A stretch of DNA of 64,000 bases from Candidatus Bathyarchaeota archaeon. Its GTDB lineage: Archaea; Thermoproteota; Bathyarchaeia; 40CM-2-53-6. A program made the position numbers and the translations under genes. Position 1 is the first letter of the stretch. The number at the start of each line of letters is the position of its first letter. The notes beneath the pieces are model-generated. The model made no database searches. It was not told the origin of the DNA and saw only the letters and a program-made list of their open reading frames with translations. The stretch spans positions 32,001 through 96,000 of the forward strand of contig CAVTBR010000002.1 of the NCBI GenBank assembly GCA_963733055.1, in the 5' to 3' direction. Positions 1-64,000 of this stretch are shown here, piece after piece.

Positions 1-925
1 CACCAATGAGCCCCCCTATGATGACTATGAGAGTCATGTAGAAGAAAGCGCCCTCCAGAACTGGATAGTCCCTGTTGAGGATCGCGTCCACAATCAGGTC
101 GCCAACCCCGGTGTACCCGAAGACTACTTCAACCAACACGACGGCACTCATGAGGCTGGCGAGCGAATACCCTAGGAGCGATACAACTGGCAATAGGGAA
201 TTTCGAAGAACATACCCGAACGCGATCGTCCTCTCCTTGAGCCCACGAGATTTTGCGGCTAAGACATAATCGCTCTTCAGCGCCTCTTGAGCCGCTCCTC
301 TTAGAACAAAATAGTTCTGTCCAAACACGACGGCAGTAAGCGTAACAATGGGAAGAATGGCGTGGGTAATCACGGACCTAGCGTAGTTTAGGCCCGTTCC
401 CGGATTGAAATCGATGTTCCCAAAAACGGGCAGCCATCTTGCAGTGACCGCGAAAATCCAAATGAGGATCATCGCGATCCAAAAGGCGGGTGTCGACCAA
501 AACAAAATTGAAGTGTAAAGGGAAGCGATCTCGAACTTTCCCCCGCGGCGGAGGGAGCTTATCCCGGCGAGAAGGTAGCTGATTTGAAAGGAGAGAAAAA
601 AGCTCGTGATAACGAGCAGTATCGTCCAGGGTAGACGGGCTAGAATGAGGTCGGTTACGGTAATAGGATAGTAGTTGAAGGACACGCCGAAGTACGGAGG
701 CCACGAGAAGACTCCCTTCAGGAACAAGTAATACTGGACGTATTCCGGCTGATTAAGGCCGAATCTCGCCTCCAGAAGCAAAATCTCATTTTGAGGCAGT
801 TTGGTTCCCGATGCAAAAATCTCCGCAGCATTTCCAGGAACAAGCCTTGGTAGTATGAAGTCTAAGTTCAGGGCGATGATGAATACTGCGATGGAGATCA
901 GCACCCTACGTTTTAGAAAGTCCAT
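1..925 (-). CDS. ABC peptide/nickel-family permease (DppB/OppB-like), runs off the window
   Basis: Manual translation from ATG 925: MDFLKRRVLISIAVF...PRLVPGN...DYVLAAKSRGLKERTI (EAA loop)...NRDYPVLEG. Not in the ORF track because it has no stop inside the window. Confidence 0.9.
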   Translation of the reverse strand, partial: MDFLKRRVLISIAVFIIALNLDFILPRLVPGNAAEIFASGTKLPQNEILLLEARFGLNQPEYVQYYLFLKGVFSWPPYFGVSFNYYPITVTDLILARLPWTILLVITSFFLSFQISYLLAGISSLRRGGKFEIASLYTSILFWSTPAFWIAMILIWIFAVTARWLPVFGNIDFNPGTGLNYARSVITHAILPIVTLTAVVFGQNYFVLRGAAQEALKSDYVLAAKSRGLKERTIAFGYVLRNSLLPVVSLLGYSLASLMSAVVLVEVVFGYTGVGDLIVDAILNRDYPVLEGAFFYMTLIVIIGGLIG

Positions 926-993
926 TCAAACTACCTTTGCCTCTCCGCTAGCGAGAGGCCTTCAATTGGTTCGCTAGTCGCTAATCGCAGTTT

Positions 994-2793
994 CTATGGA
1001 CTCTTGGCTTTTGATTTGCGACGCATGAAATAAGCGGCGCCGCCTACAATTACCACAATAACGACTCCTACCGCGCTGAGCGTAACATAATCGGGTCCAG
1101 CAGCTGCGGATGTTGTGGTCGTTGAACTTGTGCTCGTGGCCGCCCCTACGGGTTGGAGGTTTACGAAGGCGGTGCCATTCATGATTTGGGCGCCGTACTC
1201 TATGTAGCCGGTTGGCCAGTTGGTCCAGTATTGGGTGTTGTAGGCCCAGACGGCGTCTGGGTATGCCATGATAATCGTTGGAAGGTATTGGGCGTTTAGG
1301 GCCTGGATGTTGTGTAGGTATTGCTGCTCCATGGCTGGGTCAGCGGTTTGTTGGAAGGCGGTGAAGTTGCTTTGGTATTGCGCGTCGATGTTTGGAGGGT
1401 ATTCCCAGTGGTGATTCGCGGTTGAAGGGAGCCAGTATACGTTCCAACCCTGGAGGCTGTCAAGGTACGGGTTGCCCCAGACGGGCGCGTTTGCGGTGAA
1501 CAGAATCATTGCGCTTCTTATTCCGTTTGTGTTGCTTGCGTAGTTGCCTACAATGCTTGAAGCGGAGGTTGTCTGGAGGTTGACCTTGAATCCCAAGGTC
1601 TGTAAGTTACCTTGAATTACGCTTGCGCCGACGGTGTCGATTGTATTGTCAGTGTCCGTCCACAGACTCAATGTGATGGCTGTTCCGTTCGGGTAATGCA
1701 GAAAGCCGTCTGACGCTTTTGTAATTCCGATCTGATTTAGCAGCGCCAACGATTTCGTTTGATCAAATGAATACTGGGCAATACTTGGGTTATACCAAAA
1801 CGTTGCAGACGGGGACACTACTCCCTCCGCCGAGTATCCAGTTAAGCCGTAGCCGTTCAACGCTTGGTTGACGAAGGCGTTCTGATCGATACCGAAAGCT
1901 AGCGCTTGCCTGAAGTTTGTCATATTGTAGGGGTACATGGAGTCATTGTACTCCAACGAACTGCCGTAGAGACCTTTCTCGTCCAGAATGTGCATGTTCG
2001 CATTCTGCAGCACGGCCTGTACGTTCGACGGCTCAACCAGAGCCAAATCCGTCGAACCCGACTGCAGGATACCGGTCGTGAGTGAGAGCGACTCGACGAA
2101 GTTAACGTCGATCTCGCTGATCTGAGGTTGAGTCGTGAAGTATGGGTTCCTGAGCATCACCATTTGGGTCTGCCCTGATTGATAGTTACTAACGTAGAAC
2201 GGCCCGGATACCACGTCTGTTCCGAAGTTGTTTGAGGCGGCTCCCTGACTCTGAATGAATGAGGATGGATATACGGGGGTATACAGGTCCCAGTTGAACT
2301 TGTCCGGCCAATGTGCGTCGGGCGTATTCAACTCATAAACTGCTGCACTACTGTTTAGCGCAGATTGTGACTTCACTTCCGGCCCCATCGCGAGGTAGTC
2401 GTAAGTCGCGTTGAATCCGAATTTCGGTCCGAAGGTATCGAGAATGTCCTTAGAGGTTATGGCTGTGCCGTCAGACCACTTCAGGCCTGGTTTGATGTTG
2501 AACGTCCACTGAGTATAGTTGTCGTTATGGGCGATCCAATCTGTTACAGCGAGTGAATTGTCCAGAGTCCCATCGGGAGCGGCGACGGGGGAGCCGTAGT
2601 ATTGCATTCCTATGAGGAGGCCACCAGACGTGCCGGAGACCAGAGTGTTGGGGTTGATGCTGCTCGGTGCTCGAATGAGTGTCAGCCTGAACGTAGTACC
2701 ATTCTGAGCATTAGCTCTCGAGGCCATGAGAGGAATCATGCTGACAATAATCAGCATTGCACAAACGAACGTAATACTCCTTCTTGAGAACAA
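994..2793 (-). CDS. ABC transporter substrate-binding protein, family 5
   Basis: Signal peptide, WTFNIKPGLKWSDG motif, Thr/Ser linker and C-terminal TM anchor; adjacent to the permease. Confidence 0.9.
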   Translation of the reverse strand: MFSRRSITFVCAMLIIVSMIPLMASRANAQNGTTFRLTLIRAPSSINPNTLVSGTSGGLLIGMQYYGSPVAAPDGTLDNSLAVTDWIAHNDNYTQWTFNIKPGLKWSDGTAITSKDILDTFGPKFGFNATYDYLAMGPEVKSQSALNSSAAVYELNTPDAHWPDKFNWDLYTPVYPSSFIQSQGAASNNFGTDVVSGPFYVSNYQSGQTQMVMLRNPYFTTQPQISEIDVNFVESLSLTTGILQSGSTDLALVEPSNVQAVLQNANMHILDEKGLYGSSLEYNDSMYPYNMTNFRQALAFGIDQNAFVNQALNGYGLTGYSAEGVVSPSATFWYNPSIAQYSFDQTKSLALLNQIGITKASDGFLHYPNGTAITLSLWTDTDNTIDTVGASVIQGNLQTLGFKVNLQTTSASSIVGNYASNTNGIRSAMILFTANAPVWGNPYLDSLQGWNVYWLPSTANHHWEYPPNIDAQYQSNFTAFQQTADPAMEQQYLHNIQALNAQYLPTIIMAYPDAVWAYNTQYWTNWPTGYIEYGAQIMNGTAFVNLQPVGAATSTSSTTTTSAAAGPDYVTLSAVGVVIVVIVGGAAYFMRRKSKAKSP

Positions 2794-2836
2794 AGTCTCT
2801 CACGACACGTGTATTGCCGATCAACAAATGCGAAGT

Positions 2837-4415
2837 TTATTCTGGTGGAATTTGCGCCCACACTTTGGTTAGGTCTATTCCGTGAGCTTTGTTGTAGAAG
2901 TAGGAGGCCGCGAAAATTGCTATGGGTATCAGTACGACGACTACGATGATCACTTGCGCTTGAGAGCTGAATGAGGCTACTGCTGGGTTCGTCACTGCGT
3001 TAAATCCCAAGTAACCAAAGAGGATCGCGCCTATTACCCCAAGAAGGGATATGACCGGAAATCCGCCTATTCGCGCTTTCCATGATGCGGCCTCGAAAAT
3101 GGCTTTCCTGCGGAACGGAAGAATGATCGCGCCCAAGGCCGTTAGGAACCAAACGACCGCGAACAGAAAGATCCCGTTTACTTGAGTCGTGATGAATGAG
3201 ACGAAGAAGTACAGGTACATTGGAACGAGAGTGCAAGCTGAGGCAACGATGATCGCGACATAAGGCGTGTGGAATCTGTCGCTGACGTTGGCTAGTGCAG
3301 TGGGGACAGTTCTGTCGAATGCCCAAGACATGAAAAGTCGACTTATGAATACGATCCCGAGCCAGCCCCAACCAATGTTACCTACGAACAACCCGCCTAC
3401 AATTATCCAGAGCAGCACGCTGCTTGGGTTGAATAATGTGACAAAGACCGTCGGAACAATTGAAAACCCTCCCCCTACCGTTAGCGTCCAGGCTTCAAGG
3501 AATGAGATTCCTACCAAGTTGTCAAAAATGTATGTAAGACCGAACCAGACCAGGATCGATACGATCTCTGCGAGAACCAATCCGATTAGAAGAGATCGGC
3601 GCAGGATTCTTGATCTCGCTACCCACCATCTGCATGACCGGGTAGGGTCCAATGCTAACGAATAGCAGCGGAACAACGGCGCCGAGGGCAACGAGCGACG
3701 TACCCGGCATGTAACCCTTTGCCGCCGCATCCGAGAACACCTTAGCAACGCCTCCAGGGAAGTATTGGGCGTAGGCTGCGCTAAAGTCAGCGGGTGAATG
3801 AATCATGAATGTCACGACAGTTAGAAGCAGTACGACTGCTCCGTATGCAAAAAACGCAAGTACAATTGCCCTGAACACTCTCCCTCCCGCTATGATCGCC
3901 GCTGTTCCAATAATCAGAATGACCACACTGATTGCGAAAAGGGTGATTGGGGAAGAAGTAGTCCAGGGGGTAATGAAGTTGCCCAGGTTTGTAATGTTTG
4001 GGTCATTTAATACCGAACCTGCAAACGACAATTGGGTTCCTGACTCTGCGAACGCCCAATATGAGTTGGAACCAGCTGATGTCAGAGATGCAATGAAGAA
4101 CAGGAAGCTGGCGACAAAACCAAGAGGCCCAGCAATTGATCGAGAGATGAAAACGTAATCCCCTCCCGATCGAGGCATTACCACGGTCACCTGCCAATAG
4201 AGCAAGACGATAACGATGGCGATAACAGCCCACACGCCCAATGCCGCGTAATAGTTAACGTTCTGATAGTAGTCGGGCGTGAGCCAGAAGATCCCGGCCC
4301 AGCTTGTCAACCAAGGAAAGTAAATGATGCTCCAAACGAAGACGTCAAGTGAGGAAAGCTGCCGTACTAGTCCAGTAGCTTCACGAACAAACAGAGTCGG
4401 ATGGGCTTTAGCCAA
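2837..4415 (-). CDS. APC-family amino acid/amine permease, split by a +1 frameshift near 3603
   Basis: LFVREATGLVR and MPRSGGDY motifs. SEIKNP continues as RRSLLIGL in the other frame. Paralog of 8563..10254. Confidence 0.8.
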
Positions 4416-4480
4416 ACCATTAACCTAGGCGTTTAGCTGAGGTTATAACAGATATAAGACCTACCATAACCCTCGATCGG

Positions 4481-5236
4481 ATGGGTGAGTCAAGCGTGAT
4501 CTTTGAAGGGATTTCCATTGTGGACGCCCATTGCCACATTGGCTATTTTGGGGGATGGGCGAATGTAGGAATTACAGCTGAGGAATTGATTGCGGTAAAT
4601 AAGAAATTCAATGTAACTCACTCGATCGTTTTCACGTTACCGAACAGCCTTTCGATTGAGGCTTCGGAGAAGTACCCGAATGATATTTCCAGTTACGTTT
4701 GGCTTAACCCGTTTGAGGGAGAGAAGGCCGTAAACGAGCTGCGCACCTCTGTGAAGGAGCATGGTTGCAAGGGGGTAAAATTACATCCCTTGTTTCAGGC
4801 ATTCATCGCGGACGACCCGATTGTTTACCCGATTATGGACGAGGCTAGACGGCTGAAGGTGCCTGTAGCAATTCATTCCGGTCACCCGCCCTTCTCCCTC
4901 CCCTGGAGTATTGGAGAATTAGCGGAAGTCTACCCGGACGTTACTATTGTGATGCTCCACATGGGCCACGGTCACGGACTCTACATACGAGCCGCAATCA
5001 ATACAGCAAAAAGATACCCGAACATCGTACTGGAAACATCAGGCATGCCAATGCACACCAAAATCAAAGAAGCCATGGACACCGTTGGAGATGATCGCGT
5101 GATGTATGGATCAGATATGCCATTTCATCATCCTTCAGTCGAACTGCAACGCGTCAAGATGGCCGGGCTAACCGAGAGTCAGCTCAGAAGGCTACTGCAC
5201 GACAATGCAGCTGAGAAATTGGGACTGACCGTATAA
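4481..5236 (+). CDS. Amidohydrolase family (Amidohydro_2) metal-dependent hydrolase
   Basis: DAHCH, GVKLHP, HSG, HMG and YGSDMP motifs. Confidence 0.9.
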   Translation: MGESSVIFEGISIVDAHCHIGYFGGWANVGITAEELIAVNKKFNVTHSIVFTLPNSLSIEASEKYPNDISSYVWLNPFEGEKAVNELRTSVKEHGCKGVKLHPLFQAFIADDPIVYPIMDEARRLKVPVAIHSGHPPFSLPWSIGELAEVYPDVTIVMLHMGHGHGLYIRAAINTAKRYPNIVLETSGMPMHTKIKEAMDTVGDDRVMYGSDMPFHHPSVELQRVKMAGLTESQLRRLLHDNAAEKLGLTV

Positions 5237-5238
5237 AT

Positions 5239-6594
5239 TTACTCGAAAACTATCTTCCCCGGGTTCATTATGTTGTCTGGGTCTAGCGATTTCTTGATTC
5301 GTCGCATTAGTACGAGAAGGTTCTTGTCATCGAATTCATACGGGTAGAATTCTCTTTTCAGGAACCCTATTCCGTGAACCGCTGAAACGGTAGCGCCCTC
5401 TTCCGCGGCGAATTTGAGCATCTCCGCTGTCGCCGCGTTCTTCACCTTCAATCCTGTTTCACTGTTGTCGAATGCGTACATCACCCACAGTTGAGTGGGA
5501 ATCAGATTGAACCCGCCCCCATGCCATTTCATTCCGTGCTTGAGCGCAATCGAGCGCCACTCATAGTACACTGAAATGATTTGGTCGAGCGGTAACGTGA
5601 CGCTTTCCATTCCGTAGACTTGATTATCGGGTAGGTTTGCCGGAAAGGCTTCGTGATGGCTCTTCCAAAAATCCGTTACAGCTTGCTTGCCTGCGTCAAC
5701 TCCCCCATTCGATTCACAAACTGAAAGAGCCCTGTCCCTTTGGGCTGCTACCACCTCTTTGACTCCAGCGAAACCGAGAACTAGCATCCCGAAGGAGGTA
5801 ACCTCTGACCCAGAGGTCTTTGGCGCCACTTTGACTACATCTACACAGTGATGAATCCCCAAACGGAGCCCCAATCGTCCGAGTTCCATCGATGCCTTCG
5901 AAGCCTGCTTGAAATCGTCGAACACGAGAATTCGTGTTTCTGTGGCTTCCGGCATCGGGAACGTTTTCAATGTTGCCTGAGTAACCACTCCAAGAACTCC
6001 CTCAGCCGCGACAAATAAGTGGGTCAAGTTGAGCGCGGAGGTTGGTCGGTCCAACGGTCGCCCCGTACTAACAATTGTTCCATCGGCCAACACGACACGG
6101 AGGCGGAGAACTCTCTGCCTCATCGACCCCAGATTACTGTACCATCCGTCGCCGCCTATCTGGTCTGTTGAGATTGAGCCTCCAATCGAAACGACCGGCC
6201 CACTTCCCGGATCAAAACCCAGCGTAAGACCTCGCTTGTTGAGTTCATCTTCAATTGCCAGAATATTCGCGCCGGTTTCGGCCGTAACATGGTAGTTCCG
6301 CTCATCGATCTCCAGGATTTTATTCATCGCCGTGAGATCGATCATCATGCCGCCCTGGAGCGCTACTGCTCCGCCGACGAATCCTGTCCCTGCCCCTCTG
6401 GGGGTGATGGGTATCTTCTCACGGGCAGCGAGCTTCACCAGTTCCGATACTTGCTCTTCTGAAGTAGGGATCACTACGACATCCGGTGGGAAACCGTGAT
6501 CGAGGTCAATGAAATCCGTCGAGTGATCTTGGAAATAGTATGCTCTTTCGGAGTAAGTAGTCCTCACGTTCTTTGGCCCGACGATGGCTTTCAC
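5239..6594 (-). CDS. FAD-linked oxidoreductase, GlcD/D-lactate dehydrogenase (VAO) family
   Basis: PRGAGTG, EGVLGVVT, HGIG and LDPDNIMNPGK motifs. The start may lie slightly upstream across another +1 indel. Confidence 0.85.
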   Translation of the reverse strand: MKAIVGPKNVRTTYSERAYYFQDHSTDFIDLDHGFPPDVVVIPTSEEQVSELVKLAAREKIPITPRGAGTGFVGGAVALQGGMMIDLTAMNKILEIDERNYHVTAETGANILAIEDELNKRGLTLGFDPGSGPVVSIGGSISTDQIGGDGWYSNLGSMRQRVLRLRVVLADGTIVSTGRPLDRPTSALNLTHLFVAAEGVLGVVTQATLKTFPMPEATETRILVFDDFKQASKASMELGRLGLRLGIHHCVDVVKVAPKTSGSEVTSFGMLVLGFAGVKEVVAAQRDRALSVCESNGGVDAGKQAVTDFWKSHHEAFPANLPDNQVYGMESVTLPLDQIISVYYEWRSIALKHGMKWHGGGFNLIPTQLWVMYAFDNSETGLKVKNAATAEMLKFAAEEGATVSAVHGIGFLKREFYPYEFDDKNLLVLMRRIKKSLDPDNIMNPGKIVFE

Positions 6595-6889
6595 TTCATC
6601 CAGCCAACCTAGCCGGGGGCAACTTCGGCTGCCTTGCTTGACGGCACCTGACTTTGATAGTATTTCACGTCACAATCGTGGTGCACTAAGCCCTTCACCG
6701 CGGAGTAATCTGGGCGTTCATCTTTCCTGATTTCTTTACCACAATGAGCACAACGTGACAACTCTCGAGCCTCTCTGTTCACGTAGAGCTAGATTTTCGG
6801 CCTTAATTCCTTTCGTCAGACTATCAGTAATCGGTCGCTGGCTAGAAGAAAGGCCATAAGAAGCACCAAGCCATTGCGAGCGGCTTGCT

Positions 6890-7291
6890 ATGGTACGTTG
6901 CTCGACGATCATCAGATTTCTGACTTGGCTGGTAAACAGGACGCCAGAAGCAAAGGATAAAGCGGCTAACTGGAGCAAAACAATTCAGTTTACGCTAACG
7001 GGGGAAGACCCATTCTACGTGACATTCATTGACAAAAGGATGAGTTACCACCCAGGCACAGCGGGGGCTCCTGACCTAGAGTTCGTTTCCAAGTCCAAAG
7101 ATTTTTTCGACATAATAACTGGAAAGGCAAGGTTTGATCAAGGCTTCTCGAATGGAACATACACGATACATGGATCAATCACGGATGCTGTTCGATTAAT
7201 GAGGGTCGCCGAGCTGGCATTTGAAGCGCATCCGTTGCTCGACAGAATAGTGCGGGCCGCGATGGGAATTACCCCCCAACGGCATTCTTGA
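6890..7291 (+). CDS. SCP2 sterol-binding domain protein
   Basis: IQF...PDL...GSITDA pattern; paralog of 28882..29280. Confidence 0.7.
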   Translation: MVRCSTIIRFLTWLVNRTPEAKDKAANWSKTIQFTLTGEDPFYVTFIDKRMSYHPGTAGAPDLEFVSKSKDFFDIITGKARFDQGFSNGTYTIHGSITDAVRLMRVAELAFEAHPLLDRIVRAAMGITPQRHS

Positions 7292-7358
7292 AGGGGCGGA
7301 TAAGTCATAAATACGCACCTCACGAGCCTACCCCGTTTTCAATAATCTTCCAAATTAG

Positions 7359-8472
7359 GTGAATTCACTGCTCCTCTTTGCTCCTTTCGTGATTGAACTT
7401 CCTCCCGAGGTGCGCAAAGCAATGGCGAAGCAAGTCATCCATCCTGATCTCGATGAAGCGTTCTTTGACCTCTACGACAGCGTAGTGCGTAAGACCAGTA
7501 AGATCTACGGGACTGCGAAATGACCTATTCATTATCCCAGGAGAAGGAATGGTCGCACTTGACGCAGCAGTCGCCAACCTAGTCGAGAAGGGAGACCGAG
7601 TTCTTTCCATCTCTTCGGGATTCTATGGTGATGGACTAAGAGAGTTTGCGGTGAACTATGGTGGCGACGCGACCCTATTGCGTAGCGAGGATGGCGATAT
7701 TGTCGAACCAGCCGATATCGAGAGGCAACTCGAAAAGGATCCACAGATCAAGGTTGCAACCTTTGTTCATGTCGAGACACCTTGCGGAACACTTGGCCCA
7801 TTGGCTGAGGTTGGGAAGATTTGTGATGACCATGGAGTCATCTTGATAGCCGACACCATAACATCCGTGGGCGGCGTCCCAGTGAACGCAGATCGGAACC
7901 ATGTCGATGTTGTCCTTGGGGCCAGCCAAAAGTGCTTCAGTGCACCACCCGGCCTAGCAATGATTTCCGTGAGCCCGAGGGCATGGGAAAAGATTGAGAG
8001 GCGAAAGGAGAAGGTCCCCTCATTCTATCTCGATCTTTTGCCCTGGAAGAATATGTGGCTTAAGAAACGCGAGTTCCCCTACACACAGTCTGTATCCGAT
8101 ATCTTCGCCCTCAACGCAGGTTTGGACCTCATTCTTAAGGAAGGATTGAATCGGGTTTATGCGAGGCATCGGAAGGTAGCCGATTTCGTGCGCGATTCTT
8201 GTCGAGACATTGGGCTTGAAATCTTCGCAAAACGGAGAGAAATCTCTTCCAAAACTGTGACGGCCGTTAAGGTGCCCGCGGGTATAGATGAGAAACAATT
8301 GAGAATGGTGATGGCAAAGCGTCACGGAGTCATCATATCCCACTCCTGGGGGAAGACCGCGGGCAAAGTTGTTCTTCTCGGTCACACCGGGTACAATGCC
8401 CAAGAGAAGAAGGCTCGGATCGCCATGAGCGCACTTTCAAAGTCTTTGAAAAGTCTAGGTTTCAAAAAGTAA
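7359..8472 (+). CDS. Class V aminotransferase (pyridoxamine:pyruvate aminotransferase-like), +1 frameshift near 7514
   Basis: GTG 7359 gives MNSLLLFAP...HPDLDEAFFDLY...IYGT, which joins RNDLFIIPGEGMVALDAA. HVETP and SQK (Schiff-base Lys) motifs present. Confidence 0.8.
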
Positions 8473-8562
8473 ATTCGCATTGTATGAGACTTGTTACGAC
8501 TGCCATTCAATTTCCGGTTTGCCGTTGGACGGCACGGGAGGATCGCGCGAAATGCGCCGAAT

Positions 8563-10254
8563 TTAGACAGGCGGCATTTCGGCGAAGCTTAGGGATAGGT
8601 CAATGCCCTGTTTCTTTCGTATGCCCCATGCGACTAAGTAGACTAGGATGCAGGCGAGGAAGATGCCGAAGACGAATTCTATCGAACTTCCAGTTGGAAC
8701 AGAGACGTATCCCAATGCAGGGCCTGCGACGAATATCCATCCTATGAATAGGTTCACGATTAGGGAAAGTACGCCCATGATCGCGAGAACCGAGACGCCT
8801 CCAACCTTGTACTTTGCGGCTGGCGAAGCTTCGAAGATTTGCTTGTTTCGGTAGGGGAACACGATGGCTGTTACGCTGATGAGTACGTATGCGATTTGAG
8901 TGGCTAGGCCTGCGGTGGAGAAGTAGCTTGTTAGCGCGGTGTAGTAGATTATGAGGTAGAGGAATATCTCGCAACCTATTGCGGAAATTACTAATGCTAC
9001 GAGCGGTGAACGCGTTTTCTGGGTTACGTAGGCGATCTTTTCCGGCAATACTCTATCCATCGCAGCCGCAAACATGATTCTTGTCGATGCAAAGTAAACA
9101 ATCAGGATTACTTGGAAAAGTCCGAACGTGAGGCCTACCAAGATTAGCGTCCACACTACCGGGCTACTACTCAGTGATGCCACGAAGGCCGGGTAGTAGG
9201 GATTGTAGAAGAATGCGAGGGGGTTGGTTGAAGGGTCGAAGTTGTAGTATAGCGTATAAAATGAGTCCAGAAATTGCAAGCCCACAACAGCTTCAAGCAG
9301 ATACCACAAGGCGAGAAGGAAGAGTGCGAACAGAAGGCTTGACCCAACCTGTATCCACACCTGCACCTTGAGGCTCTCGGCGCTCTTTATTTCCGATAGA
9401 TTGTAGATGCTCCAGAACGCGTATCCAAATGACACCCAGATTACGCCTAAGAGAGCCAACGTTCCCGGCCAACTGAATGCGGGAGTGGTAAGGTTGGCTG
9501 TTTGGATAATGTATTGGTAGTAACCGCCGGCACTTTGGACCGCGTTCGTTACAGTTTGGTTGCCCTGCGCGTGTACTAATGGCATCGTGAATGAGTTGAA
9601 GTTCTGAACAAACGCAGCGTGGGTCGTAGTCGCTAAAACCAAAAGAATCGTCGCGGCAGAGACAACCGATCCAGCGAACAGGATGTATTGCAGACGGACG
9701 TAGAACCGCATGCCCAGTGCAGCGATTACAAGGCCAAGCAGAATGACGACGGTCGTTATGGCAAAGTTCGCAGTATTGTACCCAAAGTTTGCGGCAAGGG
9801 TGGCCGCTAGATTCGCGAAGTAGGAGTTCGACATTCCGAGGAGAGCAAAGTATGGTTGAAAGCCGACCGAGGCTATGAGCATGCCCAAGAAACTTGCGAA
9901 ATACCACTGCCAGATTGTCCACGCTGAAAATGTTGATCCGAACCCTATGATTGGATGAAGTACCCGACTCTGCCAGACATAATCTCCTCCTGAACGAGGC
10001 ATCGCTGATGAGAGCATGGAGGTCGCCAAATAGAACGGAATGGCGATGATCGCCATGAGTAGGATGGCCAAGCCAACGTTTGCGCCCAAGAAACTGGATG
10101 AATAGGCTATGGAGTAAAGGGTCACCCAAGTGAAGGTGCAAAGGCCGATGGCCATGAAGTTGTAGATGAACGCCTGATGAGGCGCCATCTCACGGACTAA
10201 CCCGGAGGTCTTTCTAACGAAAATCTGTTTTGACGATGCCATTTGGAAGAGCAC
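8563..10254 (-). CDS. APC-family amino acid/amine permease
   Basis: IFVRKTSGLVRE and MPRSGGDY motifs, many TM helices. Confidence 0.9.
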   Translation of the reverse strand: MLFQMASSKQIFVRKTSGLVREMAPHQAFIYNFMAIGLCTFTWVTLYSIAYSSSFLGANVGLAILLMAIIAIPFYLATSMLSSAMPRSGGDYVWQSRVLHPIIGFGSTFSAWTIWQWYFASFLGMLIASVGFQPYFALLGMSNSYFANLAATLAANFGYNTANFAITTVVILLGLVIAALGMRFYVRLQYILFAGSVVSAATILLVLATTTHAAFVQNFNSFTMPLVHAQGNQTVTNAVQSAGGYYQYIIQTANLTTPAFSWPGTLALLGVIWVSFGYAFWSIYNLSEIKSAESLKVQVWIQVGSSLLFALFLLALWYLLEAVVGLQFLDSFYTLYYNFDPSTNPLAFFYNPYYPAFVASLSSSPVVWTLILVGLTFGLFQVILIVYFASTRIMFAAAMDRVLPEKIAYVTQKTRSPLVALVISAIGCEIFLYLIIYYTALTSYFSTAGLATQIAYVLISVTAIVFPYRNKQIFEASPAAKYKVGGVSVLAIMGVLSLIVNLFIGWIFVAGPALGYVSVPTGSSIEFVFGIFLACILVYLVAWGIRKKQGIDLSLSFAEMPPV

Positions 10255-10317
10255 GCAACGAAAGGATGGTAGTGACCCGGTTTGTATTTAAAACTGACCG
10301 TATTCTGGAAACGAAAC

Positions 10318-11349
10318 TCATGCGGAGATGAACTGATAGGATTTACAACCCTTCTCATCCAGGTTGACGAGGACGCCGCGAAGTATTCCTTCTCCGTACT
10401 CACTTCCCGGGTTTACGCAGACCGTGCGACCGATTTTCGCTACATTCTTGGATTCATGAATATGCCCATGCAAACCGAGCACAGGTTGTGACTTTTCGAT
10501 GGCAGCGCGAATCGCAGTTGACCCTGCCCCGAAGAAAACCAATCCGCCCCCGTCCATCATTGGTTTCGGAGGAAAGACGGAAGCGTCCAATTTCACACAT
10601 GTGTCCAAACCAGAGTCGACTGGTGGGCAGTGGAAGTTGAAGACTGAGTCCGCTGGATTGGTGAGCATTGAAATCTTCTTCTCAACTCTAGTCGCAATCT
10701 CTTCCTCAGTCAAGTCTCGTGGGCAGTTCCATGGTGTGATGTTCGCAAACCCCGCAGAAATCATCTCATGTTTCGAATCGAGCATGACAACTTTGTCTTC
10801 GGGTTGAACGATCTTCTTACTCTTCGCCAATTCTTCATCGACGAAAAGCTCGTCATCGTTACCGGTATTGACGTAAACGGGGCAGGTCGCGTTCGAATCG
10901 GCGTATTCAACCCATTCCCTCAATCTCGTTCGAGTGATATCCTCAAGTATCCTTTCAGATTCTTGCTTGTTCTGAGCGAGATTCTCCATCTCGCCTTTCG
11001 ACGCTACGTAAATATACGAACCGGTTCTTCGAACAATTTCCTCAAACCGGGCCAAATCCTCCTTGCTCTTCATGTCGTGCATTTGCTTCTGGAATTCAGC
11101 ATGATAGGACCCGTCAGCGTCTGCGATGACCGTGACGACGGCCTTGCCCGTAAGATCTCCGCCCATAACGATCACGTTCGCCTTGTAGAACTGACCGCCG
11201 CGGATGAACTTCTTCCATACACTATCGCTGCCATGCACATCGGAAGCGAAGAGAATTCGCGTGAAAGCCAAACCGAACACTACCGCACATCGAAACATTC
11301 GGCCGAATATAATTCTTGAACCATGAATTAATAAGCAAAATAACCGCAT
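10318..11349 (-). CDS. Icc-like metallophosphoesterase (true start probably about 25 codons downstream)
   Basis: SDVHG, GGD, GNDD and HGHIHE calcineurin-like motifs. Confidence 0.85.
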   Translation of the reverse strand: MRLFCLLIHGSRIIFGRMFRCAVVFGLAFTRILFASDVHGSDSVWKKFIRGGQFYKANVIVMGGDLTGKAVVTVIADADGSYHAEFQKQMHDMKSKEDLARFEEIVRRTGSYIYVASKGEMENLAQNKQESERILEDITRTRLREWVEYADSNATCPVYVNTGNDDELFVDEELAKSKKIVQPEDKVVMLDSKHEMISAGFANITPWNCPRDLTEEEIATRVEKKISMLTNPADSVFNFHCPPVDSGLDTCVKLDASVFPPKPMMDGGGLVFFGAGSTAIRAAIEKSQPVLGLHGHIHESKNVAKIGRTVCVNPGSEYGEGILRGVLVNLDEKGCKSYQFISA

Positions 11350-12521
11350 GCTGCTTGTCAGGCGTAGTTCTGTTGTGGAACAAAGCTAGAGACCCGATCC
11401 GACTTCTAATGACACCCGGCCCCGTCGAGGTATCCCCACGCGTACTATCAGCGTTAGCCAGACCACAGGTCTACCACTATTACAAGGGATTCGTCGATTT
11501 CTTCGCTGAAACGACCGAGAAGATCAGACAAATCTACCAAACCAAGAATGACGTCCTCATAATGCAAGGAGAAGGCGTGCTCGGACTCGAAGCGGCGGTG
11601 GTCAACACCGTGAACCCTGGAGACAAGGTGTTGGTGCTGGATAACGGTCCGTTTGGAAAATGGTTTGGACTCTACGTGGAAAACGCGGGCGGCAAGCCCG
11701 TCTACCTCACTTCCCCGAACAACGAGGCGTTCCATCCCGAGAAGCTCAAGGAGAAACTTGACGTCGAGAAAGACATTAAAGCCATGACGGTGGTTCATTG
11801 CGAAACGCCCGCCGGGATTCTAAACCCCGTGCAGGATCTTTGTCCGATCGCGAAGAGAAAGGGCGTTTTGACGATCGTTGACGCTGTTGCGTCTCTCGGT
11901 GGCGTTGACGTTCAACCCGATAAATGGGGAATTGACCTCTGCTGCAGCGCCTCCCAGAAGGCAATATCATCCTCGGCCGGATTGACAATGCTATCCGTCA
12001 GCAAAGATGGTTGGGAGGCCATTGACGGAAAGAAGAACCCGGTCAAGAATTCGTACCTTAGCATTTCAGATTACCGAGATACTTGGTTGAAAGAGAGGCG
12101 GTTTCCGTTCACACCGCTGGTTGCGGAGATATATGGCCTCAACGAGGCGGCCAACGAGGTTCTGGAGGAAGGTCTGCAGAATTGTTTCCAACGGCACCAC
12201 ACTGTTGCGAACGCTTGCAGGGATGGGGCGGAGAAAGCTGGGTTCAAGCTATGGGTTAAGGGACGAGAGGACGCATCTGACACCGTAACGGCCCTACAGA
12301 TACCCCCGGGCGTCACCGATGCTGAAATCGTCCAACACATGGTCGAGAAGTATGGGATTTTGATCGGTGGAGGTTACAAGGAAACAAAAGGCGAGCTTCT
12401 GCGAATCGGCCACATGGGATACCAAGCAACGCTGACCAACATTATAACAACGCTCGCGGCTCTTGAAGGAACTTTGGCTGATCTGAGGAAGAAGAAACTG
12501 ATAGCGGTCCCAGCGAAGTAG
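11316..12521 (+). CDS. Class V aminotransferase, pyridoxamine:pyruvate aminotransferase-like (start probably near 11373)
   Basis: MTPGP, QGEGVLGLEAA, HCETP, DAVAS, SQK, FPFTP and RIGHMG motifs. Confidence 0.85.
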   Translation: MNHELISKITACCLSGVVLLWNKARDPIRLLMTPGPVEVSPRVLSALARPQVYHYYKGFVDFFAETTEKIRQIYQTKNDVLIMQGEGVLGLEAAVVNTVNPGDKVLVLDNGPFGKWFGLYVENAGGKPVYLTSPNNEAFHPEKLKEKLDVEKDIKAMTVVHCETPAGILNPVQDLCPIAKRKGVLTIVDAVASLGGVDVQPDKWGIDLCCSASQKAISSSAGLTMLSVSKDGWEAIDGKKNPVKNSYLSISDYRDTWLKERRFPFTPLVAEIYGLNEAANEVLEEGLQNCFQRHHTVANACRDGAEKAGFKLWVKGREDASDTVTALQIPPGVTDAEIVQHMVEKYGILIGGGYKETKGELLRIGHMGYQATLTNIITTLAALEGTLADLRKKKLIAVPAK

Positions 12522-12644
12522 ATCGCTCAGACATCCTCTTTTCACCTACCTAGCTCCGAAGTAAGAGGCGTACCGAATGTTTCTCATAGTTGACTGACCA
12601 CTGACGCTCAGTTACTCTGAGATATTCAGCAGGAGGAAGCAGCT

Positions 12645-13648
12645 TTGAAGGTGGGCGTTAGGTTGCCAAATTCTGGTCCACTAGCCTCCGCAGAGGCAAT
12701 TCTGCGCGGTGCTGAACTCGCAGAGCAACTTGGCTACGACTCCGTGTGGGTTCACGACCACATCATCTGGGGCACTGAGCAGCATAGAGATCACCTGTCA
12801 TCAGGCTCCGCTGAGGCACTGAACTCATCGCAATTGCCAAACTTCTACGAATCACTTGCAACTTTAGCCACGATTGCGGGGCGGACTGATCGAGTGAAAC
12901 TAGGGGTCGCGGTAGTCATACTTCCGCTACGCAACCCTGTAGTCTTCGCGAAACAGACGTCGGTTATAGACGTACTCTCGGGTGGCAGACTGATGGTAGG
13001 AGTTGCACCCGGTGCGCCCAAGATTACTGAGAAAGAGTTCGAATCGATTGGGGTTGAGTACCATAAGCGAGGAAAAATCACGGACGACTACATTAGAGCA
13101 GTCAAGAATCTCTGGACCGAGCAGTTAGCAACGTACGAGGGTAGTTTCGTCTCGTTCAATAAAGTGCAGATGTTTCCTAAACCTCTCCAGAAACCACACC
13201 CCCCGATTCTAATCGCGGGCGGAGAACGAGGGCTGAGCGAGATCGCGATACAGCGAGTCGCTGAGCTAGGTAATGGATGGATCCCTGCGTATCTCACCGA
13301 GACTGAGCTTGAGCAAGGAACTAAACAGCTTGAGCGGAGGATGAAGGAGGTCGGGAGGGGGGATGAAAAGTTAATGGTTGGGCTTGAAATGTTTACGGGC
13401 ATCAGCCAATCAGAAGGCGAAGCCGAGAGGACCTACTCGGCTACGCTCATGAAAAACTTCAATTCTGCTGAGGAAGGGATGAAACGAAGCCTCGTAGGAT
13501 CGACTGGATCGATTGCGAAGAGACTCGACACGCGTACGAGAGAGTGGGACTGGATTTTGTTGAATTGAAGTTCATGTACTCCACCATTCAACAGTTCCAC
13601 GAGCTGATGACAAAATTTGCCAAAGATATACTTCCATCTTTCAAATAA
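12645..13648 (+). CDS. LLM-class (probably F420-dependent) oxidoreductase, frameshift near 13530
   Basis: WVHDH, LRNP and PKPLQKPHPP motifs. The C-terminus AYERVGLDFVELKF...DILPSFK* continues in another frame. Confidence 0.85.
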
Positions 13649-13680
13649 CGCAACTTAGCAAGATGCAAGAATGACAGTCC

Positions 13681-14250
13681 ATGGCGCGATTTCTAACCAG
13701 GGAACTTGGACGACGGACATGGCCTGACTTCGTGAGGGTTATGGAGAAGCACAATGGTGTGTGGGGTGGATGCTGGTGCGTCACCTTCCACTTCAAGCCC
13801 GGAGGGTCGATCCGAGGGGCTACGCCGCGCAGAGCATACAAGGAGAGGCTCGTTCGAGCGAACAAGTCCCACGCTGCCCTCGTCTATGACGGGGCGGATG
13901 TCGTTGGGTGGTGTCAGTTCGGGTCCCCTGGCGAGCTCCCGGGCCGAATGGGAGGGTTCCGCAAGTTGGGTGTGGCTCAGCCCGACTGGAGGATTACATG
14001 CTTTTTCGTCGACCGCAGCCGGAGAGGAGAGGGAGTAGCGGAGGCAGCGTTGGGGGGCGCTCTTCGAATGATCGCCGCCAGAGGAGGCGGGACGGTCGAC
14101 GGATATCCAATCGCAACCCGAGGGAAACCTTACTCGAGTTCATTCTTGTGGGGTGGAATTGAATCAATGTTCGCCGACGTCGGATTCCGCCAGCTTGGTC
14201 ATCTCGGCACAAGTAAGTTAGTAATGCGAAAGAAGGTTCGTGGCCGATGA
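13681..14250 (+). CDS. GNAT N-acetyltransferase
   Basis: GCWC, VGWCQ, ITCFFV and RRGEGVA acetyl-CoA motif. Confidence 0.85.
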   Translation: MARFLTRELGRRTWPDFVRVMEKHNGVWGGCWCVTFHFKPGGSIRGATPRRAYKERLVRANKSHAALVYDGADVVGWCQFGSPGELPGRMGGFRKLGVAQPDWRITCFFVDRSRRGEGVAEAALGGALRMIAARGGGTVDGYPIATRGKPYSSSFLWGGIESMFADVGFRQLGHLGTSKLVMRKKVRGR

Positions 14251-14347
14251 TGTCATCCTCGCCCAACAAGTCTCCGTGTTAGGATAAGGGCTCAGATCTC
14301 TCTTGATCTTATGCGTTACTCGCGGTAACAGAGAGTAATAAGGTACC

Positions 14348-14408
14348 CATCTGAGGGTAACGGTACCTTCTCGTCAGCCCGAAAGGGCTGTTACTTTTCG
14401 TCTGCTGA
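14348..14408 (+). repeat. Left target duplication plus left TIR of element A
   Basis: CATCTGAG|GGTAACGGTACCTTCTCGTCAGCCCGAAAGGGCTGTTACTTTTCGTCTGC. Confidence 0.9.
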
Positions 14409-14534
14409 CTCAGCCAATGTTAACGCATAGTCTACGGTTGACCGCTGATGTGGACTCCGCCATTACGTTTGGTTGTTGGTCTTTATGGAAGTTGCTTTAC
14501 GAATTAGGGCAACGATCCGTGGTTTACAACATTA

Positions 14535-14903
14535 TCATTGACGGTAACAAATGCAAGCACTTACATCATAATTCGGATGACTCATCACAACGCAAAAGCA
14601 ACTTCCGTTCCACGTTCCTCCGCAACCTACGCCTTCGAAACCTCCCATCTCTACGGGGCCTATCTCCATGAGAGGTTTCAGAGTTGCCGCTAATTCTTTA
14701 CTCATTGGTACCTCGGTCTGATCTCTCCCCTTCCTCCCCGTTCGGAAGACCCAACCGGAGGGGTTCTTACCCACCATGTCCAGAAAATCATTCACCGCCT
14801 TTGTGTAATGCGTGTTTGCCTCCGTCGTTTTATCGCGTAACCTGTCAAGTTCTGAGATGGAGTTCTTGAGTGCATCTATTTTCTCACGCTTCTCATCAGT
14901 CAT
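14535..14903 (-). CDS. Cargo: hypothetical protein with Cys-rich C-terminus
   Basis: 122-aa ORF with a helical N-terminus and five Cys in the last 29 residues. Confidence 0.65.
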   Translation of the reverse strand: MTDEKREKIDALKNSISELDRLRDKTTEANTHYTKAVNDFLDMVGKNPSGWVFRTGRKGRDQTEVPMSKELAATLKPLMEIGPVEMGGFEGVGCGGTWNGSCFCVVMSHPNYDVSACICYRQ

Positions 14904-15046
14904 TTCAACATCGCCTGCGAGAAAACTGATCCAAGTAGGTTTAACCTTAGAAAAGGTATTTAACTTTTTACAGGTTCGGTAGCGCTTTTTCGTCCGCCAT
15001 TTTTGCTGTAGAGCGGTTTACTCTTGGATTTCAAGAGAAAAATAGC

Positions 15047-15286
15047 ATGCCCACCGTTTGCGTCCTCATTGTAGTTTTTCGTCTCGCATGGGTAGTGTTA
15101 AAGGTGCAAGGGGGTGATACCAAGAAAAACAGACCTCGATTGAAACCTAGACAAGTCTTGTACGCTTTAGTCGGTGTGGGCGCTTTTTATTTTGCCTACA
15201 CGAACTATACTTCTGGCAATGCTCAGGTTGCGGGTTTCCTTGCTCTGATAGGACTTGTTTCGTTCTATCTGGGGTTCAAGCGATGA
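15047..15286 (+). CDS. Cargo: small membrane protein
   Basis: Hydrophobic segments; ATGA overlap with the next gene. Confidence 0.55.
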   Translation: MPTVCVLIVVFRLAWVVLKVQGGDTKKNRPRLKPRQVLYALVGVGAFYFAYTNYTSGNAQVAGFLALIGLVSFYLGFKR

Positions 15287-15720
15287 GCCACGTCAAACGT
15301 TATGCGCCAATTGGCATCATTCTGATTCTGGTATGTTACAACATCTATCTCGCAATTGTAAGCGATCCTGCCACGAGAGCAACCTACTTTACAACAATTG
15401 TTGTTCTAGCTATCTACCTCGCTGACCAGATCACGAAACTGCCTTCTTCAGTCGAATCGGGGAAAATGGACGAAGTGCCAACAGCGGTAGTCGATCTGGT
15501 TAGTGAAGCTCAAGAATGGGCCAAAGGGCGGTTGACTGGCATAGACATAAAACGATGGGGCCAACCTACAGTGAAAGATAATGGAAAGGGAGACATTGAG
15601 GTCTCAGGAACAATAGATCGCACTTATCCACAGGAAAGGTATACCTATCTTTACCACAAGAAAGACGGCCACATACAAACGGACTCGTATGTTGATTGGT
15701 TCAGCACATACTCGTTCTGA
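15283..15720 (+). CDS. Cargo: 2-TM membrane protein with soluble C-terminal domain
   Basis: 145-aa ORF convergent on the transposase. Confidence 0.65.
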   Translation: MSHVKRYAPIGIILILVCYNIYLAIVSDPATRATYFTTIVVLAIYLADQITKLPSSVESGKMDEVPTAVVDLVSEAQEWAKGRLTGIDIKRWGQPTVKDNGKGDIEVSGTIDRTYPQERYTYLYHKKDGHIQTDSYVDWFSTYSF

Positions 15721-15734
15721 TTTTCGTTGAGTCA

Positions 15735-16901
15735 TTAAATGGGATTGCTTCTTCGCGTATTCTGTTTCCGTGAAGCATTTTGAATTAACGTCAACCACTT
15801 ATTCTCTCCCTGAACCTCAATGCCCGCTAAGTCGGCTGGCGTTTTCCCGTTCAAACCCTCATGTGGTCGTATGAAGTTGTGGTAGATTTGCATCCCCGCT
15901 AAGATTGGAGTATCGGTTCTTTCAAGCGTCCTCATTACCCGTTCTCGGTCACGTAGTTCTCCGTTCATGCGCTCCATTTTGTTATTGTGAACTGTTCCAT
16001 CCATGCGAATGTCTCGAATATGCTCAGTTCGAGTTTCTAGTCGTTGTGTGTAGAACTCTTTCTCGTATGCCTCGTGAAAGTTTGGTGCGCCGTCAGTGAT
16101 GAGCGTCTTAGGATTCTTCTCTGCGATTTCCTTACCTTTCTGGAATAGCGGGCGTAGATCAGCCGTGAACTTTGTGTCGGCAACCTCTTGGGCTATCCAG
16201 AATCTGGTCTGATCGTCCATAAGAGCGTAGAGGTACTTCATGTTCCCTTTGACCTTGAGGAATAGTTCGTCAGCTCTCCACGTGTCACTGACTTGCGGTG
16301 TGATCTTGTCTAGGTACGTCTCCACCAGTTCGGTGTAGCGTTTAATCCAATAGAACACGGTCTTATGGCTAACTTGAACGCCAAGCAACCGCAGCGATCT
16401 AGCCGTATTCCGCAGGCTCTCCCCTGAGAAGTAGAGTTGCATGGCAGTTGTGATTCCTTGTGGGCTGTGCTTCATTCGCTCAAATCCAAAGTTCACCGTG
16501 AACCATTTTCGGCAAGCCTTGCAGAAGAATTTCTGAATGTCACCGTATTTGTTGTGACGTAACCCCTCTTTCTTGATATTCTCAGATTTACAATAGATAC
16601 AACCGTGAATCTCGGTTACCGGTTCAATAACTCTCGCTTGAACATGCTCCCTGATTTTTTGGGATAGTTCGACCGCCCACACATGCTTGCAGCGAAGAAT
16701 TTCGTGGAGTTCGCTCACGCGGTAGTGGTAGTCCAAGCAATTACAAATCCAAGAACCATTCTCGCGGCGAACCACATCATACATACCGTGTCCGTTCTGA
16801 GAAGCAACCTTGTAGGTTCGCTCGTCCATGCGCTGAATCTGGTTCGGCTTCTCAGCAATCATTCGCCCCTTTTCCTCACGGGAGAGAACGGTTCTTTGCA
16901 T
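15735..16901 (-). CDS. IS6/IS240-like DDE transposase with N-terminal SWIM zinc finger, zinc ribbon and HTH
   Basis: CNC..CKH (SWIM), CIYC..CKAC, WRADE, LITDG, NNKMERMNG and YHNFIRPH motifs. Confidence 0.92.
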   Translation of the reverse strand: MQRTVLSREEKGRMIAEKPNQIQRMDERTYKVASQNGHGMYDVVRRENGSWICNCLDYHYRVSELHEILRCKHVWAVELSQKIREHVQARVIEPVTEIHGCIYCKSENIKKEGLRHNKYGDIQKFFCKACRKWFTVNFGFERMKHSPQGITTAMQLYFSGESLRNTARSLRLLGVQVSHKTVFYWIKRYTELVETYLDKITPQVSDTWRADELFLKVKGNMKYLYALMDDQTRFWIAQEVADTKFTADLRPLFQKGKEIAEKNPKTLITDGAPNFHEAYEKEFYTQRLETRTEHIRDIRMDGTVHNNKMERMNGELRDRERVMRTLERTDTPILAGMQIYHNFIRPHEGLNGKTPADLAGIEVQGENKWLTLIQNASRKQNTRRSNPI

Positions 16902-16910
16902 CGCAAATCA

Positions 16911-16968
16911 CTACGACAATATTGTAATGCGCAAGACAAATATAGGCCTTACGACAATATTGTCGTAG
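16911..16968. promoter_or_regulatory. Putative operator pair in the divergent promoter
   Basis: Perfect 18-bp palindrome TACGACAATATTGTCGTA at 16950-16967, and a 14-bp copy TACGACAATATTGT at 16912-16925. Confidence 0.7.
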
Positions 16969-16975
16969 GTATCTG

Positions 16976-17170
16976 TTGGTTAGAAAAGAGGTACTTGGAA
17001 CATCCGAACGAGAAATACTCGAAGCCTACCTGAAAGGTGAACGACTCAAGAACTACACCGTACTATTACATCGCATACGTAAGATCGGATTGAAGGCAAT
17101 CATCCAAGGATGCCGACGCGACTTAGTTCTTTTGGAGAAACTTTTGCAAATTGAATCGGGAAGAGAATGA
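16976..17170 (+). CDS. Small helical protein divergent from the transposase, candidate regulator
   Basis: 64-aa ORF sharing a 74-bp intergenic region with the palindromes. Confidence 0.65.
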   Translation: MVRKEVLGTSEREILEAYLKGERLKNYTVLLHRIRKIGLKAIIQGCRRDLVLLEKLLQIESGRE

Positions 17171-17198
17171 TTTCTCGGTCAGGTACGGGATAAGCGGC

Positions 17199-17939
17199 TC
17201 ACTTAGGTTGAAAGGCTTTCAGTGCTTGATGCGACGAAATGTCAAGCCTAAGTCTCATATGTGGTTGCTCAGGTAATTTCTCTCCAAAGAATTGATAATC
17301 GAGATCAATGCAATTTCTCTTGAGAGTATCTCGTAGCGTACTGAGCAACTCTGGGTTTTTAATGTCCGTATTTAGAAGGAGAGTTGCCTCGTCTTTTCCC
17401 TTGTAGGCAACCCAGATATTCATAACCTCACTCACGCCCTTAACCAGCGTTATGAGTTGAGGTGGACTTCTAAAGGAAACATTTCCCGTAGTTCCATCAA
17501 CTGTACTCTCTAGCTTCGACCAAGCGGGATGAAATTCAATTTCTCCCGTATCAATCCATAGTTTTGCACCCGCATTGGCTATTGTGCTATTGATCGCTGT
17601 AACTCTGAACTGTTGATAGAGAAAGTGCATCTTCCCTTTCGCAGGAAGTACTTGTGTCAGCGTGAATACATCAATTCCCATACTATGGGTGGTATTATCA
17701 TTCCAAACGGTTGACATGGGCTGCGAAAGTTCAACAAGAAGTGTCGGTGCTTTACCGATGAACGCCATGATTTCGGGTTTGAAGGTCCATAGAACTAAAC
17801 CACCAAGCCCCACAGTAGCTTCCGCGATCACTACTGTCCAGTATTCATTCCACAAAATATGTTCCTCGTAAGACACTACGCCCACGAAAACTACAACCGC
17901 TGCTATCGCGGATAGCCCTAGCCAAACTCTTCTGCGCAT
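17199..17939 (-). CDS. Cargo: membrane-anchored hypothetical protein
   Basis: Two N-terminal TM helices followed by a soluble domain. Confidence 0.7.
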   Translation of the reverse strand: MRRRVWLGLSAIAAVVVFVGVVSYEEHILWNEYWTVVIAEATVGLGGLVLWTFKPEIMAFIGKAPTLLVELSQPMSTVWNDNTTHSMGIDVFTLTQVLPAKGKMHFLYQQFRVTAINSTIANAGAKLWIDTGEIEFHPAWSKLESTVDGTTGNVSFRSPPQLITLVKGVSEVMNIWVAYKGKDEATLLLNTDIKNPELLSTLRDTLKRNCIDLDYQFFGEKLPEQPHMRLRLDISSHQALKAFQPK

Positions 17940-17992
17940 GAATTACTGTAAACCTCCAAGTAGCGTATTTAACAAGAGACCCTGACAGAACG

Positions 17993-18053
17993 CTAGCTGA
18001 CGAACGGTAACAGCCTGCTGCGGCTGACGAGAAGGTAACGTTACCCATCTGAG
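17993..18053 (-). repeat. Right TIR plus target duplication of element A
   Basis: Reverse complement GGTAACGTTACCTTCTCGTCAGCCGCAGCAGGCTGTTACCGTTCGTCAGC, followed on the plus strand by CATCTGAG. Confidence 0.9.
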
Positions 18054-18079
18054 GGTAACGCGTCGTTGTCGTTTGGTCG

Positions 18080-18322
18080 CTAGGGCTGTTTACTTTCGTT
18101 TGGTGGTTTTCTTCGCAAAACCATTACTGACAAGATGGCCGCTATCAACAGTAGCAAAAAGCTGCTGCCTCCGGCAATTCCAGTAATTGTTTCGTAAGGT
18201 TGAGGGTACACCGCGGAGGGTATACCGAGCGAGTTTCTAACCGACACTCCCACGGAGACGAGTACTACGACGAGAAAGCACATACCGAGGCATATTGCCG
18301 CTGTGACCCGTTCTGTGTCCAA
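18080..18322 (-). CDS. Cargo of element B: 2-TM small protein
   Basis: Starts 1 nt after the relic transposase stop and ends inside the TIR. Confidence 0.6.
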   Translation of the reverse strand: MDTERVTAAICLGMCFLVVVLVSVGVSVRNSLGIPSAVYPQPYETITGIAGGSSFLLLLIAAILSVMVLRRKPPNESKQP

Positions 18323-18323
18323 T

Positions 18324-18530
18324 TTAGTTCGTTGGAGGCTTTCTGCTGGCGTTCTGTATTAAGGTCATCCACTTGTCCGTACCCTTAACCTCTATTCCCG
18401 CGACCTCTGATGGAGTCTTACCCTCTAAGGCTTCGTGTGGTCGAATATAGTTGTGGAAGATTTGCATATCTGACTGAATCGACGTATCCGATTTCTCTCA
18501 GGGTGCACATTGCGCGTTCCCGATCGGTTA
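18324..18530 (-). pseudogene. Transposase 3' relic
   Basis: DRERAMCTL/EKSDT..MQIFHNYIRPHEALEGKTPSEVAGIEVKGTDKWMTLIQNASRK, homologous to the C-terminus of 15735..16901. Confidence 0.9.
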
Positions 18531-18550
18531 TATGCAGTAGAGGGGTTCGC

Positions 18551-20389
18551 TTAGGGGAGGTTGAGGTAGCTGAGTTTTTCTTTGGTTGGGACTCCTTGTT
18601 CGTCCCATCCTCTCATTTCGTAGTAGGGGCCTAGCATTTTGCTCACGTCACACGTTTGTCCCTTGGCCGTTCCTTCTGGCATTGGTTCTAGGAACCGGTC
18701 AGGAATTACGTCATCTTTTCTCGTGTAACCTTCCCTCAGATTAAACAGTCTCTCAATGTTCACGATTCTCTCACCCACCTTAACCATCTCGGCATAACTC
18801 TGCTTCATGCCCGTAGCATCACGGATGCACCGCTCAATAACTGGGGGGCTGAAGCCGAAGTCTAAGCAGAAATCGCAGAATACAGCGGAATCAATGGGTG
18901 CCGCGGTTGAATCCTGGAAATCTATTACCCATTTTACTTTGCTGCGGTCCTCCGAGAATCGATCAACTTTCTCCGGCATCCCGAAGAGTTCCACCGCTAT
19001 CGTCCAGCCGTCATTGTGATCGGCGCCGCGAGATGCGGTTGCATAGTTCAACCCGATGCCCTTCGCGCCCCTAGGGTCGTAGCCCGGCATCTCAAGCCCC
19101 TTGACATGCATCGCGAACTTCCAAGCGTCGCTACCCAATTTCTCTGCGGCAACCTTGACTCCATCCGCAAGCGTATTTCCTATCCCTTCCCTTCGTGCGA
19201 TTTTCTCCACTAGCCATAGTAGGGCGTCATCGTTTCCGAAGTTCAACTTCACACCCTCAGTTTGTTGGTCGGTTATGATGCCCCGTTCGTAGCATTCCAT
19301 GGCGAATCCCGTGACCACGCCGGTGGAAATCGTGTCCATGCCGTATTGATCGCATAGAAGGTTGGCGTGGGCTATGGTTTCGAATGAGGGGATCCCGCAG
19401 TTCGCTCCCAACGCGAAAATGTTCTCATGCTCTGGCCTGTCGGTTCTGACGCCCGCGTGAGGGCCATCTTTTATGTCGATCCACTTTGAGCAAAGAACCC
19501 TGCAACCCCAGCAATGGACGAAGCCTCGGTTCGGGTAATGGGATTTTATGTAGGTGGCGTCGATCTTGTCAACCATATCGAAGTAGCCGCTCTGGAAGTT
19601 TCGGGTCGGCATAAGCCCCATCTCGTTGACGAATGAAACCGACCCCGTGGTCCCATCCTCCTTGAACGCCTTCACAACATCGTTGTTGTCCACGATCTTT
19701 CCTATCCAAAGTAATGTCTCGCGCCAATGATCCCTGTCCAAAAATGTCTCGGCCTTTCCCGATCCTTCGACTGCAAAGGCTTTCAGATTCTTTGAACCCA
19801 TTACGGCTCCCGGCCCACATCTGGCGGCGGCCGCGTGTTTGTCGCTCATTATCGCCGCGATCTTGACCAAGTGCTCGCCTGCGGGCCCGATCGAAGCAAC
19901 TCTAATCGTCGGCTTCGAACCTAGCTCGGTGCTGACAGCAGCTTCGGTGTCGTGGGTGGTTTTGCCCCACAGGTGAGACGCGTCCCTGAGCTCAAACTGA
20001 CCATTGTGAAGGTACCCGTAGACTTTCTTCTCGGATTTTCCTTGGATTATTACGCCATCATAGCCCGCGAATTTGATGTTCGGCCCAAGGTGCCCTCCAC
20101 AGAAACCGACCGAGATCGTGCCGGTTGAGGGAGATTTCATTCCAACCGTATATTTCCCGGTTAACGGAACGTTGGTGCCCGCGAGCGGGCCCGTCATGAA
20201 AATTAATCTATTATCAGGACCAAGTGGGTCTGCGTGTGGCGGAAGTTCGTCGTACAGGATTTTTGCGATGAACCCCCTGCCGCCCATCCAAGTCTCAGCG
20301 AAATCATTGTCAATTACTTTCTCTGACGTCTTGCCGGTTGTGAGGTCGACCCGAAGAAGCTTGCCCACGTAACCTTTGTAATCAGTCAA
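18551..20389 (-). CDS. aor: Aldehyde:ferredoxin oxidoreductase family (tungstopterin)
   Basis: LRVDLT, GGRG, IGPAGE, GAVMGSKNLK, CWGCRVLC, GMDTIS and YYEMRGWD motifs. Confidence 0.92.
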   Translation of the reverse strand: MTDYKGYVGKLLRVDLTTGKTSEKVIDNDFAETWMGGRGFIAKILYDELPPHADPLGPDNRLIFMTGPLAGTNVPLTGKYTVGMKSPSTGTISVGFCGGHLGPNIKFAGYDGVIIQGKSEKKVYGYLHNGQFELRDASHLWGKTTHDTEAAVSTELGSKPTIRVASIGPAGEHLVKIAAIMSDKHAAAARCGPGAVMGSKNLKAFAVEGSGKAETFLDRDHWRETLLWIGKIVDNNDVVKAFKEDGTTGSVSFVNEMGLMPTRNFQSGYFDMVDKIDATYIKSHYPNRGFVHCWGCRVLCSKWIDIKDGPHAGVRTDRPEHENIFALGANCGIPSFETIAHANLLCDQYGMDTISTGVVTGFAMECYERGIITDQQTEGVKLNFGNDDALLWLVEKIARREGIGNTLADGVKVAAEKLGSDAWKFAMHVKGLEMPGYDPRGAKGIGLNYATASRGADHNDGWTIAVELFGMPEKVDRFSEDRSKVKWVIDFQDSTAAPIDSAVFCDFCLDFGFSPPVIERCIRDATGMKQSYAEMVKVGERIVNIERLFNLREGYTRKDDVIPDRFLEPMPEGTAKGQTCDVSKMLGPYYEMRGWDEQGVPTKEKLSYLNLP

Positions 20390-20539
20390 AGGTACCGCGT
20401 AGCAGCGAAATCAAAACCACCCTATATGACTTATGCCATGCTTCTCCTACAAAACTGGAGTGCAGCGCACCTATCCATTCTACAAGACGCAGGCCGATTT
20501 CTGGAAATTCCCGAAGAAGATGCTGGTTGAGTTATCGCT

Positions 20540-20899
20540 CTACCCGTTTTTTGTGGGAGGGTATGCTGGGTGCGAGAAAGTGTACACCATCACCACGTCT
20601 TCGGGCCCGTCATTCTTCACACCGTGCGCGGTGCCCGGCGGAATGTACACTGCCGAGTTGGGTCCGAACTCAACCTCACCGTCCGTCAACGTGATTTTTC
20701 CCTTGCCGGAAATTATGAAGGCACACTCCTCTTCCGTGTGAATCTTCTTCTCTGTGTTTGCTCCCGGTTTGAACGTTGAGAAGCCCAGCATCATTTTCTT
20801 TGTGCCGATGGTGTTCTTGGAGAGTAATTCGACGAGCCAGCTTCCGTCAGGGAGGGTGGACCGTACTCCCTGGTCTTGCCGCACGACTTTAACTTCCAT
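20540..20899 (-). CDS. Cupin domain protein
   Basis: HTEEE...G.G and YIPPGTAH motifs; probable start MEVKVV. Confidence 0.85.
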   Translation of the reverse strand: MEVKVVRQDQGVRSTLPDGSWLVELLSKNTIGTKKMMLGFSTFKPGANTEKKIHTEEECAFIISGKGKITLTDGEVEFGPNSAVYIPPGTAHGVKNDGPEDVVMVYTFSHPAYPPTKNG

Positions 20900-20919
20900 A
20901 AAACTTTCCGCCTCGTGAG

Positions 20920-21381
20920 TTAACCGAACTTGTTTATGCTCTCCGAACCCTTGACCTCGGCGGTCCAATGGAATTCCTCGCCTCGATTGACCTTCTCCTG
21001 CTCGTCCTCAGCCGCTTTCACGGCTTCGCTTCCTCCATCTACCCAGGTCGACCAACCCGCAAGCCAGATACACAATGAAACTGCCTCTTGGACTTCCCTG
21101 GGCGTTGCTCCTAGGCGCACGGCTTTTCGAGCGTGGCTTCGGCCCTTTTCACCACGACCAGTTGCCACCTCAATCGCGGTGATGATTAGCTCCTTGTATT
21201 TCTCGGGCACAGCACCCTCGACGCCCTTTGGGGGTAACGTTGCTTTTCGAATCTTGATGAAACCTTCAACGATTTCCGGACTATACTTGTCCATGTGTTC
21301 GAAGACGGGGTGCATTCGTCCGAACTTTTCGAGAATGTACTTCTTCGTCTCTTCGTTCAACGCAGATCGATACCGTATCAA
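20920..21381 (-). CDS. Carboxymuconolactone decarboxylase/AhpD family protein
   Basis: KYKELI..A...HARKAVRLGATPREV pattern; no CxxC. Confidence 0.8.
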   Translation of the reverse strand: MIRYRSALNEETKKYILEKFGRMHPVFEHMDKYSPEIVEGFIKIRKATLPPKGVEGAVPEKYKELIITAIEVATGRGEKGRSHARKAVRLGATPREVQEAVSLCIWLAGWSTWVDGGSEAVKAAEDEQEKVNRGEEFHWTAEVKGSESINKFG

Positions 21382-21479
21382 CGTTCAATAACTTAGGCTT
21401 TCGCAGTAATCGTTTCTATGAACGCATCATATGCGGTGGGCTTAAATAATCTCAGTCAACGCGGACACTGTGAGTCCTT

Positions 21480-22478
21480 ATGGTTTCATTCGAAGCTGCG
21501 ATCAAGGAAGCGAAACTAGCAATCGAACACTGTTATTCAGTCAAGAAAGGGGAGAACGTAGCGATTCTGACCGACCAAGATCATATGGTTGAAGCAAAAG
21601 CCTTGGCCTCCGTAGCTGGGCAAGTGGGGGCAAACGTAGTACTTCTCGACGCCTCTGCCTACGTTCAAGCCGGGATGCTCATCGCGGGCATACCAGAACC
21701 CCCAACCCACATCTCCTCCCTGATGGAGAAGACTCAGGTCTTCATTATCAAAACCGAAATGGATTTCGCACACAGGTTCGCACACACCGAAGCCGCGAGA
21801 ATTGTCGAACGCAACAAGGGAAGAATCGCTTCGGTTGAGGAAGACATGGGCACCTGGGGTATCGAGTACGATTACCTAGTTGAGACAAAGGAACGTACAG
21901 CCAAACTTGGGGCAATCACGGGTAAGGCCGACAGGATTCGGGTAACCTCGGGCAAGGGCACAGATGTGACGTTCTCAATAAAGAACCGCCCAGCCCTTGT
22001 AATCGTGCCGCAACGTGTGCCCGGCGACATAATGTCACCCCTCCCACTATGGGGCGAGGTTGCACATTCGATAATCGAAGATACGGGAAATGGGACCGTG
22101 GTCGCGGACGGCATTGCAAACGCAGTCGCGAACAACGGACTCAAAGAACCAATCACGTACAAGGTCAAGAATGGACGCGCATACGACTATCAAGGAGGCG
22201 ACGAGGCAAAACGATGGGAAGCGATCATAAAGTCCGCGGACGAGAACGCGAATATTCTATGTGAGTTTGCTGTCGGAACAGGCAGGAGGGAACGATGGAA
22301 CACCGTCTCGGAGAAAGGTGCCCTCGGAACCATGCACTTAGCTCTAGGTGAAAATGCTGGACCGTATCCGGGCGGAAAGAGCCACAGCAAAGTGCACTTG
22401 GACGTGACGATTCGATTTCCAACCATCGAAGCCGACGGCAAGGCCATAGTGGAGAAAGGCGTTTTCAAACTAGACTAG
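21480..22478 (+). CDS. M29-like (aminopeptidase T/NicX superfamily) metallo-hydrolase
   Basis: GENVAI, GTDVTF, GEV, EFAVG, HLALG and HLD motifs. Confidence 0.75.
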   Translation: MVSFEAAIKEAKLAIEHCYSVKKGENVAILTDQDHMVEAKALASVAGQVGANVVLLDASAYVQAGMLIAGIPEPPTHISSLMEKTQVFIIKTEMDFAHRFAHTEAARIVERNKGRIASVEEDMGTWGIEYDYLVETKERTAKLGAITGKADRIRVTSGKGTDVTFSIKNRPALVIVPQRVPGDIMSPLPLWGEVAHSIIEDTGNGTVVADGIANAVANNGLKEPITYKVKNGRAYDYQGGDEAKRWEAIIKSADENANILCEFAVGTGRRERWNTVSEKGALGTMHLALGENAGPYPGGKSHSKVHLDVTIRFPTIEADGKAIVEKGVFKLD

Positions 22479-22589
22479 CCACTCACATTTCTTGAGGGCA
22501 ATAGCTTCTTTCGTTAACCACGCGTGGTCGATTCCGCGTTAACGCCACACTTTACTATGCCAAACCGCGTGTCCCATTTGGTGACTTAG

Positions 22590-23537
22590 GTGAAGGTTGA
22601 GGATGTCAGGACGGTTTCCGTGATCGGTGCGGGACTCATGGGACACGGTATCGCCCAAGTGTTTGCCCTAGCCGGATACGATGTCATGCTTAGAGACATT
22701 AAACAAGAAATTCTGGAAACCGCGCTTGACAGAGTCAAAAATAACCTTCAGAAAATGTCAACAGCCGGTCTCGTTCGCGAACAAGACATTACTGGGGTCC
22801 TCTCAAGGTTGAAGACCACGGTGGAAATGGAGAAGGCAGTAGGGAACGCCGATTTCGTTATAGAGGCGGCGACTGAGAATATTGAACTCAAGAAACAGAT
22901 TTTCAAGGAACTTGACAAACTCAGCATTGAGCGAACAATTCTCGCCACGAATACTTCCGGGTTGCCAATAGCTGAGGTTGCAGCGGCGACCAGCCGGCCT
23001 GGGAAGGTTGTTGGGACACACTTCTGGAATCCACCGTACCTACTGCGTGCGGTGGAAGTTGTCAAAGGAGCTGGAACGACTGACGAAACCGTTAACGTGA
23101 CTCGTGACCTGCTCTCGAAGGTGGGGAAGAAACCCGTCGTCGTAAACAAGGACGTCCCCGGCCAGATAGGGATTCGAATCCTTTACGCAATGATCCGAGA
23201 GGCTTCATCTCTGGTAGAGAAAGGGGTAGCTTCGCCTGAGGATATAGACATGGTTGTGAAAGAAGCGCTCGGAACGCGCCTCCCCGTTGTCGGCGTTTTG
23301 GAATTGGCCGACCTGTCCGGTGTCGACCTCGTCCTCATGGTATCAAAACGTTTGTTCAAGGATTTGGACAACGATCCTCAACCATCCGCCTTCCTTGAAA
23401 CCATGGTAGCCCAAGGTAAGACCGGGATCAAGAGTGGAAAAGGATTCTACAACTGGACCCCCGACAGCATCGCCTCCACAATCAAGAAACGGGACGAGCA
23501 CCTTCTGAAGATTCTGCAAGAGAAAAAGGGGTCGTGA
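22590..23537 (+). CDS. 3-hydroxyacyl-CoA dehydrogenase family protein
   Basis: GAGLMG, NTS, HFWNPP and GIKSGKGFY motifs. Confidence 0.9.
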   Translation: MKVEDVRTVSVIGAGLMGHGIAQVFALAGYDVMLRDIKQEILETALDRVKNNLQKMSTAGLVREQDITGVLSRLKTTVEMEKAVGNADFVIEAATENIELKKQIFKELDKLSIERTILATNTSGLPIAEVAAATSRPGKVVGTHFWNPPYLLRAVEVVKGAGTTDETVNVTRDLLSKVGKKPVVVNKDVPGQIGIRILYAMIREASSLVEKGVASPEDIDMVVKEALGTRLPVVGVLELADLSGVDLVLMVSKRLFKDLDNDPQPSAFLETMVAQGKTGIKSGKGFYNWTPDSIASTIKKRDEHLLKILQEKKGS

Positions 23538-23618
23538 ACGAACCCTCGTTTCCATCGCCGAGAAACCCGGACTAACGCTTAATTACGGTCCGAACGTCTT
23601 GAACGCTTCGAACCCCGA

Positions 23619-25052
23619 TTGTATAAGTTATTCATTAACGGAGAAAACGTGGACGCCGGCAACGCAGACTCCTACGAAATCCGCAACCCAGCAAATTCCG
23701 AGCTCGTCGATACGGTTGCGAAGGGGAACGCCAGCGACGCTAAGAAAGCCATCGACGCCGCGCAAGACGCATACGAAAAGTGGTCAGAAGCAGCACCCAC
23801 GCAAGCAACCGGGGTCCTCAGCAAGGCAGCACAGTTAGTTAGAGCGAAGGAACAGGAACTCGCGACTCTCCTAACAAAGGAACAAGGCAAGACCTTACCT
23901 GAATCCCTTGGAGAGATTAGGTTCTTCGCGAAAACCCTTGAATACTATTCTGGAGCGAAGATAACTGGCTCGTACATTACACTGACCGACAAAGTATCAG
24001 CCGAAATCGTGAAAGAACCAGTAGGGGTTGTCGGCGGCATCGTCCCATGGAATAACCCTGTCATGTTGATGGGAGCCAAGGTGGTATCGTCAATCAAATC
24101 GGGTGATGCAATAGTAATCAAACCCGCCAGCACTACTCCCCTCACGACCATCAGGTGTGCGCAGATTCTACTCGAGGCAGGAGTACCCAAAGGTGTGTTC
24201 AACGTCGTCCCAGGACCCGGAGGAATCGTTGGAGAGGAAATTCTTCGAAACCCGAAGGTAAGGAAAGTATCCTTCACAGGCGAGAGCGAGACGGGGAAAC
24301 ATGTGATGGAGGTAGCGGCTCGTGACTTGAAGAGGGTCACGTTAGAACTGGGTGGAAGCAACCCCGTAATTGTGGCGGATGATGCTGACATTGAGGCGGC
24401 TGTCGACAACACCCTGTTCGGCCGCTTCCGCAACTGCGGGCAAGGATGCATGTGCATCAAGCGCGCGTACGTGTTCGAGAAGATCGCGGACCAGTTCACC
24501 AAACAACTGGTCGAGAAGGTTAACGGGATTAAGGTTGGTAACGGGCTTGTTCAGGGCGTGAGCATGGGCCCCATACACTCCGCGTCCCAGCGGGAAGCGT
24601 TCGAAGCACAAGTGAAAGACGGAATCAGTAAAGGGGCTAAGATTCTCACAGGAGGCAAACGGCCAGCGGGTTCCGAGTTTGACAAAGGCTTCTTCTACCT
24701 ACCAACTCTGCTCTAGAACGCCGATCCAACCTCGAAGGTTCTTACGGAGGAAGTGTTCGGACCTGCCCTCCCGATTGCTCGCGTCAAGGATATGGATGAG
24801 GCGGTGAGGCTTGGTAATGATTCGATCTATGGTTTAGGCGCGCACATTTGGACGAGGGACATCCAGAAGGCTCTCAAGGCGTCTAAGAAATTGAAAGCGG
24901 GCACGATACTCGTGAACACCGCATACGGTGCGGGTGGCTGGGAGATCGAGGTCCCTATGGGAGGCTTCAAACAGAGCGGCATCGGCCGCGAATACGGAAT
25001 CGAAGGCATGGGTCAATACCAAGAAACAAAAACAATCGTTTATGGAACCTAA
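23619..25052 (+). CDS. NAD(P)-dependent aldehyde dehydrogenase interrupted by an in-frame TAG at 24714-24716
   Basis: PWN, FTG, LELGG, GQGC ... FYLPTLL*NADPTSKVLTEEVFGP ... GGFKQSGIGRE, all in one frame. Confidence 0.85.
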
Positions 25053-25070
25053 AGAAGAGAGGATTAAGGA

Positions 25071-25955
25071 ATGGTCTTCAAACCCACCGCCTTCTTAGAG
25101 CCCACAACTGTTGATGAAGCGTGTGATCTTCTCTTACAATACGGTAAGCATGCGAGAATCCTGGCGGGCGGGACGGCGATCTACGAGCTAGCGAAAAGAG
25201 GTTTGGCGGATGAAGTCAGACAACTCATCAGCCTCAGAAGTGTTCCCGTCAAGTATGTGCGGCGAGATGAACTGGGCCTACACGTCGGGGCTACCACTAC
25301 TCTGGCAGAGTTGATGGCAGCTCCAGAAGTACTCTCCGACGCTTCGTTGCGGGCGGTGTCCGAGGCTCTTCACGAAATCAGGCCAATGCAGGTTCAGTCG
25401 GTTGCAACCGTAGGAGGTGAAATCTGCACATCACTCCCATTATTGGATTTGCCCCCGGCTCTACTGGCCGTTGATGCGGCTGTTGTGATTCAAGGGACGA
25501 AGGGCCGAAGAACCATTCCCCTCAGCGAATTCTTAGTGGATTTCTTCCTCAACGCGCTGGGGAAAGGGGAGCTTATGGTTGAAGCGCTCATTCCAAAGCA
25601 ACCCGAACGTTCCAACTCAGCATTTCTGAAGTTCGGGCGAACTGCCTACGACTTCAACCTAGTCAACGTTGCATGCCGTCTGGCGTTCGCTCGGAACGGA
25701 TCCTGTTCGGATGCAAGAATCTTCCTTGGAGGTGTTGGCAGAGTGCCCTTACGCGCGGTGAAATCTGAAGAAAAGTTGAAGGGAGAGCGAGTTGACGAGC
25801 AGTCCATTTCCAGAGCCGTTGACTCGCTGGAAAAGTTCAGGGCGATTCCGCAAATTCATGGAGATTCCGAATACAAACGAGACGTAGCCCTCGTACTCAT
25901 GCGCGAATGCCTCAAGCTGGTGGCGGAACCCGCGAAGGTGGCGGTTCATCCATGA
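25071..25955 (+). CDS. Xanthine dehydrogenase-family FAD subunit (CoxM-like)
   Basis: ILAGGT and ATVGG motifs. Confidence 0.88.
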   Translation: MVFKPTAFLEPTTVDEACDLLLQYGKHARILAGGTAIYELAKRGLADEVRQLISLRSVPVKYVRRDELGLHVGATTTLAELMAAPEVLSDASLRAVSEALHEIRPMQVQSVATVGGEICTSLPLLDLPPALLAVDAAVVIQGTKGRRTIPLSEFLVDFFLNALGKGELMVEALIPKQPERSNSAFLKFGRTAYDFNLVNVACRLAFARNGSCSDARIFLGGVGRVPLRAVKSEEKLKGERVDEQSISRAVDSLEKFRAIPQIHGDSEYKRDVALVLMRECLKLVAEPAKVAVHP

Positions 25956-26419
25956 AAGAGACAGTTTCATTGCGAGTGAACGGTAGAGTGCACGAGTTGA
26001 AACTGGGAGCCTACGCGTTGCTGTCTGACGTGATCCGCGAAGACCTCGGAATGAAAGGGACGAAGCGGGGATGCGATTTCGGTGGCTGCGGAGCATGTAC
26101 CGTTCTCTTGGACGGCCAACCAATTTATTCGTGCATGATGCCCGCTCGTCACGCGGAAGGGCATGAGATAACGACGGTTGAGGGACTGGCTGAGGGTGGA
26201 AAACTTTCTCGAGTCCAGGAGTCTTTCGTCAAGAACATGGGTTTCCAGTGTGGGTACTGCACGCCCGGAATAATCATGTCGGCCACGGCCCTGCTCAAAC
26301 GAAATCCACATCCATCAGAGGACGATATCCGCGAGGCATTAGCCGGAAACTTGTGCAGGTGCACTGGGTACACGAGCATTTTCAAATCCATTATGGAAGC
26401 CGCTAAAATGCAGGCCTGA
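25952..26419 (+). CDS. Xanthine dehydrogenase-family 2x[2Fe-2S] subunit (CoxS-like)
   Basis: GCDFGGCGAC, QCGYCTPG and NLCRCTGY motifs; ATGA overlap with the FAD subunit. Confidence 0.92.
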   Translation: MKETVSLRVNGRVHELKLGAYALLSDVIREDLGMKGTKRGCDFGGCGACTVLLDGQPIYSCMMPARHAEGHEITTVEGLAEGGKLSRVQESFVKNMGFQCGYCTPGIIMSATALLKRNPHPSEDDIREALAGNLCRCTGYTSIFKSIMEAAKMQA

Positions 26420-26428
26420 AGGAATTAC

Positions 26429-28816
26429 TTAGTCTACTAGAATTTCTTTCTCCGCAGTCTTCTTTTTGATCGCTTTCAGAATCCGTTCGCCAGTCACAGG
26501 GAGCGACCGAAATCTAATGCCCGTCGAGTTGTAGATTGCGCTGGTTACTGCAGGTGCCGTTGGTGTGATTGGAGCTTCTCCGCATCCCTTGGCGCCAAAG
26601 GGGCCTTCTTCGAAGTGGTTTTCGAGAATTATCGATTGGATTGGCACGTAGTCCATGGAGGTCCAGATTTTGTAGTCTTTGAGGTCGCCGTTGATCACGA
26701 GCCCGTCTTGGATGATGAGTTCCTCTGGAATTGTGGTGCTGACGCCCATGATGATGCCGCCCTCGTTTTGGCCGGAGACGTTCATGGGGTTAATGACCTG
26801 GCCCACATCCAATACACCGATAATATTGAGTAGCTTGATTTGCCCGGTTTCTTTGTTGACGGCAAGGTCGACGACCTGTACGGCTGGTGTGTAGTAGGCG
26901 ACGGCTCGATCGGTGGAACACTGCCCAGTCTCGGGATCGATCTCGCCAGTTTCAGGATACCAAACCGCCCTTGATGCGAACTCTCCGATTCCTTCCACAA
27001 AACCGCCGCCCATGGGGCCAGGCCTGAACAAGTCCTGTACCCTGACCTCTTTGTCAGGTGATGCTTTGCTGTACACCTTACCGTCTGCTAGCTCCAAATT
27101 GTCGACGGGAGAGTTCAGTTTGCGGGACGCGACGTTGAAAATCTGCGCCTTGACTTCCCGACACGCGAGACTAACCGCCTTTCCGAGTTGTGATGTCTGT
27201 CTGCTGCCACTAGCCCCTGGCCCTACGGGGGCGTTTGAGGAATCGGATTCTCGGATGACGATGTTTTCCATGGGGAGCTTGAATTCTTCCGCGGCGATCT
27301 GTGCCAATCCCGTTATGATCCCCTCTCCGGGGTCGGCTACGACTGTGGATATTTCTACTGTGTTGTCTTCGTGGTATTTTGCGTAGGCCATGCTGGGGAA
27401 GCTTATGTCACACATTTCCTGAGCCACAGCGATGCCGCGCCCGAACGCCCAGTTGTTTTCGAGTTTTGGAATTGGAATCTTCTTCGCTTCCTGTTGTGCG
27501 TTTTCTATGCATTCCTGCAGGGTGAATTTCCGCATTCTTTCGCCCATCGCGTTTTTTGCGTCGGTTTTCAACATATTCCCGAGTCGAAGCTCGATTGGGT
27601 CGATCTTGAGTTTGGAGGCGATTATGTCCATTTGAGATTCTATGGCGAAGTGTGTTTGCGGTGTGCCGAAACCTCTGAAAGCACCCCCCTGAACTTGGTT
27701 GGTATAGACTCGGAAAACGTCTAGCTTGAAGTTTGGAATATCGTAGACGCAGACAGATGCGTAGACGCAGTCTCGGACGGCTACGTTGCCGGCGAGTGAG
27801 TATGCGCCTCCATTGTAAATGGCCTCAATCTCCCTCGCTACGATACGCCCATCTGATTTCACACCGTCCTTGATCCTGATGACCGACGGATGCCTAATCG
27901 ATGTGGCTTCGAACACTTCTTCCCGAGTGAAGATGACTTTGACTGGCCTACGAGTTTTCAGGGTTAAACAGGCGCATATGAGCTCCGAGTGAGTCTGGCC
28001 TTTGTTTCCGAACCCTCCGCCCACATACGCTGGGACGATTACTCGGATTCTAGATTGGGGTATCCCTAGGCCGTCGCTAAGCTCCTTCCGGGCGCGGTAA
28101 ACGTTCTGCCCCGCTGTCCATACAACCAGCGTCCCATCTGGTTCGGCTGAGGCGATGGTAGCGATTGGTTCAATGTGCATGTGCTGTACAGCGTGAGTTC
28201 GAAACGTATTCTCCACAATGAGATCGGCTTCTTTGAAACCCTGATCAACGTCCCCCTGCCTCACCTTGAATCGATTGCTCACGTTTGGTCTAGTAGGATC
28301 GAGTGCAGCGCGGTAAATTTGGGATTGAAAACGTTTGTAGTTAGGAAGGTCGGGATGAATTATTACGGACGGGTTTTCCTTCACCGCCTCAACTGGGTCA
28401 AAGATTGGGTCCAATTCTTTGTATCTTACTTCGATTAACTCGGCGGCTTCTCTAGCCAGTTCCCGTGTCTCCGCGGCAACGGCTGCGATTGGTTCCCCAA
28501 CGTATCGGACTCTGCCCTGGGCAAGTGTGGGCGTATCATAGAGGCCCCGCCCTCTTCGCCCGGTGGGGACATCTTCGCTAGTGATTACTGCGAGAACACC
28601 CGGTAGAGCCTTAGCTCGGGATTTGTCGATGGATATGATTTCTGCGTGAGGAAGATTGCTGCGTTTAATCGCGCCGTGCAACATTCGCGGTAATTCCATG
28701 TCGTAAACGTAAATGGCGCTCCCTGTGACTACCTCCTCAGCCCCTAAGCGGGGTAGCGGTTTTCCGATCGCCCTGTACTTGTCTGAAGGCTCTTCGTTCG
28801 CCATTGTAAACTGCAA
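26429..28816 (-). CDS. Xanthine dehydrogenase-family molybdopterin subunit
   Basis: VGGGFG, AFRGFG and GAKGCGE motifs. Confidence 0.92.
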   Translation of the reverse strand: MQFTMANEEPSDKYRAIGKPLPRLGAEEVVTGSAIYVYDMELPRMLHGAIKRSNLPHAEIISIDKSRAKALPGVLAVITSEDVPTGRRGRGLYDTPTLAQGRVRYVGEPIAAVAAETRELAREAAELIEVRYKELDPIFDPVEAVKENPSVIIHPDLPNYKRFQSQIYRAALDPTRPNVSNRFKVRQGDVDQGFKEADLIVENTFRTHAVQHMHIEPIATIASAEPDGTLVVWTAGQNVYRARKELSDGLGIPQSRIRVIVPAYVGGGFGNKGQTHSELICACLTLKTRRPVKVIFTREEVFEATSIRHPSVIRIKDGVKSDGRIVAREIEAIYNGGAYSLAGNVAVRDCVYASVCVYDIPNFKLDVFRVYTNQVQGGAFRGFGTPQTHFAIESQMDIIASKLKIDPIELRLGNMLKTDAKNAMGERMRKFTLQECIENAQQEAKKIPIPKLENNWAFGRGIAVAQEMCDISFPSMAYAKYHEDNTVEISTVVADPGEGIITGLAQIAAEEFKLPMENIVIRESDSSNAPVGPGASGSRQTSQLGKAVSLACREVKAQIFNVASRKLNSPVDNLELADGKVYSKASPDKEVRVQDLFRPGPMGGGFVEGIGEFASRAVWYPETGEIDPETGQCSTDRAVAYYTPAVQVVDLAVNKETGQIKLLNIIGVLDVGQVINPMNVSGQNEGGIIMGVSTTIPEELIIQDGLVINGDLKDYKIWTSMDYVPIQSIILENHFEEGPFGAKGCGEAPITPTAPAVTSAIYNSTGIRFRSLPVTGERILKAIKKKTAEKEILVD

Positions 28817-28881
28817 GGGTTGGCGAGATTCGTCTTTAATCTTTATCTACGCGCTAGCGAGCCAAAGACCCTTGGTACTAA

Positions 28882-29280
28882 ATGACCGGAAAGTGCGGTC
28901 GATCAATTCAAGCCTTATCAAAATTCATCGGACCATCGAACGAGACCAAGGCAATTCTCGACGATTGGAATTCAGTCATCCAATTCGACTTGATCGAAGA
29001 AGACCCATTCTATCTCCAAATATCAAACGCTGCCGCAACCTTCCACAACGGCAAGAACGAGAACCCGGATGTTGTATTATCGGGCCGATCAGACGCGTTC
29101 TTCGACGTCATAACCGGAAGACTCGACCCAGATGAAGCATACGTTATGAAGAAGTACGACGTGAAAGGATCGGTCGTTGATGCGATGAAGTTCCGACGAA
29201 TCAGCGAACTAACCGAGGCTAAACACAAGACCGCATTCTCACTGTTGAAGACGGTCGGAAAAATCGCGGTCAGAAAGTAA
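28882..29280 (+). CDS. SCP2 sterol-binding domain protein
   Basis: IQF, PDVVL, LDPDEAY...KGSVVDAMKF pattern. Confidence 0.8.
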   Translation: MTGKCGRSIQALSKFIGPSNETKAILDDWNSVIQFDLIEEDPFYLQISNAAATFHNGKNENPDVVLSGRSDAFFDVITGRLDPDEAYVMKKYDVKGSVVDAMKFRRISELTEAKHKTAFSLLKTVGKIAVRK

Positions 29281-29567
29281 AATCGAACTTCCTCAAACAT
29301 GACCCCTCGAGAAAGCCGCCACTCCGATTCTTTCACGTATGCACATTCTCTATAATTACATCGGCCGCATCTGGCCTCAGAAGAAGGACACCCGCAGAAG
29401 CGGCAGGAATCAAGTTTCAGGGCCACAACAAGTGGTTGCCTCTGAATCAGAACGCCAACGCAAAGAAAGGGTTTGAGGAACAGCGTTGTTCCGACCTAAC
29501 CGCTGTTACGGATTTCTAGTGAACTCTTATTAGGATTAGAAACCGTTGGTTGCACGTGGGCTAATTC

Positions 29568-30371
29568 ATGGGTCGCGGCCCAGTTGGGGTCATCTTAGTT
29601 GTATTCGTGTTCGTGTCTCTTCTTCTCTATCAAGCTCATCCCGTTCACGCCTCAGGTTTCGTTCAGGAGAAGGAGGGTACCTCATTTACGTTCGGTGTTT
29701 CTGTGCCTGTAATGATTTCTTTCTCATCGTCTGTTACTAAGGGAGATGTGGTGGTTGTGGCTCTTGAATGGGATAACAGTCGTCCTCTGCTTTCAGTTAG
29801 TGATTCGTTAGGTTCCGCCTTTGCTTCCACCTCGGAAGCTCACAATACTGCGCTTCGCCATTCTACTCAAGTCTATTATGCGACACTTACTTCTGGCGGG
29901 TCGGATACGGTGACGGTGACTGAGGGAACAGGTCTGCTTCAGTATAATGACATATTCATCTTTGAGGTTTCAGGGGTGATGACGGCGGGAGCCGCATCAG
30001 GTCAAGGTCAGGATTCTTCTGGCACTAGTTTTGCGTTTGCCACGAGTCCAGTCGCGTTCCAGAGCGGAGCGTTTCTGGTTGGAGTGGTCACGAGCGGGTG
30101 TACTTGCAGTATTGTGAATGGACCGAGTTTCACTTTGATTACTGCTGGTCAGGGTGGAGCAGTGGAGTATGCGGACCCCGTTTCTTCACCCACTACATTC
30201 CCAATGACAACTACCATTGATAATGGAGATTGGGTGGAAAGCGGGTTAGCTCTTCAACCAGCACCAGCACCACCGATTCCAGAATATCCGTTCGGCCTCG
30301 CGATGCTAGCAATCCTAATGATAATCATGTACGGGCTAATCAAACGCACAACCGCAAAGAAGCCCAACTAG
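29568..30371 (+). CDS. Secreted surface protein with PEF-CTERM-like (PEYP) sorting signal
   Basis: Signal peptide; C-terminal PIPEYP, TM helix and basic tail. Confidence 0.8.
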   Translation: MGRGPVGVILVVFVFVSLLLYQAHPVHASGFVQEKEGTSFTFGVSVPVMISFSSSVTKGDVVVVALEWDNSRPLLSVSDSLGSAFASTSEAHNTALRHSTQVYYATLTSGGSDTVTVTEGTGLLQYNDIFIFEVSGVMTAGAASGQGQDSSGTSFAFATSPVAFQSGAFLVGVVTSGCTCSIVNGPSFTLITAGQGGAVEYADPVSSPTTFPMTTTIDNGDWVESGLALQPAPAPPIPEYPFGLAMLAILMIIMYGLIKRTTAKKPN

Positions 30372-30389
30372 ATCGCATCGACCGAGAGT

Positions 30390-30560
30390 AACGCCCGATT
30401 TCCTTTTTCAAATATGCAAATCTTCCACAACTACGTACGACTACACCAAGCATTAAACGGTAAAAGCCCGGCTGAGGTCGTGGGAAACGGGATTCGAGGT
30501 GAGAATGAATGGTTGACTCTGATTCAGAACGCCAGCAAAAGGCGTGAAGAGAAAGCATAA
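30390..30560 (+). pseudogene. Transposase 3' relic (D)
   Basis: MQIFHNYVRLHQALNGKSPAEVVGNGIRGENEWLTLIQNASKRREEKA*. Confidence 0.9.
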
Positions 30561-31248
30561 GAATCAACCCAAGGGTTGTCCACCTTTGGGCCTGGTGGGT
30601 TTGGCTTCAAGGCGACTGACCGCGTTATTGTTAGCTCTTGTCGCATTCGCCCTTTTCATTAATGTGCCTCTTCCTACTTTCGCAATTGCGTTGAGCCCAA
30701 ATCAGTCCTGCACCGTCACTCTGTCAACATCTGGGGATATAACGGTCGTAGCAGGTTCATCTGGTTCCAATACCATAACCATAACTCTCTCCCAAGGTTC
30801 CTGTGGTGGCCCTCTTGACTTAGCAGGGTGCACCCCGCCGCCGCCGAGCGGAGCGTCATGTGGTTTCGTTCCATCCTCTGGGAACCCTACCTTTTCGACC
30901 ATCCTCACCATAAGCACTTCACCCTCAACTCCACCGGGAACTTACTCTCTTGACATTTCACTCAGTGTCGCTCAGTGCAATTGTGAGCTTACCCAGTTAG
31001 ATGGTACTAATGCTCCATTCAATCTAATCGTCCAACCAGCTACTACTGCGACAACTACTATCCCCGAATATCCACTCGGCCTGCCAATTCTCGCAATCTT
31101 CATGATACTCGGATATGCCGTAATCAAACGCAGAACACATCTTGGTAATGTGAAGGCGTTGAAAGGAAAACACAGGGGACTCCTGAAGGAACCGTGGTCA
31201 AAACTTGAGGAGAAAGCAGACCGCTACGTCCGAGAAGGAAAGCGCTGA
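30544..31248 (+). CDS. Secreted Ser/Thr/Cys-rich protein with PEYP sorting signal, fused to a probable antitoxin C-terminal remnant
   Basis: TIPEYP plus TM plus IKRR, followed by an extra helical tail that abuts the PIN gene. Confidence 0.7.
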   Translation: MKRKHKNQPKGCPPLGLVGLASRRLTALLLALVAFALFINVPLPTFAIALSPNQSCTVTLSTSGDITVVAGSSGSNTITITLSQGSCGGPLDLAGCTPPPPSGASCGFVPSSGNPTFSTILTISTSPSTPPGTYSLDISLSVAQCNCELTQLDGTNAPFNLIVQPATTATTTIPEYPLGLPILAIFMILGYAVIKRRTHLGNVKALKGKHRGLLKEPWSKLEEKADRYVREGKR

Positions 31249-31688
31249 AACAATACCCAACAGAGCGCTGATAGACGCTGATGTATTCATTTCATACCTC
31301 ACCTCCGATAAACTGTCCGACCATGCGGAACGGCTTGTGGACAAAGCGGACGCGTCACAGGTGAAACTCTACGCCGCTTCGGAGATGTATGACGGATATC
31401 ATCACCGCTTTGCGTACGCAAGACGTGAAATTAGAGAAGGCGATTCAAGTTCTAGCGGATATCCGTAGGATACCACATGAAACCCTGCCCACCACTCCAG
31501 AAATTGTGGAGCAAGCGATGTCGCTATACTCAAAATTCGGGGGCCCGAAGAGACTGCATTACTTTGATGCATTTCATGTAACAACCGCGAAGAACTTTGA
31601 ACTTCCCCTAATCACGAGCGATAGGTTCATCCTACAAAACTCCCGCAGCCTCGAGATTTCAGCTATCGACCTTCGCAAGCTTAATTGA
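31205..31688 (+). pseudogene. PIN-domain (VapC-like) toxin, frameshift near 31394
   Basis: LIDADVF ... EMYD/DIITAL ... LHYFDAFH ... LITSD motifs across two frames. Confidence 0.75.
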
Positions 31689-31730
31689 ACTCTAAGAAAG
31701 ATAACGTTACTTCCTACTTCTACTTCTAAT

Positions 31731-31826
31731 TCACCGAGTGAAGCTGCGGGTATCAAAGTTGAGGGAGACAACAACTGGCTTACCTTGATTCAGAATGCAA
31801 GTCGAAAAGACGGAAATAGCAACTAG
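31731..31826 (+). pseudogene. Transposase 3' relic (C)
   Basis: SPSEAAGIKVEGDNNWLTLIQNASRKDGNSN*. Confidence 0.88.
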
Positions 31827-31879
31827 CTAGTTTCGATTCGTGAAAACAAGGGGAACCCGTAAGACCGGAATGCAGCATA

Positions 31880-32098
31880 TTGGATGGTAGGTGGAATATG
31901 ATGACAGAAGTGGGCGGTGTGGACAAGTGGCGTTCGACATACGCCAAGCTCGTAGTGCTTGAGTTTGTCCTGAGCGTGATTTTTATTCCACTCGGACACA
32001 TTCTGGGGAACCCATATTTCCGCGGTGTGGGTGTTGGCTTACTGATTGCTTGGGTTACGGGTGCCTTAGCATATTTTGTCGTGCGGAAGAAGGCTTGA
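31880..32098 (+). CDS. Cargo: small 2-TM protein
   Basis: Two hydrophobic helices and a basic tail. Confidence 0.65.
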   Translation: MDGRWNMMTEVGGVDKWRSTYAKLVVLEFVLSVIFIPLGHILGNPYFRGVGVGLLIAWVTGALAYFVVRKKA

Positions 32099-32101
32099 AA
32101 G

Positions 32102-32302
32102 ATGAAGTTAGGCCCATACGGTTACAGACATCTCCTTGCGAGGACGCTTGCAATTGTCGCTATAGTGAATGCGATCATCTTGATTCGTATGTGGTACTTC
32201 TACCTGACGTGGCAAATAGTCTTCGGAATAACAGTGATGGAGTTGCTTGCAATGTTTCTAAATGTGCAATTTTGGTGGAGTCATAGGGATAAAATCTCCT
32301 GA
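32102..32302 (+). CDS. Cargo: small 2-TM protein
   Basis: 3 nt after the previous gene; two hydrophobic helices. Confidence 0.6.
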   Translation: MKLGPYGYRHLLARTLAIVAIVNAIILIRMWYFYLTWQIVFGITVMELLAMFLNVQFWWSHRDKIS

Positions 32303-32333
32303 CGGACACATACATCTATCTTGGTGATGAATT

Positions 32334-32589
32334 GTGTTCTCGCGACTCTACGACCTGCGAAAGCCCACTCTACGAAATTTTATTGTAAGGTATTGTGTCG
32401 GATTGACTTTTGTTGCAGGCGTATCCGCGCTCGATTGTGTACGCGAATCAAGGATGGACTTGGCCTACGGAGATTAACGGAGTTACCTTGGGTCTGCCTG
32501 AGTTTCTAGCCGTCATAGTACTCGTTACACTACCCGTTGCCATATGTATTGACGTGTGGAGAAGCTGGAATCCAACCAAACGAAAGTAA
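32334..32589 (+). CDS. Probable third 2-TM cargo gene with +1 indel near 32430
   Basis: MFSRLYDL..VGLTFVAGVSA / SIVYANQGW..FLAVIVLVTLPVAIC..PTKRK*; the stop lies inside the TIR. Confidence 0.45.
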
Positions 32590-32625
32590 ACAGTCCCAAG
32601 CACCAAACGACAACGACGCGTTACC
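32575..32625 (-). repeat. B-type TIR
   Basis: Reverse complement GGTAACGCGTCGTTGTCGTTTGGTGCTTGGGACTGTTTACTTTCGTTTGGT. Confidence 0.9.
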
Positions 32626-32711
32626 CTAAGTAGATAATAACTTGACAGTTCCCTAAGAAGACTTAGTTAAATGGGTTAGTTACGTGAGGTAATGACGGAA
32701 ATGGGATCTGC

Positions 32712-32966
32712 TTAGCCGCCGCCTACTGGTGGCAGGAGCGTGACTCGGTCCCCATCTTTCAATTCCTCGTTCTCCTTTGCCCAGCGGCCGTTAACGAGAA
32801 GTTTGAGCGTCTCCTTCAGCTCGGAGAGTTTAGGGTGAGCCGTCATAGCCTGAGAAACCGCTTGTTCAATCTTCGCGGGTTCAGGCAGAACGAACTCTTC
32901 TTCCTTTGTACCGACGGCCTCGCGGGCTGCGCCGAGGTAGACAAGTGCGACTTTCACGTTACTCAA
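32712..32966 (-). CDS. moaD: MoaD/ThiS/SAMP sulfur carrier
   Basis: LKDGDRVTLLPPVGGG C-terminus. Confidence 0.9.
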   Translation of the reverse strand: MSNVKVALVYLGAAREAVGTKEEEFVLPEPAKIEQAVSQAMTAHPKLSELKETLKLLVNGRWAKENEELKDGDRVTLLPPVGGG

Positions 32967-33655
32967 TGGGATCTGAAACGGTTGTTCGAGTGAAGCGACA
33001 CTAAAATCTTATGTTGAATTGAACGTTCGATTCACAAGCCCCTTTTTCTTCTCCCATGAATTGTGCACTCACTCCGAGCAGCCACCGAGAAGGCTAATCA
33101 TCCCAGCGGAAATCATGGTGACCGTCACCCTCACGCGGACCCACCCATCAATAGGTCCACCGGTAATTTTTCGGGTGGTGGATTGCCATGCGATGTACCC
33201 AAGACTAACTCAATCAGACAAGTCGCAAGAAACCGAAACTAGGTGGCTAACTGCGCTCGTTGCGCTGATACTTCCACCAAAAGAGTAGGTTCACTGTAAG
33301 GGCGAAGAGGGTAACCGTAGTTGCCAGTACGGTAAATTCGGCAAATTGCTATGCTACAGTTACAACTTGGGGATTCAAGAAGAGATTGTAGAAAATTACC
33401 GCATTTGCAAGGCTGATTACGAGAACTACCCGCAAGAATAGATGTTGCTTGCTCGTGAATCCCATCACATTTCCCTCACTTTGCTTCAGCAAGCGATTCT
33501 GGTAAGCAATGTTTGGCTCTGTTAACATTTCGAGACGGGCAGTGCGGCGCTAAAATCTTATGCTGAAGAGAATTGATGGTGGGTTCAGCAATATTCCCGC
33601 TTGAAGTGTTCTAAGCCGTTTTCTGATGAACACTTCGCCGCCGAGAAGCCGCAAA

Positions 33656-33946
33656 TCAGCGTGTATAGACGATGCTTCTGTGACCTACGGCTCGAAGAGT
33701 GATGGTCTGGCTGCCTTCTTCAATGCTGTAGATTACTCTGAACTCACCGACTCTTAATGACCAGAGACCTTCTAGCTGTCCGCGGAGTATCTTACCCGAG
33801 CGTGGCTCCTCTTTGAGAATCTCAATTGATTGCAGAATGCGTCTATTGGACATGCGGTCGAGTTTGCGCAAATCCTTGAGAAAGCTATTGGTGGAGATTA
33901 GGCTATAGTTTTCCTTGTCTTCTGAGTTTCTGCTTGAGTTGTGCAA
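33656..33946 (-). CDS. RelE/ParE family toxin
   Basis: KDLRKL...LRVGEFRVIY...VGHR motifs. Confidence 0.88.
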   Translation of the reverse strand: MHNSSRNSEDKENYSLISTNSFLKDLRKLDRMSNRRILQSIEILKEEPRSGKILRGQLEGLWSLRVGEFRVIYSIEEGSQTITLRAVGHRSIVYTR

Positions 33947-34109
33947 CGGGGTAGACCTTGCCGGCTTTTGTGTCTCTTCGGGACTGCAGGATTGATCTCA
34001 TTAGCGCCTTGTCTCTGAGTACCTCTTCGGTCTCAAGTAGTTCCTCGAGAATATTTCTTGTCTTAAGCAGCAACTGCCGATCCTGCTGGGTTAGGAGCGA
34101 CTTCGCCAA
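33903..34109 (-). CDS. Antitoxin
   Basis: EELLETEEVL..SR.D.KAG pattern; overlaps the toxin start. Confidence 0.8.
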   Translation of the reverse strand: MAKSLLTQQDRQLLLKTRNILEELLETEEVLRDKALMRSILQSRRDTKAGKVYPVAQLKQKLRRQGKL

Positions 34110-34320
34110 GATGACAACCTCGATAGACCCATTATCCTAGGTCGTATTTTAGAACGATGACAGCGACTCTAGCAAGAATGTCACTATGACCGCCACCCTC
34201 GCGATAACCCACTTGGGGCGGCTGCATCGTGTCAGCCTGTTACCGTCAGCTGAAGCTCCGCTACAGGCGTGGATTATGGACATAATCCCGCGGGAACAGG
34301 TACATATTCTGCGAGCAGGG

Positions 34321-36249
34321 TTAGTTGGGGAGCTTGTGCATCCGCTCGAGCTGGTCCGCTACGTCCCTGAGCCCGACGGCGTCAAGTTTGGCTCGTGTAG
34401 GCATCCCGCTTTTCTTGTCCCAGCCGCGGAGTTCGTAGTAGTTGTCGAGCATAGTGTCGAGTATGTCTTGGCCGAAGGGTTTGCCAGCGAACGCTCCGTC
34501 AGGGAGCGGCTCCATGAGCCTTTTTGGCAGGGTGTCGTCCTTCCTAGTTAGGCCCTCTCGTGCGTTAAAGGCTCTCGAAAGGTCGATCGCTCTTTCGCCG
34601 GCTTGCATGTACTCCTTCATGGTCATGTCCCAGCCCGTCGCGGCATTCAATATTCCTAGTAGGGTGGAGTGTTCGATTCCCCCTCCGGGGTATATGTCGA
34701 ATACGCATACGACGAGGCTGTTGCACATCGACCAGAGATCGGCCAGAATCTTCGCGAGCTTCGTCTTGCTCGGCCCATAATCCAGCAGGGTACGATTGGG
34801 CAGCTCTGAGGCTACCATCCCAAGTTCCGGTTTGAGGTAAGTATCGGCCTCCCAGTAGTCGTCATGTTCCCATTCCATGTGGCAAGCTCCACGATCTGCC
34901 ACTGCATACATCAAGCCCACGTTCCGTTTACCGCGGTGCTCGTGCATCGGTACCTCGCGGCCTTTCACGTGGATTGCGAAATCTTCTGCGCCTTTTCCTA
35001 ACTTTTGTGCAGCCCTCCAAACACCTTCGCCCAAGAGGTCTCCGATGCCTTCTCGGTTTCCGATTAGCTCAACCAGTTTGATAATGGCGTCGGGGCTTCC
35101 CCACTTGATCTCAAGCCCTCCGGTCTGCTCCTTCGTGATAATTCCCTTCTCGTACGCTTCCATAGCGAAGCCAACGACGACCCCAGTGGAGATTGTATCC
35201 ATACCGTACAGGTTGCAGAGTTGGTTTGCCTTTGCAACTGCGTACATGTCGCTGTTCAAGCAATAAGAGCCGAACGCGGTTGAGGTTTCGTACTCCTGGC
35301 CGCCAACCTCCTTGTCGAGTTGGTATGGTTCCTTCCCGTCAACAACCCGTTTGCAGTTTGTCGAGCATGCCCAGCACGTGTCTCTCCCGACCAACAATCC
35401 GCTACTAACCATCGTTTCCCCGGTGAGTTTATCCGCTCCTTCGAAAGTTCCTCGCGAAAAGTTCTTTGTCGGAAGCCTTCCCGAGGCGTTCAAGTCGTCC
35501 GTGTCCCCATTCGTACCGTAATCGCGGAGCGGTTTTATGTACGGACCTTTCTTAACTTCAGACACGCATTGTCTCACATACTCATTCAGCTTCTTATCGT
35601 CATGTACGGGGACCTTCTGGCTTCCCTTGCAACCCCAAGCTTTCAGTTTCTTCGATCCCATAACCGCGCCCATGCCCGATCGGCCGGCCGCTTCGCGTAG
35701 GTCGTTCATGATTGCGGCGAAGCGCACTTTCTTCTCGCCTGCCTGGCCAATCGTGGCGACGCTTGTCTGCCGCTTGTCCGTGTCACCTAACTCTTTCTTG
35801 ATTCCATTCTCAGCCTCCTCGGTGGACTTTCCCCAGTATTTCGATGCGTCTCGAAGCTCGGCTTTTCCTTCGTTCACATAGAGCCAGACCGGGTTCTTTG
35901 AAACTCCTTCAATTATGAAAGCGTCGAAACCAGCCTGCTTGATCTTCGGGGACATGTACCCGCCACTATATGATTCGCCCCATCCTATCCCGAGTGGAGA
36001 CTTGGCGCAGATGCTGAATCGGCTGTTCCCCGAGAAGGGAATAGCTCCCATTGGGCCTGATGCAATGACCATCTTGTTGTCTGGTCCGAGGGGGTCAATT
36101 CCCGGTTTGAGTTCGTCAAACAGAATCTTCGCGGATAGTCCTCTGCCGCCGATATACTTCCGTGCGACATCGTCTCGCAGGGGTTCGGCGGTAATCTTTC
36201 CGGTTGAGAGGTTGACTCGAAGAATCTTACCCATGTATCCTTTCGGCAT
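34321..36249 (-). CDS. aor: Aldehyde:ferredoxin oxidoreductase family (second copy)
   Basis: GGRG, GAVMGSKKLK, CWACSTNC, GMDTIS and YYELRGWD motifs. Confidence 0.92.
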   Translation of the reverse strand: MPKGYMGKILRVNLSTGKITAEPLRDDVARKYIGGRGLSAKILFDELKPGIDPLGPDNKMVIASGPMGAIPFSGNSRFSICAKSPLGIGWGESYSGGYMSPKIKQAGFDAFIIEGVSKNPVWLYVNEGKAELRDASKYWGKSTEEAENGIKKELGDTDKRQTSVATIGQAGEKKVRFAAIMNDLREAAGRSGMGAVMGSKKLKAWGCKGSQKVPVHDDKKLNEYVRQCVSEVKKGPYIKPLRDYGTNGDTDDLNASGRLPTKNFSRGTFEGADKLTGETMVSSGLLVGRDTCWACSTNCKRVVDGKEPYQLDKEVGGQEYETSTAFGSYCLNSDMYAVAKANQLCNLYGMDTISTGVVVGFAMEAYEKGIITKEQTGGLEIKWGSPDAIIKLVELIGNREGIGDLLGEGVWRAAQKLGKGAEDFAIHVKGREVPMHEHRGKRNVGLMYAVADRGACHMEWEHDDYWEADTYLKPELGMVASELPNRTLLDYGPSKTKLAKILADLWSMCNSLVVCVFDIYPGGGIEHSTLLGILNAATGWDMTMKEYMQAGERAIDLSRAFNAREGLTRKDDTLPKRLMEPLPDGAFAGKPFGQDILDTMLDNYYELRGWDKKSGMPTRAKLDAVGLRDVADQLERMHKLPN

Positions 36250-36379
36250 AGGTTACACTCAGTAATCAAATGCAGTGATTCTTCTATTATAACTCTCTCT
36301 GCCCCAACCAGGTTCCATAAGATCTCCATGGATACTGGACCGCTGTTGGCCCTTACACCGTAGCTCGGTTTACCGTTTC

Positions 36380-37138
36380 CTATTTGACGCGGCTGAAGAT
36401 CGCGGTTCCGATGCAGATCATGCCAAGGTCGAAGGCGACAAGAACTAAGAGATCATAGTATAATGGGTAGATTGGTACCCAAGCAGATTTGAGAACCATA
36501 ACCCTCAGCGCGTCGACGCCGTAGGTCAATGGATCGACTACACTTACCCATCGTAGCCACTGGGGTACGTATGTGAGGGGAAAGAGGGCTCCGCTTAAGA
36601 AGAAAAGTGGCAGGTTGACGAAAGTCTGTATCACGCCGAAGCTTTCCAAGCTTCCCATCAACGAAGCCAACGTCAGCCCAATTGATACTAGCCCGAACGT
36701 AATCAGCAACATCACTGGGAGGGATAAGAGGAAGGATTCGGGGTCGAATCTGATTCCGACTATGAAGCTGAAGACGAAAACGAAACTGCCTTGCATTACC
36801 GCGTCGGTGCTGCCGCCCAGCATTTTGCCGACGAAGACTGATATTCTTGAGATTGGTGCGACTAGAATCTCTTTCATGAAGCCGAATTCTCGGTCCCAGA
36901 TTACCGATATGCCCATGAACATTGAGGTGAACAAGAGGGTTTGGCCGACGATGCCTGGGAAGATGAATTGTTGGTAATCGATCCCCACCAACCCCGCGGC
37001 GGCGAATCGCATTCCGGACCCGAAGATGACGAGCCAGAGTAGTGGTTGGATGAAGGAGCTGATTAGCCTAGTCTTCTCTCGAGCGTATCGTTTTACTTCT
37101 CTAAGCCATAGGGTGTAGATGCCACGTAATTCACTCAT
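36380..37138 (-). CDS. ABC-2 type exporter permease (DrrB-like)
   Basis: DREFGFMKEILVAP and DPLTYGVD motifs. Confidence 0.9.
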   Translation of the reverse strand: MSELRGIYTLWLREVKRYAREKTRLISSFIQPLLWLVIFGSGMRFAAAGLVGIDYQQFIFPGIVGQTLLFTSMFMGISVIWDREFGFMKEILVAPISRISVFVGKMLGGSTDAVMQGSFVFVFSFIVGIRFDPESFLLSLPVMLLITFGLVSIGLTLASLMGSLESFGVIQTFVNLPLFFLSGALFPLTYVPQWLRWVSVVDPLTYGVDALRVMVLKSAWVPIYPLYYDLLVLVAFDLGMICIGTAIFSRVK

Positions 37139-38124
37139 TTGATGCCCATCCTTCTGATTTGGTCAAGTCCGTGGTATCCGTCGGAGCCTTCTGATCGCAT
37201 CTCTTTGCCCGTGTAATGCAGAAACACGTCGTCCAACGTCGGCTCATGGATTGACATGGACTCGATGCGTATTCCAGCTTTAGCGGCGGCTTCGACTATT
37301 CGCGGCAGAACCGTCTCTCCATCCCGCACCACCAATTTCAACGCCCCATCTTCCTCCTTCACTTCCTTCGCAAGCTTCAGCTCTCCCAAGATCTCAGAGA
37401 GCTCATTGACTGAGCTGGATTTCACGGTGATTATGTCTCCTTCGAGTTTGTCCTTAAGCCGTTCAGGTTCGTCTAGTGCGATGATCTTGCCCTGGTCTAT
37501 GATTGCGATGCGGTCGCAAAGGCGATCAGCTTCTTCCATGTAGTGGGTTGTGAGTATCGTTGTTATGCTCTCTCGTTTGCTCAACTCGGCGACATACTTC
37601 CAGATGTGTTCTCTCGTTTGCGGGTCGAGGCCGATTGTCGGTTCGTCCAGGAAGAGTACCTTAGGGTAGTGGATTAGCCCCCTCGCGATTTCTAACCGCC
37701 GGCGCATGCCTCCCGAATATGTTCTCATTAGTGCGTCGGCTCGCTGCTCAAGCTCCACGAGTTCGAGCACCTCGTTAATCCGTTTCTTCTGATCCGCGCG
37801 GGGCACGCCGTAGAGGTCTGCGTGCATCTCCAAGTTCTCCCGGCCCGTCAATCTGTCATCGATGCTTGGCTCTTGGAATACGATGCCGATCGACCGTCTA
37901 ACCTTCGATGCGTTCCTGGTTACGTCAAAGCCGTTCACGATCGCGGTTCCTTCGGTTGGTTTGAGGATTGTGCAAAGGATGGAGATTGTGGTGGTCTTGC
38001 CTGCTCCGTTCGGTCCCAGAAGCCCGAAGACCTCGCCCTGGTTGACGCTAAAGTCCACGTTGTCAACGGCTCTAAGTTCGCCGAAGACCTTGGTCAACTT
38101 CCTGACTTGTATTGCCTCATCCAA
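37135..38124 (-). CDS. ABC exporter ATPase (DrrA-like)
   Basis: GPNGAGKTT, YSGGM and LDEPT motifs. Confidence 0.93.
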   Translation of the reverse strand: MDEAIQVRKLTKVFGELRAVDNVDFSVNQGEVFGLLGPNGAGKTTTISILCTILKPTEGTAIVNGFDVTRNASKVRRSIGIVFQEPSIDDRLTGRENLEMHADLYGVPRADQKKRINEVLELVELEQRADALMRTYSGGMRRRLEIARGLIHYPKVLFLDEPTIGLDPQTREHIWKYVAELSKRESITTILTTHYMEEADRLCDRIAIIDQGKIIALDEPERLKDKLEGDIITVKSSSVNELSEILGELKLAKEVKEEDGALKLVVRDGETVLPRIVEAAAKAGIRIESMSIHEPTLDDVFLHYTGKEMRSEGSDGYHGLDQIRRMGIK

Positions 38125-38235
38125 GTGAACGGTCGCCTCGCGTCATCCACCTGTGCAAAGGGGCTTCGGTATGAACTCAACGGATGGGCCGAAAATCTGA
38201 AATTAGCTAAACCACATCTAACAAGTGGCGGAATC

Positions 38236-38412
38236 ATGGTCAACTACGTCTACCTAGCAGCCATCCTGACCGTCGCCTGGGTCCTCTACGCCGCCTTCCG
38301 CGTCGCACCAACCTTAGCCAAACGCTGGAAGGCGTGGGGAGAAGTAGGAGCCCTCCTTGTCTTCACAATAATCGAACTGGGAATCCTCGTCGCCTTCCTG
38401 AAACCATCCTAG
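38236..38412 (+). CDS. Small 2-TM protein
   Basis: MVNYVYLAAIL..., 58 aa. Confidence 0.55.
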   Translation: MVNYVYLAAILTVAWVLYAAFRVAPTLAKRWKAWGEVGALLVFTIIELGILVAFLKPS

Positions 38413-38571
38413 ATCGGCCGATTGGCTACAATCTCAACCCGCAACCGAGCCGAACTGCGCGCCATAGAAAACTATGCCCCCCCAGGGGTCGCAGGTAGAA
38501 AAAGAAACATACGGGAACGCTTCCAACCATTTAGAGAACCATTTATCCTCAAGGCAGCTAACCTGGCGAAT

Positions 38572-39537
38572 ATGCAATACGCTCGTTTAGGGAAAGCCGG
38601 AGTCAAAGTTTCACGAATCTGTATCGGCTGCATGTCGTTCGGCAACGAGAAACCTTGGCAACTAGAACTCGATAAGGCTCGTCCCATCGTAAAACGCGCC
38701 ATCGAACTAGGCATCAACTTCTTCGACACCGCCAACTATTACTCAGGAGGCCGATCCGAAGAGATAACGGGCGAACTGCTGAAACAAAACCGGGACGACG
38801 TAGTACTAGCCACGAAAGTCTACTTCCCAATGGGCGAAAAGCCGAACCAGCACGGACTCTCACGATATCATATACTCGCACAAATCGACGAATCCCTCAA
38901 ACGACTCCAAACGAACCACGTAGACCTGTACCAGATTCATAGGTGGGATTACGAGACACCGATCGAAGAAACCCTCCGCACCCTCGACGACTTAATCCAC
39001 CAAGGAAAAGTGCGCTACATTGGGGCTTCAAGCATGTGGGCGTGGCAGTTCGCAAAAGCGCTCTCAACAAGCGACCGACTCGGTCTGGAAAGGTTCGTGA
39101 GCATGCAGAACCACTACAACTTATGCTACCGGGAAGAGGAACGCGAAATGAATGCCCTCTGCAAAGAGGAGGGTGTAGGACTCCTACCCTGGAGCCCTCT
39201 AGGGAAGGGGTTCTTGTCGGGCAAATACAAGCGGGGGCAGAGTTCGGACGCGGTGCGGTACAAGTCAGACGAACTTCTCACCACACGTTTCTTCCGACCC
39301 GAAGACTTTGACGTCCTAGAAAACGCGGCAGCGATTGCTCAGGAAAAAGGCGTTTCCGTGGCTCAAGTGGCTATTTCCTGGCTACTCCACAAAGGCGTGA
39401 CCGCGCCGATCGTCGGGGTCTCGAAAATCGAACATGTGGAGGAGGCTGTGCAGGCGGTCGAACTCCAGTTGAGCAAGGATGACATGGCGAGGCTTGAGGA
39501 GCCGTACAAACCTCACCGGGTCCTGGGTCACGAATAG
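38572..39537 (+). CDS. Aldo/keto reductase
   Basis: FFDTANYY, ATK, YQIHR and WSPL motifs; start taken at MQYARLG. Confidence 0.92.
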   Translation: MQYARLGKAGVKVSRICIGCMSFGNEKPWQLELDKARPIVKRAIELGINFFDTANYYSGGRSEEITGELLKQNRDDVVLATKVYFPMGEKPNQHGLSRYHILAQIDESLKRLQTNHVDLYQIHRWDYETPIEETLRTLDDLIHQGKVRYIGASSMWAWQFAKALSTSDRLGLERFVSMQNHYNLCYREEEREMNALCKEEGVGLLPWSPLGKGFLSGKYKRGQSSDAVRYKSDELLTTRFFRPEDFDVLENAAAIAQEKGVSVAQVAISWLLHKGVTAPIVGVSKIEHVEEAVQAVELQLSKDDMARLEEPYKPHRVLGHE

Positions 39538-39549
39538 TTTGTGAGGGCC

Positions 39550-40509
39550 CTAGGGTATCAGAACTATCTTTCCGTAAGCACCCGAGCTTAGGATATCCTC
39601 ATGCGCCTTGGGCGCCTCTGCCAACGGCATCTCCCTGCCCACCACGGGCCTGAGGGAGCCATTCTCTAATCCCGCGAAGAGAGCGCTGTGAATTGACTTC
39701 AAATCCCGTTCGCCAGCATTGGACAAGAGCATACCTAGGACCACGGCATCACGGATCATAGTCTCGCGCGGGTCAATCTCAACCGGGCCTCTACTCCCAA
39801 CAACCACTACACGCCCTCCAGGAGCGAGAATTTTCAGATCTCTTCCCAAGTTCAGGTTTGCCAGCATCTCCAAGACAATATCCACTCCTCTCCCGTCAGT
39901 TAGCGCTAAAGCCTGATCAAAATGGTCAGGAGCCTTGTGGTCCAGCGCGAAGTGCGCACCTTCGCGTAGCACGAGTTCAATTCCCTTCGGTGATCCAGCG
40001 GTCCCTAACACTCGCAACCCTGCGGCACGTGCGATCTGAACCGCTGCAATTCCAACTCCCCCACTCGCGCCATGAACAAGAACAACTTCCCCGGCGGCCG
40101 CATGTGCCCGTTGACAGAGAGCCCGGTAAGCGGTGGCGTAGGGAACATTGATCGCTGCGCCCTGAGTAAAGCTCAGTTTTGATGGCAGTTCGTGTACATC
40201 CGTCCCCTTGCAAAGTGCCTTCTCAGCATAAGTGCCACTCACCGACCCTGAAACGTACACGTGAGTCCCAACTTTCAACGTCACATTCTTGCCTACAGAT
40301 TCAACCACGCCTCCCGCGTCACTACCAGGAGTATAAGGCAAGGACGGTTTTCGTGCATAAGCGCCCGCACGAACATACGCATCAACCGGGTTCACACCAG
40401 CCGCGCGAATGCTGACAACAACTTCTCCATCCCCGGCCTCTGGGTCTCCAACCTCTTCGAGCCGCATTACTTCCGGAGGACCGAACTCGTGAACTCGGAT
40501 GGCTTTCAC
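39550..40509 (-). CDS. NADPH:quinone oxidoreductase (zeta-crystallin/MDR)
   Basis: GVNPVD and HGASGGVG motifs. Confidence 0.9.
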   Translation of the reverse strand: MKAIRVHEFGPPEVMRLEEVGDPEAGDGEVVVSIRAAGVNPVDAYVRAGAYARKPSLPYTPGSDAGGVVESVGKNVTLKVGTHVYVSGSVSGTYAEKALCKGTDVHELPSKLSFTQGAAINVPYATAYRALCQRAHAAAGEVVLVHGASGGVGIAAVQIARAAGLRVLGTAGSPKGIELVLREGAHFALDHKAPDHFDQALALTDGRGVDIVLEMLANLNLGRDLKILAPGGRVVVVGSRGPVEIDPRETMIRDAVVLGMLLSNAGERDLKSIHSALFAGLENGSLRPVVGREMPLAEAPKAHEDILSSGAYGKIVLIP

Positions 40510-40531
40510 AACTCTCCCCTCTCAACCCACA

Positions 40532-41077
40532 TTATTCTTCTGACTTGAATATCTCCGCAATCGTGGAGCCATTCGTATTGGTGGTGATTTCGCTGATCGG
40601 ATCTCCGGCCGCGACCTGTCCCTCCTTCAAGACGGCAAGGTAGAAACCGCTTCGTCCACTTAGCTGGAAACGTTTCACCATCTCCATCGAATTGAACTTC
40701 ATTCCAAGCTTGTAGCAAGGAAACCTTGGTTGGGTTACGATCAGTTCCGCGGATCCAAACTGAAAGGAGTCGCCCGTATGCACCGCCTCCTCAAGAAGCC
40801 CCTGAGTCGTCAGGTTTTCTCCAAACATTCCCAACGGTAAGTCAACGTGCAACTGATCTTCCCAATACTCGTAATGTTCGGAAGGATATGCGTATACTGC
40901 CTTCTCCTTGCCCCCGTGCACCGCAAGGTCAGCCTGTACGTCTCCCTGCAAACCAAGCGTTTCTACACGAAGTGGGCCTTTAACAGGGGTCTTGAATATG
41001 CCCGTGGAAAACTTTTGGCCCTGCCATTCTACAGCTCGAATTTGGCCCACGTTGACCGACACAACGCTAGCACACAT
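40532..41077 (-). CDS. MOSC domain protein (YiiM-like)
   Basis: HGG..KAV, FGENL and QPRFPC motifs. Confidence 0.9.
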   Translation of the reverse strand: MCASVVSVNVGQIRAVEWQGQKFSTGIFKTPVKGPLRVETLGLQGDVQADLAVHGGKEKAVYAYPSEHYEYWEDQLHVDLPLGMFGENLTTQGLLEEAVHTGDSFQFGSAELIVTQPRFPCYKLGMKFNSMEMVKRFQLSGRSGFYLAVLKEGQVAAGDPISEITTNTNGSTIAEIFKSEE

Positions 41078-41099
41078 TCCATTGAAGCTCCTAGCCCAC

Positions 41100-42011
41100 T
41101 TAGGCGATGTACTCCGATCTTCGGATGAAGTTGTCGGATATCGCCCGTAAACTCTCCACTTGATCGGCGAGTGTCGTCATTCCGCTCGGGCTGGGGGTTA
41201 CGAGGACGGAGGATACGCCGAGTTTCGAAAGTTCTGAGATCGTGTTCTTGTTTTCCGGCATGTTTCCCGATAGGATTAGTCGGCGGTCCCCCTGAGGTCC
41301 CACGAATATTGTATCCTTGGTCTTGATATTAACCGGTATTCTGACGGCGATGGGTTTCTCCTTTCCGCCAGACAGGTTTCTGAATTGTGAGACGAGATCC
41401 TTGAACGTTGGCAGCGGGGTGACGTTTGGGTGCCATGCATCTCCGAGCGATATTGCTCGCTTCATCGCTGCTTTGCTGGCGCCCGCGATCCAGATTTCCA
41501 AATGATTCTTGATTGGCTTAGGCCGGAACACTGCACTGCTGATCTTGTGGGGGATGTTTCGGCCCTGAAAGTCGACGGTCCCTTCTTCAGCCCACAATTT
41601 CCGAGCGAGTTTGATGGACTCGTTTAGCCTCTTGCCTCGCGTGTGGAAATCTGAGCCAAGGTGGGCGAACTCTTTTTCATTCCACCCTGAACTAGTTGCA
41701 AGCATTACTCTCCCTCCGCTTAGGTGATCTACGCTCGCAAGTTGCTTGATGGCGACGACTGGATTTCGCATTGCCAAGATCAGGGAGGAGATGCCGAGCT
41801 TCACTGTGGTGGTGTGTGCCGCAAGGTACGCGAGTGAGGTTATGCTTTCCAAGATAGTCTCGTACGGTGTGCCGCTATTGAGGGGCATGAGAAGGTGGTC
41901 TGTTGTCCAAATTGACTCATAGCCCATCTTCTCCGCTTCAACCGCGACCGTTCGCATCGCGTCAACCGAGAATGTTTCGCCGTAGTTAGGTATGCAAACA
42001 CCAAACTTCAT
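41100..42011 (-). CDS. LLM-class F420-dependent oxidoreductase
   Basis: MKFGVCIPN, WTTDH, RNP and SGGR motifs. Confidence 0.85.
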   Translation of the reverse strand: MKFGVCIPNYGETFSVDAMRTVAVEAEKMGYESIWTTDHLLMPLNSGTPYETILESITSLAYLAAHTTTVKLGISSLILAMRNPVVAIKQLASVDHLSGGRVMLATSSGWNEKEFAHLGSDFHTRGKRLNESIKLARKLWAEEGTVDFQGRNIPHKISSAVFRPKPIKNHLEIWIAGASKAAMKRAISLGDAWHPNVTPLPTFKDLVSQFRNLSGGKEKPIAVRIPVNIKTKDTIFVGPQGDRRLILSGNMPENKNTISELSKLGVSSVLVTPSPSGMTTLADQVESLRAISDNFIRRSEYIA

Positions 42012-42392
42012 TCGAAAACCAGTTCCCCGGTTATGGGGAGAATTAGTAAACCTTACTCCGAAACCACGCTCGGGGCTAATCTTGGCGGTCAAGTTCTCCG
42101 CTAAGTTGAACTCTGGGTTGAGTACGCTTCGGTTTGCCGACTACGAACACTTTCACGCCGTCCACTCTCACTCTTGGCGCAAAACCAAGGTTCTCGCTTT
42201 CGTCAATTCGATTGGCTCGAATCCTGAGGCTGTATGCCAGATTTCTCGCGGCGTTCTCTGTGCCGCATTTCACTTTGAAGCCACGCAGAATGCCTCTCGC
42301 GACAAGCATGAGCTTTCGTTCCCTCTGACCGTATGCTACACGTTTGTCGAAGGTCCCCGGCCGGTATTCTCTGATTTTCTTGCTCCCTTGCC

Positions 42393-42409
42393 CCGCCGGC
42401 TTTCGGCGG
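42393..42409 (-). terminator. GC-rich hairpin downstream of 42432..42716
   Basis: CCGCCG-GCTTT-CGGCGG; terminator role uncertain in an archaeon. Confidence 0.25.
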
Positions 42410-42431
42410 CTTCTCCCCCTTCTTAAGTGTC

Positions 42432-42716
42432 TTAACGTAGACCCGTCCAAAGCATGACACCGAGTGCCGCCGTTTGAACCACCGTTATCGCCAATACAAT
42501 TCCCTCCACTCCAGCTGCGTAATACATGAACATAGATAGGAAGGAGTAGAGCGCGATCAGATTCTGGACGAGGAACAGCCCCGCGAAGAAAACCAAACCT
42601 AACGTGAATTGCGCACGCACTTTCCTAAAGCTGCTCAGGTAGATCCAAATCAACCCAATCAGCAATACCACATTCAGGAAGGAGAAGAAGGCAACTACCG
42701 CCATAGTTTCGTCCAA
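42432..42716 (-). CDS. Conserved archaeal 3-TM protein
   Basis: N..LL..L..IY....FTLGL..F..LFLVQN pattern. Confidence 0.75.
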   Translation of the reverse strand: MDETMAVVAFFSFLNVVLLIGLIWIYLSSFRKVRAQFTLGLVFFAGLFLVQNLIALYSFLSMFMYYAAGVEGIVLAITVVQTAALGVMLWTGLR

Positions 42717-43148
42717 ATCAATTCAACCCATTCAGATAAATCAAATCAATGAGGTCAATAAGTGATACGACAAGAAATCGTAGCACTGGGAGGCGTGAAC
42801 TCCATTAGCTAACGCTGTTCAACTCCAATTCACGTTGACTCAGATTAGACGGGGCTTCGTGCAACTTACTTCTAACCCTTTTCATGAGAATCTCGATGAC
42901 CTTCGGCCCAACTACTTCCTTGAGCACGTTCTCCAACGAGTTGCAGTGTTCGCACGTATTTTCACAGTTCTTCGCATGGGCGAGTTATCTAGGTTCCCCC
43001 AATTTTAGCCCTAATTCCTGCCCTTAGCTCGAATTGTTCCACCAGTGTATTCAGTTCTCGTAAGCTCGGTTGTTACCAAACGTTGCTGTTGGAGGTTACA
43101 CAGAGCCTATGGCGCACGTATTCCATGATTCCATTAAGGCGTGATTCC

Positions 43149-43310
43149 ATGGAGGTCGTGGGTAAGTCGACTGTTACGGGAAAGTATCAATTGACGCTCC
43201 CGAAATTTGTGAGAGAGTTCCTCGGGGCCGACAACGGTGATCTGATTGTGTTCATCAAAGACCACGATAGGATTCTGGTGAAGCGAGGCACGGTGAAGAT
43301 CGAAGAATGA
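43149..43310 (+). CDS. AbrB/MazE/SpoVT DNA-binding protein
   Basis: KYQLTLPKFVREFLG..GD motif. Confidence 0.85.
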   Translation: MEVVGKSTVTGKYQLTLPKFVREFLGADNGDLIVFIKDHDRILVKRGTVKIEE

Positions 43311-43358
43311 ATCCTTCGCAAGCTGACGCATGGAAGCCTTCAAAATCCGCTGGTTGAA

Positions 43359-43709
43359 TTGCGACAACCACAACTCGGCTTAGAGGTCAACAATGCTTTG
43401 GTTGAATCCATAGACGAAACCATTACGGCAGTACTTAGCCGAGCCGTGGTTGATGCCCTATATACTCATCTGCAGACATTTCACTCTGTCTCGAGAGATC
43501 AAGTGCCTTACAGACTTGACACTCTACTCACTACTCTAGAGAAGACTTTTGGCGTTCCCAGTTCACTGGTCATATCCAAATCCATCGCAAGGAAATTCTA
43601 CTTTAAGTTAGGACTTGAATTTACAGCGGATCCGCATCGCACTCTGCTCGAATACGTTGACGAAGCGAAAATTGAAGCTGCAAATGTAATGATCGAAGTA
43701 ATTTGGTGA
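43359..43709 (+). CDS. Small archaeal signalling-associated helical protein (DUF3227/NitrOD-like)
   Basis: E.IDE....L...Y.HL.....LE..FG pattern, in an operon with the kinase. Confidence 0.6.
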   Translation: MRQPQLGLEVNNALVESIDETITAVLSRAVVDALYTHLQTFHSVSRDQVPYRLDTLLTTLEKTFGVPSSLVISKSIARKFYFKLGLEFTADPHRTLLEYVDEAKIEAANVMIEVIW

Positions 43710-46546
43710 ATGCGTTGACCAGGAAAAAGAGGGTGAAAGTGAGGAAACGAAACCTAACGAAGGGCGGGTCAATTAAGGCGCACCGGTCGCTACGGAAAAC
43801 TGTACAGAAGCACACAACTGAACGCACTAGGCATGAAGAGGAGCTGGAGAGTATAGCGAGACTTCTCTCCGAGAGTCCTAGTCTTGTGTTCAGGCTGAAC
43901 GGCAATGGGACAATTCTCTACGCCAATCAAGCCAGCAACGCGTTACTGCAAATATGGAGGTGCAAGGTTGGAGACATATGCCCCAAGTTCTGGCAGGACT
44001 TGGTCAAAGAGTTACTCACGCACCATACCAGTAGACTAGTTGATATCGACATTCAGGAACGAACTTACTCATTTCAATTGGTACCCGTTCCGGTCGCTGG
44101 CTACGTCAATGCATATGGAAGGAACATCACGGAACGCAAACAGATGGAGGAGAAGCTAATCGAAAGCGAGGAGAAGTATCGGGCGTTAGTTGAGAATTCG
44201 CCAAACCTGATCGGTATTTTTCAGGATGGAAGACTGAAGTACGTCAACAGTGCCACAACCATCAGGATAGGTTGGACTTACGAAGAGCTCGTATCGCCCT
44301 CATTTGACCCAATGGAGAAAGCCGTGTCGCAGAAATCTAGGAGTTTGCTTAAGGAAAACGTTTCCAAGAGACTACGCGGCGAAGACGCCGGTAGTTATGA
44401 GATAAGTCTGATCAGGAAAGACGGTTCAGAAGTCCCGGTCTTGGTTAGGGGAGCGAAAATCACTTACGAAGGAAAGCCCGCAATCCAATTCTCATTCGGA
44501 GACATAACCGAACGCAAACGAATGGAAGATGCGTTGACGCATGAACGAACCATATTGCGTACGCTGATAGACAACCTCCCCGACAACATTTTTGTCAAAA
44601 ACACTGAGAGTAGATTTGTGATTTGCAACCTTGCGGATGCCCGCCTCTTGCGAGCCAAGACACCGGACGATGTGATTGGGAAGACGGACTTCGAGTTTTT
44701 TCCGCGAGAACTGGCAACAAGCTACTACGACGACGAACAGGAGGTAATACGTTCAGGACAGCCTCTCCTTAACAGAGAAGAACGCACGATAGACCCAGAC
44801 GGCAAAACACGATGGCTCCTGACAACTAAGGTACCATTGCGCGACGATAACGGAAAGGTCATCGGTCTTGCAGGTATAAACCGCGACATCACCGAACGTA
44901 AACGGTTGGAAGAAGAATTGAAGAACTATTCGCTGCACCTCGAGGAGTTGGTGGCTCAAAGAACGAGAGAACTACGGGAAAGCGAGGAGAAGTATCGCGA
45001 GCTGTTCGAAGCCTCCCCGGTATCGCTGTGGGAGGACGACCTCTCTGAAATGAAACAGTTCTTAGATGAATTACGCCAAGGAGGGATTTCGGATTTCGAC
45101 GCATACTTCGCCACCCACCCAGAGGATCTCGCCAAATGCGCTGCACTGGTGAGAGTCGTCAATGTGAACAAGGCTACGTTGGATCTCTACGGCGCGAAGT
45201 CGGTGGACGAGATTATTGGAGGCAAACGAGCAAGACGCCTCTTCTCAGAATCGAGTCAAGAATTTGTGGGGGATATAGTTGCTTTGGCTCAAGGCAAGCA
45301 GCACTATGAAGCAGAGATCGAAAATAGAAGTTTGCTCGGGGAAATGAAGCATTGGAATCTGATATGTGCTGTAGTTCCCGGTTACGAGCAATCACTTGCT
45401 AAGGTTCTGTATTGCTTGGTCGATTTGACTCCCCAGAAGAAGTTGGAGCAAGAACTTCGAGCGTCCAGAGAACAGCTTGAGTATGTTGTTGCATCGAACC
45501 CCGCGGTGCTCGTTCTTGAAAAACCTCTCCCTGACCTCTCCAACACATTTTCGGCGTTTGTGAGTGAAAGCACTAAATCTATATTCGGATTCGAGTCGAA
45601 GAACTTTCTAGGCAAGTCTGGGTCAGAATTCTTCAACAGTCGAGTACCTCCTGATGATCTGGCCAAATATTTGGCGGAGGTCCCGTTGCTCTGGAGAGAT
45701 GGGCATCATACGTTCGAGTTCAGGTTTCTTCACCGGGACGGAGGATACCGCTGGTTCCGCGAGGAAATGAAAGTCACTCGTGACGCCGAAGGACACGTTC
45801 TGGACGTGCTGGGCGTGTGCATCGATGTAACCGAACGAAAGAAGCTGGAGGAAAAGCTTGTAAAAGCCGAAAGACTTGCCGTCATCGGCGAGACTGCGGC
45901 AATGGTTGGTCATGACCTTCGTAACCCATTGCAGGGAATAATAGGAGCTCTACACCTCTTGAAACAAGAGTCATTGACGACGGAGGAGCGAAACGAAATG
46001 CTGCAAGTAATTGAGAAGAGCGTCCATTATTCTGACGCTATCGTAAAAGACCTCCTGGACTACTCGGCGGAGATCAAATTGAAACGGGCGGAGGCAACGC
46101 CGAAGTCCATTACAAGGGATGCATTAGGAGCCGTCAGCATTCCAAGGAATGTCATGGTACAGGATTTGTCCGAAGACCAACCGGCACTGAGCGTTGACCC
46201 AGACATGATGAAGAGGGTGTTCATCAACCTCATCCAGAACGCAATCGACGCCATGCCACAAGGCGGCACCCTCACCATAAACAGCAAGAAATCCAATGGG
46301 AATGTCGAAATCGCCTTGGCAGATACTGGGTCCGGTATGGCGGAAAAAATTATGGCGAATCTCTGGAAGCCACTCCAAACGACAAAGGCGAAGGGAATGG
46401 GTTTAGGGTTGGCGATCTGCAAACGTATTGTGGATGCTCATGGAGGAAGTATGTCAGTGAAAAGTGAAGGTGGACGGGGGGCGTCTTTTGCAATACAACT
46501 TCCCCTCAGGCCTGAGGAGGTTAAGCTGGAGGTTAGTCCGGAATGA
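43703..46546 (+). CDS. Cytoplasmic multi-PAS sensor histidine kinase
   Basis: Repeated DITERK, GHDLRNPL H-box, NAIDA, DTGSG and GMGLGL motifs. Confidence 0.95.
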   Translation: MVNALTRKKRVKVRKRNLTKGGSIKAHRSLRKTVQKHTTERTRHEEELESIARLLSESPSLVFRLNGNGTILYANQASNALLQIWRCKVGDICPKFWQDLVKELLTHHTSRLVDIDIQERTYSFQLVPVPVAGYVNAYGRNITERKQMEEKLIESEEKYRALVENSPNLIGIFQDGRLKYVNSATTIRIGWTYEELVSPSFDPMEKAVSQKSRSLLKENVSKRLRGEDAGSYEISLIRKDGSEVPVLVRGAKITYEGKPAIQFSFGDITERKRMEDALTHERTILRTLIDNLPDNIFVKNTESRFVICNLADARLLRAKTPDDVIGKTDFEFFPRELATSYYDDEQEVIRSGQPLLNREERTIDPDGKTRWLLTTKVPLRDDNGKVIGLAGINRDITERKRLEEELKNYSLHLEELVAQRTRELRESEEKYRELFEASPVSLWEDDLSEMKQFLDELRQGGISDFDAYFATHPEDLAKCAALVRVVNVNKATLDLYGAKSVDEIIGGKRARRLFSESSQEFVGDIVALAQGKQHYEAEIENRSLLGEMKHWNLICAVVPGYEQSLAKVLYCLVDLTPQKKLEQELRASREQLEYVVASNPAVLVLEKPLPDLSNTFSAFVSESTKSIFGFESKNFLGKSGSEFFNSRVPPDDLAKYLAEVPLLWRDGHHTFEFRFLHRDGGYRWFREEMKVTRDAEGHVLDVLGVCIDVTERKKLEEKLVKAERLAVIGETAAMVGHDLRNPLQGIIGALHLLKQESLTTEERNEMLQVIEKSVHYSDAIVKDLLDYSAEIKLKRAEATPKSITRDALGAVSIPRNVMVQDLSEDQPALSVDPDMMKRVFINLIQNAIDAMPQGGTLTINSKKSNGNVEIALADTGSGMAEKIMANLWKPLQTTKAKGMGLGLAICKRIVDAHGGSMSVKSEGGRGASFAIQLPLRPEEVKLEVSPE

Positions 46547-47022
46547 GCGAATCAGCCAGAATCTTAGTGATCGATGACGACGAAAACATTAGGAAAACCG
46601 TTTCAATGACCTTGAAGCATGCAGGCTATTCCGTGGACACAGCAGAAAACGGGAAACAGGCCATCGAGAAGTCCGAGGCAAACTTCTACAATCTCGCTCT
46701 GATAGACATTCGCCTCCCAGACATGGATGGCACCGAACTCTTAACGGGTCTGAGAGAAACAACTCCAAGAATGGTCAAGATCATACTCACCGGTTACCCA
46801 GCCCTACAAAACACAGTTAAAGCCATCAACAAAGGCGTCGACGGCTACTTGATCAAACCAGTGAACAGCGAGGAACTGCTGAGGCTCATCAAGGAGAACC
46901 TCGATAAACAGAAACGTGAGAGCGAATACAGCCAAGAAAAGTTAACTCAATTCATAGAAACACGTTTAAAGAAATTAGGTGCAGAAGAAGGTGACCCCTC
47001 AAAGACGACAAAGAAAGAGTGA
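46543..47022 (+). CDS. Response regulator (REC domain)
   Basis: IDDD, DIRLPDMDG and YLIKP motifs. Confidence 0.93.
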   Translation: MSESARILVIDDDENIRKTVSMTLKHAGYSVDTAENGKQAIEKSEANFYNLALIDIRLPDMDGTELLTGLRETTPRMVKIILTGYPALQNTVKAINKGVDGYLIKPVNSEELLRLIKENLDKQKRESEYSQEKLTQFIETRLKKLGAEEGDPSKTTKKE

Positions 47023-47059
47023 CATACAACGTCGCGTAACTCCAAAAGAAATCCTGAAT

Positions 47060-47368
47060 TCAATTAGATGGGCTGGATTCTTGCTTAATTTTCATCCAAA
47101 TCCGAAGGAATTCATCATAATTCTGTTCTAGGTCAGGTGAAACGAAGTACATAGCGCCGTAACCTTCACCGGCTCCTACAATTAGATGATTCTTCTGGAG
47201 TACATGCAGGTGATGCTTCACGGTCTTGTAATCCATGCCGAGATGGGTTGCAATTTGATTCGCATTCATAGGGTTCTCCTTGACGGCCACGACTAATCTG
47301 GCGCGGTTTGGCCCTCCTCGACTCCCGGTGAAGACCCACCAAATGAGTCGCCTAACCGCGCTTGACAA
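47060..47368 (-). CDS. ArsR-like winged-HTH regulator
   Basis: GSRGGPNR...NANQIA..L..DYKTVKHHL motif. Confidence 0.85.
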   Translation of the reverse strand: MSSAVRRLIWWVFTGSRGGPNRARLVVAVKENPMNANQIATHLGMDYKTVKHHLHVLQKNHLIVGAGEGYGAMYFVSPDLEQNYDEFLRIWMKIKQESSPSN

Positions 47369-47833
47369 ATCGCACCTTCCACCTCAACAGAAAGTGAATT
47401 ACTCCGACGAATCACGTTGTTTAACATCGCCTAATATCAGATTCGGCTTTGAAACAGGTGACATTTGGTTTACACACCGGTAAACCTCTAAAACTTGCTA
47501 AGAACTCGCCATTCCTAGATGGCCAATGATTATGCAGTTCGTCGGCACTTATGTTTGTCCAGCGTGTGAACAATTCCTCAAGAATAGGCGAGAGCTTGAT
47601 GATCGGACTGAGTTTTCTGCGTAGCTAATGCAGACCTCTGGAAAAGGAGCGCTAAAGAACGACAGATTCACCTCGTCATCGTATTTGGGCATAAATTGGG
47701 CGTTATCTTGGTCTATCGCTATATCGAGTTTCCATGCCCTCTACTCTCGAAGAGCATTGATTTCACGAAGAATCATCTGCAACGCAGAGAATCCCGTCAT
47801 TTTGAGCATTATGTTTCCTGAACCTTTTTCAAC

Positions 47834-49471
47834 GTGCGCATTCACAGATATGAAGGGAACGACTTGAGTTCTGTTCATTCAACCAAACGATGTTTTCTGA
47901 TAGGCCTATTCGCCGGGGCAATTGCAACTCTCGTATTCTATGTGGGCACTGAACTTCTTGGCTTACCGTACCCGCCCGAAGCGATTTTCCAAGTGCTAAT
48001 CAACCCCGTGCCAGGGTCAATCCAATCAGTTGTCGTCGACAATCTTCGCCAATACGCGAAATACGGCGCCCTGACCTTCGCCTCGGTCATCTTCGTAATC
48101 GTATACGGTGCAATCGGAATTCTAATCGGACTACTCTCGAGGCGCAAGATTTCCAAATGGGGGCTGGTTGGCATAGGAACTGTAATCACAACCGCTCTTA
48201 GCCTAGGCCTCGAAGCTGGATTCGCTTCGAGCGTATCAGTGCTCGCCTCTACAACAGGCATGGCGCTTGTCGCCGCGCTTGCAGTTGTGATCAACCTTGG
48301 GTTTGCCGCTTTCGTAGTCTCGAGCTTGAAGATTGGCCTTCCCGCCGTGGCACAACCAACTGTTAGATTGGCCCCCGAACGCCGCAAACTGTTAAAACGG
48401 GTGGGGTTGGGCGCGTTGGCGATAGCAATCGTATACTTTGCTGCCAGAGTGGGGCTATCACTGTTTTCGGGCCAACCCGTTATCCAAAGCAACACTCCGA
48501 TCCCAGTCAACAGCGCACAAACCACTATGAGCCCGACCGGGAGTGTGACGGGAGCAGCCGATATCTTCAGCGACCCGCGCATTGCCAACCTAATCGCTTC
48601 CGAGGTCACCGATACGCGAATTTTCTACCGCGTTGATATCGATCCATTCCCGCCGCAACTCGACTTCAATACGTGGACGCTGAATGTCACTGGAAAAGTG
48701 AACAAAGCACTCACAATATCGAAGAACGACCTTCTAGCCATGCCAACCAAGGATCAGTACGCAACCCTGGAATGCGTGAGCAACACTGTCAATCCCGCCG
48801 GTGCTCTGATTAGCAACGCAAAATGGACTGGGGTGCCTCTCGCAACAATTCTGAACCAAGCGGGCCTCAACTCCGACGCGGTCTACGTTGTCTTCCACTG
48901 TGCCGAAGGGTATTCGGTGGGTATACCTATGCAAAGGGCGCTTGAGCCCGGCGCGTTACTAGCGTACAAGATGAACGACGAACTACTCCCAACGGAACAT
49001 GGTTCTCCGCTGCGTGCGATCATACCCGGTCTGTATGGGATGATGAATGCTAAGTGGATCACTGGAATCGAGGTGTCGGACAACGTGTACCTCGGATACT
49101 GGCAAGAACGTGGTTGGACTAATGATGCCCAAATACACACAACCTCAATCCTCTACTACCCAGGGGATGGAGCCCAAGTTAACGGGTCGTTACCAATCGC
49201 GGGCGTGGCCTTCGCTGGGGACAGAGGCATCAGCAAGGTCGAGGTTAGCACCGACGGCGGATCCACCTGGAACCTGGCCGAATTGAAAGCACCCAAGTCA
49301 CCATATTCCTGGGTCTTATGGGCGTACAGTTGGACTCCAATGACAAAGGGAACCCAAACCATTACCGCTAGAGCAACCGATGGCACCGGACAGGTACAGG
49401 ATTCTACTAATGCGCAATCATTTCCCAACGGCGCGACCGGTTATAACTCGATCCAGGTCAACGTCACCTAG
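47834..49471 (+). CDS. Membrane-anchored sulfite oxidase-family molybdoenzyme
   Basis: TLECVSN, WTGV, HG.PLR..PGLYG..NAKW motifs and dimerisation domain. Confidence 0.9.
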   Translation: MRIHRYEGNDLSSVHSTKRCFLIGLFAGAIATLVFYVGTELLGLPYPPEAIFQVLINPVPGSIQSVVVDNLRQYAKYGALTFASVIFVIVYGAIGILIGLLSRRKISKWGLVGIGTVITTALSLGLEAGFASSVSVLASTTGMALVAALAVVINLGFAAFVVSSLKIGLPAVAQPTVRLAPERRKLLKRVGLGALAIAIVYFAARVGLSLFSGQPVIQSNTPIPVNSAQTTMSPTGSVTGAADIFSDPRIANLIASEVTDTRIFYRVDIDPFPPQLDFNTWTLNVTGKVNKALTISKNDLLAMPTKDQYATLECVSNTVNPAGALISNAKWTGVPLATILNQAGLNSDAVYVVFHCAEGYSVGIPMQRALEPGALLAYKMNDELLPTEHGSPLRAIIPGLYGMMNAKWITGIEVSDNVYLGYWQERGWTNDAQIHTTSILYYPGDGAQVNGSLPIAGVAFAGDRGISKVEVSTDGGSTWNLAELKAPKSPYSWVLWAYSWTPMTKGTQTITARATDGTGQVQDSTNAQSFPNGATGYNSIQVNVT

Positions 49472-49634
49472 CGGTGCCCCAGCAAACCATCTAGGGCATG
49501 TCGACTTAGGTCATTTGAGGTGGTTCATTCTATCTATTCGCAGGTTTTTGCTATAATACTGTGAAAGAACACCGTTGATTCCGCTGGATATTGATTCCAC
49601 GGCAGCGTAAATCAACATATTACCTACCCATAGT

Positions 49635-49871
49635 TAGGCCAACGATCCGGAGGCTAAGATTATCACGGTTACCGAGAAACTTCAACAACAGAAACGGTTC
49701 TTCTGCGAGAATTGCAAGCGCGAGGTCTTCCTAGAAAGCAAGTACTGCGACAAGTGCGGAGGAGAGATCCAGTGGCCAGAACAGATCAACAAAGTCCTCT
49801 CCTCGTGGACCAAGCAAACAAAGACTCGCAAGTTTTCCTTATTCAGTTTTCCAAAACGTCAAAAGTCCTAG
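49635..49871 (+). CDS. Small zinc-ribbon protein missing from the ORF track (start codon apparently corrupted)
   Basis: ANDPEAK...FCENCK...YCDKCGG...QKS*; preceded by TTAG where TTG would be expected. Confidence 0.6.
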
Positions 49872-50035
49872 GCAATCGGAGCGCCCCGATAACTTGGGGC
49901 ACGCGATTTGATTATGCTACTCACGTGCTGCTAGCCTCAAATTGGGGCCTGGCCGATTTGGTCGAGAACGATGATCCGACAGGCCCAATTCCGGGTTTGA
50001 CAAAGTTTATTCAAGCCGCGGGCAACTAGCGTCCG

Positions 50036-51295
50036 TTGAAGTATCACTCGGCTGAATCGGAGAACCGCGACTTGGAAGCATATTTCGTCGAAACGCCAGT
50101 AGGCATATTCATTCTAAATGAGAAGGAGGAGGTTATCGATAACGTCCTTTTCTCTCAAGATCCGAAAAAAGCGGCGGTGGAGCTAAAGGACATCCAAGAC
50201 GGGAAGCTTACCCCACCAATCCTAGAGACGCTGAAGCGGGTCGCTGAGAAATATTCTCCGATCGTATTCGAAAGTAGACAACTCGCCAGAACGGCCGAGA
50301 CGGAAGGAAAAGTCACAGTAGCCGCCAAAGGGATTCCTCTCGCCGAGCACTTCCGGACTCGCCTGGCGACGGAAGAGAAGAGTCGAGACAAGTGGTTGAG
50401 CCAACAGACCCTCGTCTCGCCTTCCCTGAAGACACCACGGGCATACAATGATTTCGCGCGAAAAGTAACTCTGGAGTTAGCGAGGTTAGGAATCGCCAGC
50501 GCCGCTGCGAAGCGCGACTTGAGTGCAGTGCAGGCTGTTCGCGCGATGGACGACTTGGACAAGGTTCTCAACCTCCTCGCAGGTCGCGTTCGAGAGTGGT
50601 ATGGCCTTCATTTTCCGGAAATGGATAGGCTCGTTGAGAAGCATGACATGGTCGCTAGGCTTGTGGCGAAGCTGGGGAACAGGCGTAACTTCACTTCTGA
50701 AGCGCTAATAGGTGAGGGTCTGCCGAACGAGAAGGCGGAGGAACTTGCTAAGGCCGCGTCGAAGTCGATGGGCGCGAACATAGATGATTCAGATTTGTTG
50801 GTTCTCCAAGCATTCTGTGGGCTCATGTTAGACTTGTATAAGTTTAGGGAGAAGAGCGAAAGCTTCGTTGAGGACTCCCTCAAACAAATCGCCCCCAACA
50901 TGACGGCGATCGTAGGAGCTTCCCTCTCAGCTAGACTGATCTCGATTGCGGGAAGCCTTGAGAATTTAGCGAAGATGCCGGCAAGTACCTTGCAGGTTCT
51001 CGGTGCCGAGAAAGCATTGTTCCGTTCACTGAAAACGGGTGCGAGGCCTCCCAAGCACGGGGTCATATTCCAAAACACCGCCATCCACCAGTCCCCGCGC
51101 TGGCAGAGGGGTAAGATCGCTAGAGCGCTGTCAGGAAAGCTCAGCATAGCATCAAGGGTCGATGCTTTCGGAGGAGACTTCGTCGGGGAGAAACTTAGGC
51201 AAGACGTCAGCAAGAAGGTTGACGAAATAAAAGAGAGGTACAAGGTAGCCCCCTCACCGTCCACGAAGAAGAAACAATATGCACGCAGACGTTAA
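50036..51295 (+). CDS. nop5: C/D box RNP protein Nop5 (Nop56/58)
   Basis: REWYGLHFPE, QVLGAEKALF and PKHG motifs. Confidence 0.95.
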   Translation: MKYHSAESENRDLEAYFVETPVGIFILNEKEEVIDNVLFSQDPKKAAVELKDIQDGKLTPPILETLKRVAEKYSPIVFESRQLARTAETEGKVTVAAKGIPLAEHFRTRLATEEKSRDKWLSQQTLVSPSLKTPRAYNDFARKVTLELARLGIASAAAKRDLSAVQAVRAMDDLDKVLNLLAGRVREWYGLHFPEMDRLVEKHDMVARLVAKLGNRRNFTSEALIGEGLPNEKAEELAKAASKSMGANIDDSDLLVLQAFCGLMLDLYKFREKSESFVEDSLKQIAPNMTAIVGASLSARLISIAGSLENLAKMPASTLQVLGAEKALFRSLKTGARPPKHGVIFQNTAIHQSPRWQRGKIARALSGKLSIASRVDAFGGDFVGEKLRQDVSKKVDEIKERYKVAPSPSTKKKQYARRR

Positions 51296-51974
51296 ACCAC
51301 ATGAGAGGTTTGAGGGCGTCTACTGGGTCACCCTTGAAGACCATAGTAGGCGTTTGGCGACAAAGAACCTAGCGCCAACAGTTAGTGTTTATGGCGAGAG
51401 GCTAGTGAGCGACGGTGAATCGGAGTACCGTACGTGGGATGCCTACAGGAGTAAACTCTCAGCCGCGATACTTCGGCACCTAGACACTTTACCGATTCGG
51501 TTCGGCACGACGGTGCTATACTTAGGATCCGCTTCTGGAACGACCGCCAGCCACGTGAGCGACATTGTTGGAAACAATGGGCGGGTTTACTGTGTGGAGT
51601 TTGCTCAGAGAAGCATGCGCGAGCTAATCGACACCCTATGTGAACATCGCTCAAACGTCTACCCTGTTCTAGCCGACGCTCGACTCCCCGAAAAATACAA
51701 GTCCATTGTAGGTCAGGTTGAGGTGATCTATTCCGACGTCGCTCAACCGGAACAGGCGAAAATCCTTGCGGACAACGCGGATCTTTTTCTGAAACCGAGT
51801 GGAGCGGCCCTTATTGCAATCAAGTCGAGAAGCGTCGACGTCACAATGGAACCGACCGACGTTTTCAAACAGGAAATAGAAATTCTTCGTCACAGACATT
51901 TCAACATGATTCAAACAGTTCGCCTTGAACCTTACGAGAAAGACCACGCCTTAGTCTATCTGACCAAAGGGTAA
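51279..51974 (+). CDS. flpA: Fibrillarin-like 2'-O-methyltransferase
   Basis: RSKL, LYLGSASGTT.SH and DVAQP motifs. Confidence 0.96.
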   Translation: MHADVKPHERFEGVYWVTLEDHSRRLATKNLAPTVSVYGERLVSDGESEYRTWDAYRSKLSAAILRHLDTLPIRFGTTVLYLGSASGTTASHVSDIVGNNGRVYCVEFAQRSMRELIDTLCEHRSNVYPVLADARLPEKYKSIVGQVEVIYSDVAQPEQAKILADNADLFLKPSGAALIAIKSRSVDVTMEPTDVFKQEIEILRHRHFNMIQTVRLEPYEKDHALVYLTKG

Positions 51975-51979
51975 GTTAG

Positions 51980-52465
51980 ATGTTCAACTCAAAGAGCACG
52001 TTAGAAAGGACATTCGACGCCCTCCTAGGCCGCGAACTCAGAAAACTCAACACCCATCTACCGAAACAACGGAGAACCCTGAAGGAACTACTAGCCGAAG
52101 AGAACCCAACGATTCCTACGGTGGACGGCTCTTCCATCGTCTTGAACAAATCGGAGATAGAAGAATTATCGAAGATCGTTCCCACGGCGTATCACGGAAA
52201 CCTGAAACTGCCCTTCATCGTTCTGCGAAGAATGGAGCTCGGGAAGTCCGTGTACACGATCTCAGGCGACAGGGTTGAAGAATTCACTATGAAGAAAATC
52301 TTAGGCAGAACAACTGAAGGCTATCATTCCATGTATTCGGATCATGATCCACTCTTCCTTTACAGGCCTGACGTCAGCGAGCTGATTCGAAGATTCCACA
52401 CCCTAGTAGTCATAGGGTTCGGAGTGCCCAAGGAACTGTCCGACTACGGGCCGAACCGAGTCTGA
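51980..52465 (+). CDS. DUF61 family protein
   Basis: LNTHLP..R.TL.ELL pattern. Confidence 0.7.
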   Translation: MFNSKSTLERTFDALLGRELRKLNTHLPKQRRTLKELLAEENPTIPTVDGSSIVLNKSEIEELSKIVPTAYHGNLKLPFIVLRRMELGKSVYTISGDRVEEFTMKKILGRTTEGYHSMYSDHDPLFLYRPDVSELIRRFHTLVVIGFGVPKELSDYGPNRV

Positions 52466-53118
52466 CCAATTTCAGCCTCAATCTCCTTTATCGTCTTCCA
52501 GGATTGACGAACGATTGGTGGGTAGTCGGCATGAGTTCGTCGCCATTCTCGAAGGAAAGCCATCGTTTTGGGGTCGGTCATGTACCCGGAGCCAAAGTCG
52601 CCGTAACGGCTACGGAGATCTTCGATAGCGGCATCTCTCCTCACCTTGGCTATGATACTCGAAGCTGAAACTACGGGGTACGTCCTGTCAGCGTGGTGTT
52701 CGGAGAAGATCTTTATTCCCTTCAAGTTCACAGGAAGGAATTCACGAATGTTCTCTGCGTACCTCGCTTCGTTTACATCCGATGCGTCTACGAATGCTTC
52801 CTCAGGCTCTAATTGACCAATAACCTGAGCCATCATTCTTGCCTCAAGAAAATTCAGTCTCCTAAGTCGCCCCCCGTGCAAGACGAAATCATCTATCTCG
52901 TTTGGCTGCGCCTCGACAAAAGTGATCTTGGTCGCGAAGCTTCGGATCTTCGCATCCAGCTTGGTCCGGGATTCGGGCGTAAGTAATTTCGAATCTCTAA
53001 CGCCCATAGCCCTAAGTTCTTGTTGAGCATCATCCGGGATCAGTACTGCGGCGATAACAAGTGGGCCTATGATTGGGCCTCGCCCGGCATCGTCAACACC
53101 AGCTATGAGTTTGGCCAC
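52444..53118 (-). CDS. rnhB: Ribonuclease HII
   Basis: GVDDAGRGP, DSK, AKV.RD and GSGY motifs. Confidence 0.95.
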   Translation of the reverse strand: MAKLIAGVDDAGRGPIIGPLVIAAVLIPDDAQQELRAMGVRDSKLLTPESRTKLDAKIRSFATKITFVEAQPNEIDDFVLHGGRLRRLNFLEARMMAQVIGQLEPEEAFVDASDVNEARYAENIREFLPVNLKGIKIFSEHHADRTYPVVSASSIIAKVRRDAAIEDLRSRYGDFGSGYMTDPKTMAFLREWRRTHADYPPIVRQSWKTIKEIEAEIGQTRFGP

Positions 53119-53187
53119 GGTGTGTACGACCTGTGGGAGTAAGCACGCAGTCCAGAAGTTAATAGTTGCGACACCTGCGCTACTATC

Positions 53188-53721
53188 ATGGAGCCTCAGC
53201 GTCTGTTTCTCACTGGGGAGCCTGGATCTGGGAAAACAACCACAGTGACGAAGACGGTGGGGCTGCTAATCCAGCGCGGTGTTAGTGTAGGCGGCGTGGT
53301 ATCGGGAGAGTTACGCGAGGCGGGTATACGTGTCGGCTTCAGCCTAGAGGATTTAGCAATGCATGAAAAGGGAACCCTCGCACATGTTGACATGAGGGAA
53401 GGGCCGCGAATTGGCAAATATCGAGTAAATCTTGAGGATATTGAACGAATTGGAGTCGGATCTATTGAGACTGCAGTTAGGGATTCGGAGGTCATAGTAG
53501 TTGACGAGTTGGGTCCGATGGAACTTTTCAGCGTCCCATTAGTCCGAGCGGTTGAAAAGGGCTTGGCGTCCCGGAAGCATTTTCTCGGAACTATTCATAA
53601 ACGAGTCTCACACCCGCTTACCTCGTCCATAAGGTCAAAATTCACGATCCTAGAAATCACCCCAGAAAATCGGGATAGGATGCCAACGGAGATTGCGGAA
53701 AGAATTACCTCTAACAGGTAA
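53188..53721 (+). CDS. THEP1/NTPCR-family NTPase
   Basis: GEPGSGKT, RIGKY and VDELGPME motifs. Confidence 0.9.
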   Translation: MEPQRLFLTGEPGSGKTTTVTKTVGLLIQRGVSVGGVVSGELREAGIRVGFSLEDLAMHEKGTLAHVDMREGPRIGKYRVNLEDIERIGVGSIETAVRDSEVIVVDELGPMELFSVPLVRAVEKGLASRKHFLGTIHKRVSHPLTSSIRSKFTILEITPENRDRMPTEIAERITSNR

Positions 53722-54892
53722 AACCCCTACACCCTCGCCCACGGGCCATCCTGATGTGGTGGTGGAAGGAAAGGCGCGTGTGCAGTTCTCCTCTCGCTAT
53801 AGTAACGTGTTCTACAATCCTAAGATGAGTTTTAACCGCGACCTCGCAATTCTATTTGTTATCTCATACTTCCCGAAAGAGAGGTTGCTTCGGCTATGCG
53901 ATCCTATGGCCGGCTCCGGCGTTAGGGCGGTCCGTTACGCATTAGAAGCCTCCAATGTTGCTAGCGTCGTCGCTGTCGACAGGCAACCGGAAGCGGCGGA
54001 ATTGGCTCGGGAAACTGTTCGCTTGAACAACGTGGAGAACAAAATATCCGTCATCGAAGCCGACGCATTCACGCTGCTTGCAGAGAATCCGCGCGAGAGG
54101 TTCGACCTCATCGACTTGGACCCTTTCGGTTCTCCGTCCCCGTTCCTCGAATCCGCTCTACGAGCAACCGAGAACGGTGGAGTTTTGACGGCCACGGCAA
54201 CAGATATGGGACCTCTTTGTGGAGCTCGGCCACGTGCCTGCAAACGCAAATACGGTGTCGACTCGATCAGGGTTGAGTTTGAGAAGGAAGTCGCTCTCAG
54301 AGCTTTGGCTAGCGCTGTGGCGACCACTGCGGCCAAACTGGAGCTTGGTGTTCGCCTCGCATTCTCGCACGCAACCGACCACTACGGGCGTTTGTATGCT
54401 ACTGTGATTAAGGGAAGGAAAGCAGCGAATGAATCCCTAGCTAACCTAGGGTTTGTCACTCATTGTTCCGCCTGCCTAACCCGAACTACTACGTCATTCC
54501 TCTCTTCAATCCATGGGGAATGCGGGAGCTGTGGATCCCGGACCTCAGTTGGTGGGCCATTCTGGCTTGGCCCACTCTGGGACCGAGAGACGGTTGAAAG
54601 AATGATTCAACACACACCCCTCCTCCTTTCGACGCGATTTTCAGAAATCCAGAAAACGCTCAGCTATATAGAGGGTGAACTTGACTTCCCACCGTTCTAC
54701 TACACGACAGATTCGGCTGCCGCCGCTTTTCGAACGAAACCTCCTCCAATCTCGACCCTCCTCTCTTCGCTTCGTGAGAACGGGTATCGGGCGTCGAGAA
54801 CACATTTCAACCCTTGCGGCTTTCGCACCGATGCCCCAATCCCACAAATAGCTTCCTTATTCCGCCCGTTCACCGATGAACCCAAGTCCTAG
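53693..54892 (+). CDS. trm1: tRNA (guanine26-N2)-dimethyltransferase
   Basis: VFYNP, DLDPFGSP, TATD, GP.W.GPL and RTHF motifs. Confidence 0.95.
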   Translation: MRKELPLTGKTPTPSPTGHPDVVVEGKARVQFSSRYSNVFYNPKMSFNRDLAILFVISYFPKERLLRLCDPMAGSGVRAVRYALEASNVASVVAVDRQPEAAELARETVRLNNVENKISVIEADAFTLLAENPRERFDLIDLDPFGSPSPFLESALRATENGGVLTATATDMGPLCGARPRACKRKYGVDSIRVEFEKEVALRALASAVATTAAKLELGVRLAFSHATDHYGRLYATVIKGRKAANESLANLGFVTHCSACLTRTTTSFLSSIHGECGSCGSRTSVGGPFWLGPLWDRETVERMIQHTPLLLSTRFSEIQKTLSYIEGELDFPPFYYTTDSAAAAFRTKPPPISTLLSSLRENGYRASRTHFNPCGFRTDAPIPQIASLFRPFTDEPKS

Positions 54893-55477
54893 AAAGTATA
54901 GCTCCGCACTCTCCGCCCGACTTGCCGGAGGTTTTACAATCCTAAACTCATCAAACAGGGACCGCATGTGATCTCGGAACTCCCTTACCTCCGACCCCTG
55001 GAATACCTTAACGAGCATGTTTCCCCCGATTCGAAGCAACGCACCCCCCACCCTAACCGCACACCTAGCCAACTCAATCTGCCTGGCGTGATCTACGTCC
55101 CAAACCCCAGAAACATTTGGGGCGAGGTCGGAGAGAACCGCGTCAAAGCTTGGACCGGCTTCTTTCCTGATCTCGTCGACGATCTCAGACTTGGTTATGT
55201 CGCCGACCATAGTCGAAACATTCCTAAACGGCAAGGTGGCGATGTCTTGTATGTCGACTCCGAATACGAACCCGCCGTTACCGACCACCTGGTGAGCTGC
55301 CTGCAACCACCCACCGGGTGCAGCACCAAAATCCAGAACCCAGTCCCCGGCTTTGATGAAACGGTATTTCTTGGTTATCTGCAGTAGCTTGAACGAAGCT
55401 CTACTACGGAAACCCCTGGCCTTGGCGAGGCGGTGAAATTGGTCCCTTTTATGCTGACGTAACCATTCACTCGGCAC
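54857..55477 (-). CDS. rlmE: 23S rRNA Um2552 methyltransferase
   Basis: RSRA.FKL, GAAPGGW, SD.AP and KVFQG motifs. Confidence 0.93.
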   Translation of the reverse strand: MPSEWLRQHKRDQFHRLAKARGFRSRASFKLLQITKKYRFIKAGDWVLDFGAAPGGWLQAAHQVVGNGGFVFGVDIQDIATLPFRNVSTMVGDITKSEIVDEIRKEAGPSFDAVLSDLAPNVSGVWDVDHARQIELARCAVRVGGALLRIGGNMLVKVFQGSEVREFRDHMRSLFDEFRIVKPPASRAESAELYFLGLGFIGERAE

Positions 55478-55850
55478 TTTTTGCTACCGCTTTGGCAGAT
55501 TCTGCGACGCTGTGCATCCACTTGGTAAGGTTCTCGCATTTGTTTGCGTTCATTATCCACGACTGAGGGCAGTTTCCAACGAGGTCACAGAACGCGCAAG
55601 GAATGTCAACTATCGAATCGATCGTTGAGTAGCGCCTTTTCGCGAAAACCCTGTAAGTCCATCGACCATCGTGAAGTTCCTTCTTCCTTGCAATCAGCCC
55701 TTTCTTCTCAAGCCGCAGGATTGCCCTCGATCCTTCGCGGCTGTCCGCTGTTAGTTTCCTCCATAAGTCGGATTGAAGGATGCCCATATCGCCGAGTTCC
55801 ATGACTATTCGTAGAACGTCCTGTTCGGTGGGTCCTTTCCTCGGCATCAA
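55467..55850 (-). CDS. TFE beta-like (Rpc34/C39 homolog): winged helix plus 4-Cys Fe-S domain
   Basis: GILQSDLW.KL..SR..LEKKGLI.R followed by PCAFC...C...C.NL..W. Confidence 0.75.
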   Translation of the reverse strand: MMPRKGPTEQDVLRIVMELGDMGILQSDLWRKLTADSREGSRAILRLEKKGLIARKKELHDGRWTYRVFAKRRYSTIDSIVDIPCAFCDLVGNCPQSWIMNANKCENLTKWMHSVAESAKAVAKSAE

Positions 55851-55975
55851 AAACCTTCCAGAATTAAACTAACTATTCAGAATTCTTTGAAATTGCGCAT
55901 CATTCCATTTAAAGGTTGAATATCATTCCCAAAATTGGCTCGTTAACCCGGCCGCCACTCAACGCGAAAGCAGAG

Positions 55976-56320
55976 TCAGGTAATCCGTGCGCCGTTTGCT
56001 ATCTCGCGGTCGGTTGTGAGAAGCGCGAGCTTAGATTCGTGTTCCGCTGCGAGCAACATGCCTTGGGAAACTTCGCCTGAAAATTTTGTGGGTTTAAGGT
56101 TGTAGAGAAAGACCACTTTTCGTCCAAGCAGTTCGTTTGGCTCGTAGTATCCTACGAGGCTTGACAGGGTCTGTCGAACGCCTAAAGGGCCTAGGTCCAC
56201 GAGTATTCGGTAGAGTTTCTCAGTTCTTGGGACGCGGTCTACTTGGGTTACCGTGCCGACCCTCGCGTCGACCTTCTTGAATTCGTCAAAACTGATTTCG
56301 ACGGTTGGCTCATCGCTCAT
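55976..56320 (-). CDS. tRNA-binding OB-fold protein (Trbp111/MetRS C-terminal-like)
   Basis: F.KVD.RVG, NLKP and SQGMLLA motifs. Confidence 0.88.
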   Translation of the reverse strand: MSDEPTVEISFDEFKKVDARVGTVTQVDRVPRTEKLYRILVDLGPLGVRQTLSSLVGYYEPNELLGRKVVFLYNLKPTKFSGEVSQGMLLAAEHESKLALLTTDREIANGARIT

Positions 56321-56339
56321 AACAAATCACCCAATCACT

Positions 56340-57596
56340 TCAAACATGATCCAGTCCTTCGGATAAGTCAGTAATCAGATCTTCGATGTCTTCGAGACCC
56401 ACTGACAATCTAATCAACGAGTCGGTTACTCCGATCCGTTCCCTCTCTTCTTTCGGCACGGAGGCATGGGTCATCGAACTAGGATGCTCGATTAGTGATT
56501 CGACTCCGCCCAAGCTTTCCGCGACCGTGAAAACCTTCACGTTCTTCAGCAGTTTCTTGCAGGCCTCGAAATCCCCCTTCAAACGGAAGCTGACCATCCC
56601 GCCGGGCCCGCTCATCTGTTTCTCAGCAAGAGAATGTTGCGGATGCGACGCGAGGCCGGGATAAATGACGGTTTCGACCTTCAGATGTCTCTCCAGAAAC
56701 TCCGCGATCTTCTGGGCGTTTGCACAGTGCCTATCCATTCTCAGTGAAAGCGTCTTGATGCCTCGCAACGCGAGCCAACAATCGAACGGCCCCGGGATTG
56801 CTCCGGCGGCATTTTGAGCAAAGTGCACCTTCTCATAGAGCGCGGGATCCGATAGCGCGGCCGCACCACCAACCAGGTCGCTGTGTCCGCCAAGATATTT
56901 GGTAGTGCTGTGAAGAACTATGTCGGCTCCAAGCCTCAGGGGCTGTTGAAGGTAAGGGCTCATGAACGTGTTATCGACGACAAGCACTGCATTGTGCTCA
57001 TGAGCGGATTTGGCTGCTGCTTGTATGTCGATGATTTGTAATAGCGGATTAGTTGGCGTCTCGACCCACACGATCTTTGTCTTGGGCCTAATTGCGTCAT
57101 GGAAATCCTTGGCATCGGAGCCCTTAACGTATGTGAACTGAACTCCGAAGTTCTTCATTATGCGGTCGAAAAAGCGTCGCGTGCCCCCGTAAAGGTCCTG
57201 AACGGCTACAACATGATCCCCCTCGTTAAGCAAGCTCAGAGATACCGTCGTTATCGCTGCCATGCCTGAACCGAACGCCAGCCCATACGCTCCCTCTTCA
57301 AGAGATGCGAGAGCTTTCTCGAGTGCATCGCGGGTTGGATTGCCAGTTCTGGCATAAACGTACTCTCCTTCGACTCCGGGCTCCCTTTGACGAAAGGTGG
57401 ACACTTGATAGATTGGAACCGTAACTGCCCCAGCTTCATCTTCCAAGCGATCCCCAGCATGAATCGACCTAGTAGAAAACCTCAAGACACCACATCTCAA
57501 CTCGGAAAGTACCTTAACGGTGCATAAACCTTCCACCATTGGCTGAGTTTCACGGGTGTGGTCCACCCTGTCATCAGGAGGCCACATCAGACACAT
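56340..57596 (-). CDS. Cystathionine gamma-synthase/lyase family (true start probably later)
   Basis: YARTGNPT, ETPTNP, DNTF, HSTTKYLGGHSD and SLGGVESL motifs. Confidence 0.93.
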   Translation of the reverse strand: MCLMWPPDDRVDHTRETQPMVEGLCTVKVLSELRCGVLRFSTRSIHAGDRLEDEAGAVTVPIYQVSTFRQREPGVEGEYVYARTGNPTRDALEKALASLEEGAYGLAFGSGMAAITTVSLSLLNEGDHVVAVQDLYGGTRRFFDRIMKNFGVQFTYVKGSDAKDFHDAIRPKTKIVWVETPTNPLLQIIDIQAAAKSAHEHNAVLVVDNTFMSPYLQQPLRLGADIVLHSTTKYLGGHSDLVGGAAALSDPALYEKVHFAQNAAGAIPGPFDCWLALRGIKTLSLRMDRHCANAQKIAEFLERHLKVETVIYPGLASHPQHSLAEKQMSGPGGMVSFRLKGDFEACKKLLKNVKVFTVAESLGGVESLIEHPSSMTHASVPKEERERIGVTDSLIRLSVGLEDIEDLITDLSEGLDHV

Positions 57597-57856
57597 GCTA
57601 ACTACTGCACCACTAGATCTAGAAGGCAGCCGACCTGCTTCAAAGGGAAACCTCGCCCTTCTAGGTTGCTGTCTAGAGTCCGTTCAAATTGATTTGTACG
57701 ATTCCCGCCCGAAAAACAACCTGACTGCAAGTTCACATTCCGATTGGCATTATCGACGATTTTGGTTCTTGGATCGACGTGAACAGTCAACTGGCATCGA
57801 AATTTCATGGAAGCTTTATTACCGGTACGGCTTCGACATTAGGGCGGTGGGATTGT

Positions 57857-58099
57857 TTGGCGATTAAACGAAAAGCGAAGAAAGGTCCGAAGAAGAAAGC
57901 GAAACGAACCGGCAAGAAGAAGACCAAAGCAAGAAAGAAGACTTCCAAACCAGCTCCTATGATGAGACCGGAGCCAATGCCCGAACCCGTGGTCCAGCCG
58001 CCACCTGTGCCTGAAGTTCAACCCCCAACCGAGACACCACCGACCCCCGAGTCGACGCAACCCAGCACTTCCCAAAGCGAAACAACACCCAGTCAATAA
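57857..58099 (+). CDS. Small low-complexity protein with Lys-rich head and Pro/Glu/Thr-rich tail
   Basis: TTG start after GGCGGTGG; MAIKRKAKKGPKKKAK...PEPMPEP... Confidence 0.7.
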   Translation: MAIKRKAKKGPKKKAKRTGKKKTKARKKTSKPAPMMRPEPMPEPVVQPPPVPEVQPPTETPPTPESTQPSTSQSETTPSQ

Positions 58100-58237
58100 C
58101 CCCCGATCGAAGCGGACCTCGTCTAAAGAGGCGTAGCTATGCTTCGCAACCATTCTAACTATTGCGGGGCGTAGAAGAGACGCCAGCCTGTAACCGTCAG
58201 CCCAGCGATGATCTGAATTTTGTATTGGCCAAGATTG

Positions 58238-58699
58238 TCATTTGACAACAAGCGTGGCACATTTTGCGTGATGGCAGATTTTATCCGAAACACTACCCAG
58301 CAGAAAAGCACGCACCTCAGTCAGTCCTCTGCTGCCCACGACAATTAGATCTGAACCCTCAGCGTGTGCGCATTTGACGATCTCGTCGGCTGGGACGCCC
58401 TGCACGATTTTGCATTCGCACTTAATCCCTTGTTGCTTCGCATAGTCCTCAGCCTTCCTGATTATCTGTTCACCCTCGGTTTCCATCTCTTTCACAAATA
58501 CTGTAGTCGCCAAGACTCCCGCCTCAGACGGAGTGACGGCATAGAATCGGCGAAGGACGACATGAATGATGGTCAATCTCGCGCCGTATTTTTTCGTCAA
58601 ATCCGAGGCGTAGCTCAGAGCTTTTTCCGCAAAAGGTGAACCGTCGACAGCGACAAGAATCCTCGAGAACATACCGGTCTGAGGGAGAATGGATTCCAA
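58238..58699 (-). CDS. Universal stress protein
   Basis: ILVAVDGS and GSRG..LLGSVS motifs. Confidence 0.92.
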   Translation of the reverse strand: MESILPQTGMFSRILVAVDGSPFAEKALSYASDLTKKYGARLTIIHVVLRRFYAVTPSEAGVLATTVFVKEMETEGEQIIRKAEDYAKQQGIKCECKIVQGVPADEIVKCAHAEGSDLIVVGSRGLTEVRAFLLGSVSDKICHHAKCATLVVK

Positions 58700-58777
58700 G
58701 TTAGCTATAACGTATTCTAAACCAATCTTGACGCAGGCCCAGTCAGGTTGTGTCGAGTCCGCCTAGCCGTTGCTCAA

Positions 58778-58921
58778 TCATCGTTTGGTCACAGGTTCGA
58801 CTATGATCTTCGTTCCTTCTAGGGAGATGAAGAGCGGCTGACCTTTCTGCCATTTCAGTCTTTCAACCATCTCTCGTGGAATGGTTATCCTGAACTGCTC
58901 TCTGAATCCTTGCAAACGCAC
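58778..58921 (-). CDS. AbrB/MazE-like protein (47 aa, below the ORF track cutoff)
   Basis: MRLQGFREQFRITIPREMVERLKWQKGQPL... Confidence 0.75.
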   Translation of the reverse strand: MRLQGFREQFRITIPREMVERLKWQKGQPLFISLEGTKIIVEPVTKR

Positions 58922-59172
58922 AATTTCTAGGTTCTGCGACAACGCTGTGACCTTTAAGAGGCTTGAGGAGGCATTATATGCCTAATGAGGCTTACGAAAG
59001 CTTATATATACTAAGAATACTAATCAGTACTCTTGAGGACTAAATTCTTGGACACTTCAGAGTATTACAGAGACGCATCAGGATTCTGGAAGATGAAATC
59101 ACCCAAACGCAGACGTATTGTGCATCTTTAGCACCCTGCGCAGCAGGTATTTTGACCTATTCCGTGTAGGGG

Positions 59173-60942
59173 CTACGCTTCTGTTTCTATTCTCTTGAGC
59201 TGTTTCTTGTACATTCCAAGCGCTTCGTCGGTGCTCGTCGCGTCTTCCGGATTCTTGTCCTTTCTCCACTTCCCGGTAAACCTCGGAAACCTCAATGCCA
59301 GTCCGCTCTCGGGCCTAATCGCCCCCCTGGCACACGTGTGAAGTGGCGAGAGAGTGATTTCATCCGTGGCTACCTCAAGAACTAGGGAGGGTGTGAACCA
59401 GACATCGGGGTTCATCAGTGAGTTGACGCGCGGATTTCTGTGGGTTGACAGGGTCCCCTCCGTAATCTTCGGTAAAGTGACAAGATCCTCGTCCGTGAAT
59501 CCTGATCCCAACTTGCAAATCGTTTCGAAAGCTTCTTCCTTCGGATTGTACACGGCCATTAGTAATGCGCCGTACCAGCCCGCTCGCCTTCCTCTTCCAG
59601 CATAGGCGCCAACGGGAACTAGATCGAAGGTGTCCTGTACCTCGGCTTTGTAGGAGCGCTTGTATTTTATCCAGAGCCATCCCCGAGCTCCCGCTTGGTA
59701 GACGGACTGTTGCGAGGTACTCTTCACGACGAGTCCCTCGCATCCAGCGGCAACGGCTTCGTCCATTAGCCGCTCTAACTTGCGCCCATCGTTGACCAAA
59801 GTTTGTTGGGCGATGAATACTCTATCCGAAGCCTTGACAGTTTCAACGAGTTCTTTGCGCCTGTCGAGGTAGGGTAGTTGCGTAAGGTCTCGTCCATCTC
59901 GGTAGAGGATATCAAATAGGAAGACGCTTACCGGGATTTCGCCGGCCATTTTGCTGATCTCGTATTTTCTTCCGTGACGTTGGGAGATCACTTGAAATGG
60001 TAGAAGGTCGCCCGTGTTAGGATCCGCGGCCACACATTCGCCTTCAACGATGGCTTCCTCGGTGCGGATACTCTTGCGAAGGTTTTCCGCCACGTCGGGG
60101 AACTGTTCGGTAATGTTCTCTAAACGCCTTGAGAAAAGATGGAAGCCTTTGGCAGATAGGTGTGCTTGGATTCGGAGTCCGTCGTATTTGTACTCAGCGG
60201 CCCCTTCCCCTCCGAGTTTTGCAAGTATGCCCTGCGCGTCCGGTAGGCGTTCGCACAACATCGGCCTAATCGGTCGCCCGACGCTGATTTTGAAACTAGC
60301 GAGGCCACTTAACCCGTTCCTTGCTAGAACTTCAGCCACGTAACCCAAGTCCGATGAAAGGTTGTAGGCTCGCTCAAGGGGCTCCCTCGCCGTTTTATCG
60401 CCGCCATACGCGACGGCGAGCGCGTCGAGAACCGTCATGTCGGCAACACCCAGGCGGAGTTTGCCCACGGCCATTCGCCCGATGTACTTTGCTTCCGTTG
60501 GTTTGGCCTCGTTCAGAATGCTTGTCAAGAGGCGTACCTTCATTTCAACGGAACCCGAACCTCCCGCGTGCGCGATCTTGTCGAACGTGCCGTAGACCGA
60601 TTCCACCGTCAGCAGCCGTTTGGATAGAGTGGTTTGCGATCGTTTCTGGACAAGTTTCTCGATCGTGCTACCAAGATCGCCAGTTTTCTTGAAGTCCGCT
60701 TCAATTGCTTTCTCGGTGCGCCCTGTAACCTGAGCGACCGATTTCATGAGGAGTTTCTCAGCCAGGCCAAGTTCGACGCCTTCATAGTCCGGATACAACT
60801 TGCCTTGGATGAGGTAAACTACCTTGCTCAGCTCCTCCTTCGGAGTCTTCTTGATAAGATCAACGAGGAAGCTAGTCATCTCCAACCGTTTTGTGGTAGA
60901 GTCAATCTTCTCAAACGCATTCGCGAGTTCAATGAACTTCAA
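59173..60942 (-). CDS. lig: ATP-dependent DNA ligase
   Basis: EYKYDG, EGLVVK, WIKYK and LRFPR motifs. Confidence 0.97.
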   Translation of the reverse strand: MKFIELANAFEKIDSTTKRLEMTSFLVDLIKKTPKEELSKVVYLIQGKLYPDYEGVELGLAEKLLMKSVAQVTGRTEKAIEADFKKTGDLGSTIEKLVQKRSQTTLSKRLLTVESVYGTFDKIAHAGGSGSVEMKVRLLTSILNEAKPTEAKYIGRMAVGKLRLGVADMTVLDALAVAYGGDKTAREPLERAYNLSSDLGYVAEVLARNGLSGLASFKISVGRPIRPMLCERLPDAQGILAKLGGEGAAEYKYDGLRIQAHLSAKGFHLFSRRLENITEQFPDVAENLRKSIRTEEAIVEGECVAADPNTGDLLPFQVISQRHGRKYEISKMAGEIPVSVFLFDILYRDGRDLTQLPYLDRRKELVETVKASDRVFIAQQTLVNDGRKLERLMDEAVAAGCEGLVVKSTSQQSVYQAGARGWLWIKYKRSYKAEVQDTFDLVPVGAYAGRGRRAGWYGALLMAVYNPKEEAFETICKLGSGFTDEDLVTLPKITEGTLSTHRNPRVNSLMNPDVWFTPSLVLEVATDEITLSPLHTCARGAIRPESGLALRFPRFTGKWRKDKNPEDATSTDEALGMYKKQLKRIETEA

Positions 60943-61135
60943 CTAAGCCACCCCCACTACCAAACTGAAAGATTGAGACAAAGGCATGAGTGAAATCACG
61001 GATATTAGCCGTTTGCGTAAGCAAGTAGGGTTTTGATCTCACGGCCAACCAAGGGAACGGAAATCCCGCAATCGTGAAATAAACGACTCCGTCACTTCCT
61101 GCTAACCATAGTTTGACTTCAATGGCGAGATTAGA

Positions 61136-61987
61136 ATGACCGCAAAACTACCGGCTCGGCTGTATTTTGGCTGCGCCGGCTGGTCGTACAAGGAATGGGT
61201 CGGGCCATTGTATAATGGCGAAAAATCCATGCTTCAACAGTACGCGTCAGTCTTCGACACTGTCGAATTGAATTCTTCATTCTACAGGGCGCCGAGCGAG
61301 GGGACGATATTAGGCTTGACCAAGTATACGAAGCGTGGTTTCATGTTTAGCGCCAAAATCAATCAAAAGTACACCCACGATCTCGCCCTGAAGCTCGACA
61401 AAGCCAGCACTTCGGAGTTGGAGGACTTCGTGCAACTGTTTGACCCCCTTCTCACCCAAGACCGCCTTGGTTGTTTCCTTGTACAGTTACCTCCATCCCT
61501 CAAAAGAGACGACCGACTCTTGGAAGACTTCTTAGCCGCTCTTCCGCACCGATACAACTACGTGGTGGAATTTCGAAACAAGTCCTGGATGGATGACCCG
61601 ACATGGAGGATTCTAGCGAAATACCAGGCTGCATACTGTATCGTAGATGAGCCTCTTCTGCCTCCGGAGATCCATGTTACATCAGACATAGGGTACATCC
61701 GGTGGCATGGGCATGGCGAGAGACCGTGGTATGATTATCGGTACACGCAAGGTCAGCTTCAGGAATGGATCCCGAAGATCAAAGAGGTACAAGAGAACAC
61801 GAAGAAGACTTTCGCCATATTCAACAACCATTTCCATGGGTACGCACCCGAGAACTGCCTTCAAACCATGCAGATGCTTGGAATCGCTAGTCCTACTCAG
61901 CTTAAGACAATGAAGCGGGTACAAAGTCACATTGAAAGGGGATTGGCTGGGCTACCCCCAGCTGGCACGCTAGACGAGTACGCTTAG
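61136..61987 (+). CDS. DUF72 family protein
   Basis: GWSY, VELNSSFY, QLPPS, EFR and RWHG motifs. Confidence 0.9.
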   Translation: MTAKLPARLYFGCAGWSYKEWVGPLYNGEKSMLQQYASVFDTVELNSSFYRAPSEGTILGLTKYTKRGFMFSAKINQKYTHDLALKLDKASTSELEDFVQLFDPLLTQDRLGCFLVQLPPSLKRDDRLLEDFLAALPHRYNYVVEFRNKSWMDDPTWRILAKYQAAYCIVDEPLLPPEIHVTSDIGYIRWHGHGERPWYDYRYTQGQLQEWIPKIKEVQENTKKTFAIFNNHFHGYAPENCLQTMQMLGIASPTQLKTMKRVQSHIERGLAGLPPAGTLDEYA

Positions 61988-62436
61988 GCCTGTTTGGCAT
62001 GAAACTCAGATTGCGATGAGGCAGCCCGTGGATTGTTTTTGAGAGATTGGATCGATCGATTCCGTGAAGAGATCTTAATAGTTTGAAGTTGAATATTCCG
62101 TTCCGGATAACTGCGACCGTGCAAGGCTGGTTTAGGTTTTGAAATGCCCTCTTTGCGGTAAGAAGATGTCAAGCACGAGAGAGGGCCCGCCGGACAATTC
62201 GGCCGAAGGGGCCGATCGGCAAGAATTAATTTACTATTGCGAGCAGCACGGCGCAATGAACAAGCTGACCGACCTGAAAGATAAAGTGGATCAAGTAGCC
62301 AAGAAAGTCTAGAGTATTCTTTACCTAATCCATTCACGTTTGTTGACGTTCCGATCACGTAGAAATTTCCTTGGCTAGGCAAAGAGATTAAGGCGAGCTC
62401 GTCCATGCTTGGCAAATCACACTGAGTGTAAGGATC

Positions 62437-62889
62437 ATGCCATCTGAGAAATCGTGTGGAGCGGTAATCTTCAAGGAAGGAAAGGAGAGGAAGTACTTGC
62501 TCCTGCATTATGAGGGAGGCCATTGGGATTTCGTTAAGGGTCATGTCGAACGAGGTGAGACGGAGAAGGAAACAGTATTACGGGAAACTCAAGAGGAAGT
62601 TGGAACGACGGAAGTATCTTTCATCGAGGGTTTCCGACACCGGATCGGCTACTACTACAGGCGGGCTGGGGCTACAGTCTTCAAGGAAGTAATCTTCTAC
62701 CTATTAGAGTCAAAAACTGACGCCGTCAGACTCTCACGAGAACACGTAGGGTTCGATTGGATGTCATATGCTAGAGCGTACGACCGACTCACGTACAAGA
62801 ATGCCAAGGAGACCATAAGTAAGGCACGTGAGTACCTCGAAGGCCTGGATCAGGGAAAGCAGTTAGGGGCCGCCAAGGAAAGCAGCTAG
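62437..62889 (+). CDS. NUDIX hydrolase (Ap4A hydrolase-like)
   Basis: HWDFVKGHVERGETEKETVLRETQEEVG and LS.EH motifs. Confidence 0.9.
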   Translation: MPSEKSCGAVIFKEGKERKYLLLHYEGGHWDFVKGHVERGETEKETVLRETQEEVGTTEVSFIEGFRHRIGYYYRRAGATVFKEVIFYLLESKTDAVRLSREHVGFDWMSYARAYDRLTYKNAKETISKAREYLEGLDQGKQLGAAKESS

Positions 62890-63795
62890 CACGGCCCGAG
62901 CTCCGTGAAGTTTGTTCTCCCCTTGTTGCCAGACAATGCTTTGGGGACCTTCAAGTACGTCGTCGGTTATCTCTAAGCCGCGGTGCGCTGGCAGACAATG
63001 CATGACGGCAACGTCCGGTTTGGCTTTTGAGGCCAGCTTCGAATTAATCTGATATGACTTGAACGCACGCGCCTTCTGCTTTGCTTCCTTATCCTGACCC
63101 ATACTAACCCAAACATCCGTATAGATCACATCTGCCCCATCCACGGCTTTTACTGGATCCCGAACAAAACTTACGCTGCCGCCAGAACCCTTCGCGAGAG
63201 CCCTAGCCTCCTCGATGATCCGTTTGTTTGGATCGTAGCCTTTCGGGCATGAGACAACCATGTTCATTCCCATTGTGGCCGCTCCAAGTAACCAAGAATT
63301 GCACACATTGTTCCCATCCCCAACCCAGACAAACTTGACTCCTTGAAGAACCCCTTTCGCTTCGAGCACGGTCAGCATGTCTGCAATAATCTGCGTGGGG
63401 TGCTCTAGATCGCTCAGAGCGTTGATAATGGGTACAGGGGCGTATTCAGCAAACTCAACTAGGTTCTGGTGAGCGTACGTCCGGATTACTAACCCGTTGA
63501 GGTACGAGCCGAGAATTCTCGCAGTATCCTTCAGGGGTTCTCCACGCGATAGCTGTAGCTCATCAGCCCGCAGATACATCGCTTGCCCACCCAACTGGTA
63601 TACTGCCGCTTCGAAGCTCGCACGAGTTCGAGTAGAGGGTTTCTCGAATAGAAGGCCGACAACCTTCTCGGCAAGACGGTGCTCTACCGGTCCCTGCTTT
63701 GAGTCAGACTTTAGCCTCACGGCCAGGTCCATCAACGATTGAACTTCGTCGCGGGATAGGTCGCTTATGGATAGGAAGTCTCTACCGGCAAGCAA
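62863..63795 (-). CDS. argF: Ornithine carbamoyltransferase
   Basis: STRTR, HPTQ, SMG and HCLP motifs. Confidence 0.96.
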   Translation of the reverse strand: MLAGRDFLSISDLSRDEVQSLMDLAVRLKSDSKQGPVEHRLAEKVVGLLFEKPSTRTRASFEAAVYQLGGQAMYLRADELQLSRGEPLKDTARILGSYLNGLVIRTYAHQNLVEFAEYAPVPIINALSDLEHPTQIIADMLTVLEAKGVLQGVKFVWVGDGNNVCNSWLLGAATMGMNMVVSCPKGYDPNKRIIEEARALAKGSGGSVSFVRDPVKAVDGADVIYTDVWVSMGQDKEAKQKARAFKSYQINSKLASKAKPDVAVMHCLPAHRGLEITDDVLEGPQSIVWQQGENKLHGARAVLAAFLGGP

Positions 63796-63850
63796 TGCAT
63801 GTTACCGACTCGAAGTGAATCGGGGTTATTGAAAAATGCTTGCGACGATT

Positions 63851-64000
63851 TCAAGTTCCGCGCGGAATCACTTTCTGGGTCTTCGCGGCGTACTTCGGGG
63901 CCCTTCTTGTGGGGTCTATCAGGAACCTTCCTGACTTGAGAATATCCATTCCGATGAGGACTGGGTATCGCATGTCTGAACGATCATTCACTGTTACGGG
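63851..64000 (-). CDS. 3' end of a retropepsin-like (RimK-associated protease family) protein
   Basis: VTVNDRSDMRYPVLIGMDIL..FLIDP. Confidence 0.65.
   Translation of the reverse strand, partial: PVTVNDRSDMRYPVLIGMDILKSGRFLIDPTRRAPKYAAKTQKVIPRGT

Follow-up and report, generated by a model that had tools for sequence, protein, structure and literature searches.

To our knowledge, only two routes for the breakdown of vitamin B6 have been described in bacteria, both of them dependent on oxygenases. Pathway I of Mesorhizobium loti MAFF303099 comprises pyridoxamine:pyruvate aminotransferase (PPAT), pyridoxal 4-dehydrogenase, 4-pyridoxolactonase, 4-pyridoxate dehydrogenase, FHMPC dehydrogenase, HMPDC decarboxylase, MHPC oxygenase and AAMS hydrolase. 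Eubacterium barkeri ferments nicotinate by means of nicotinate dehydrogenase, 6-hydroxynicotinate reductase and enamidase. The NicX/Hpo 2,5-dihydroxypyridine 5,6-dioxygenase (7cn3, 7cup) carries an HX52HXD iron site of the 2-His-1-carboxylate type, as described in PMC3831237, and pyridoxamine was extracted from the HmpT/PdxU2 ECF protein of Lactobacillus brevis (4hzu), as described in PMC4860826.

The window analysed here is a 64,000-nucleotide stretch from the genome of Candidatus Bathyarchaeota archaeon (GCA_963733055.1, CAVTBR010000002.1:32001-96000), a soil archaeon. A region within it (positions 2837..29280) had been taken, in a sequence-only reading, for a catabolic island for vitamin B6, possibly independent of O2. 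Pfam and NCBIfam profile scans, the latter including the M. loti pathway models NF046070, NF047925 and NF042925, covered 33 ORFs and located every gene type which that reading had named (the metallophosphoesterase weakly), three of the listed genes proving to be broken. As it had stated, no thiolase or crotonase family and no GMC oxidase or flavin monooxygenase family was found by Pfam among the 33 ORFs. The locus resembles the M. loti pathway in its PPAT-family transaminase with a phosphate-site Glu, and in related clusters there are genes resembling those for 4-pyridoxolactonase and FHMPC dehydrogenase, as well as a BMP 'B6' binding protein like that of the Rhizobium daejeonense PPAT locus. 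It differs in that neither a GMC oxidase nor a flavin monooxygenase (MHPCO) nor an alpha/beta hydrolase was seen among the scanned ORFs; in their place occur an aldehyde:ferredoxin oxidoreductase (AOR) with ferredoxin, xanthine dehydrogenase (XDH)-family proteins, UbiD or Amidohydro_2, an F420-type LLM or PreA-like protein, a NicX-like protein, a cupin and a carboxymuconolactone-decarboxylase-family (CMD) protein. The region is fairly likely, judging from its sequence, to be a rearranged and partly decayed copy of a widespread cluster for the use of B6 vitamers, chiefly pyridoxamine and pyridoxal, with later enzymes that differ from those of both aerobic pathways; the B6 substrate is assigned on homology and gene context. 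The proposal of a B6-related core unlike the M. loti pathway gains support, and the independence from O2 and the order of the steps are what we infer.

PPAT-like aminotransferases and B6-labelled partner families

The intact aminotransferase AT2 (11316..12521, plus strand; PF00266), the true start of which probably lies near 11355 after the example of a 94 % identical relative, scores higher against PPAT than against other class V enzymes, both in the PDB (2z9u, 229 bits; best AGXT chain, 181) and in NCBIfam (NF046070, 334 bits; next family, 212). NF046070 is also the top NCBIfam family for the second aminotransferase, AT1 (7357..8472, plus strand; PF00266; 289 bits), and both proteins fall below its curated equivalog cut-off of 600. 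AT1 is disrupted by a 1-nt frameshift at approximately 7518-7521, with the first ~55 codons (about 7357-7523) in a different frame from the downstream part (7549-8472). The upstream frame ends in KIYGTAK followed by a stop and the next resumes with NDLFIIPGEGM, while in full-length relatives (360-384 aa) GT(R/K)NDLF runs across the frameshift point.

A GEG(V/M) motif in both aminotransferases, a Glu at the PLP-phosphate site and the motifs NEA, S.LSI.D and FPFTP in AT2 had been pointed out previously, and all are recovered, those of AT2 in its alignment with 2z9u, which spans residues 25-393. QGEGVLGLEAA of AT2 falls on HGEPVLGLEAA of PPAT, the three further motifs are common to both proteins, and Glu86 aligns with the PPAT Glu, presumably Glu68 in the published numbering and the pocket residue at the PLP phosphate site; AT1 reads PGEGMVALDAA at this position. 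The Schiff-base Lys, which we take to be Lys197 in PPAT, is kept, with SQK of AT2 on PNK of 2z9u and with Q214 and K215 invariant in the alignment of relatives. The pair of Arg residues presumed to bind the carboxylate of the substrate (Arg336 and Arg345 of PPAT) is incomplete, as AT2 retains the second (RIGHMGY) and has Tyr354 in place of the first (Arg336). In AT1 a Leu occupies the second position (LLGHTGY), a replacement that marks its sub-clade, LLGH(T/M)GY being common to 6/12 aligned relatives. GE[GA] is found in all 18 full-length AT2 relatives, and the pocket Glu is present in each of the 79 related loci whose contig covers this stretch (the eightieth being cut off by a contig end), as well as in a protein named PPAT by PGAP. 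The two other class V paralogs of the host genome have the usual GTG or TGT in place of the Glu motif. A quick tree of 91 rows separates the Glu family from these two GTG-type paralogs (SH-aLRT 98) and does not group it with the serine/alanine-glyoxylate enzymes, which agrees with the earlier assignment. AT2 is placed in a clade with the PGAP-named PPAT (SH-aLRT 97). Searches of 120 further genomes from the class gave no close relative of AT2, the nearest protein being 41 % identical.

Two APC permeases had been reported in the region, and both are present, the second in two frames. The first (8563..10254, minus strand; PF13520) is a candidate substrate importer, and a 70 % relative adjoins Amidohydro_2 and M29-like genes in a metagenome locus (L103). 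The second (2837..4415, minus strand) consists of an N-terminal half at 3522-4415 and a C-terminal half at 2837-3748, and is probably broken, since the halves lie in different frames. Their translations are membrane-protein halves that join after GSEIKNPA; neither has a Pfam match, and both have relatives between the AOR and cupin genes of one locus (L089). While L. brevis HmpT/PdxU2 is an ECF protein, Pfam detected no ECF module in the window, where the permeases are of the APC type. The likeness to the L. brevis system lies in ECF S-components whose genes adjoin that of the transaminase in Bathyarchaeia (scoring 74 bits) and in Clostridia (31.5 bits), for which HmpT/PdxU2 (4hzu_S) is the sole PDB match. 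Further B6-labelled families recur in the related clusters. All 20 BMP binding proteins match only NF047927, a model that itself bears the label 'putative B6 ABC transporter' (234-403 bits, one above the cut-off of 400). The Rhizobium PPAT locus encodes a BMP protein that reaches 450 bits with this model. Similarly, 4-pyridoxolactonase (NF047925) is the top family for 6/6 metallo-beta-lactamases scanned, two of which exceed the cut-off. Searches of the host genome gave no NF047927 binding protein, and a lactonase-like gene, located elsewhere, only weakly (86 bits).

The NicX-like enzyme and the conserved neighbourhood

At the core of the cluster is a metalloenzyme of the M29/NicX superfamily (21480..22478, plus strand). 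It scores 25.6 bits against PF02073, for which the cut-off is 27, and its relatives reach 31-61 bits, in a match confined to the C-terminal half. Foldseek comparison of its AlphaFold model (pLDDT 85) placed NicX (7cn3/7cup) first (TM 0.80, E 1.4e-23), above PepS/AmpS/AmpT, the fold match to M29 peptidases being weaker (TM 0.61-0.72), and a profile search with the family likewise matched NicX (E 3.6e-5). The two proteins are of similar length and share the C-terminal HxD (H306, D308), but are only 18-19 % identical, and the first His of the HX52HXD site described in PMC3831237 is an invariant Glu here. This replacement of NicX His265 with Glu262 leaves the NicX-type iron site incomplete. An additional invariant His is present, as in the M29 peptidases, so that the metal ligands are of the peptidase type. 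Independence of the pathway from O2 keeps its conditional status because this conserved protein is nearest, in fold and profile, to NicX, an O2-dependent pyridine dioxygenase.

Conservation of the neighbourhood was assessed with two independent anchors, comprising 80 aminotransferase-anchored loci and 80 M29-anchored metagenome loci, 37 of the latter being at least 8 kb long. With both anchors the genes are found grouped together in further genomes and across phyla. The constant partner of the M29-like gene is a small cupin (20540..20968, minus strand; PF07883), found in 61/80 M29-anchored loci and in 32/37 of the long ones; its PDB matches are generic. The CMD protein (20920..21381, minus strand; PF02627) occurs in 22/80 and 14/37 of these loci, respectively, and also in the Rhizobium PPAT locus. 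Among the long loci the XDH molybdopterin subunit is found in 24, the LLM protein in 20, a 3-hydroxyacyl-CoA-dehydrogenase-family enzyme (HCDH) in 17, an AT2/PPAT-like protein in 15 and the AOR in 14. Conversely, the aminotransferase-anchored loci include the M29-like gene in seven cases and the cupin in nine, with Bathyarchaeia, Pelearchaeum, Spirochaetota, Aerophobetes and Actinomycetota among the groups represented. In the bacterial form a co-directional run (Fd-AOR-AT-PreA-like-UbiD-HCDH-M29-cupin-AOR) encloses the transaminase, and in likely anaerobes the M29-like gene is found with genes for tungsten-type AORs and ferredoxins. When proteins from the rest of the window were used as controls, 19/22 had no match in the loci, and the three that matched are paralogs of the AOR, an ABC ATPase and the LLM protein. 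The gene cluster is common to many uncultured anaerobes and some soil bacteria. Given that only 15/37 long M29-anchored loci contain the transaminase, the substrate of the core genes may be a pyridine derived from or related to B6, and not pyridoxamine itself.

Several redox enzymes accompany this core. The candidate reductase is a predicted F420-type LLM oxidoreductase (12645..13568, plus strand; TIGR03619, 187.7 bits, cut-off 166.9), with relatives of 65-76 % identity in seven loci (L090, L114, L112, L111, L100, L107 and L089). Searches of the host genome for F420 genes gave three copies of CofE and no CofG. The AOR (18551..20389, minus strand; AFOR_N 253 bits, AFOR_C 458 bits) has relatives at 76-88 % identity in four loci (L090, L089, L112 and L111) and at ~50 %, adjoining the aminotransferase, in five others (L032, L035, L118, L121 and L124). 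The HCDH gene (22590..23537, plus strand; PF02737 and PF00725) lacks beta-oxidation neighbours and had been linked to FHMPC dehydrogenase. This argument is weak for the gene in the window, which scores higher against 3-hydroxybutyryl-CoA dehydrogenase than against FHMPC dehydrogenase both in NCBIfam (274 bits versus 243 for NF042925, cut-off 500) and in the PDB (225 bits versus 194 for 4om8), while 14/16 of its relatives in the clusters have FHMPC dehydrogenase as top match (best score 436). An aldehyde dehydrogenase (ALDH; 23619..25052, plus strand; PF00171, profile positions 6-355 of 461) is interrupted by an in-frame TAG (24714-24716), past which the frame stays in phase to 25052; relatives in two loci (L090 and L092, 86 % identity) have Glu at this position. 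The XDH-family FAD (25071-25955, plus strand; PF00941/PF03450) and 2Fe-2S (25907-26419, plus strand; PF01799) subunits have relatives at 64-71 % identity in a locus (L096) that also holds a 76 % relative of the molybdopterin subunit (26429..28816, minus strand; PF02738, PF20256 and PF01315), a protein that reaches no NCBIfam equivalog cut-off. By analogy, the oxygen-free treatment of a pyridine carboxylate by a molybdenum hydroxylase, a ring reductase and a metallohydrolase would parallel the nicotinate fermentation of E. barkeri. A difference is that XDH is absent from clusters with two AORs, for which reason the XDH need not be a ring hydroxylase and may oxidise aldehydes instead, and ring hydroxylation may lie outside the route. 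A GlcD-like FAD-linked oxidase or dehydrogenase (5239..6594, minus strand; PF01565 and PF02913; glcD 233 bits, below cut-off) has relatives inside two clusters (73 % in L114, 53 % in L096). The Amidohydro_2 protein (4481..5236, plus strand; PF04909, 115 bits) is a candidate non-oxidative decarboxylase or hydrolase, its weak PDB matches being the 5-carboxyvanillate decarboxylases LigW/LigW2, and relatives occur in 5/80 aminotransferase-anchored and 8/80 M29-anchored loci.

Proposed route and competing readings

In the proposed route, pyridoxamine would be imported by a permease, of the APC type here and of the HmpT/PdxU2-type ECF or 'B6'-type BMP ABC kind in relatives. AT2, with Glu86 blocking the PLP phosphate pocket, would transfer the amino group to a 2-oxo acid, pyruvate or some other, giving pyridoxal, which the AOR could oxidise to 4-pyridoxate, a step that XDH, ALDH or a dehydrogenase with 4-pyridoxolactonase may take in other genomes. 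The HCDH-type enzyme, together with another enzyme that oxidises aldehydes, would turn the 5-hydroxymethyl group into a carboxylate, and the carboxyls adjoining the ring hydroxyl may be removed by Amidohydro_2 (UbiD in the bacterial form). The F420-type LLM protein, or a PreA-like Fe-S flavoprotein where bacteria lack F420, may then reduce the ring or a ring-derived enone, before ring opening and trimming by the NicX-like metalloenzyme, the cupin partner and CMD. The order of these steps is conjectural.

A part of the same evidence would fit B6 salvage, with the permease and AT2 importing pyridoxamine and converting it to pyridoxal for PLP in a host without B6 synthesis or PdxH, and with the nearby redox, decarboxylase and hydrolase genes serving another pathway. 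We regard this as rather unlikely for the region as a whole. It is a live partial rival all the same, since no B6 synthesis genes were found in the host, an absence that suits salvage and breakdown alike: PdxS, PdxT, PdxJ, PdxH and pyridoxal kinase (TIGR00687) were absent from searches of the 96 %-complete genome, and PdxS was detected in only 23/121 sampled Bathyarchaeia genomes. Moreover, 23/73 aminotransferase loci without the M29-like gene, mostly from Clostridia, have an ECF S-component as neighbour and no catabolic genes, and in Peptoclostridium acidaminophilum the aminotransferase gene stands alone. However, AT2 clades with cluster-borne genes and PPAT, outside the Clostridial clade, and the transaminase of the bacterial clusters sits within a co-directional catabolic run. 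The 4-pyridoxolactonase (with an equivalog score) and FHMPC-dehydrogenase-like genes of the clusters lead away from PLP, and the missing pyridoxal kinase, for which the host gave only two Phos_pyr_kin matches of 29-31 bits, also argues against salvage.

The prominence of the M29/NicX-like protein, cupin and XDH, which are more constant than the transaminase, could instead reflect the degradation of another N-heterocycle, such as a 3-hydroxypyridine, an acid resembling nicotinate or a purine product, with the PPAT-like gene and B6-type transporters as side entries or mislabelled. Purine breakdown likewise involves a transaminase of class V, a cupin and a metallohydrolase; PucG scores 175 bits, and weak cupin matches to ureidoglycine aminohydrolase were obtained. 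The known degradation of nicotinate and hydroxypyridine combines an XDH-type hydroxylase with ring cleavage of the NicX type (in part PMC3831237). We consider another substrate improbable, as four different B6-labelled families recur across the clusters. In the work of Yoshikane et al. 2008, a Glu in the phosphate pocket reportedly leaves little chemistry beyond pyridoxal or pyridoxamine as substrate. Downstream of the entry steps this alternative largely merges with B6 use, B6 itself being a 3-hydroxypyridine. Three broken genes, a mobile element and the generic matches of AOR, LLM and ABC paralogs might even suggest that common oxidoreductase families lie together by chance in a decaying region, but relatives preserve the gene order and are up to 76-91 % identical, the same set occurs in distant phyla and most controls had no match, which makes this reading very hard to credit.

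Beyond the preferred reading as a cluster for B6-vitamer use, we advance tentatively, and with some doubt, that a third, O2-free route of B6 breakdown may be widespread in uncultured anaerobes (Bathyarchaeia, Nitrososphaerota, Aerophobetes, Spirochaetota and others), with an F420-linked version in Actinomycetota. It would combine a cofactor-free transaminase yielding pyridoxal, tungsten-type AORs yielding acids, decarboxylation by UbiD or Amidohydro_2, ring reduction by F420 or Fe-S flavoprotein enzymes, and ring opening with water by a NicX-like enzyme whose hydrolase chemistry was either regained or never lost. The entry steps would double as salvage in Bathyarchaeia, most of which apparently lack PLP synthase. 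A literature search, with most subscription journals outside its reach, found no published description of such a B6 pathway. Vitamin B6 is scarce in nature, and a cluster of more than ten genes is therefore surprising. Such a cluster would explain B6 turnover in anoxic soils, peat and sediments, and functions would follow for large unnamed families, namely the Glu-bearing class V transaminases, the NicX-like M29 proteins and the cupin partner. It would also bear on vitamin cross-feeding, as the rarity of PdxS means that importers dependent on outside B6 may also consume it.

Damage in the host copy and small neighbouring proteins

The three genes broken in the host copy are those for ALDH, AT1 and one permease. 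In addition, a mobile element of 3.7 kb (14355..18046), bounded by 52-nt inverted repeats (14355-14406 and 17995-18046, 83 % complementary) and encoding an IS6-type transposase (15735-16901, minus strand; NF033587 and PF13610) together with small ORFs, splits the cluster between the LLM and AOR genes, which are neighbours in two related loci (L089 and L090). Because of these lesions the cluster may work only partly here, perhaps mainly in uptake and transamination. A phosphoesterase had been assigned a part in the island; the metallophosphoesterase-like protein (10318..11349, minus strand) does match its family weakly (PF12850, 24.2 bits, cut-off 27), but such a role is unsupported, no relative being found in any of the 160 related loci. 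The three gene lesions and the mobile element had escaped the sequence-only reading, as had the cupin (20540-20968), CMD (20920-21381) and two SCP2-fold genes. The first SCP2-fold small protein (6890..7291, plus strand; PF02036) has relatives in 9/80 M29-anchored loci, while those of the second (28882..29280, plus strand; PF02036), which adjoins the XDH genes here, also adjoin XDH in six loci (L096, L097, L099, L103, L117 and L137).

Gene content and conserved neighbourhoods

The window (G000:C2:32001-96000) belongs to a 2.88 Mb assembly in 3 contigs (96% complete; 5.3% contamination), and the relatives nearest to its proteins carry names that indicate Bathyarchaeia. Pfam scans of 33 ORFs and NCBIfam scans of 27 recovered each of the gene types listed in a sequence-only reading of the window, which had proposed a B6 or pyridine catabolic island. 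These include two class V aminotransferases (AT1, 7357-8472, and AT2, 11316-12521), AOR (18551-20389), ALDH (23619-25052), LLM (12645-13568) and HCDH (22590-23537) proteins, XDH subunits (25071-28816), an Amidohydro_2 protein (4481-5236) and an M29-like enzyme (21480-22478). A cupin (20540-20968), a CMD-family protein (20920-21381) and two SCP2 proteins were found in addition. None of the 33 ORFs matched a thiolase, crotonase, GMC oxidase or flavin monooxygenase in the Pfam scan, and the observation made in that reading, including the lack of a thiolase or crotonase neighbour of HCDH, is confirmed.

Relatives of the window proteins were sought by tblastn in 80 loci anchored on AT2, with one genome per species. 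Related genes for the cupin (9 loci), M29-like (7), XDH Fe-S (7), Amidohydro_2 (5), HCDH (5), AOR (4), LLM (4), ALDH (4) and CMD (2) proteins could be distinguished, with no relative of the FAD oxidase, SCP2, APC permease, phosphoesterase or GNAT proteins in these 80 loci. Among 80 metagenome loci anchored on the M29-like protein, the cupin is encoded in 61, XDH Fe-S in 35, LLM, XDH FAD and XDH Mo in 28 each, HCDH in 23, CMD in 22, AT2 in 17, AOR in 14 and Amidohydro_2 in 8, while the 37 loci of at least 8 kb contain the cupin (32), XDH Mo (24), LLM (20), HCDH (17), AT2 (15) and AOR (14). As controls, 22 proteins encoded elsewhere in the window were compared with the related loci, and 19 of them lacked a match; the remaining three (a second AOR, an ABC ATPase and a second LLM) belong to paralog families.

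The genes co-cluster in several taxa, as a check of neighbourhood conservation proposed with the sequence-only reading had called for. The Aerophobetes locus L035 encodes, in the Pfam map, a metallo-beta-lactamase (MBL), a URO-D-like protein, a regulator, a ferredoxin, AOR, the aminotransferase, a PreA-like DHO_dh/4Fe-4S protein, UbiD, HCDH, the M29-like protein, the cupin and a second AOR, and the Spirochaetota locus L032 has nearly the same order with the addition of Amidohydro_2, a BMP ABC system and Fe-ADH. Similarly mapped were loci of Bathyarchaeia (L006; URO-D-like, MBL, LLM, aminotransferase, ECF S/T/A, M29-like, cupin, CMD and three XDH subunits), Pelearchaeum (L008; MBL, HCDH, LLM, CMD, M29-like, LLM, cupin, Amidohydro_2 and aminotransferase) and Actinomycetota (L027; cupin, M29-like, LLM, BMP ABC, aminotransferase and XDH). 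Two forms of the cluster can be described: a ferredoxin form (AOR, aminotransferase, PreA-like, UbiD, HCDH, M29-like, cupin, AOR; often with XDH and BMP) and an F420 form (transporter, Amidohydro_2, aminotransferase, CMD, cupin, M29-like, LLM, XDH, HCDH, MBL). Two loci close to the window, L089 and L090 (72-89% identity), share the order LLM, AOR, (permease), cupin, CMD, M29-like, HCDH, ALDH. The existence of a conserved cluster is well supported by these gene neighbourhoods. Few of the genomes sampled from the class encode a close relative of AT2 or of the M29-like protein (best 41% identity and 201 bits), which fits an accessory island that was probably acquired by transfer.

Across the 160 related loci, neither the metallophosphoesterase nor GNAT has a relative, and the dephosphorylation step suggested in the sequence-only reading was therefore dropped. 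URO-D-family proteins with a weak likeness to MtaA/CmuA methyltransferases recur at the cluster edges (L035:1236-2381; L006:6170-7363) and could act in decarboxylation or methyl transfer.

Aminotransferases of the Glu type

The pyridoxamine-pyruvate aminotransferase (PPAT) of Mesorhizobium loti (PDB 2z9u) is the best solved relative of AT2 in the PDB search (229 bits), followed by alanine-glyoxylate aminotransferase (181 bits). Likewise, PPAT (NF046070) is its best NCBIfam model, at 334 bits and below the cut-off of 600, ahead of BhcA (212). In the 2z9u alignment, QGEGVLGLEAA of AT2 falls on HGEPVLGLEAA of PPAT, with AT2 Glu86 at the position of the PPAT Glu, where AGXT chains carry GTG, and the Lys of SQK is likewise aligned. 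The placement of the GEG motif and the sharing of NEA, S.LSI.D and FPFTP, both recognised in the sequence-only reading, hold in this alignment. Yoshikane et al. 2008 are said to have found that the PPAT Glu keeps out the PLP phosphate. One PPAT feature is lacking, with Tyr354 of AT2 standing where PPAT has an Arg, which we take to be Arg336.

The Glu is conserved in 18/18 full-length AT2 relatives (alignment A1) and in each of the 79 genome loci, out of 80, whose contig includes that stretch, as well as in the PGAP-named PPAT of Rhizobium daejeonense (GEP) and in Peptoclostridium. The two other class V paralogs of the genome have GTG or TGT at this position, and a quick IQ-TREE phylogeny of 91 rows, with the partial rows L010, L016 and L025 left out, splits the Glu family from them (SH-aLRT 98). 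AT2 and its archaeal, Spirochaetota and Aerophobetes relatives fall in one clade with the named PPAT and Actinomycetota and Chloroflexota genes (SH-aLRT 97), while AT1 and Clostridial genes occur in the other.

AT1 also departs from PPAT, with Leu replacing the Arg of RIGHMGY. As this Leu is common to 6/12 aligned AT1 relatives, it is taken as the mark of a sub-clade rather than of decay. The sub-clade of Glu-type transaminases concerned (AT1 and relatives P0124-P0137) has Leu for the carboxylate-binding Arg (LLGHMGY) and TASPT in place of TPGPT near the N-terminus, which hints at a co-substrate other than a 2-oxo acid.

Proposed B6 catabolism and possible salvage

Several B6 markers are encoded in the related clusters. 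All 20 BMP binding proteins scanned (19 of 21 found and that of L032; one partial left out) have as sole match NF047927, 'putative B6 ABC transporter substrate-binding protein', at 234-403 bits, with 1/20 above its cut-off of 400; the BMP protein of the Rhizobium PPAT locus reaches 450. Similarly, 4-pyridoxolactonase (NF047925) is the top match of 6/6 cluster MBLs, four partial ones being left out (205-358 bits; cut-off 325), and those of L048 and L149 exceed the cut-off. The proposed kinship of HCDH to FHMPC dehydrogenase finds support in the cluster relatives, this being the top match of 14/16 HCDHs scanned (28 found; best 436 vs cut-off 500), but is weak for the window gene, which scores higher as 3-hydroxybutyryl-CoA dehydrogenase and whose closest relatives are the other two of the sixteen. 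ECF S-components adjoin the aminotransferase in L006 of Bathyarchaeia (74 bits) and L078 of Clostridia (31.5 bits), with 4hzu chain S as the only PDB match. PMC4860826 reports that pyridoxamine was extracted from this protein, HmpT/PdxU2. Within the genome itself, no NF047927 match was found genome-wide and a lactonase-like gene outside the window scores just 86 bits. Taken as comparisons of protein families, these matches make the B6 link of the cluster well supported.

The M29-like protein had no match in the PDB as a single sequence at E up to 1, and NicX, the 2,5-dihydroxypyridine 5,6-dioxygenase of Pseudomonas putida, was reached only by profile and fold searches. A structure model built from seven relatives (pLDDT 85; pTM 0.83) has NicX as its best fold match (TM 0.80; E 1.4e-23), followed by the M29 peptidases PepS, AmpS and AmpT (TM 0.61-0.72), and the family profile also places NicX first (E 3.6e-5; PepS 0.011). 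The iron triad of NicX/Hpo is given as HX52HXD in PMC3831237. The HxD of NicX is kept in the M29-like protein (H306, D308), whereas NicX His265 is replaced by an invariant Glu262 and an invariant His286 has no NicX counterpart. We read the protein as a putative member of a family of pyridine-ring enzymes, and its metal site would be nearer to those of hydrolases; hydrolytic and oxygen-dependent cleavage are both possible. Two further M29/NicX-like paralogs are encoded in the genome (G000:C1:713480-714427 and G000:C3:611422-612402), scoring 125 and 90 bits with the family profile. The PDB matches of the cupin and LLM are generic relatives only.

These data could also reflect B6 salvage, for which import and the conversion of pyridoxamine to pyridoxal would be useful in themselves. 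No PdxS, PdxT, PdxJ or PdxH and no TIGR00687 pyridoxal kinase turned up in the genome, which gave only two Phos_pyr_kin matches (29-31 bits), and PdxS was detected in 23/121 sampled genomes of the class (16/75 among high-quality ones). With no PLP synthesis genes found here and PdxS seldom detected, import and pyridoxal formation would be of use alone, and Bathyarchaeia may often be auxotrophic for B6. Stand-alone aminotransferase-ECF pairs in Clostridia resemble salvage as well. Three points speak against salvage as the sole role of the cluster form: its aminotransferase lies inside a catabolic operon, it includes lactonase-type and FHMPC-dehydrogenase-type genes, and the tree groups AT2 with PPAT. 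Purine breakdown, by a PucG-type transaminase and a ureidoglycine cupin, was judged unlikely, given the Glu in the transaminase and the grouping of this enzyme with PPAT.

We file the cluster as a variant of B6 catabolism. Its order of steps and its working without oxygen are inferred, as is the role of XDH, which may hydroxylate the ring or oxidise aldehydes. No account of a pathway of this kind came up in a literature search that covered few subscription journals. The XDH invoked in the sequence-only reading for water-dependent ring hydroxylation is present, but its obligatory role was down-weighted since the two-AOR clusters L032 and L035 have no XDH.

In loci without the M29-like gene, the commonest neighbour of the aminotransferase is an HmpT/PdxU2-type S-component (23/73), lying beside a lone Glu-type transaminase in L028-L085 (mostly Clostridia; e.g. 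L078:8678-9229). The two genes resemble a pyridoxamine salvage pair. In 4/73 loci the lone transaminase stands beside a Cof-type HAD phosphatase.

Disrupted genes, mobile element and flanking regions

The window contains a damaged copy of the cluster. AT1 is frameshifted, with ~55 N-terminal codons in another frame, a stop at 7521-7523 and the listed ORF resuming at NDLFIIPGEGM, while its full-length relatives (360-384 aa) read GT(R/K)NDLF uninterrupted across this point. An in-frame TAG (24714-24716) interrupts ALDH, the frame continuing in phase to 25052, and relatives of 86% identity have Glu at this position. Furthermore, an APC-type permease lies in two frames, ORFs 3522-4415 and 2837-3748 being its two halves. 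These disruptions may be real mutations or assembly errors. One public DNA sequencing run contained 18% of the sampled words of the window DNA, but the AT1 frameshift was not spanned by its short contigs over 5200-25100, which showed nothing at the ALDH stop either; no RNA run with window sequence occurred among the runs listed.

A 3.7 kb element between 52-nt inverted repeats (14355-14406 and 17995-18046; 83% complementary) encodes an IS6-type transposase (15735-16901). Three small ORFs within it (14535-14903, 15283-15720 and 17199-17939) are unnamed. The element separates LLM from AOR, which adjoin in the close relatives L089 and L090. A 64-nt direct repeat is present at 14344 and 18042.

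Downstream, 34321-42092 encodes the second AOR (34321-36249), an ABC-2 exporter pair, an aldo/keto reductase, a zinc alcohol dehydrogenase, a MOSC protein and the second LLM (41100-42092); this AOR and LLM match related clusters at paralog level only (30-43%). The preceding ~3 kb (31250-34300) is without an ORF >100 aa or an Rfam family at gathering score, and includes a 29-nt direct repeat (32995 and 33544). The adjacent unnamed ORFs 29568-30371 and 30544-31248 have a 77-nt direct repeat at their 3' ends (30276-30352 and 31060-31136; 74% identity) and are probably tandem paralogs sharing a C-terminal membrane segment.

Follow-up and report, generated by a model that had tools for sequence, protein, structure and literature searches.

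A window of 64,000 nucleotides from the genome of a soil-dwelling Candidatus Bathyarchaeota archaeon (the whole stretch analysed here; contig CAVTBR010000002.1) contains a transposon-like unit that stops eight base pairs short of a second, related element end, which raises the question of what kind of element this is and how such a spacing arises. On the sequence comparisons presented here, it is likely that the unit belongs to a large family of archaeal unit transposons with a distant relationship to IS6, two-module ends and a preference for insertion against resident tips. Chains of these gene-carrying transposons appear to accumulate at corresponding sites in different species. The papers covered by a literature search contain no description of an IS6-related, end-homing cargo family.

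Boundaries and gene content of the element

The exact 8-bp target duplication CATCTGAG is found on both sides of the unit (Table 1), and the element therefore occupies window positions 14356-18045, a size of 3,690 bp as read from the sequence. The inverted repeat arms are 52 nt long (14355-14406 and 17995-18046) and 83% complementary, with 9 of 52 positions differing between the two ends, and the terminal 23 nt, written with one N, are present nowhere in the window but in these two arms (0 expected from shuffles). In the left end, module 1 joins the tip GGTAACG to GTACCTTCT-CGTCAGC, and module 2 reads CTGTTAC-TTTT-CGTCTGC. The element is an intact-looking member of its family, present as a single copy in its genome. 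The weak end-like sequence just inside its left end is possibly a relic of another member; no partner end or duplication for it was found inside the element.

The transposase combines a SWIM-type CxCx15CxH motif (C53, C55, C71, H73), a zinc ribbon (C101, C104, C127, C130), a helical HTH region and the DDE residues D211, D270 and E310, with R317, and both the CxCx15CxH motif and the two CxxC pairs are invariant in 118 homologues. Its best family match is NCBIfam IS6, at 105.2 bits (below the cut-off of 125), the IS1 score being 53 bits, and plasmid-borne IS6-family transposases are 25-29% identical to it. The catalytic half of its AlphaFold model is unreliable (pLDDT <50, residues 200-345). The divergently oriented small gene, conserved at 58-64% protein identity in three sister elements, appears to be the transposase's core partner; its product is modelled at pLDDT 84.6 and has no match in Pfam, PDB sequences or Foldseek. 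Between the two genes, TACGACAATATTGT (at 16912) and a perfect 18-bp palindrome, TACGACAATATTGTCGTA (at 16950), enclose an AT-rich stretch, a pattern with 2 matches against 0.03 expected, and analogous paired palindromes occupy the corresponding place in two sisters, E1 and E2. The three-helix protein of about 60 aa is probably a regulator acting on these paired palindromes.

The remaining ORFs are less readily placed. The 122-aa ORF has no match in Pfam, NCBIfam or PADLOC, and 59 genomes of the family yielded none that was convincing; the 79-aa ORF has no match in Pfam or PADLOC. For the 145-aa ORF, the three collections gave no family match, and the 59 genomes gave a single partial match, limited to residues 2-56 (64% identity) and to one genus genome. 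The 246-aa ORF is likewise without a family match in Pfam, NCBIfam or PADLOC, and a search of 5.8 billion proteins produced a single homologue for it (64% identity, 75% coverage). The original prediction of a roughly 3.69-kb unit, bounded by about 50-bp inverted repeats and an exact duplication and holding a single SWIM/zinc-ribbon DDE transposase with a divergent small gene, was borne out. The four cargo ORFs that it listed are present on both sides of the core, but they are orphans, predicted genes without a family match.

Table 1. Features of the element and of the adjoining sister element C (window coordinates).
Feature	Position	Strand	Remarks
Left copy of target duplication CATCTGAG	14348..14355	.	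Read directly
Left end (IRL), 52 nt	14356..14407	+	Two modules
Weak end-like sequence, GTTAACG...CGGTTGA...CGTTTGG	14419..14475	+	nhmmer E 0.02-0.4 only
Cargo ORF, 122 aa	14535..14903	-	Orphan
Cargo ORF, 79 aa	15047..15286	+	Hydrophobic segments (by reading of sequence)
Cargo ORF, 145 aa	15283..15720	+	Hydrophobic N-terminal half (by reading of sequence)
Transposase ORF, 388 aa	15735..16901	-	Pfam DDE_Tnp_IS240, E 1.1e-14
Divergent control region	16902..16975	.	Two palindromic sites around AT-rich stretch
Divergent small gene, 64 aa	16976..17170	+	Predicted three-helix protein
Cargo ORF, 246 aa	17199..17939	-	Hydrophobic N-terminus (by reading of sequence)
Right end (IRR), 52 nt	17994..18045	-	Two-module plan as in IRL
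Right copy of CATCTGAG, also 8-bp spacer to sister C	18046..18053	.	Fits CGTTACC-N8-GGTAACG
Left end of sister element C	18054..18105	+	Tip GGTAACG, modules with CGTTTGG
Transposase relic of sister C	18330..18497	-	Residues 327-382 only, 66% identity

Tip-to-tip junctions in the genus and beyond

Directly after the right CATCTGAG, at 18054, a second element end begins, as originally noted; it belongs to the older, truncated sister C, which adjoins a host aldehyde:ferredoxin oxidoreductase gene (18551-20389, minus strand; Pfam AFOR_N and AFOR_C), and a near-identical copy of this end lies at 32625 (minus strand). The pseudo-palindrome proposed for the empty target held in its right half, which is a real element end. 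It failed in its left half: GGTACC corresponds to GGTAAT and AATAAG in the orthologous flanks of two related genomes, and the resemblance to an end is therefore not conserved.

The pattern CGTTACC-N(2-14)-GGTAACG, run over 401 genomes, matched in 12 of the 23 genomes of the genus. Among the matches listed, tip-to-tip junctions in the genus have N=8 in 30 of 32 cases and N=7 in two; for the 21 pattern matches from other genera, N is 2, 3, 5, 6, 9, 11 or 12, with N=8 in 0/21. The source genome (G000) carries four full-length transposase copies (100, 77, 75 and 60% identity), and eight of its 22 detected ends lie in four 8-bp tip-to-tip junctions, where by our own reckoning about 4e-5 junctions would be expected by chance. 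In its second array, which is on a different contig, the order is flank-TTACGTAA-E1-TTACGTAA-E2-TTACGTAA-E3, and TTGGAAAA is the spacer of a third junction; all junctions within an array share one 8-mer. E1 and E2 share the motif CGGTTGA yet are 71.5% identical, each being 74-76% identical to the window transposase, and transposase identity does not neatly parallel end-motif class.

Species differ in the elements that occupy two orthologous landing pads, and the elements at a pad are separated by one 8-mer in species-specific variants. At the window locus, the flank leads into CATCTGAG and the window element in the source genome, into CAACTGAG and a different element in G233, and in G325 into CAATTGAG, a 1.2-kb transposase-less element, CAATTGAG again and a transposase relic at the position matching that of sister C. 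This locus was found in 5 of 22 other genus genomes, both informative ones being occupied; no empty allele (flank-8-mer-sister without insert) was found there in the genus, and public reads gave low-depth contigs only, with no joints found. The flank of the TTACGTAA locus has orthologues in seven other genomes, with the alignment stopping at the 8-mer; the end beside the flank is different in each of six genomes (the source and five others), and each genome's own variant (TTACGTAA, TTACGTCA or TTACGCCA) is repeated at its junctions. In another species (G335), the TTACGTAA locus is occupied by the closest relative of the window element (83% transposase identity, shared end motif CGTCTGC, 3,671 bp), with different cargo, and the lineage has thus moved. 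In one array, two inverted copies are 99.9% identical over 2,673 nt, which we read as a sign of recent activity.

Solitary insertions at ordinary sites also carry 8-bp duplications (TAAGAAAG, CCAGTATG, ATCTAGGA), and transposase-less members of 502-1,325 bp have both ends and 8-bp duplications, some with an ORF. Mobile insertion cassettes and MITEs are likewise elements without transposase, bounded by ends; the small members differ in being derivatives within the family, and the window element appears autonomous. The arrays analysed in detail were chosen for containing junctions, which biases element statistics, and related genomes are non-independent samples.

Sampling of the wider family covered 75 related loci, drawn from Bathyarchaeia, Nitrososphaeria and other records. 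At 36 of them, GG-tipped ends in inverted orientation were accompanied by exact 8/8 duplications, as anticipated for homologues of the transposase; these elements span 2,169-6,554 bp, and restriction-modification or defence-type cargo is present in 12 of 35 delimited elements. Two-module ends were seen in every one of the 29 wider-clade elements inspected, and the spacing of sister-tip junctions is 8 bp in eight of nine and 7 bp in the other (0 in the control). These counts, with those of the listed genus junctions, agree with the original proposal that the family targets its own ends; the tandem arrays of cargo modules that it foresaw were also found, with one 8-mer per array and elements of 2.2-6.5 kb with variable cargo.

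Origin of the arrays

Insertion duplicates 8 bp, and the junctions compared here show a strong preference for the 8 bp that directly adjoin the tip of a resident member on its outer side, live or relic; ordinary target sites are used besides. The family core consists of a 380-390-aa SWIM/zinc-ribbon/HTH/DDE transposase, the divergent, predicted three-helix protein of about 60 aa and ends of 50-60 bp, with variable cargo on either side. In each end, a conserved tip of 7 nt is combined with a site of about 16-20 bp that is present in two direct copies and has a lineage-specific CGxxxxx part. These repeated sites are probably transposase-binding sites. Every tip-adjacent insertion regenerates the 8-mer on both sides of the newcomer, and chains are thereby built up whose junctions are all of the form tip-8 bp-tip with one 8-mer; the window element most likely arrived in this way beside the old, truncated sister C. 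The 8-bp-staggered strand transfer would be positioned by transposase that is bound to the conserved tip of the resident or recognises it. Movement may be IS6-like and replicative, as suggested by one inverted 99.9% identical pair and inverted 8-mers only. Survival bias may contribute to the pattern as well, since an insertion beside junk does no harm.

That survival alone produced the pattern, with near-random insertion and persistence only of copies in or beside dead elements, is unlikely. Purifying selection acts against genic insertions, which fits such an account, as do the solitary insertions at ordinary sites and the position of the arrays in intergenic DNA beside relics, but selection would tolerate insertion anywhere in or near a relic. 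The junctions instead lie exactly 8 bp from the tip (30/32 listed in the genus, 8/9 in the wider clade, the rest at 7), with an identical 8-mer at every junction within an array, and this precision reflects insertion chemistry and not survival. We give still less credence to a transposase that prefers certain 8-mers or palindromes such as TTACGTAA without recognising ends, even though arrays would then follow because duplication regenerates the target twice, and the 8-mer is indeed regenerated at each insertion. TTACGTAA is a perfect palindrome, forms a 22-bp palindrome with the tips and recurs in several genomes; however, the TTACGTAA-type junctions examined all lie at one orthologous locus. 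There is no consensus among the spacers CATCTGAG, TTGGAAAA, TGTAAGAA, AGAGAAAA, GTTGATTG, CACTGAAC, CTTTCGGC, CTAACCTT and GACGTTAG, those of the wider clade differ too (AACTTAAC, CTTGCGGT, TTTTTCAG and others), and the adjacent tip is the sole feature common to them.

The core sites of tyrosine recombinases such as lox and FRT are inverted arms around an 8-bp overlap, and the junctions, with inverted arms and an 8-bp spacer identical along the array, share this geometry. Conservative site-specific recombination, in which elements enter such junctions as circles, is nonetheless very improbable, even with the conservative, IS-targeted mode described for IS26 in the part of PMC4196232 drawn on here. 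The elements lack a tyrosine or serine recombinase, their enzyme being a DDE transposase; 8-bp direct repeats also flank solitary copies, in DNA that lacks any arm; at the outer edge of each array, the last copy is bordered by the 8-mer and then plain host DNA; and one lineage occurs at differing 8-mers (CATCTGAG here, TTACGTAA in G335), which overlap identity would forbid. Local duplication of one ancestral element followed by drift is just as hard to credit: array neighbours in the source genome do share orientation, with transposases 70-77% identical, but neighbours have unrelated cargo and different end motifs, and orthologous pads are occupied by different elements in different species. 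Moreover, the 8-mer is constant within a genome despite diverged adjoining ends and varies between genomes, and in one array the 99.9% identical inverted pair sits beside 70% relatives.

Relation to known insertion sequences

For the end-directed family favoured here, IS6/IS26 is the nearest reference, in particular its long zinc-finger clades h and i (Varani et al. 2021, PMC7986276) and clades VII-VIII (Harmer & Hall 2019, PMC6807381), as far as the portions of these reviews used here describe them. Shared features are the DDE and HTH regions with K/R seven residues past E, the best profile match and 25-29% identity to plasmid transposases, the 8-bp duplication, GG tips and G at position 7, the IS6 cTGTt motif within the wider clade's tip GGTTCTGT, and the N-terminal zinc-finger extension of clostridial long members. 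The window transposase scores 105 bits against the IS6 cut-off of 125. Unlike IS6, the archaeal family (hosts in Bathyarchaeia and Nitrososphaeria) has an extra SWIM-type domain and a conserved small partner gene, and has 50-60-bp ends with two internal repeats and elements of 2.2-6.5 kb with cargo, against TIRs of 15-20 bp and 0.7-1.8 kb in the same review portions. A single passenger-carrying member is named there, ISDsp3 of Dehalococcoides sp. BAV1, which likewise holds an IS6-type transposase and passenger in one end pair ('tIS'; PMC7986276); going by its description, it is single-copy with one hypothetical gene, unlike the family-wide, variable multi-gene cargo seen here.

The targeted conservative mode of IS26 also uses a resident copy as target and yields arrays of cargo segments (Harmer, Moran & Hall 2014, PMC4196232). 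As described in the part of that paper used, its translocatable units create neither a new IS copy nor a target duplication, and the mode is orientation-specific and requires transposase from both IS copies. The archaeal family differs in inserting complete two-ended units with 8 bp duplicated at every junction, in both orientations, and in that transposase-less relics act as targets. A parallel in target choice is 'IR-targeting' by IS30, and IS911, which use ordinary sites or their own inverted repeat and form abutted end-to-end junctions; these families are unrelated to the IS6-like archaeal element. According to the portion of PMC9333248 drawn on, they use copy-out-paste-in, and IS30 junctions are unstable, reactive and IRL-IRR only, with a 2-bp spacer. 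The archaeal junctions, by contrast, have 8-bp spacers, join diverged elements and relics, persist across species and include at least one IRL-IRL junction.

The window element and its transposase

Two inverted arms of 52 nt, 83% complementary, lie at the ends of the window element, and because the 8-mer CATCTGAG stands at both borders as an 8-bp target duplication, the element itself is delimited at 3,690 bp. The first 23 nt of the end, searched with one position free, occur in the window at these two sites only, and shuffled sequences gave 0 matches. Directly past the right copy of CATCTGAG begins a further end with a similar layout and the tip GGTAACG, which belongs to sister C, a truncated older member of the family. 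The original prediction described a unit with inverted repeats of about 50 bp and an exact duplication, holding one transposase gene, a divergent small gene and four cargo ORFs, with a second end right after the right duplication, and each of these features was borne out.

Features of the window element and its surroundings (window positions)
Feature	Position	Strand
Host luciferase-like monooxygenase gene	12645-13568	
Host GNAT acetyltransferase gene	13681-14250	
Left copy of CATCTGAG	14348-14355	
Left inverted repeat arm	14355-14406	
Window element	14356-18045	
Cargo ORF, 122 aa	14535-14903	-
Cargo ORF, 79 aa	15047-15286	+
Cargo ORF, 145 aa	15283-15720	+
Transposase, 388 aa	15735-16901	-
Divergent ORF, 64 aa	16976-17170	+
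Cargo ORF, 246 aa	17199-17939	-
Right inverted repeat arm	17995-18046	
Right copy of CATCTGAG	18046-18053	
Left end of sister C	from 18054	
C-terminal transposase fragment, sister C	18330-18497	
Host aldehyde:ferredoxin oxidoreductase gene	18551-20389	-
C-terminal fragment, second relic cluster	29306-29468	+
C-terminal fragment, second relic cluster	30405-30545	+
C-terminal fragment, second relic cluster	31731-31808	+
Left end, second relic cluster	32625	-

Residues 206-342 of the transposase match Pfam DDE_Tnp_IS240 (E 1.1e-14), and the best NCBIfam match of the protein is the IS6 model (NF033587) at 105.2 bits, under the 125-bit equivalog cut-off, followed by IS1 at 53 bits. Among plasmid records searched with tblastn, the best named relatives are IS6-family transposases, with 25-29% identity over residues ~135-370. 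Across 118 close homologues, the residues of a CxCx15CxH SWIM-type motif (C53, C55, C71, H73), of a zinc ribbon (C101, C104, C127, C130) and of the catalytic site (D211, D270, E310) together with R317 are at least 97% conserved, and Pfam SWIM (PF04434) is assigned in some homologues; D211, D270, E310 and R317 are invariant in 57-118 homologues. The protein collection holds >5,000 homologues at E <= 0.001, currently named, where a name is given, 'DDE-type integrase/transposase/recombinase' from Bathyarchaeia, and homologue-bearing records are titled Bathyarchaeia, Nitrososphaeria or Atabeyarchaeia. An AlphaFold model based on 57 close homologues has a mean pLDDT of 58.7 and an unreliable catalytic half; Foldseek found no meaningful match with this low-confidence model, and phmmer against the PDB returned nothing at E <= 1.

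The transposase and the small divergent gene are all that the window element has in common with E1 and E2, two members of a second array on another contig, and with the elements of the related genome G335. The small gene is 58-64% identical between sister elements, and its product, predicted to form three helices (pLDDT 84.6), has no match in Pfam at E <= 10, among PDB sequences at better than E 0.5 or with Foldseek at E <= 0.001. The space between the two genes contains an AT-rich stretch flanked by the repeat TACGACAATATTGT and by TACGACAATATTGTCGTA, a perfect 18-bp palindrome, and E1 and E2 have paired palindromes of their own at the equivalent intergenic position; judged only by position and palindromes, this region may hold divergent promoters under a DNA-binding regulator.

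When eight ends of the source genome (G000) were aligned, the common 7-nt tip GGTAACG was followed by about nine bases and then by a 7-mer, which is CGTCAGC in the window element, CGGTTGA in the second array and CGTTTGG in sister C; a second module, 20-30 nt further inside, carries a (C)TGTTAC-N4-CGxxxxx copy. The same two-module plan was present in 29/29 inspected elements of the wider clade, which have the tip GGTTCTG(T) and a CGxxxxAT motif that varies between lineages, so the 'long bipartite TIRs' proposed from the sequence are correct and moreover a family trait. The IS6 end signature, in the passages of PMC7986276 and PMC6807381 that describe it, comprises GG tips, G at position 7 and a cTGTt motif. 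The window element has GG and G at position 7 in its tip and CTGTTAC in its second module, and the wider clade carries GGTTCTGT; the wider-clade tip matches the signature, and the genus tip deviates from the wider tip at three positions. The end modules are putative transposase-binding sites, and whole-transposase identity does not track the end-motif class cleanly.

No tRNA genes, as possible integration targets, were found between positions 8000 and 36000 of the window. A weak inner end-like sequence at 14419, for which a search returned no partner, may be a fossil of another family member. The related genomes G233 and G325 lack, in their orthologous intergenic region, the GNAT gene that stands between the monooxygenase gene and the pad (the landing site of the element), with copies at ~80% DNA identity elsewhere in G325 and at 78% in G242; this gene was gained or lost immediately next to the pad, and no element ends are recognisable around it.

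Tip-to-tip junctions at 8 bp

The source genome (3 contigs, 2.88 Mb) contains four full-length transposase genes (100, 77, 75 and 60% identity) and 15 partial matches, 14 of which cover only the C-terminal ~50-110 residues. Two full copies and one fragment adjoin each other in the second array, in the order host flank-TTACGTAA-E1 (2,844 bp)-TTACGTAA-E2 (2,786 bp)-TTACGTAA-E3, and a third tip-to-tip junction of this genome has the spacer TTGGAAAA. An end profile detected 22 ends, and 8/22 form four junctions of exactly 8 bp each; by our own arithmetic, 22 randomly placed ends would be expected to give ~4e-5 such junctions. Some members lack a transposase and have both ends with 8-bp repeats (585 bp with CCAGTATG, 625 bp with ATCTAGGA), and relics often retain just the left end and the last 50-100 transposase codons. 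At all three 8-bp junction loci of this genome, one side is a relic made up of a left end, short cargo and a C-terminal fragment, and sister C contributes one of the genome's C-terminal transposase fragments. A second relic cluster in the window, at 29306-32625, has its fragments ~1.1-1.3 kb apart, and beyond them comes a left end almost the same as that of sister C.

The pattern CGTTACC-N(2-14)-GGTAACG, run over 401 genomes of the class, matched in 33, including 12 of the 23 genomes of the genus (source genome included). Ends had been predicted to abut other ends at 8 bp, and this agrees with 30 of the 32 genus junctions among the matches listed, the other two having a spacer of 7; outside the genus there are 21 matches, none of them with a spacer of 8 (the lengths there are 2, 3, 5, 6, 9, 11 or 12 bp). 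It agrees equally with 8/9 wider-clade junctions, since a degenerate scan (ACAGnnCC-N(2-14)-GGnnCTGT) of 850 kb, made up of 75 related loci from other records, gave nine junctions in all, eight of them at 8 bp and the ninth at 7, against 0 in the backwards control. When the exact tip was searched in 301 phylum genomes, the single match had an 8-bp spacer, a number too small to carry weight. An assembly artefact was set aside, as many separate assemblies contain such junctions, some of them on contigs >0.5 Mb. Six genomes outside the genus (G194, G155, G297, G134, G046 and G254) contain CGTTACC-NNN-GGTAACG, and these facing tips with a 3-bp spacer could belong to another type of element or be an unrelated palindrome.

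Orthologous landing pads and the choice of target

At the window locus, the monooxygenase and oxidoreductase genes are collinear in G325 (83% and 87% identity), where the flank is followed by CAATTGAG, a 1,222-bp element without transposase, CAATTGAG again, and a relic; the transposase fragment of this relic borders directly on the oxidoreductase gene, just as it does in the window. After the orthologous flank (…taataaggtaat), G233 has CAACTGAG and then a different element again. Three different elements thus adjoin an orthologous 8-mer in the three genomes, each of which duplicates its own 8-mer variant. No empty allele, i.e. a pad without insert, was seen at this locus in the related genomes. 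From public reads, one DNA run contained 12% of sampled words, and three runs yielded short low-depth contigs only, with no joints, no empty-site allele and no live event among them.

In seven other genomes, the host flank of the TTACGTAA locus can be aligned exactly as far as the 8-mer; the flank-adjoining end, read in six genomes (the source genome and five others), is different in each. The variants TTACGTAA, TTACGTCA or TTACGCCA recur at the junctions of their own genome, with one single-base exception each in G278 and G257, and the array of G335 has five copies of TTACGTAA. That array also holds the closest relative of the window element (83% transposase identity, 3,671 bp), with the same end motif and different cargo, indicating that the lineage has moved between sites with different 8-mers.

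Two 2,644-bp elements of the G335 array (locus L063, G335:C4:826001-846000, at 7793-10436 and 15457-18100) are inverted relative to each other and bracket two others. The pair is 99.9% identical over 2,673 nt, which shows recent activity and an orientation that is not fixed, and its arrangement is compatible with recent intramolecular replication as well as with a second insertion. Single arrays with junctions at 2524, 6294 and 11268 (L072, G233:C18) and at 10386 and 14695 (L075, G272:C13) hold an 8-mer both forward and reverse-complemented (TGTAAGAA / TTCTTACA; TTACGACA / TGTCGTAA), which is the signature of array-segment inversion.

These observations speak against four other origins of such arrays. 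Tandem duplication is hard to reconcile with orthologous pads that hold different elements between species, and a fixed 8-mer preference with junction 8-mers that differ between loci. Against a lox-like exchange requiring spacer identity, or an integron-like cassette system, stand the lack of any tyrosine or serine recombinase in the elements, the lineage of the window element, which sits at sites with different 8-mers, and, for exchange at a fixed core, the differing junction 8-mers. If end-adjacent copies reflected mere survival bias, base-pair precision would not be the result.

The unit has two ends, one transposase gene and an 8-bp duplication. Comparison of loci shows that its targets are both ordinary and end-adjacent, that relics serve as targets, and that each array has one 8-mer. 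We put at about even the chance of active end-homing, by which the transposase, or one on the resident tip, captures the 8 bp outside any family tip, relics included, and old ends are heritable pads that persist across speciation and accrete independent cargo modules, restriction-modification and other defence genes among them. In the likeliest mechanism, the conserved tip of a resident end would be recognised by the incoming complex, or via transposase bound there, and the 8-bp-staggered strand transfer would then be placed exactly at the element boundary; the internal modules would probably give each lineage its own end specificity, and the small protein would probably regulate the divergent promoters. 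Movement may be replicative and IS6-like, as suggested only by the inverted identical pair and the inverted 8-mers in two arrays, which match the intramolecular replicative outcome described for IS6 in the relevant passage of PMC7986276.

The landing pads are conserved between species, and the target choice of the family, in which resident ends attract newcomers with base-pair precision, is the reverse of transposon target immunity. It provides a simple rule, open to testing, by which gene arrays and possibly defence islands assemble in archaea. Active end-homing, if true, would be the opposite of the target immunity of Tn7, Mu and Tn3, and would offer a DDE-transposase route to archaeal gene-cassette arrays and islands that parallels integrons in function. 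If the mechanism is confirmed, the two-module ends with their conserved tip and swappable specificity motif, and the exact placement next to a short tip sequence, could be of interest for targeted DNA insertion.

Relation to known systems and cargo

The window element functions as a unit transposon (tIS) with IS6 ancestry, its cargo filling the space from the transposase core to the ends and varying between relatives, and its membership in IS6 proper is partial. It shares with IS6 the DDE chemistry with HTH and K/R, the 8-bp duplication and the tip signature, but differs in its sub-cut-off score and extra domains, and whereas IS6 members have TIRs of 15-20 bp, measure ~0.7-1.8 kb and carry no passengers, the window element has 52-nt ends, 3,690 bp and five non-transposase ORFs. 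Harmer & Hall, in a passage of PMC6807381, argue that archaeal and long zinc-finger members should leave IS6/IS26.

The self-targeting of the family differs from both known modes. That of IS26 is described in part of PMC4196232 as conservative, without duplication and orientation-specific, whereas here the 8-mer flanks both sides of each inserted unit and inverted neighbours occur. For IS30 and IS911, the account in part of PMC9333248 is of a 2-bp junction, IRL-IRR only, with unstable products; in contrast to IS30, the present family has an IS6-like transposase, an 8-bp spacer and one IRL-IRL junction (in G335). Aloposons (PMC8813620) were rejected as relatives because of the integration at tRNA sites and the giant genes that part of that paper describes.

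We found no description of the family or its arrays in the literature on archaeal IS, IS6 and adjacent or tandem insertion, although ISfinder and supplementary tables (PMC6563490, PMC11529989) could hold entries; a search within a 2026 archaeal IS survey (PMC13343696) gave no match to Bathyarchae-, SWIM, tandem or passenger. According to part of a 2019 thaumarchaeal mobile-element survey (PMC6563490), passenger-carrying DNA transposons were not detected in archaea; the family described here represents widespread cargo-carrying transposons in this domain.

The junction loci and the whole source genome, a sample biased towards arrays, gave 23 intervals bounded by a facing end pair. Their flanking 8-mers are an exact direct repeat in 15 cases, differ at one base in three, are inverted in one and do not match in four (two of these off by one base in register). 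A near-full transposase gene is present in 11/23 intervals (2,644-4,966 bp), 8/23 are without any transposase (502-1,325 bp), and 4/23 have partial genes. In the unselected related loci, 38/75 passed a TIR-plus-duplication filter, two of which look spurious because they are without GG tips. Homologues had been expected to carry paired TIRs with 8-bp duplications, and 36/75 do so, with GG tips, exact 8-bp repeats and a span of 2,169-6,554 bp, from which cargo is the rule in the family.

The cargo ORFs of the window element, E1 and E2 have no PADLOC, Pfam or NCBIfam match; the window element's four putative cargo ORFs have almost no relatives, and from their sequences look like small membrane proteins. 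Cargo was scanned in 35 delimited elements, taking 95 of 132 ORFs of at least 90 aa (the 37 omitted being transposase ORFs or pieces). Pfam matches at E <= 1e-5 were obtained for 20 cargo ORFs, and 16 of these, in 12/35 elements, are of restriction-modification or defence type, comprising N6_N4 and N6 methylases, Eco57I/MmeI-type enzymes, BsaWI and Mrr nucleases, GmrSD+HNH, type I S and R parts, and HEPN. All 12 elements belong to the wider clade; in seven genus-type elements, the Pfam cargo consists only of a glycoside-hydrolase-like protein, a glyoxalase and a zinc-ribbon protein. The cargo load is routinely 1-5 kb, often with restriction-modification genes.

A 6,554-bp member with GGTTCTG tips and the duplication GTTCTCCA lies in a record titled Atabeyarchaeia-1 chromosome (L105, 1201-7754) and carries a 995-aa Eco57I/MmeI-type restriction-methylase gene; the family therefore reaches an Asgard archaeon. 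A 3,629-bp member in another locus (L120, 3902-7530) contains a complete type II pair, a BsaWI-like endonuclease and an N4/N6 methylase, and the tip of a sister follows 8 bp past its right end.
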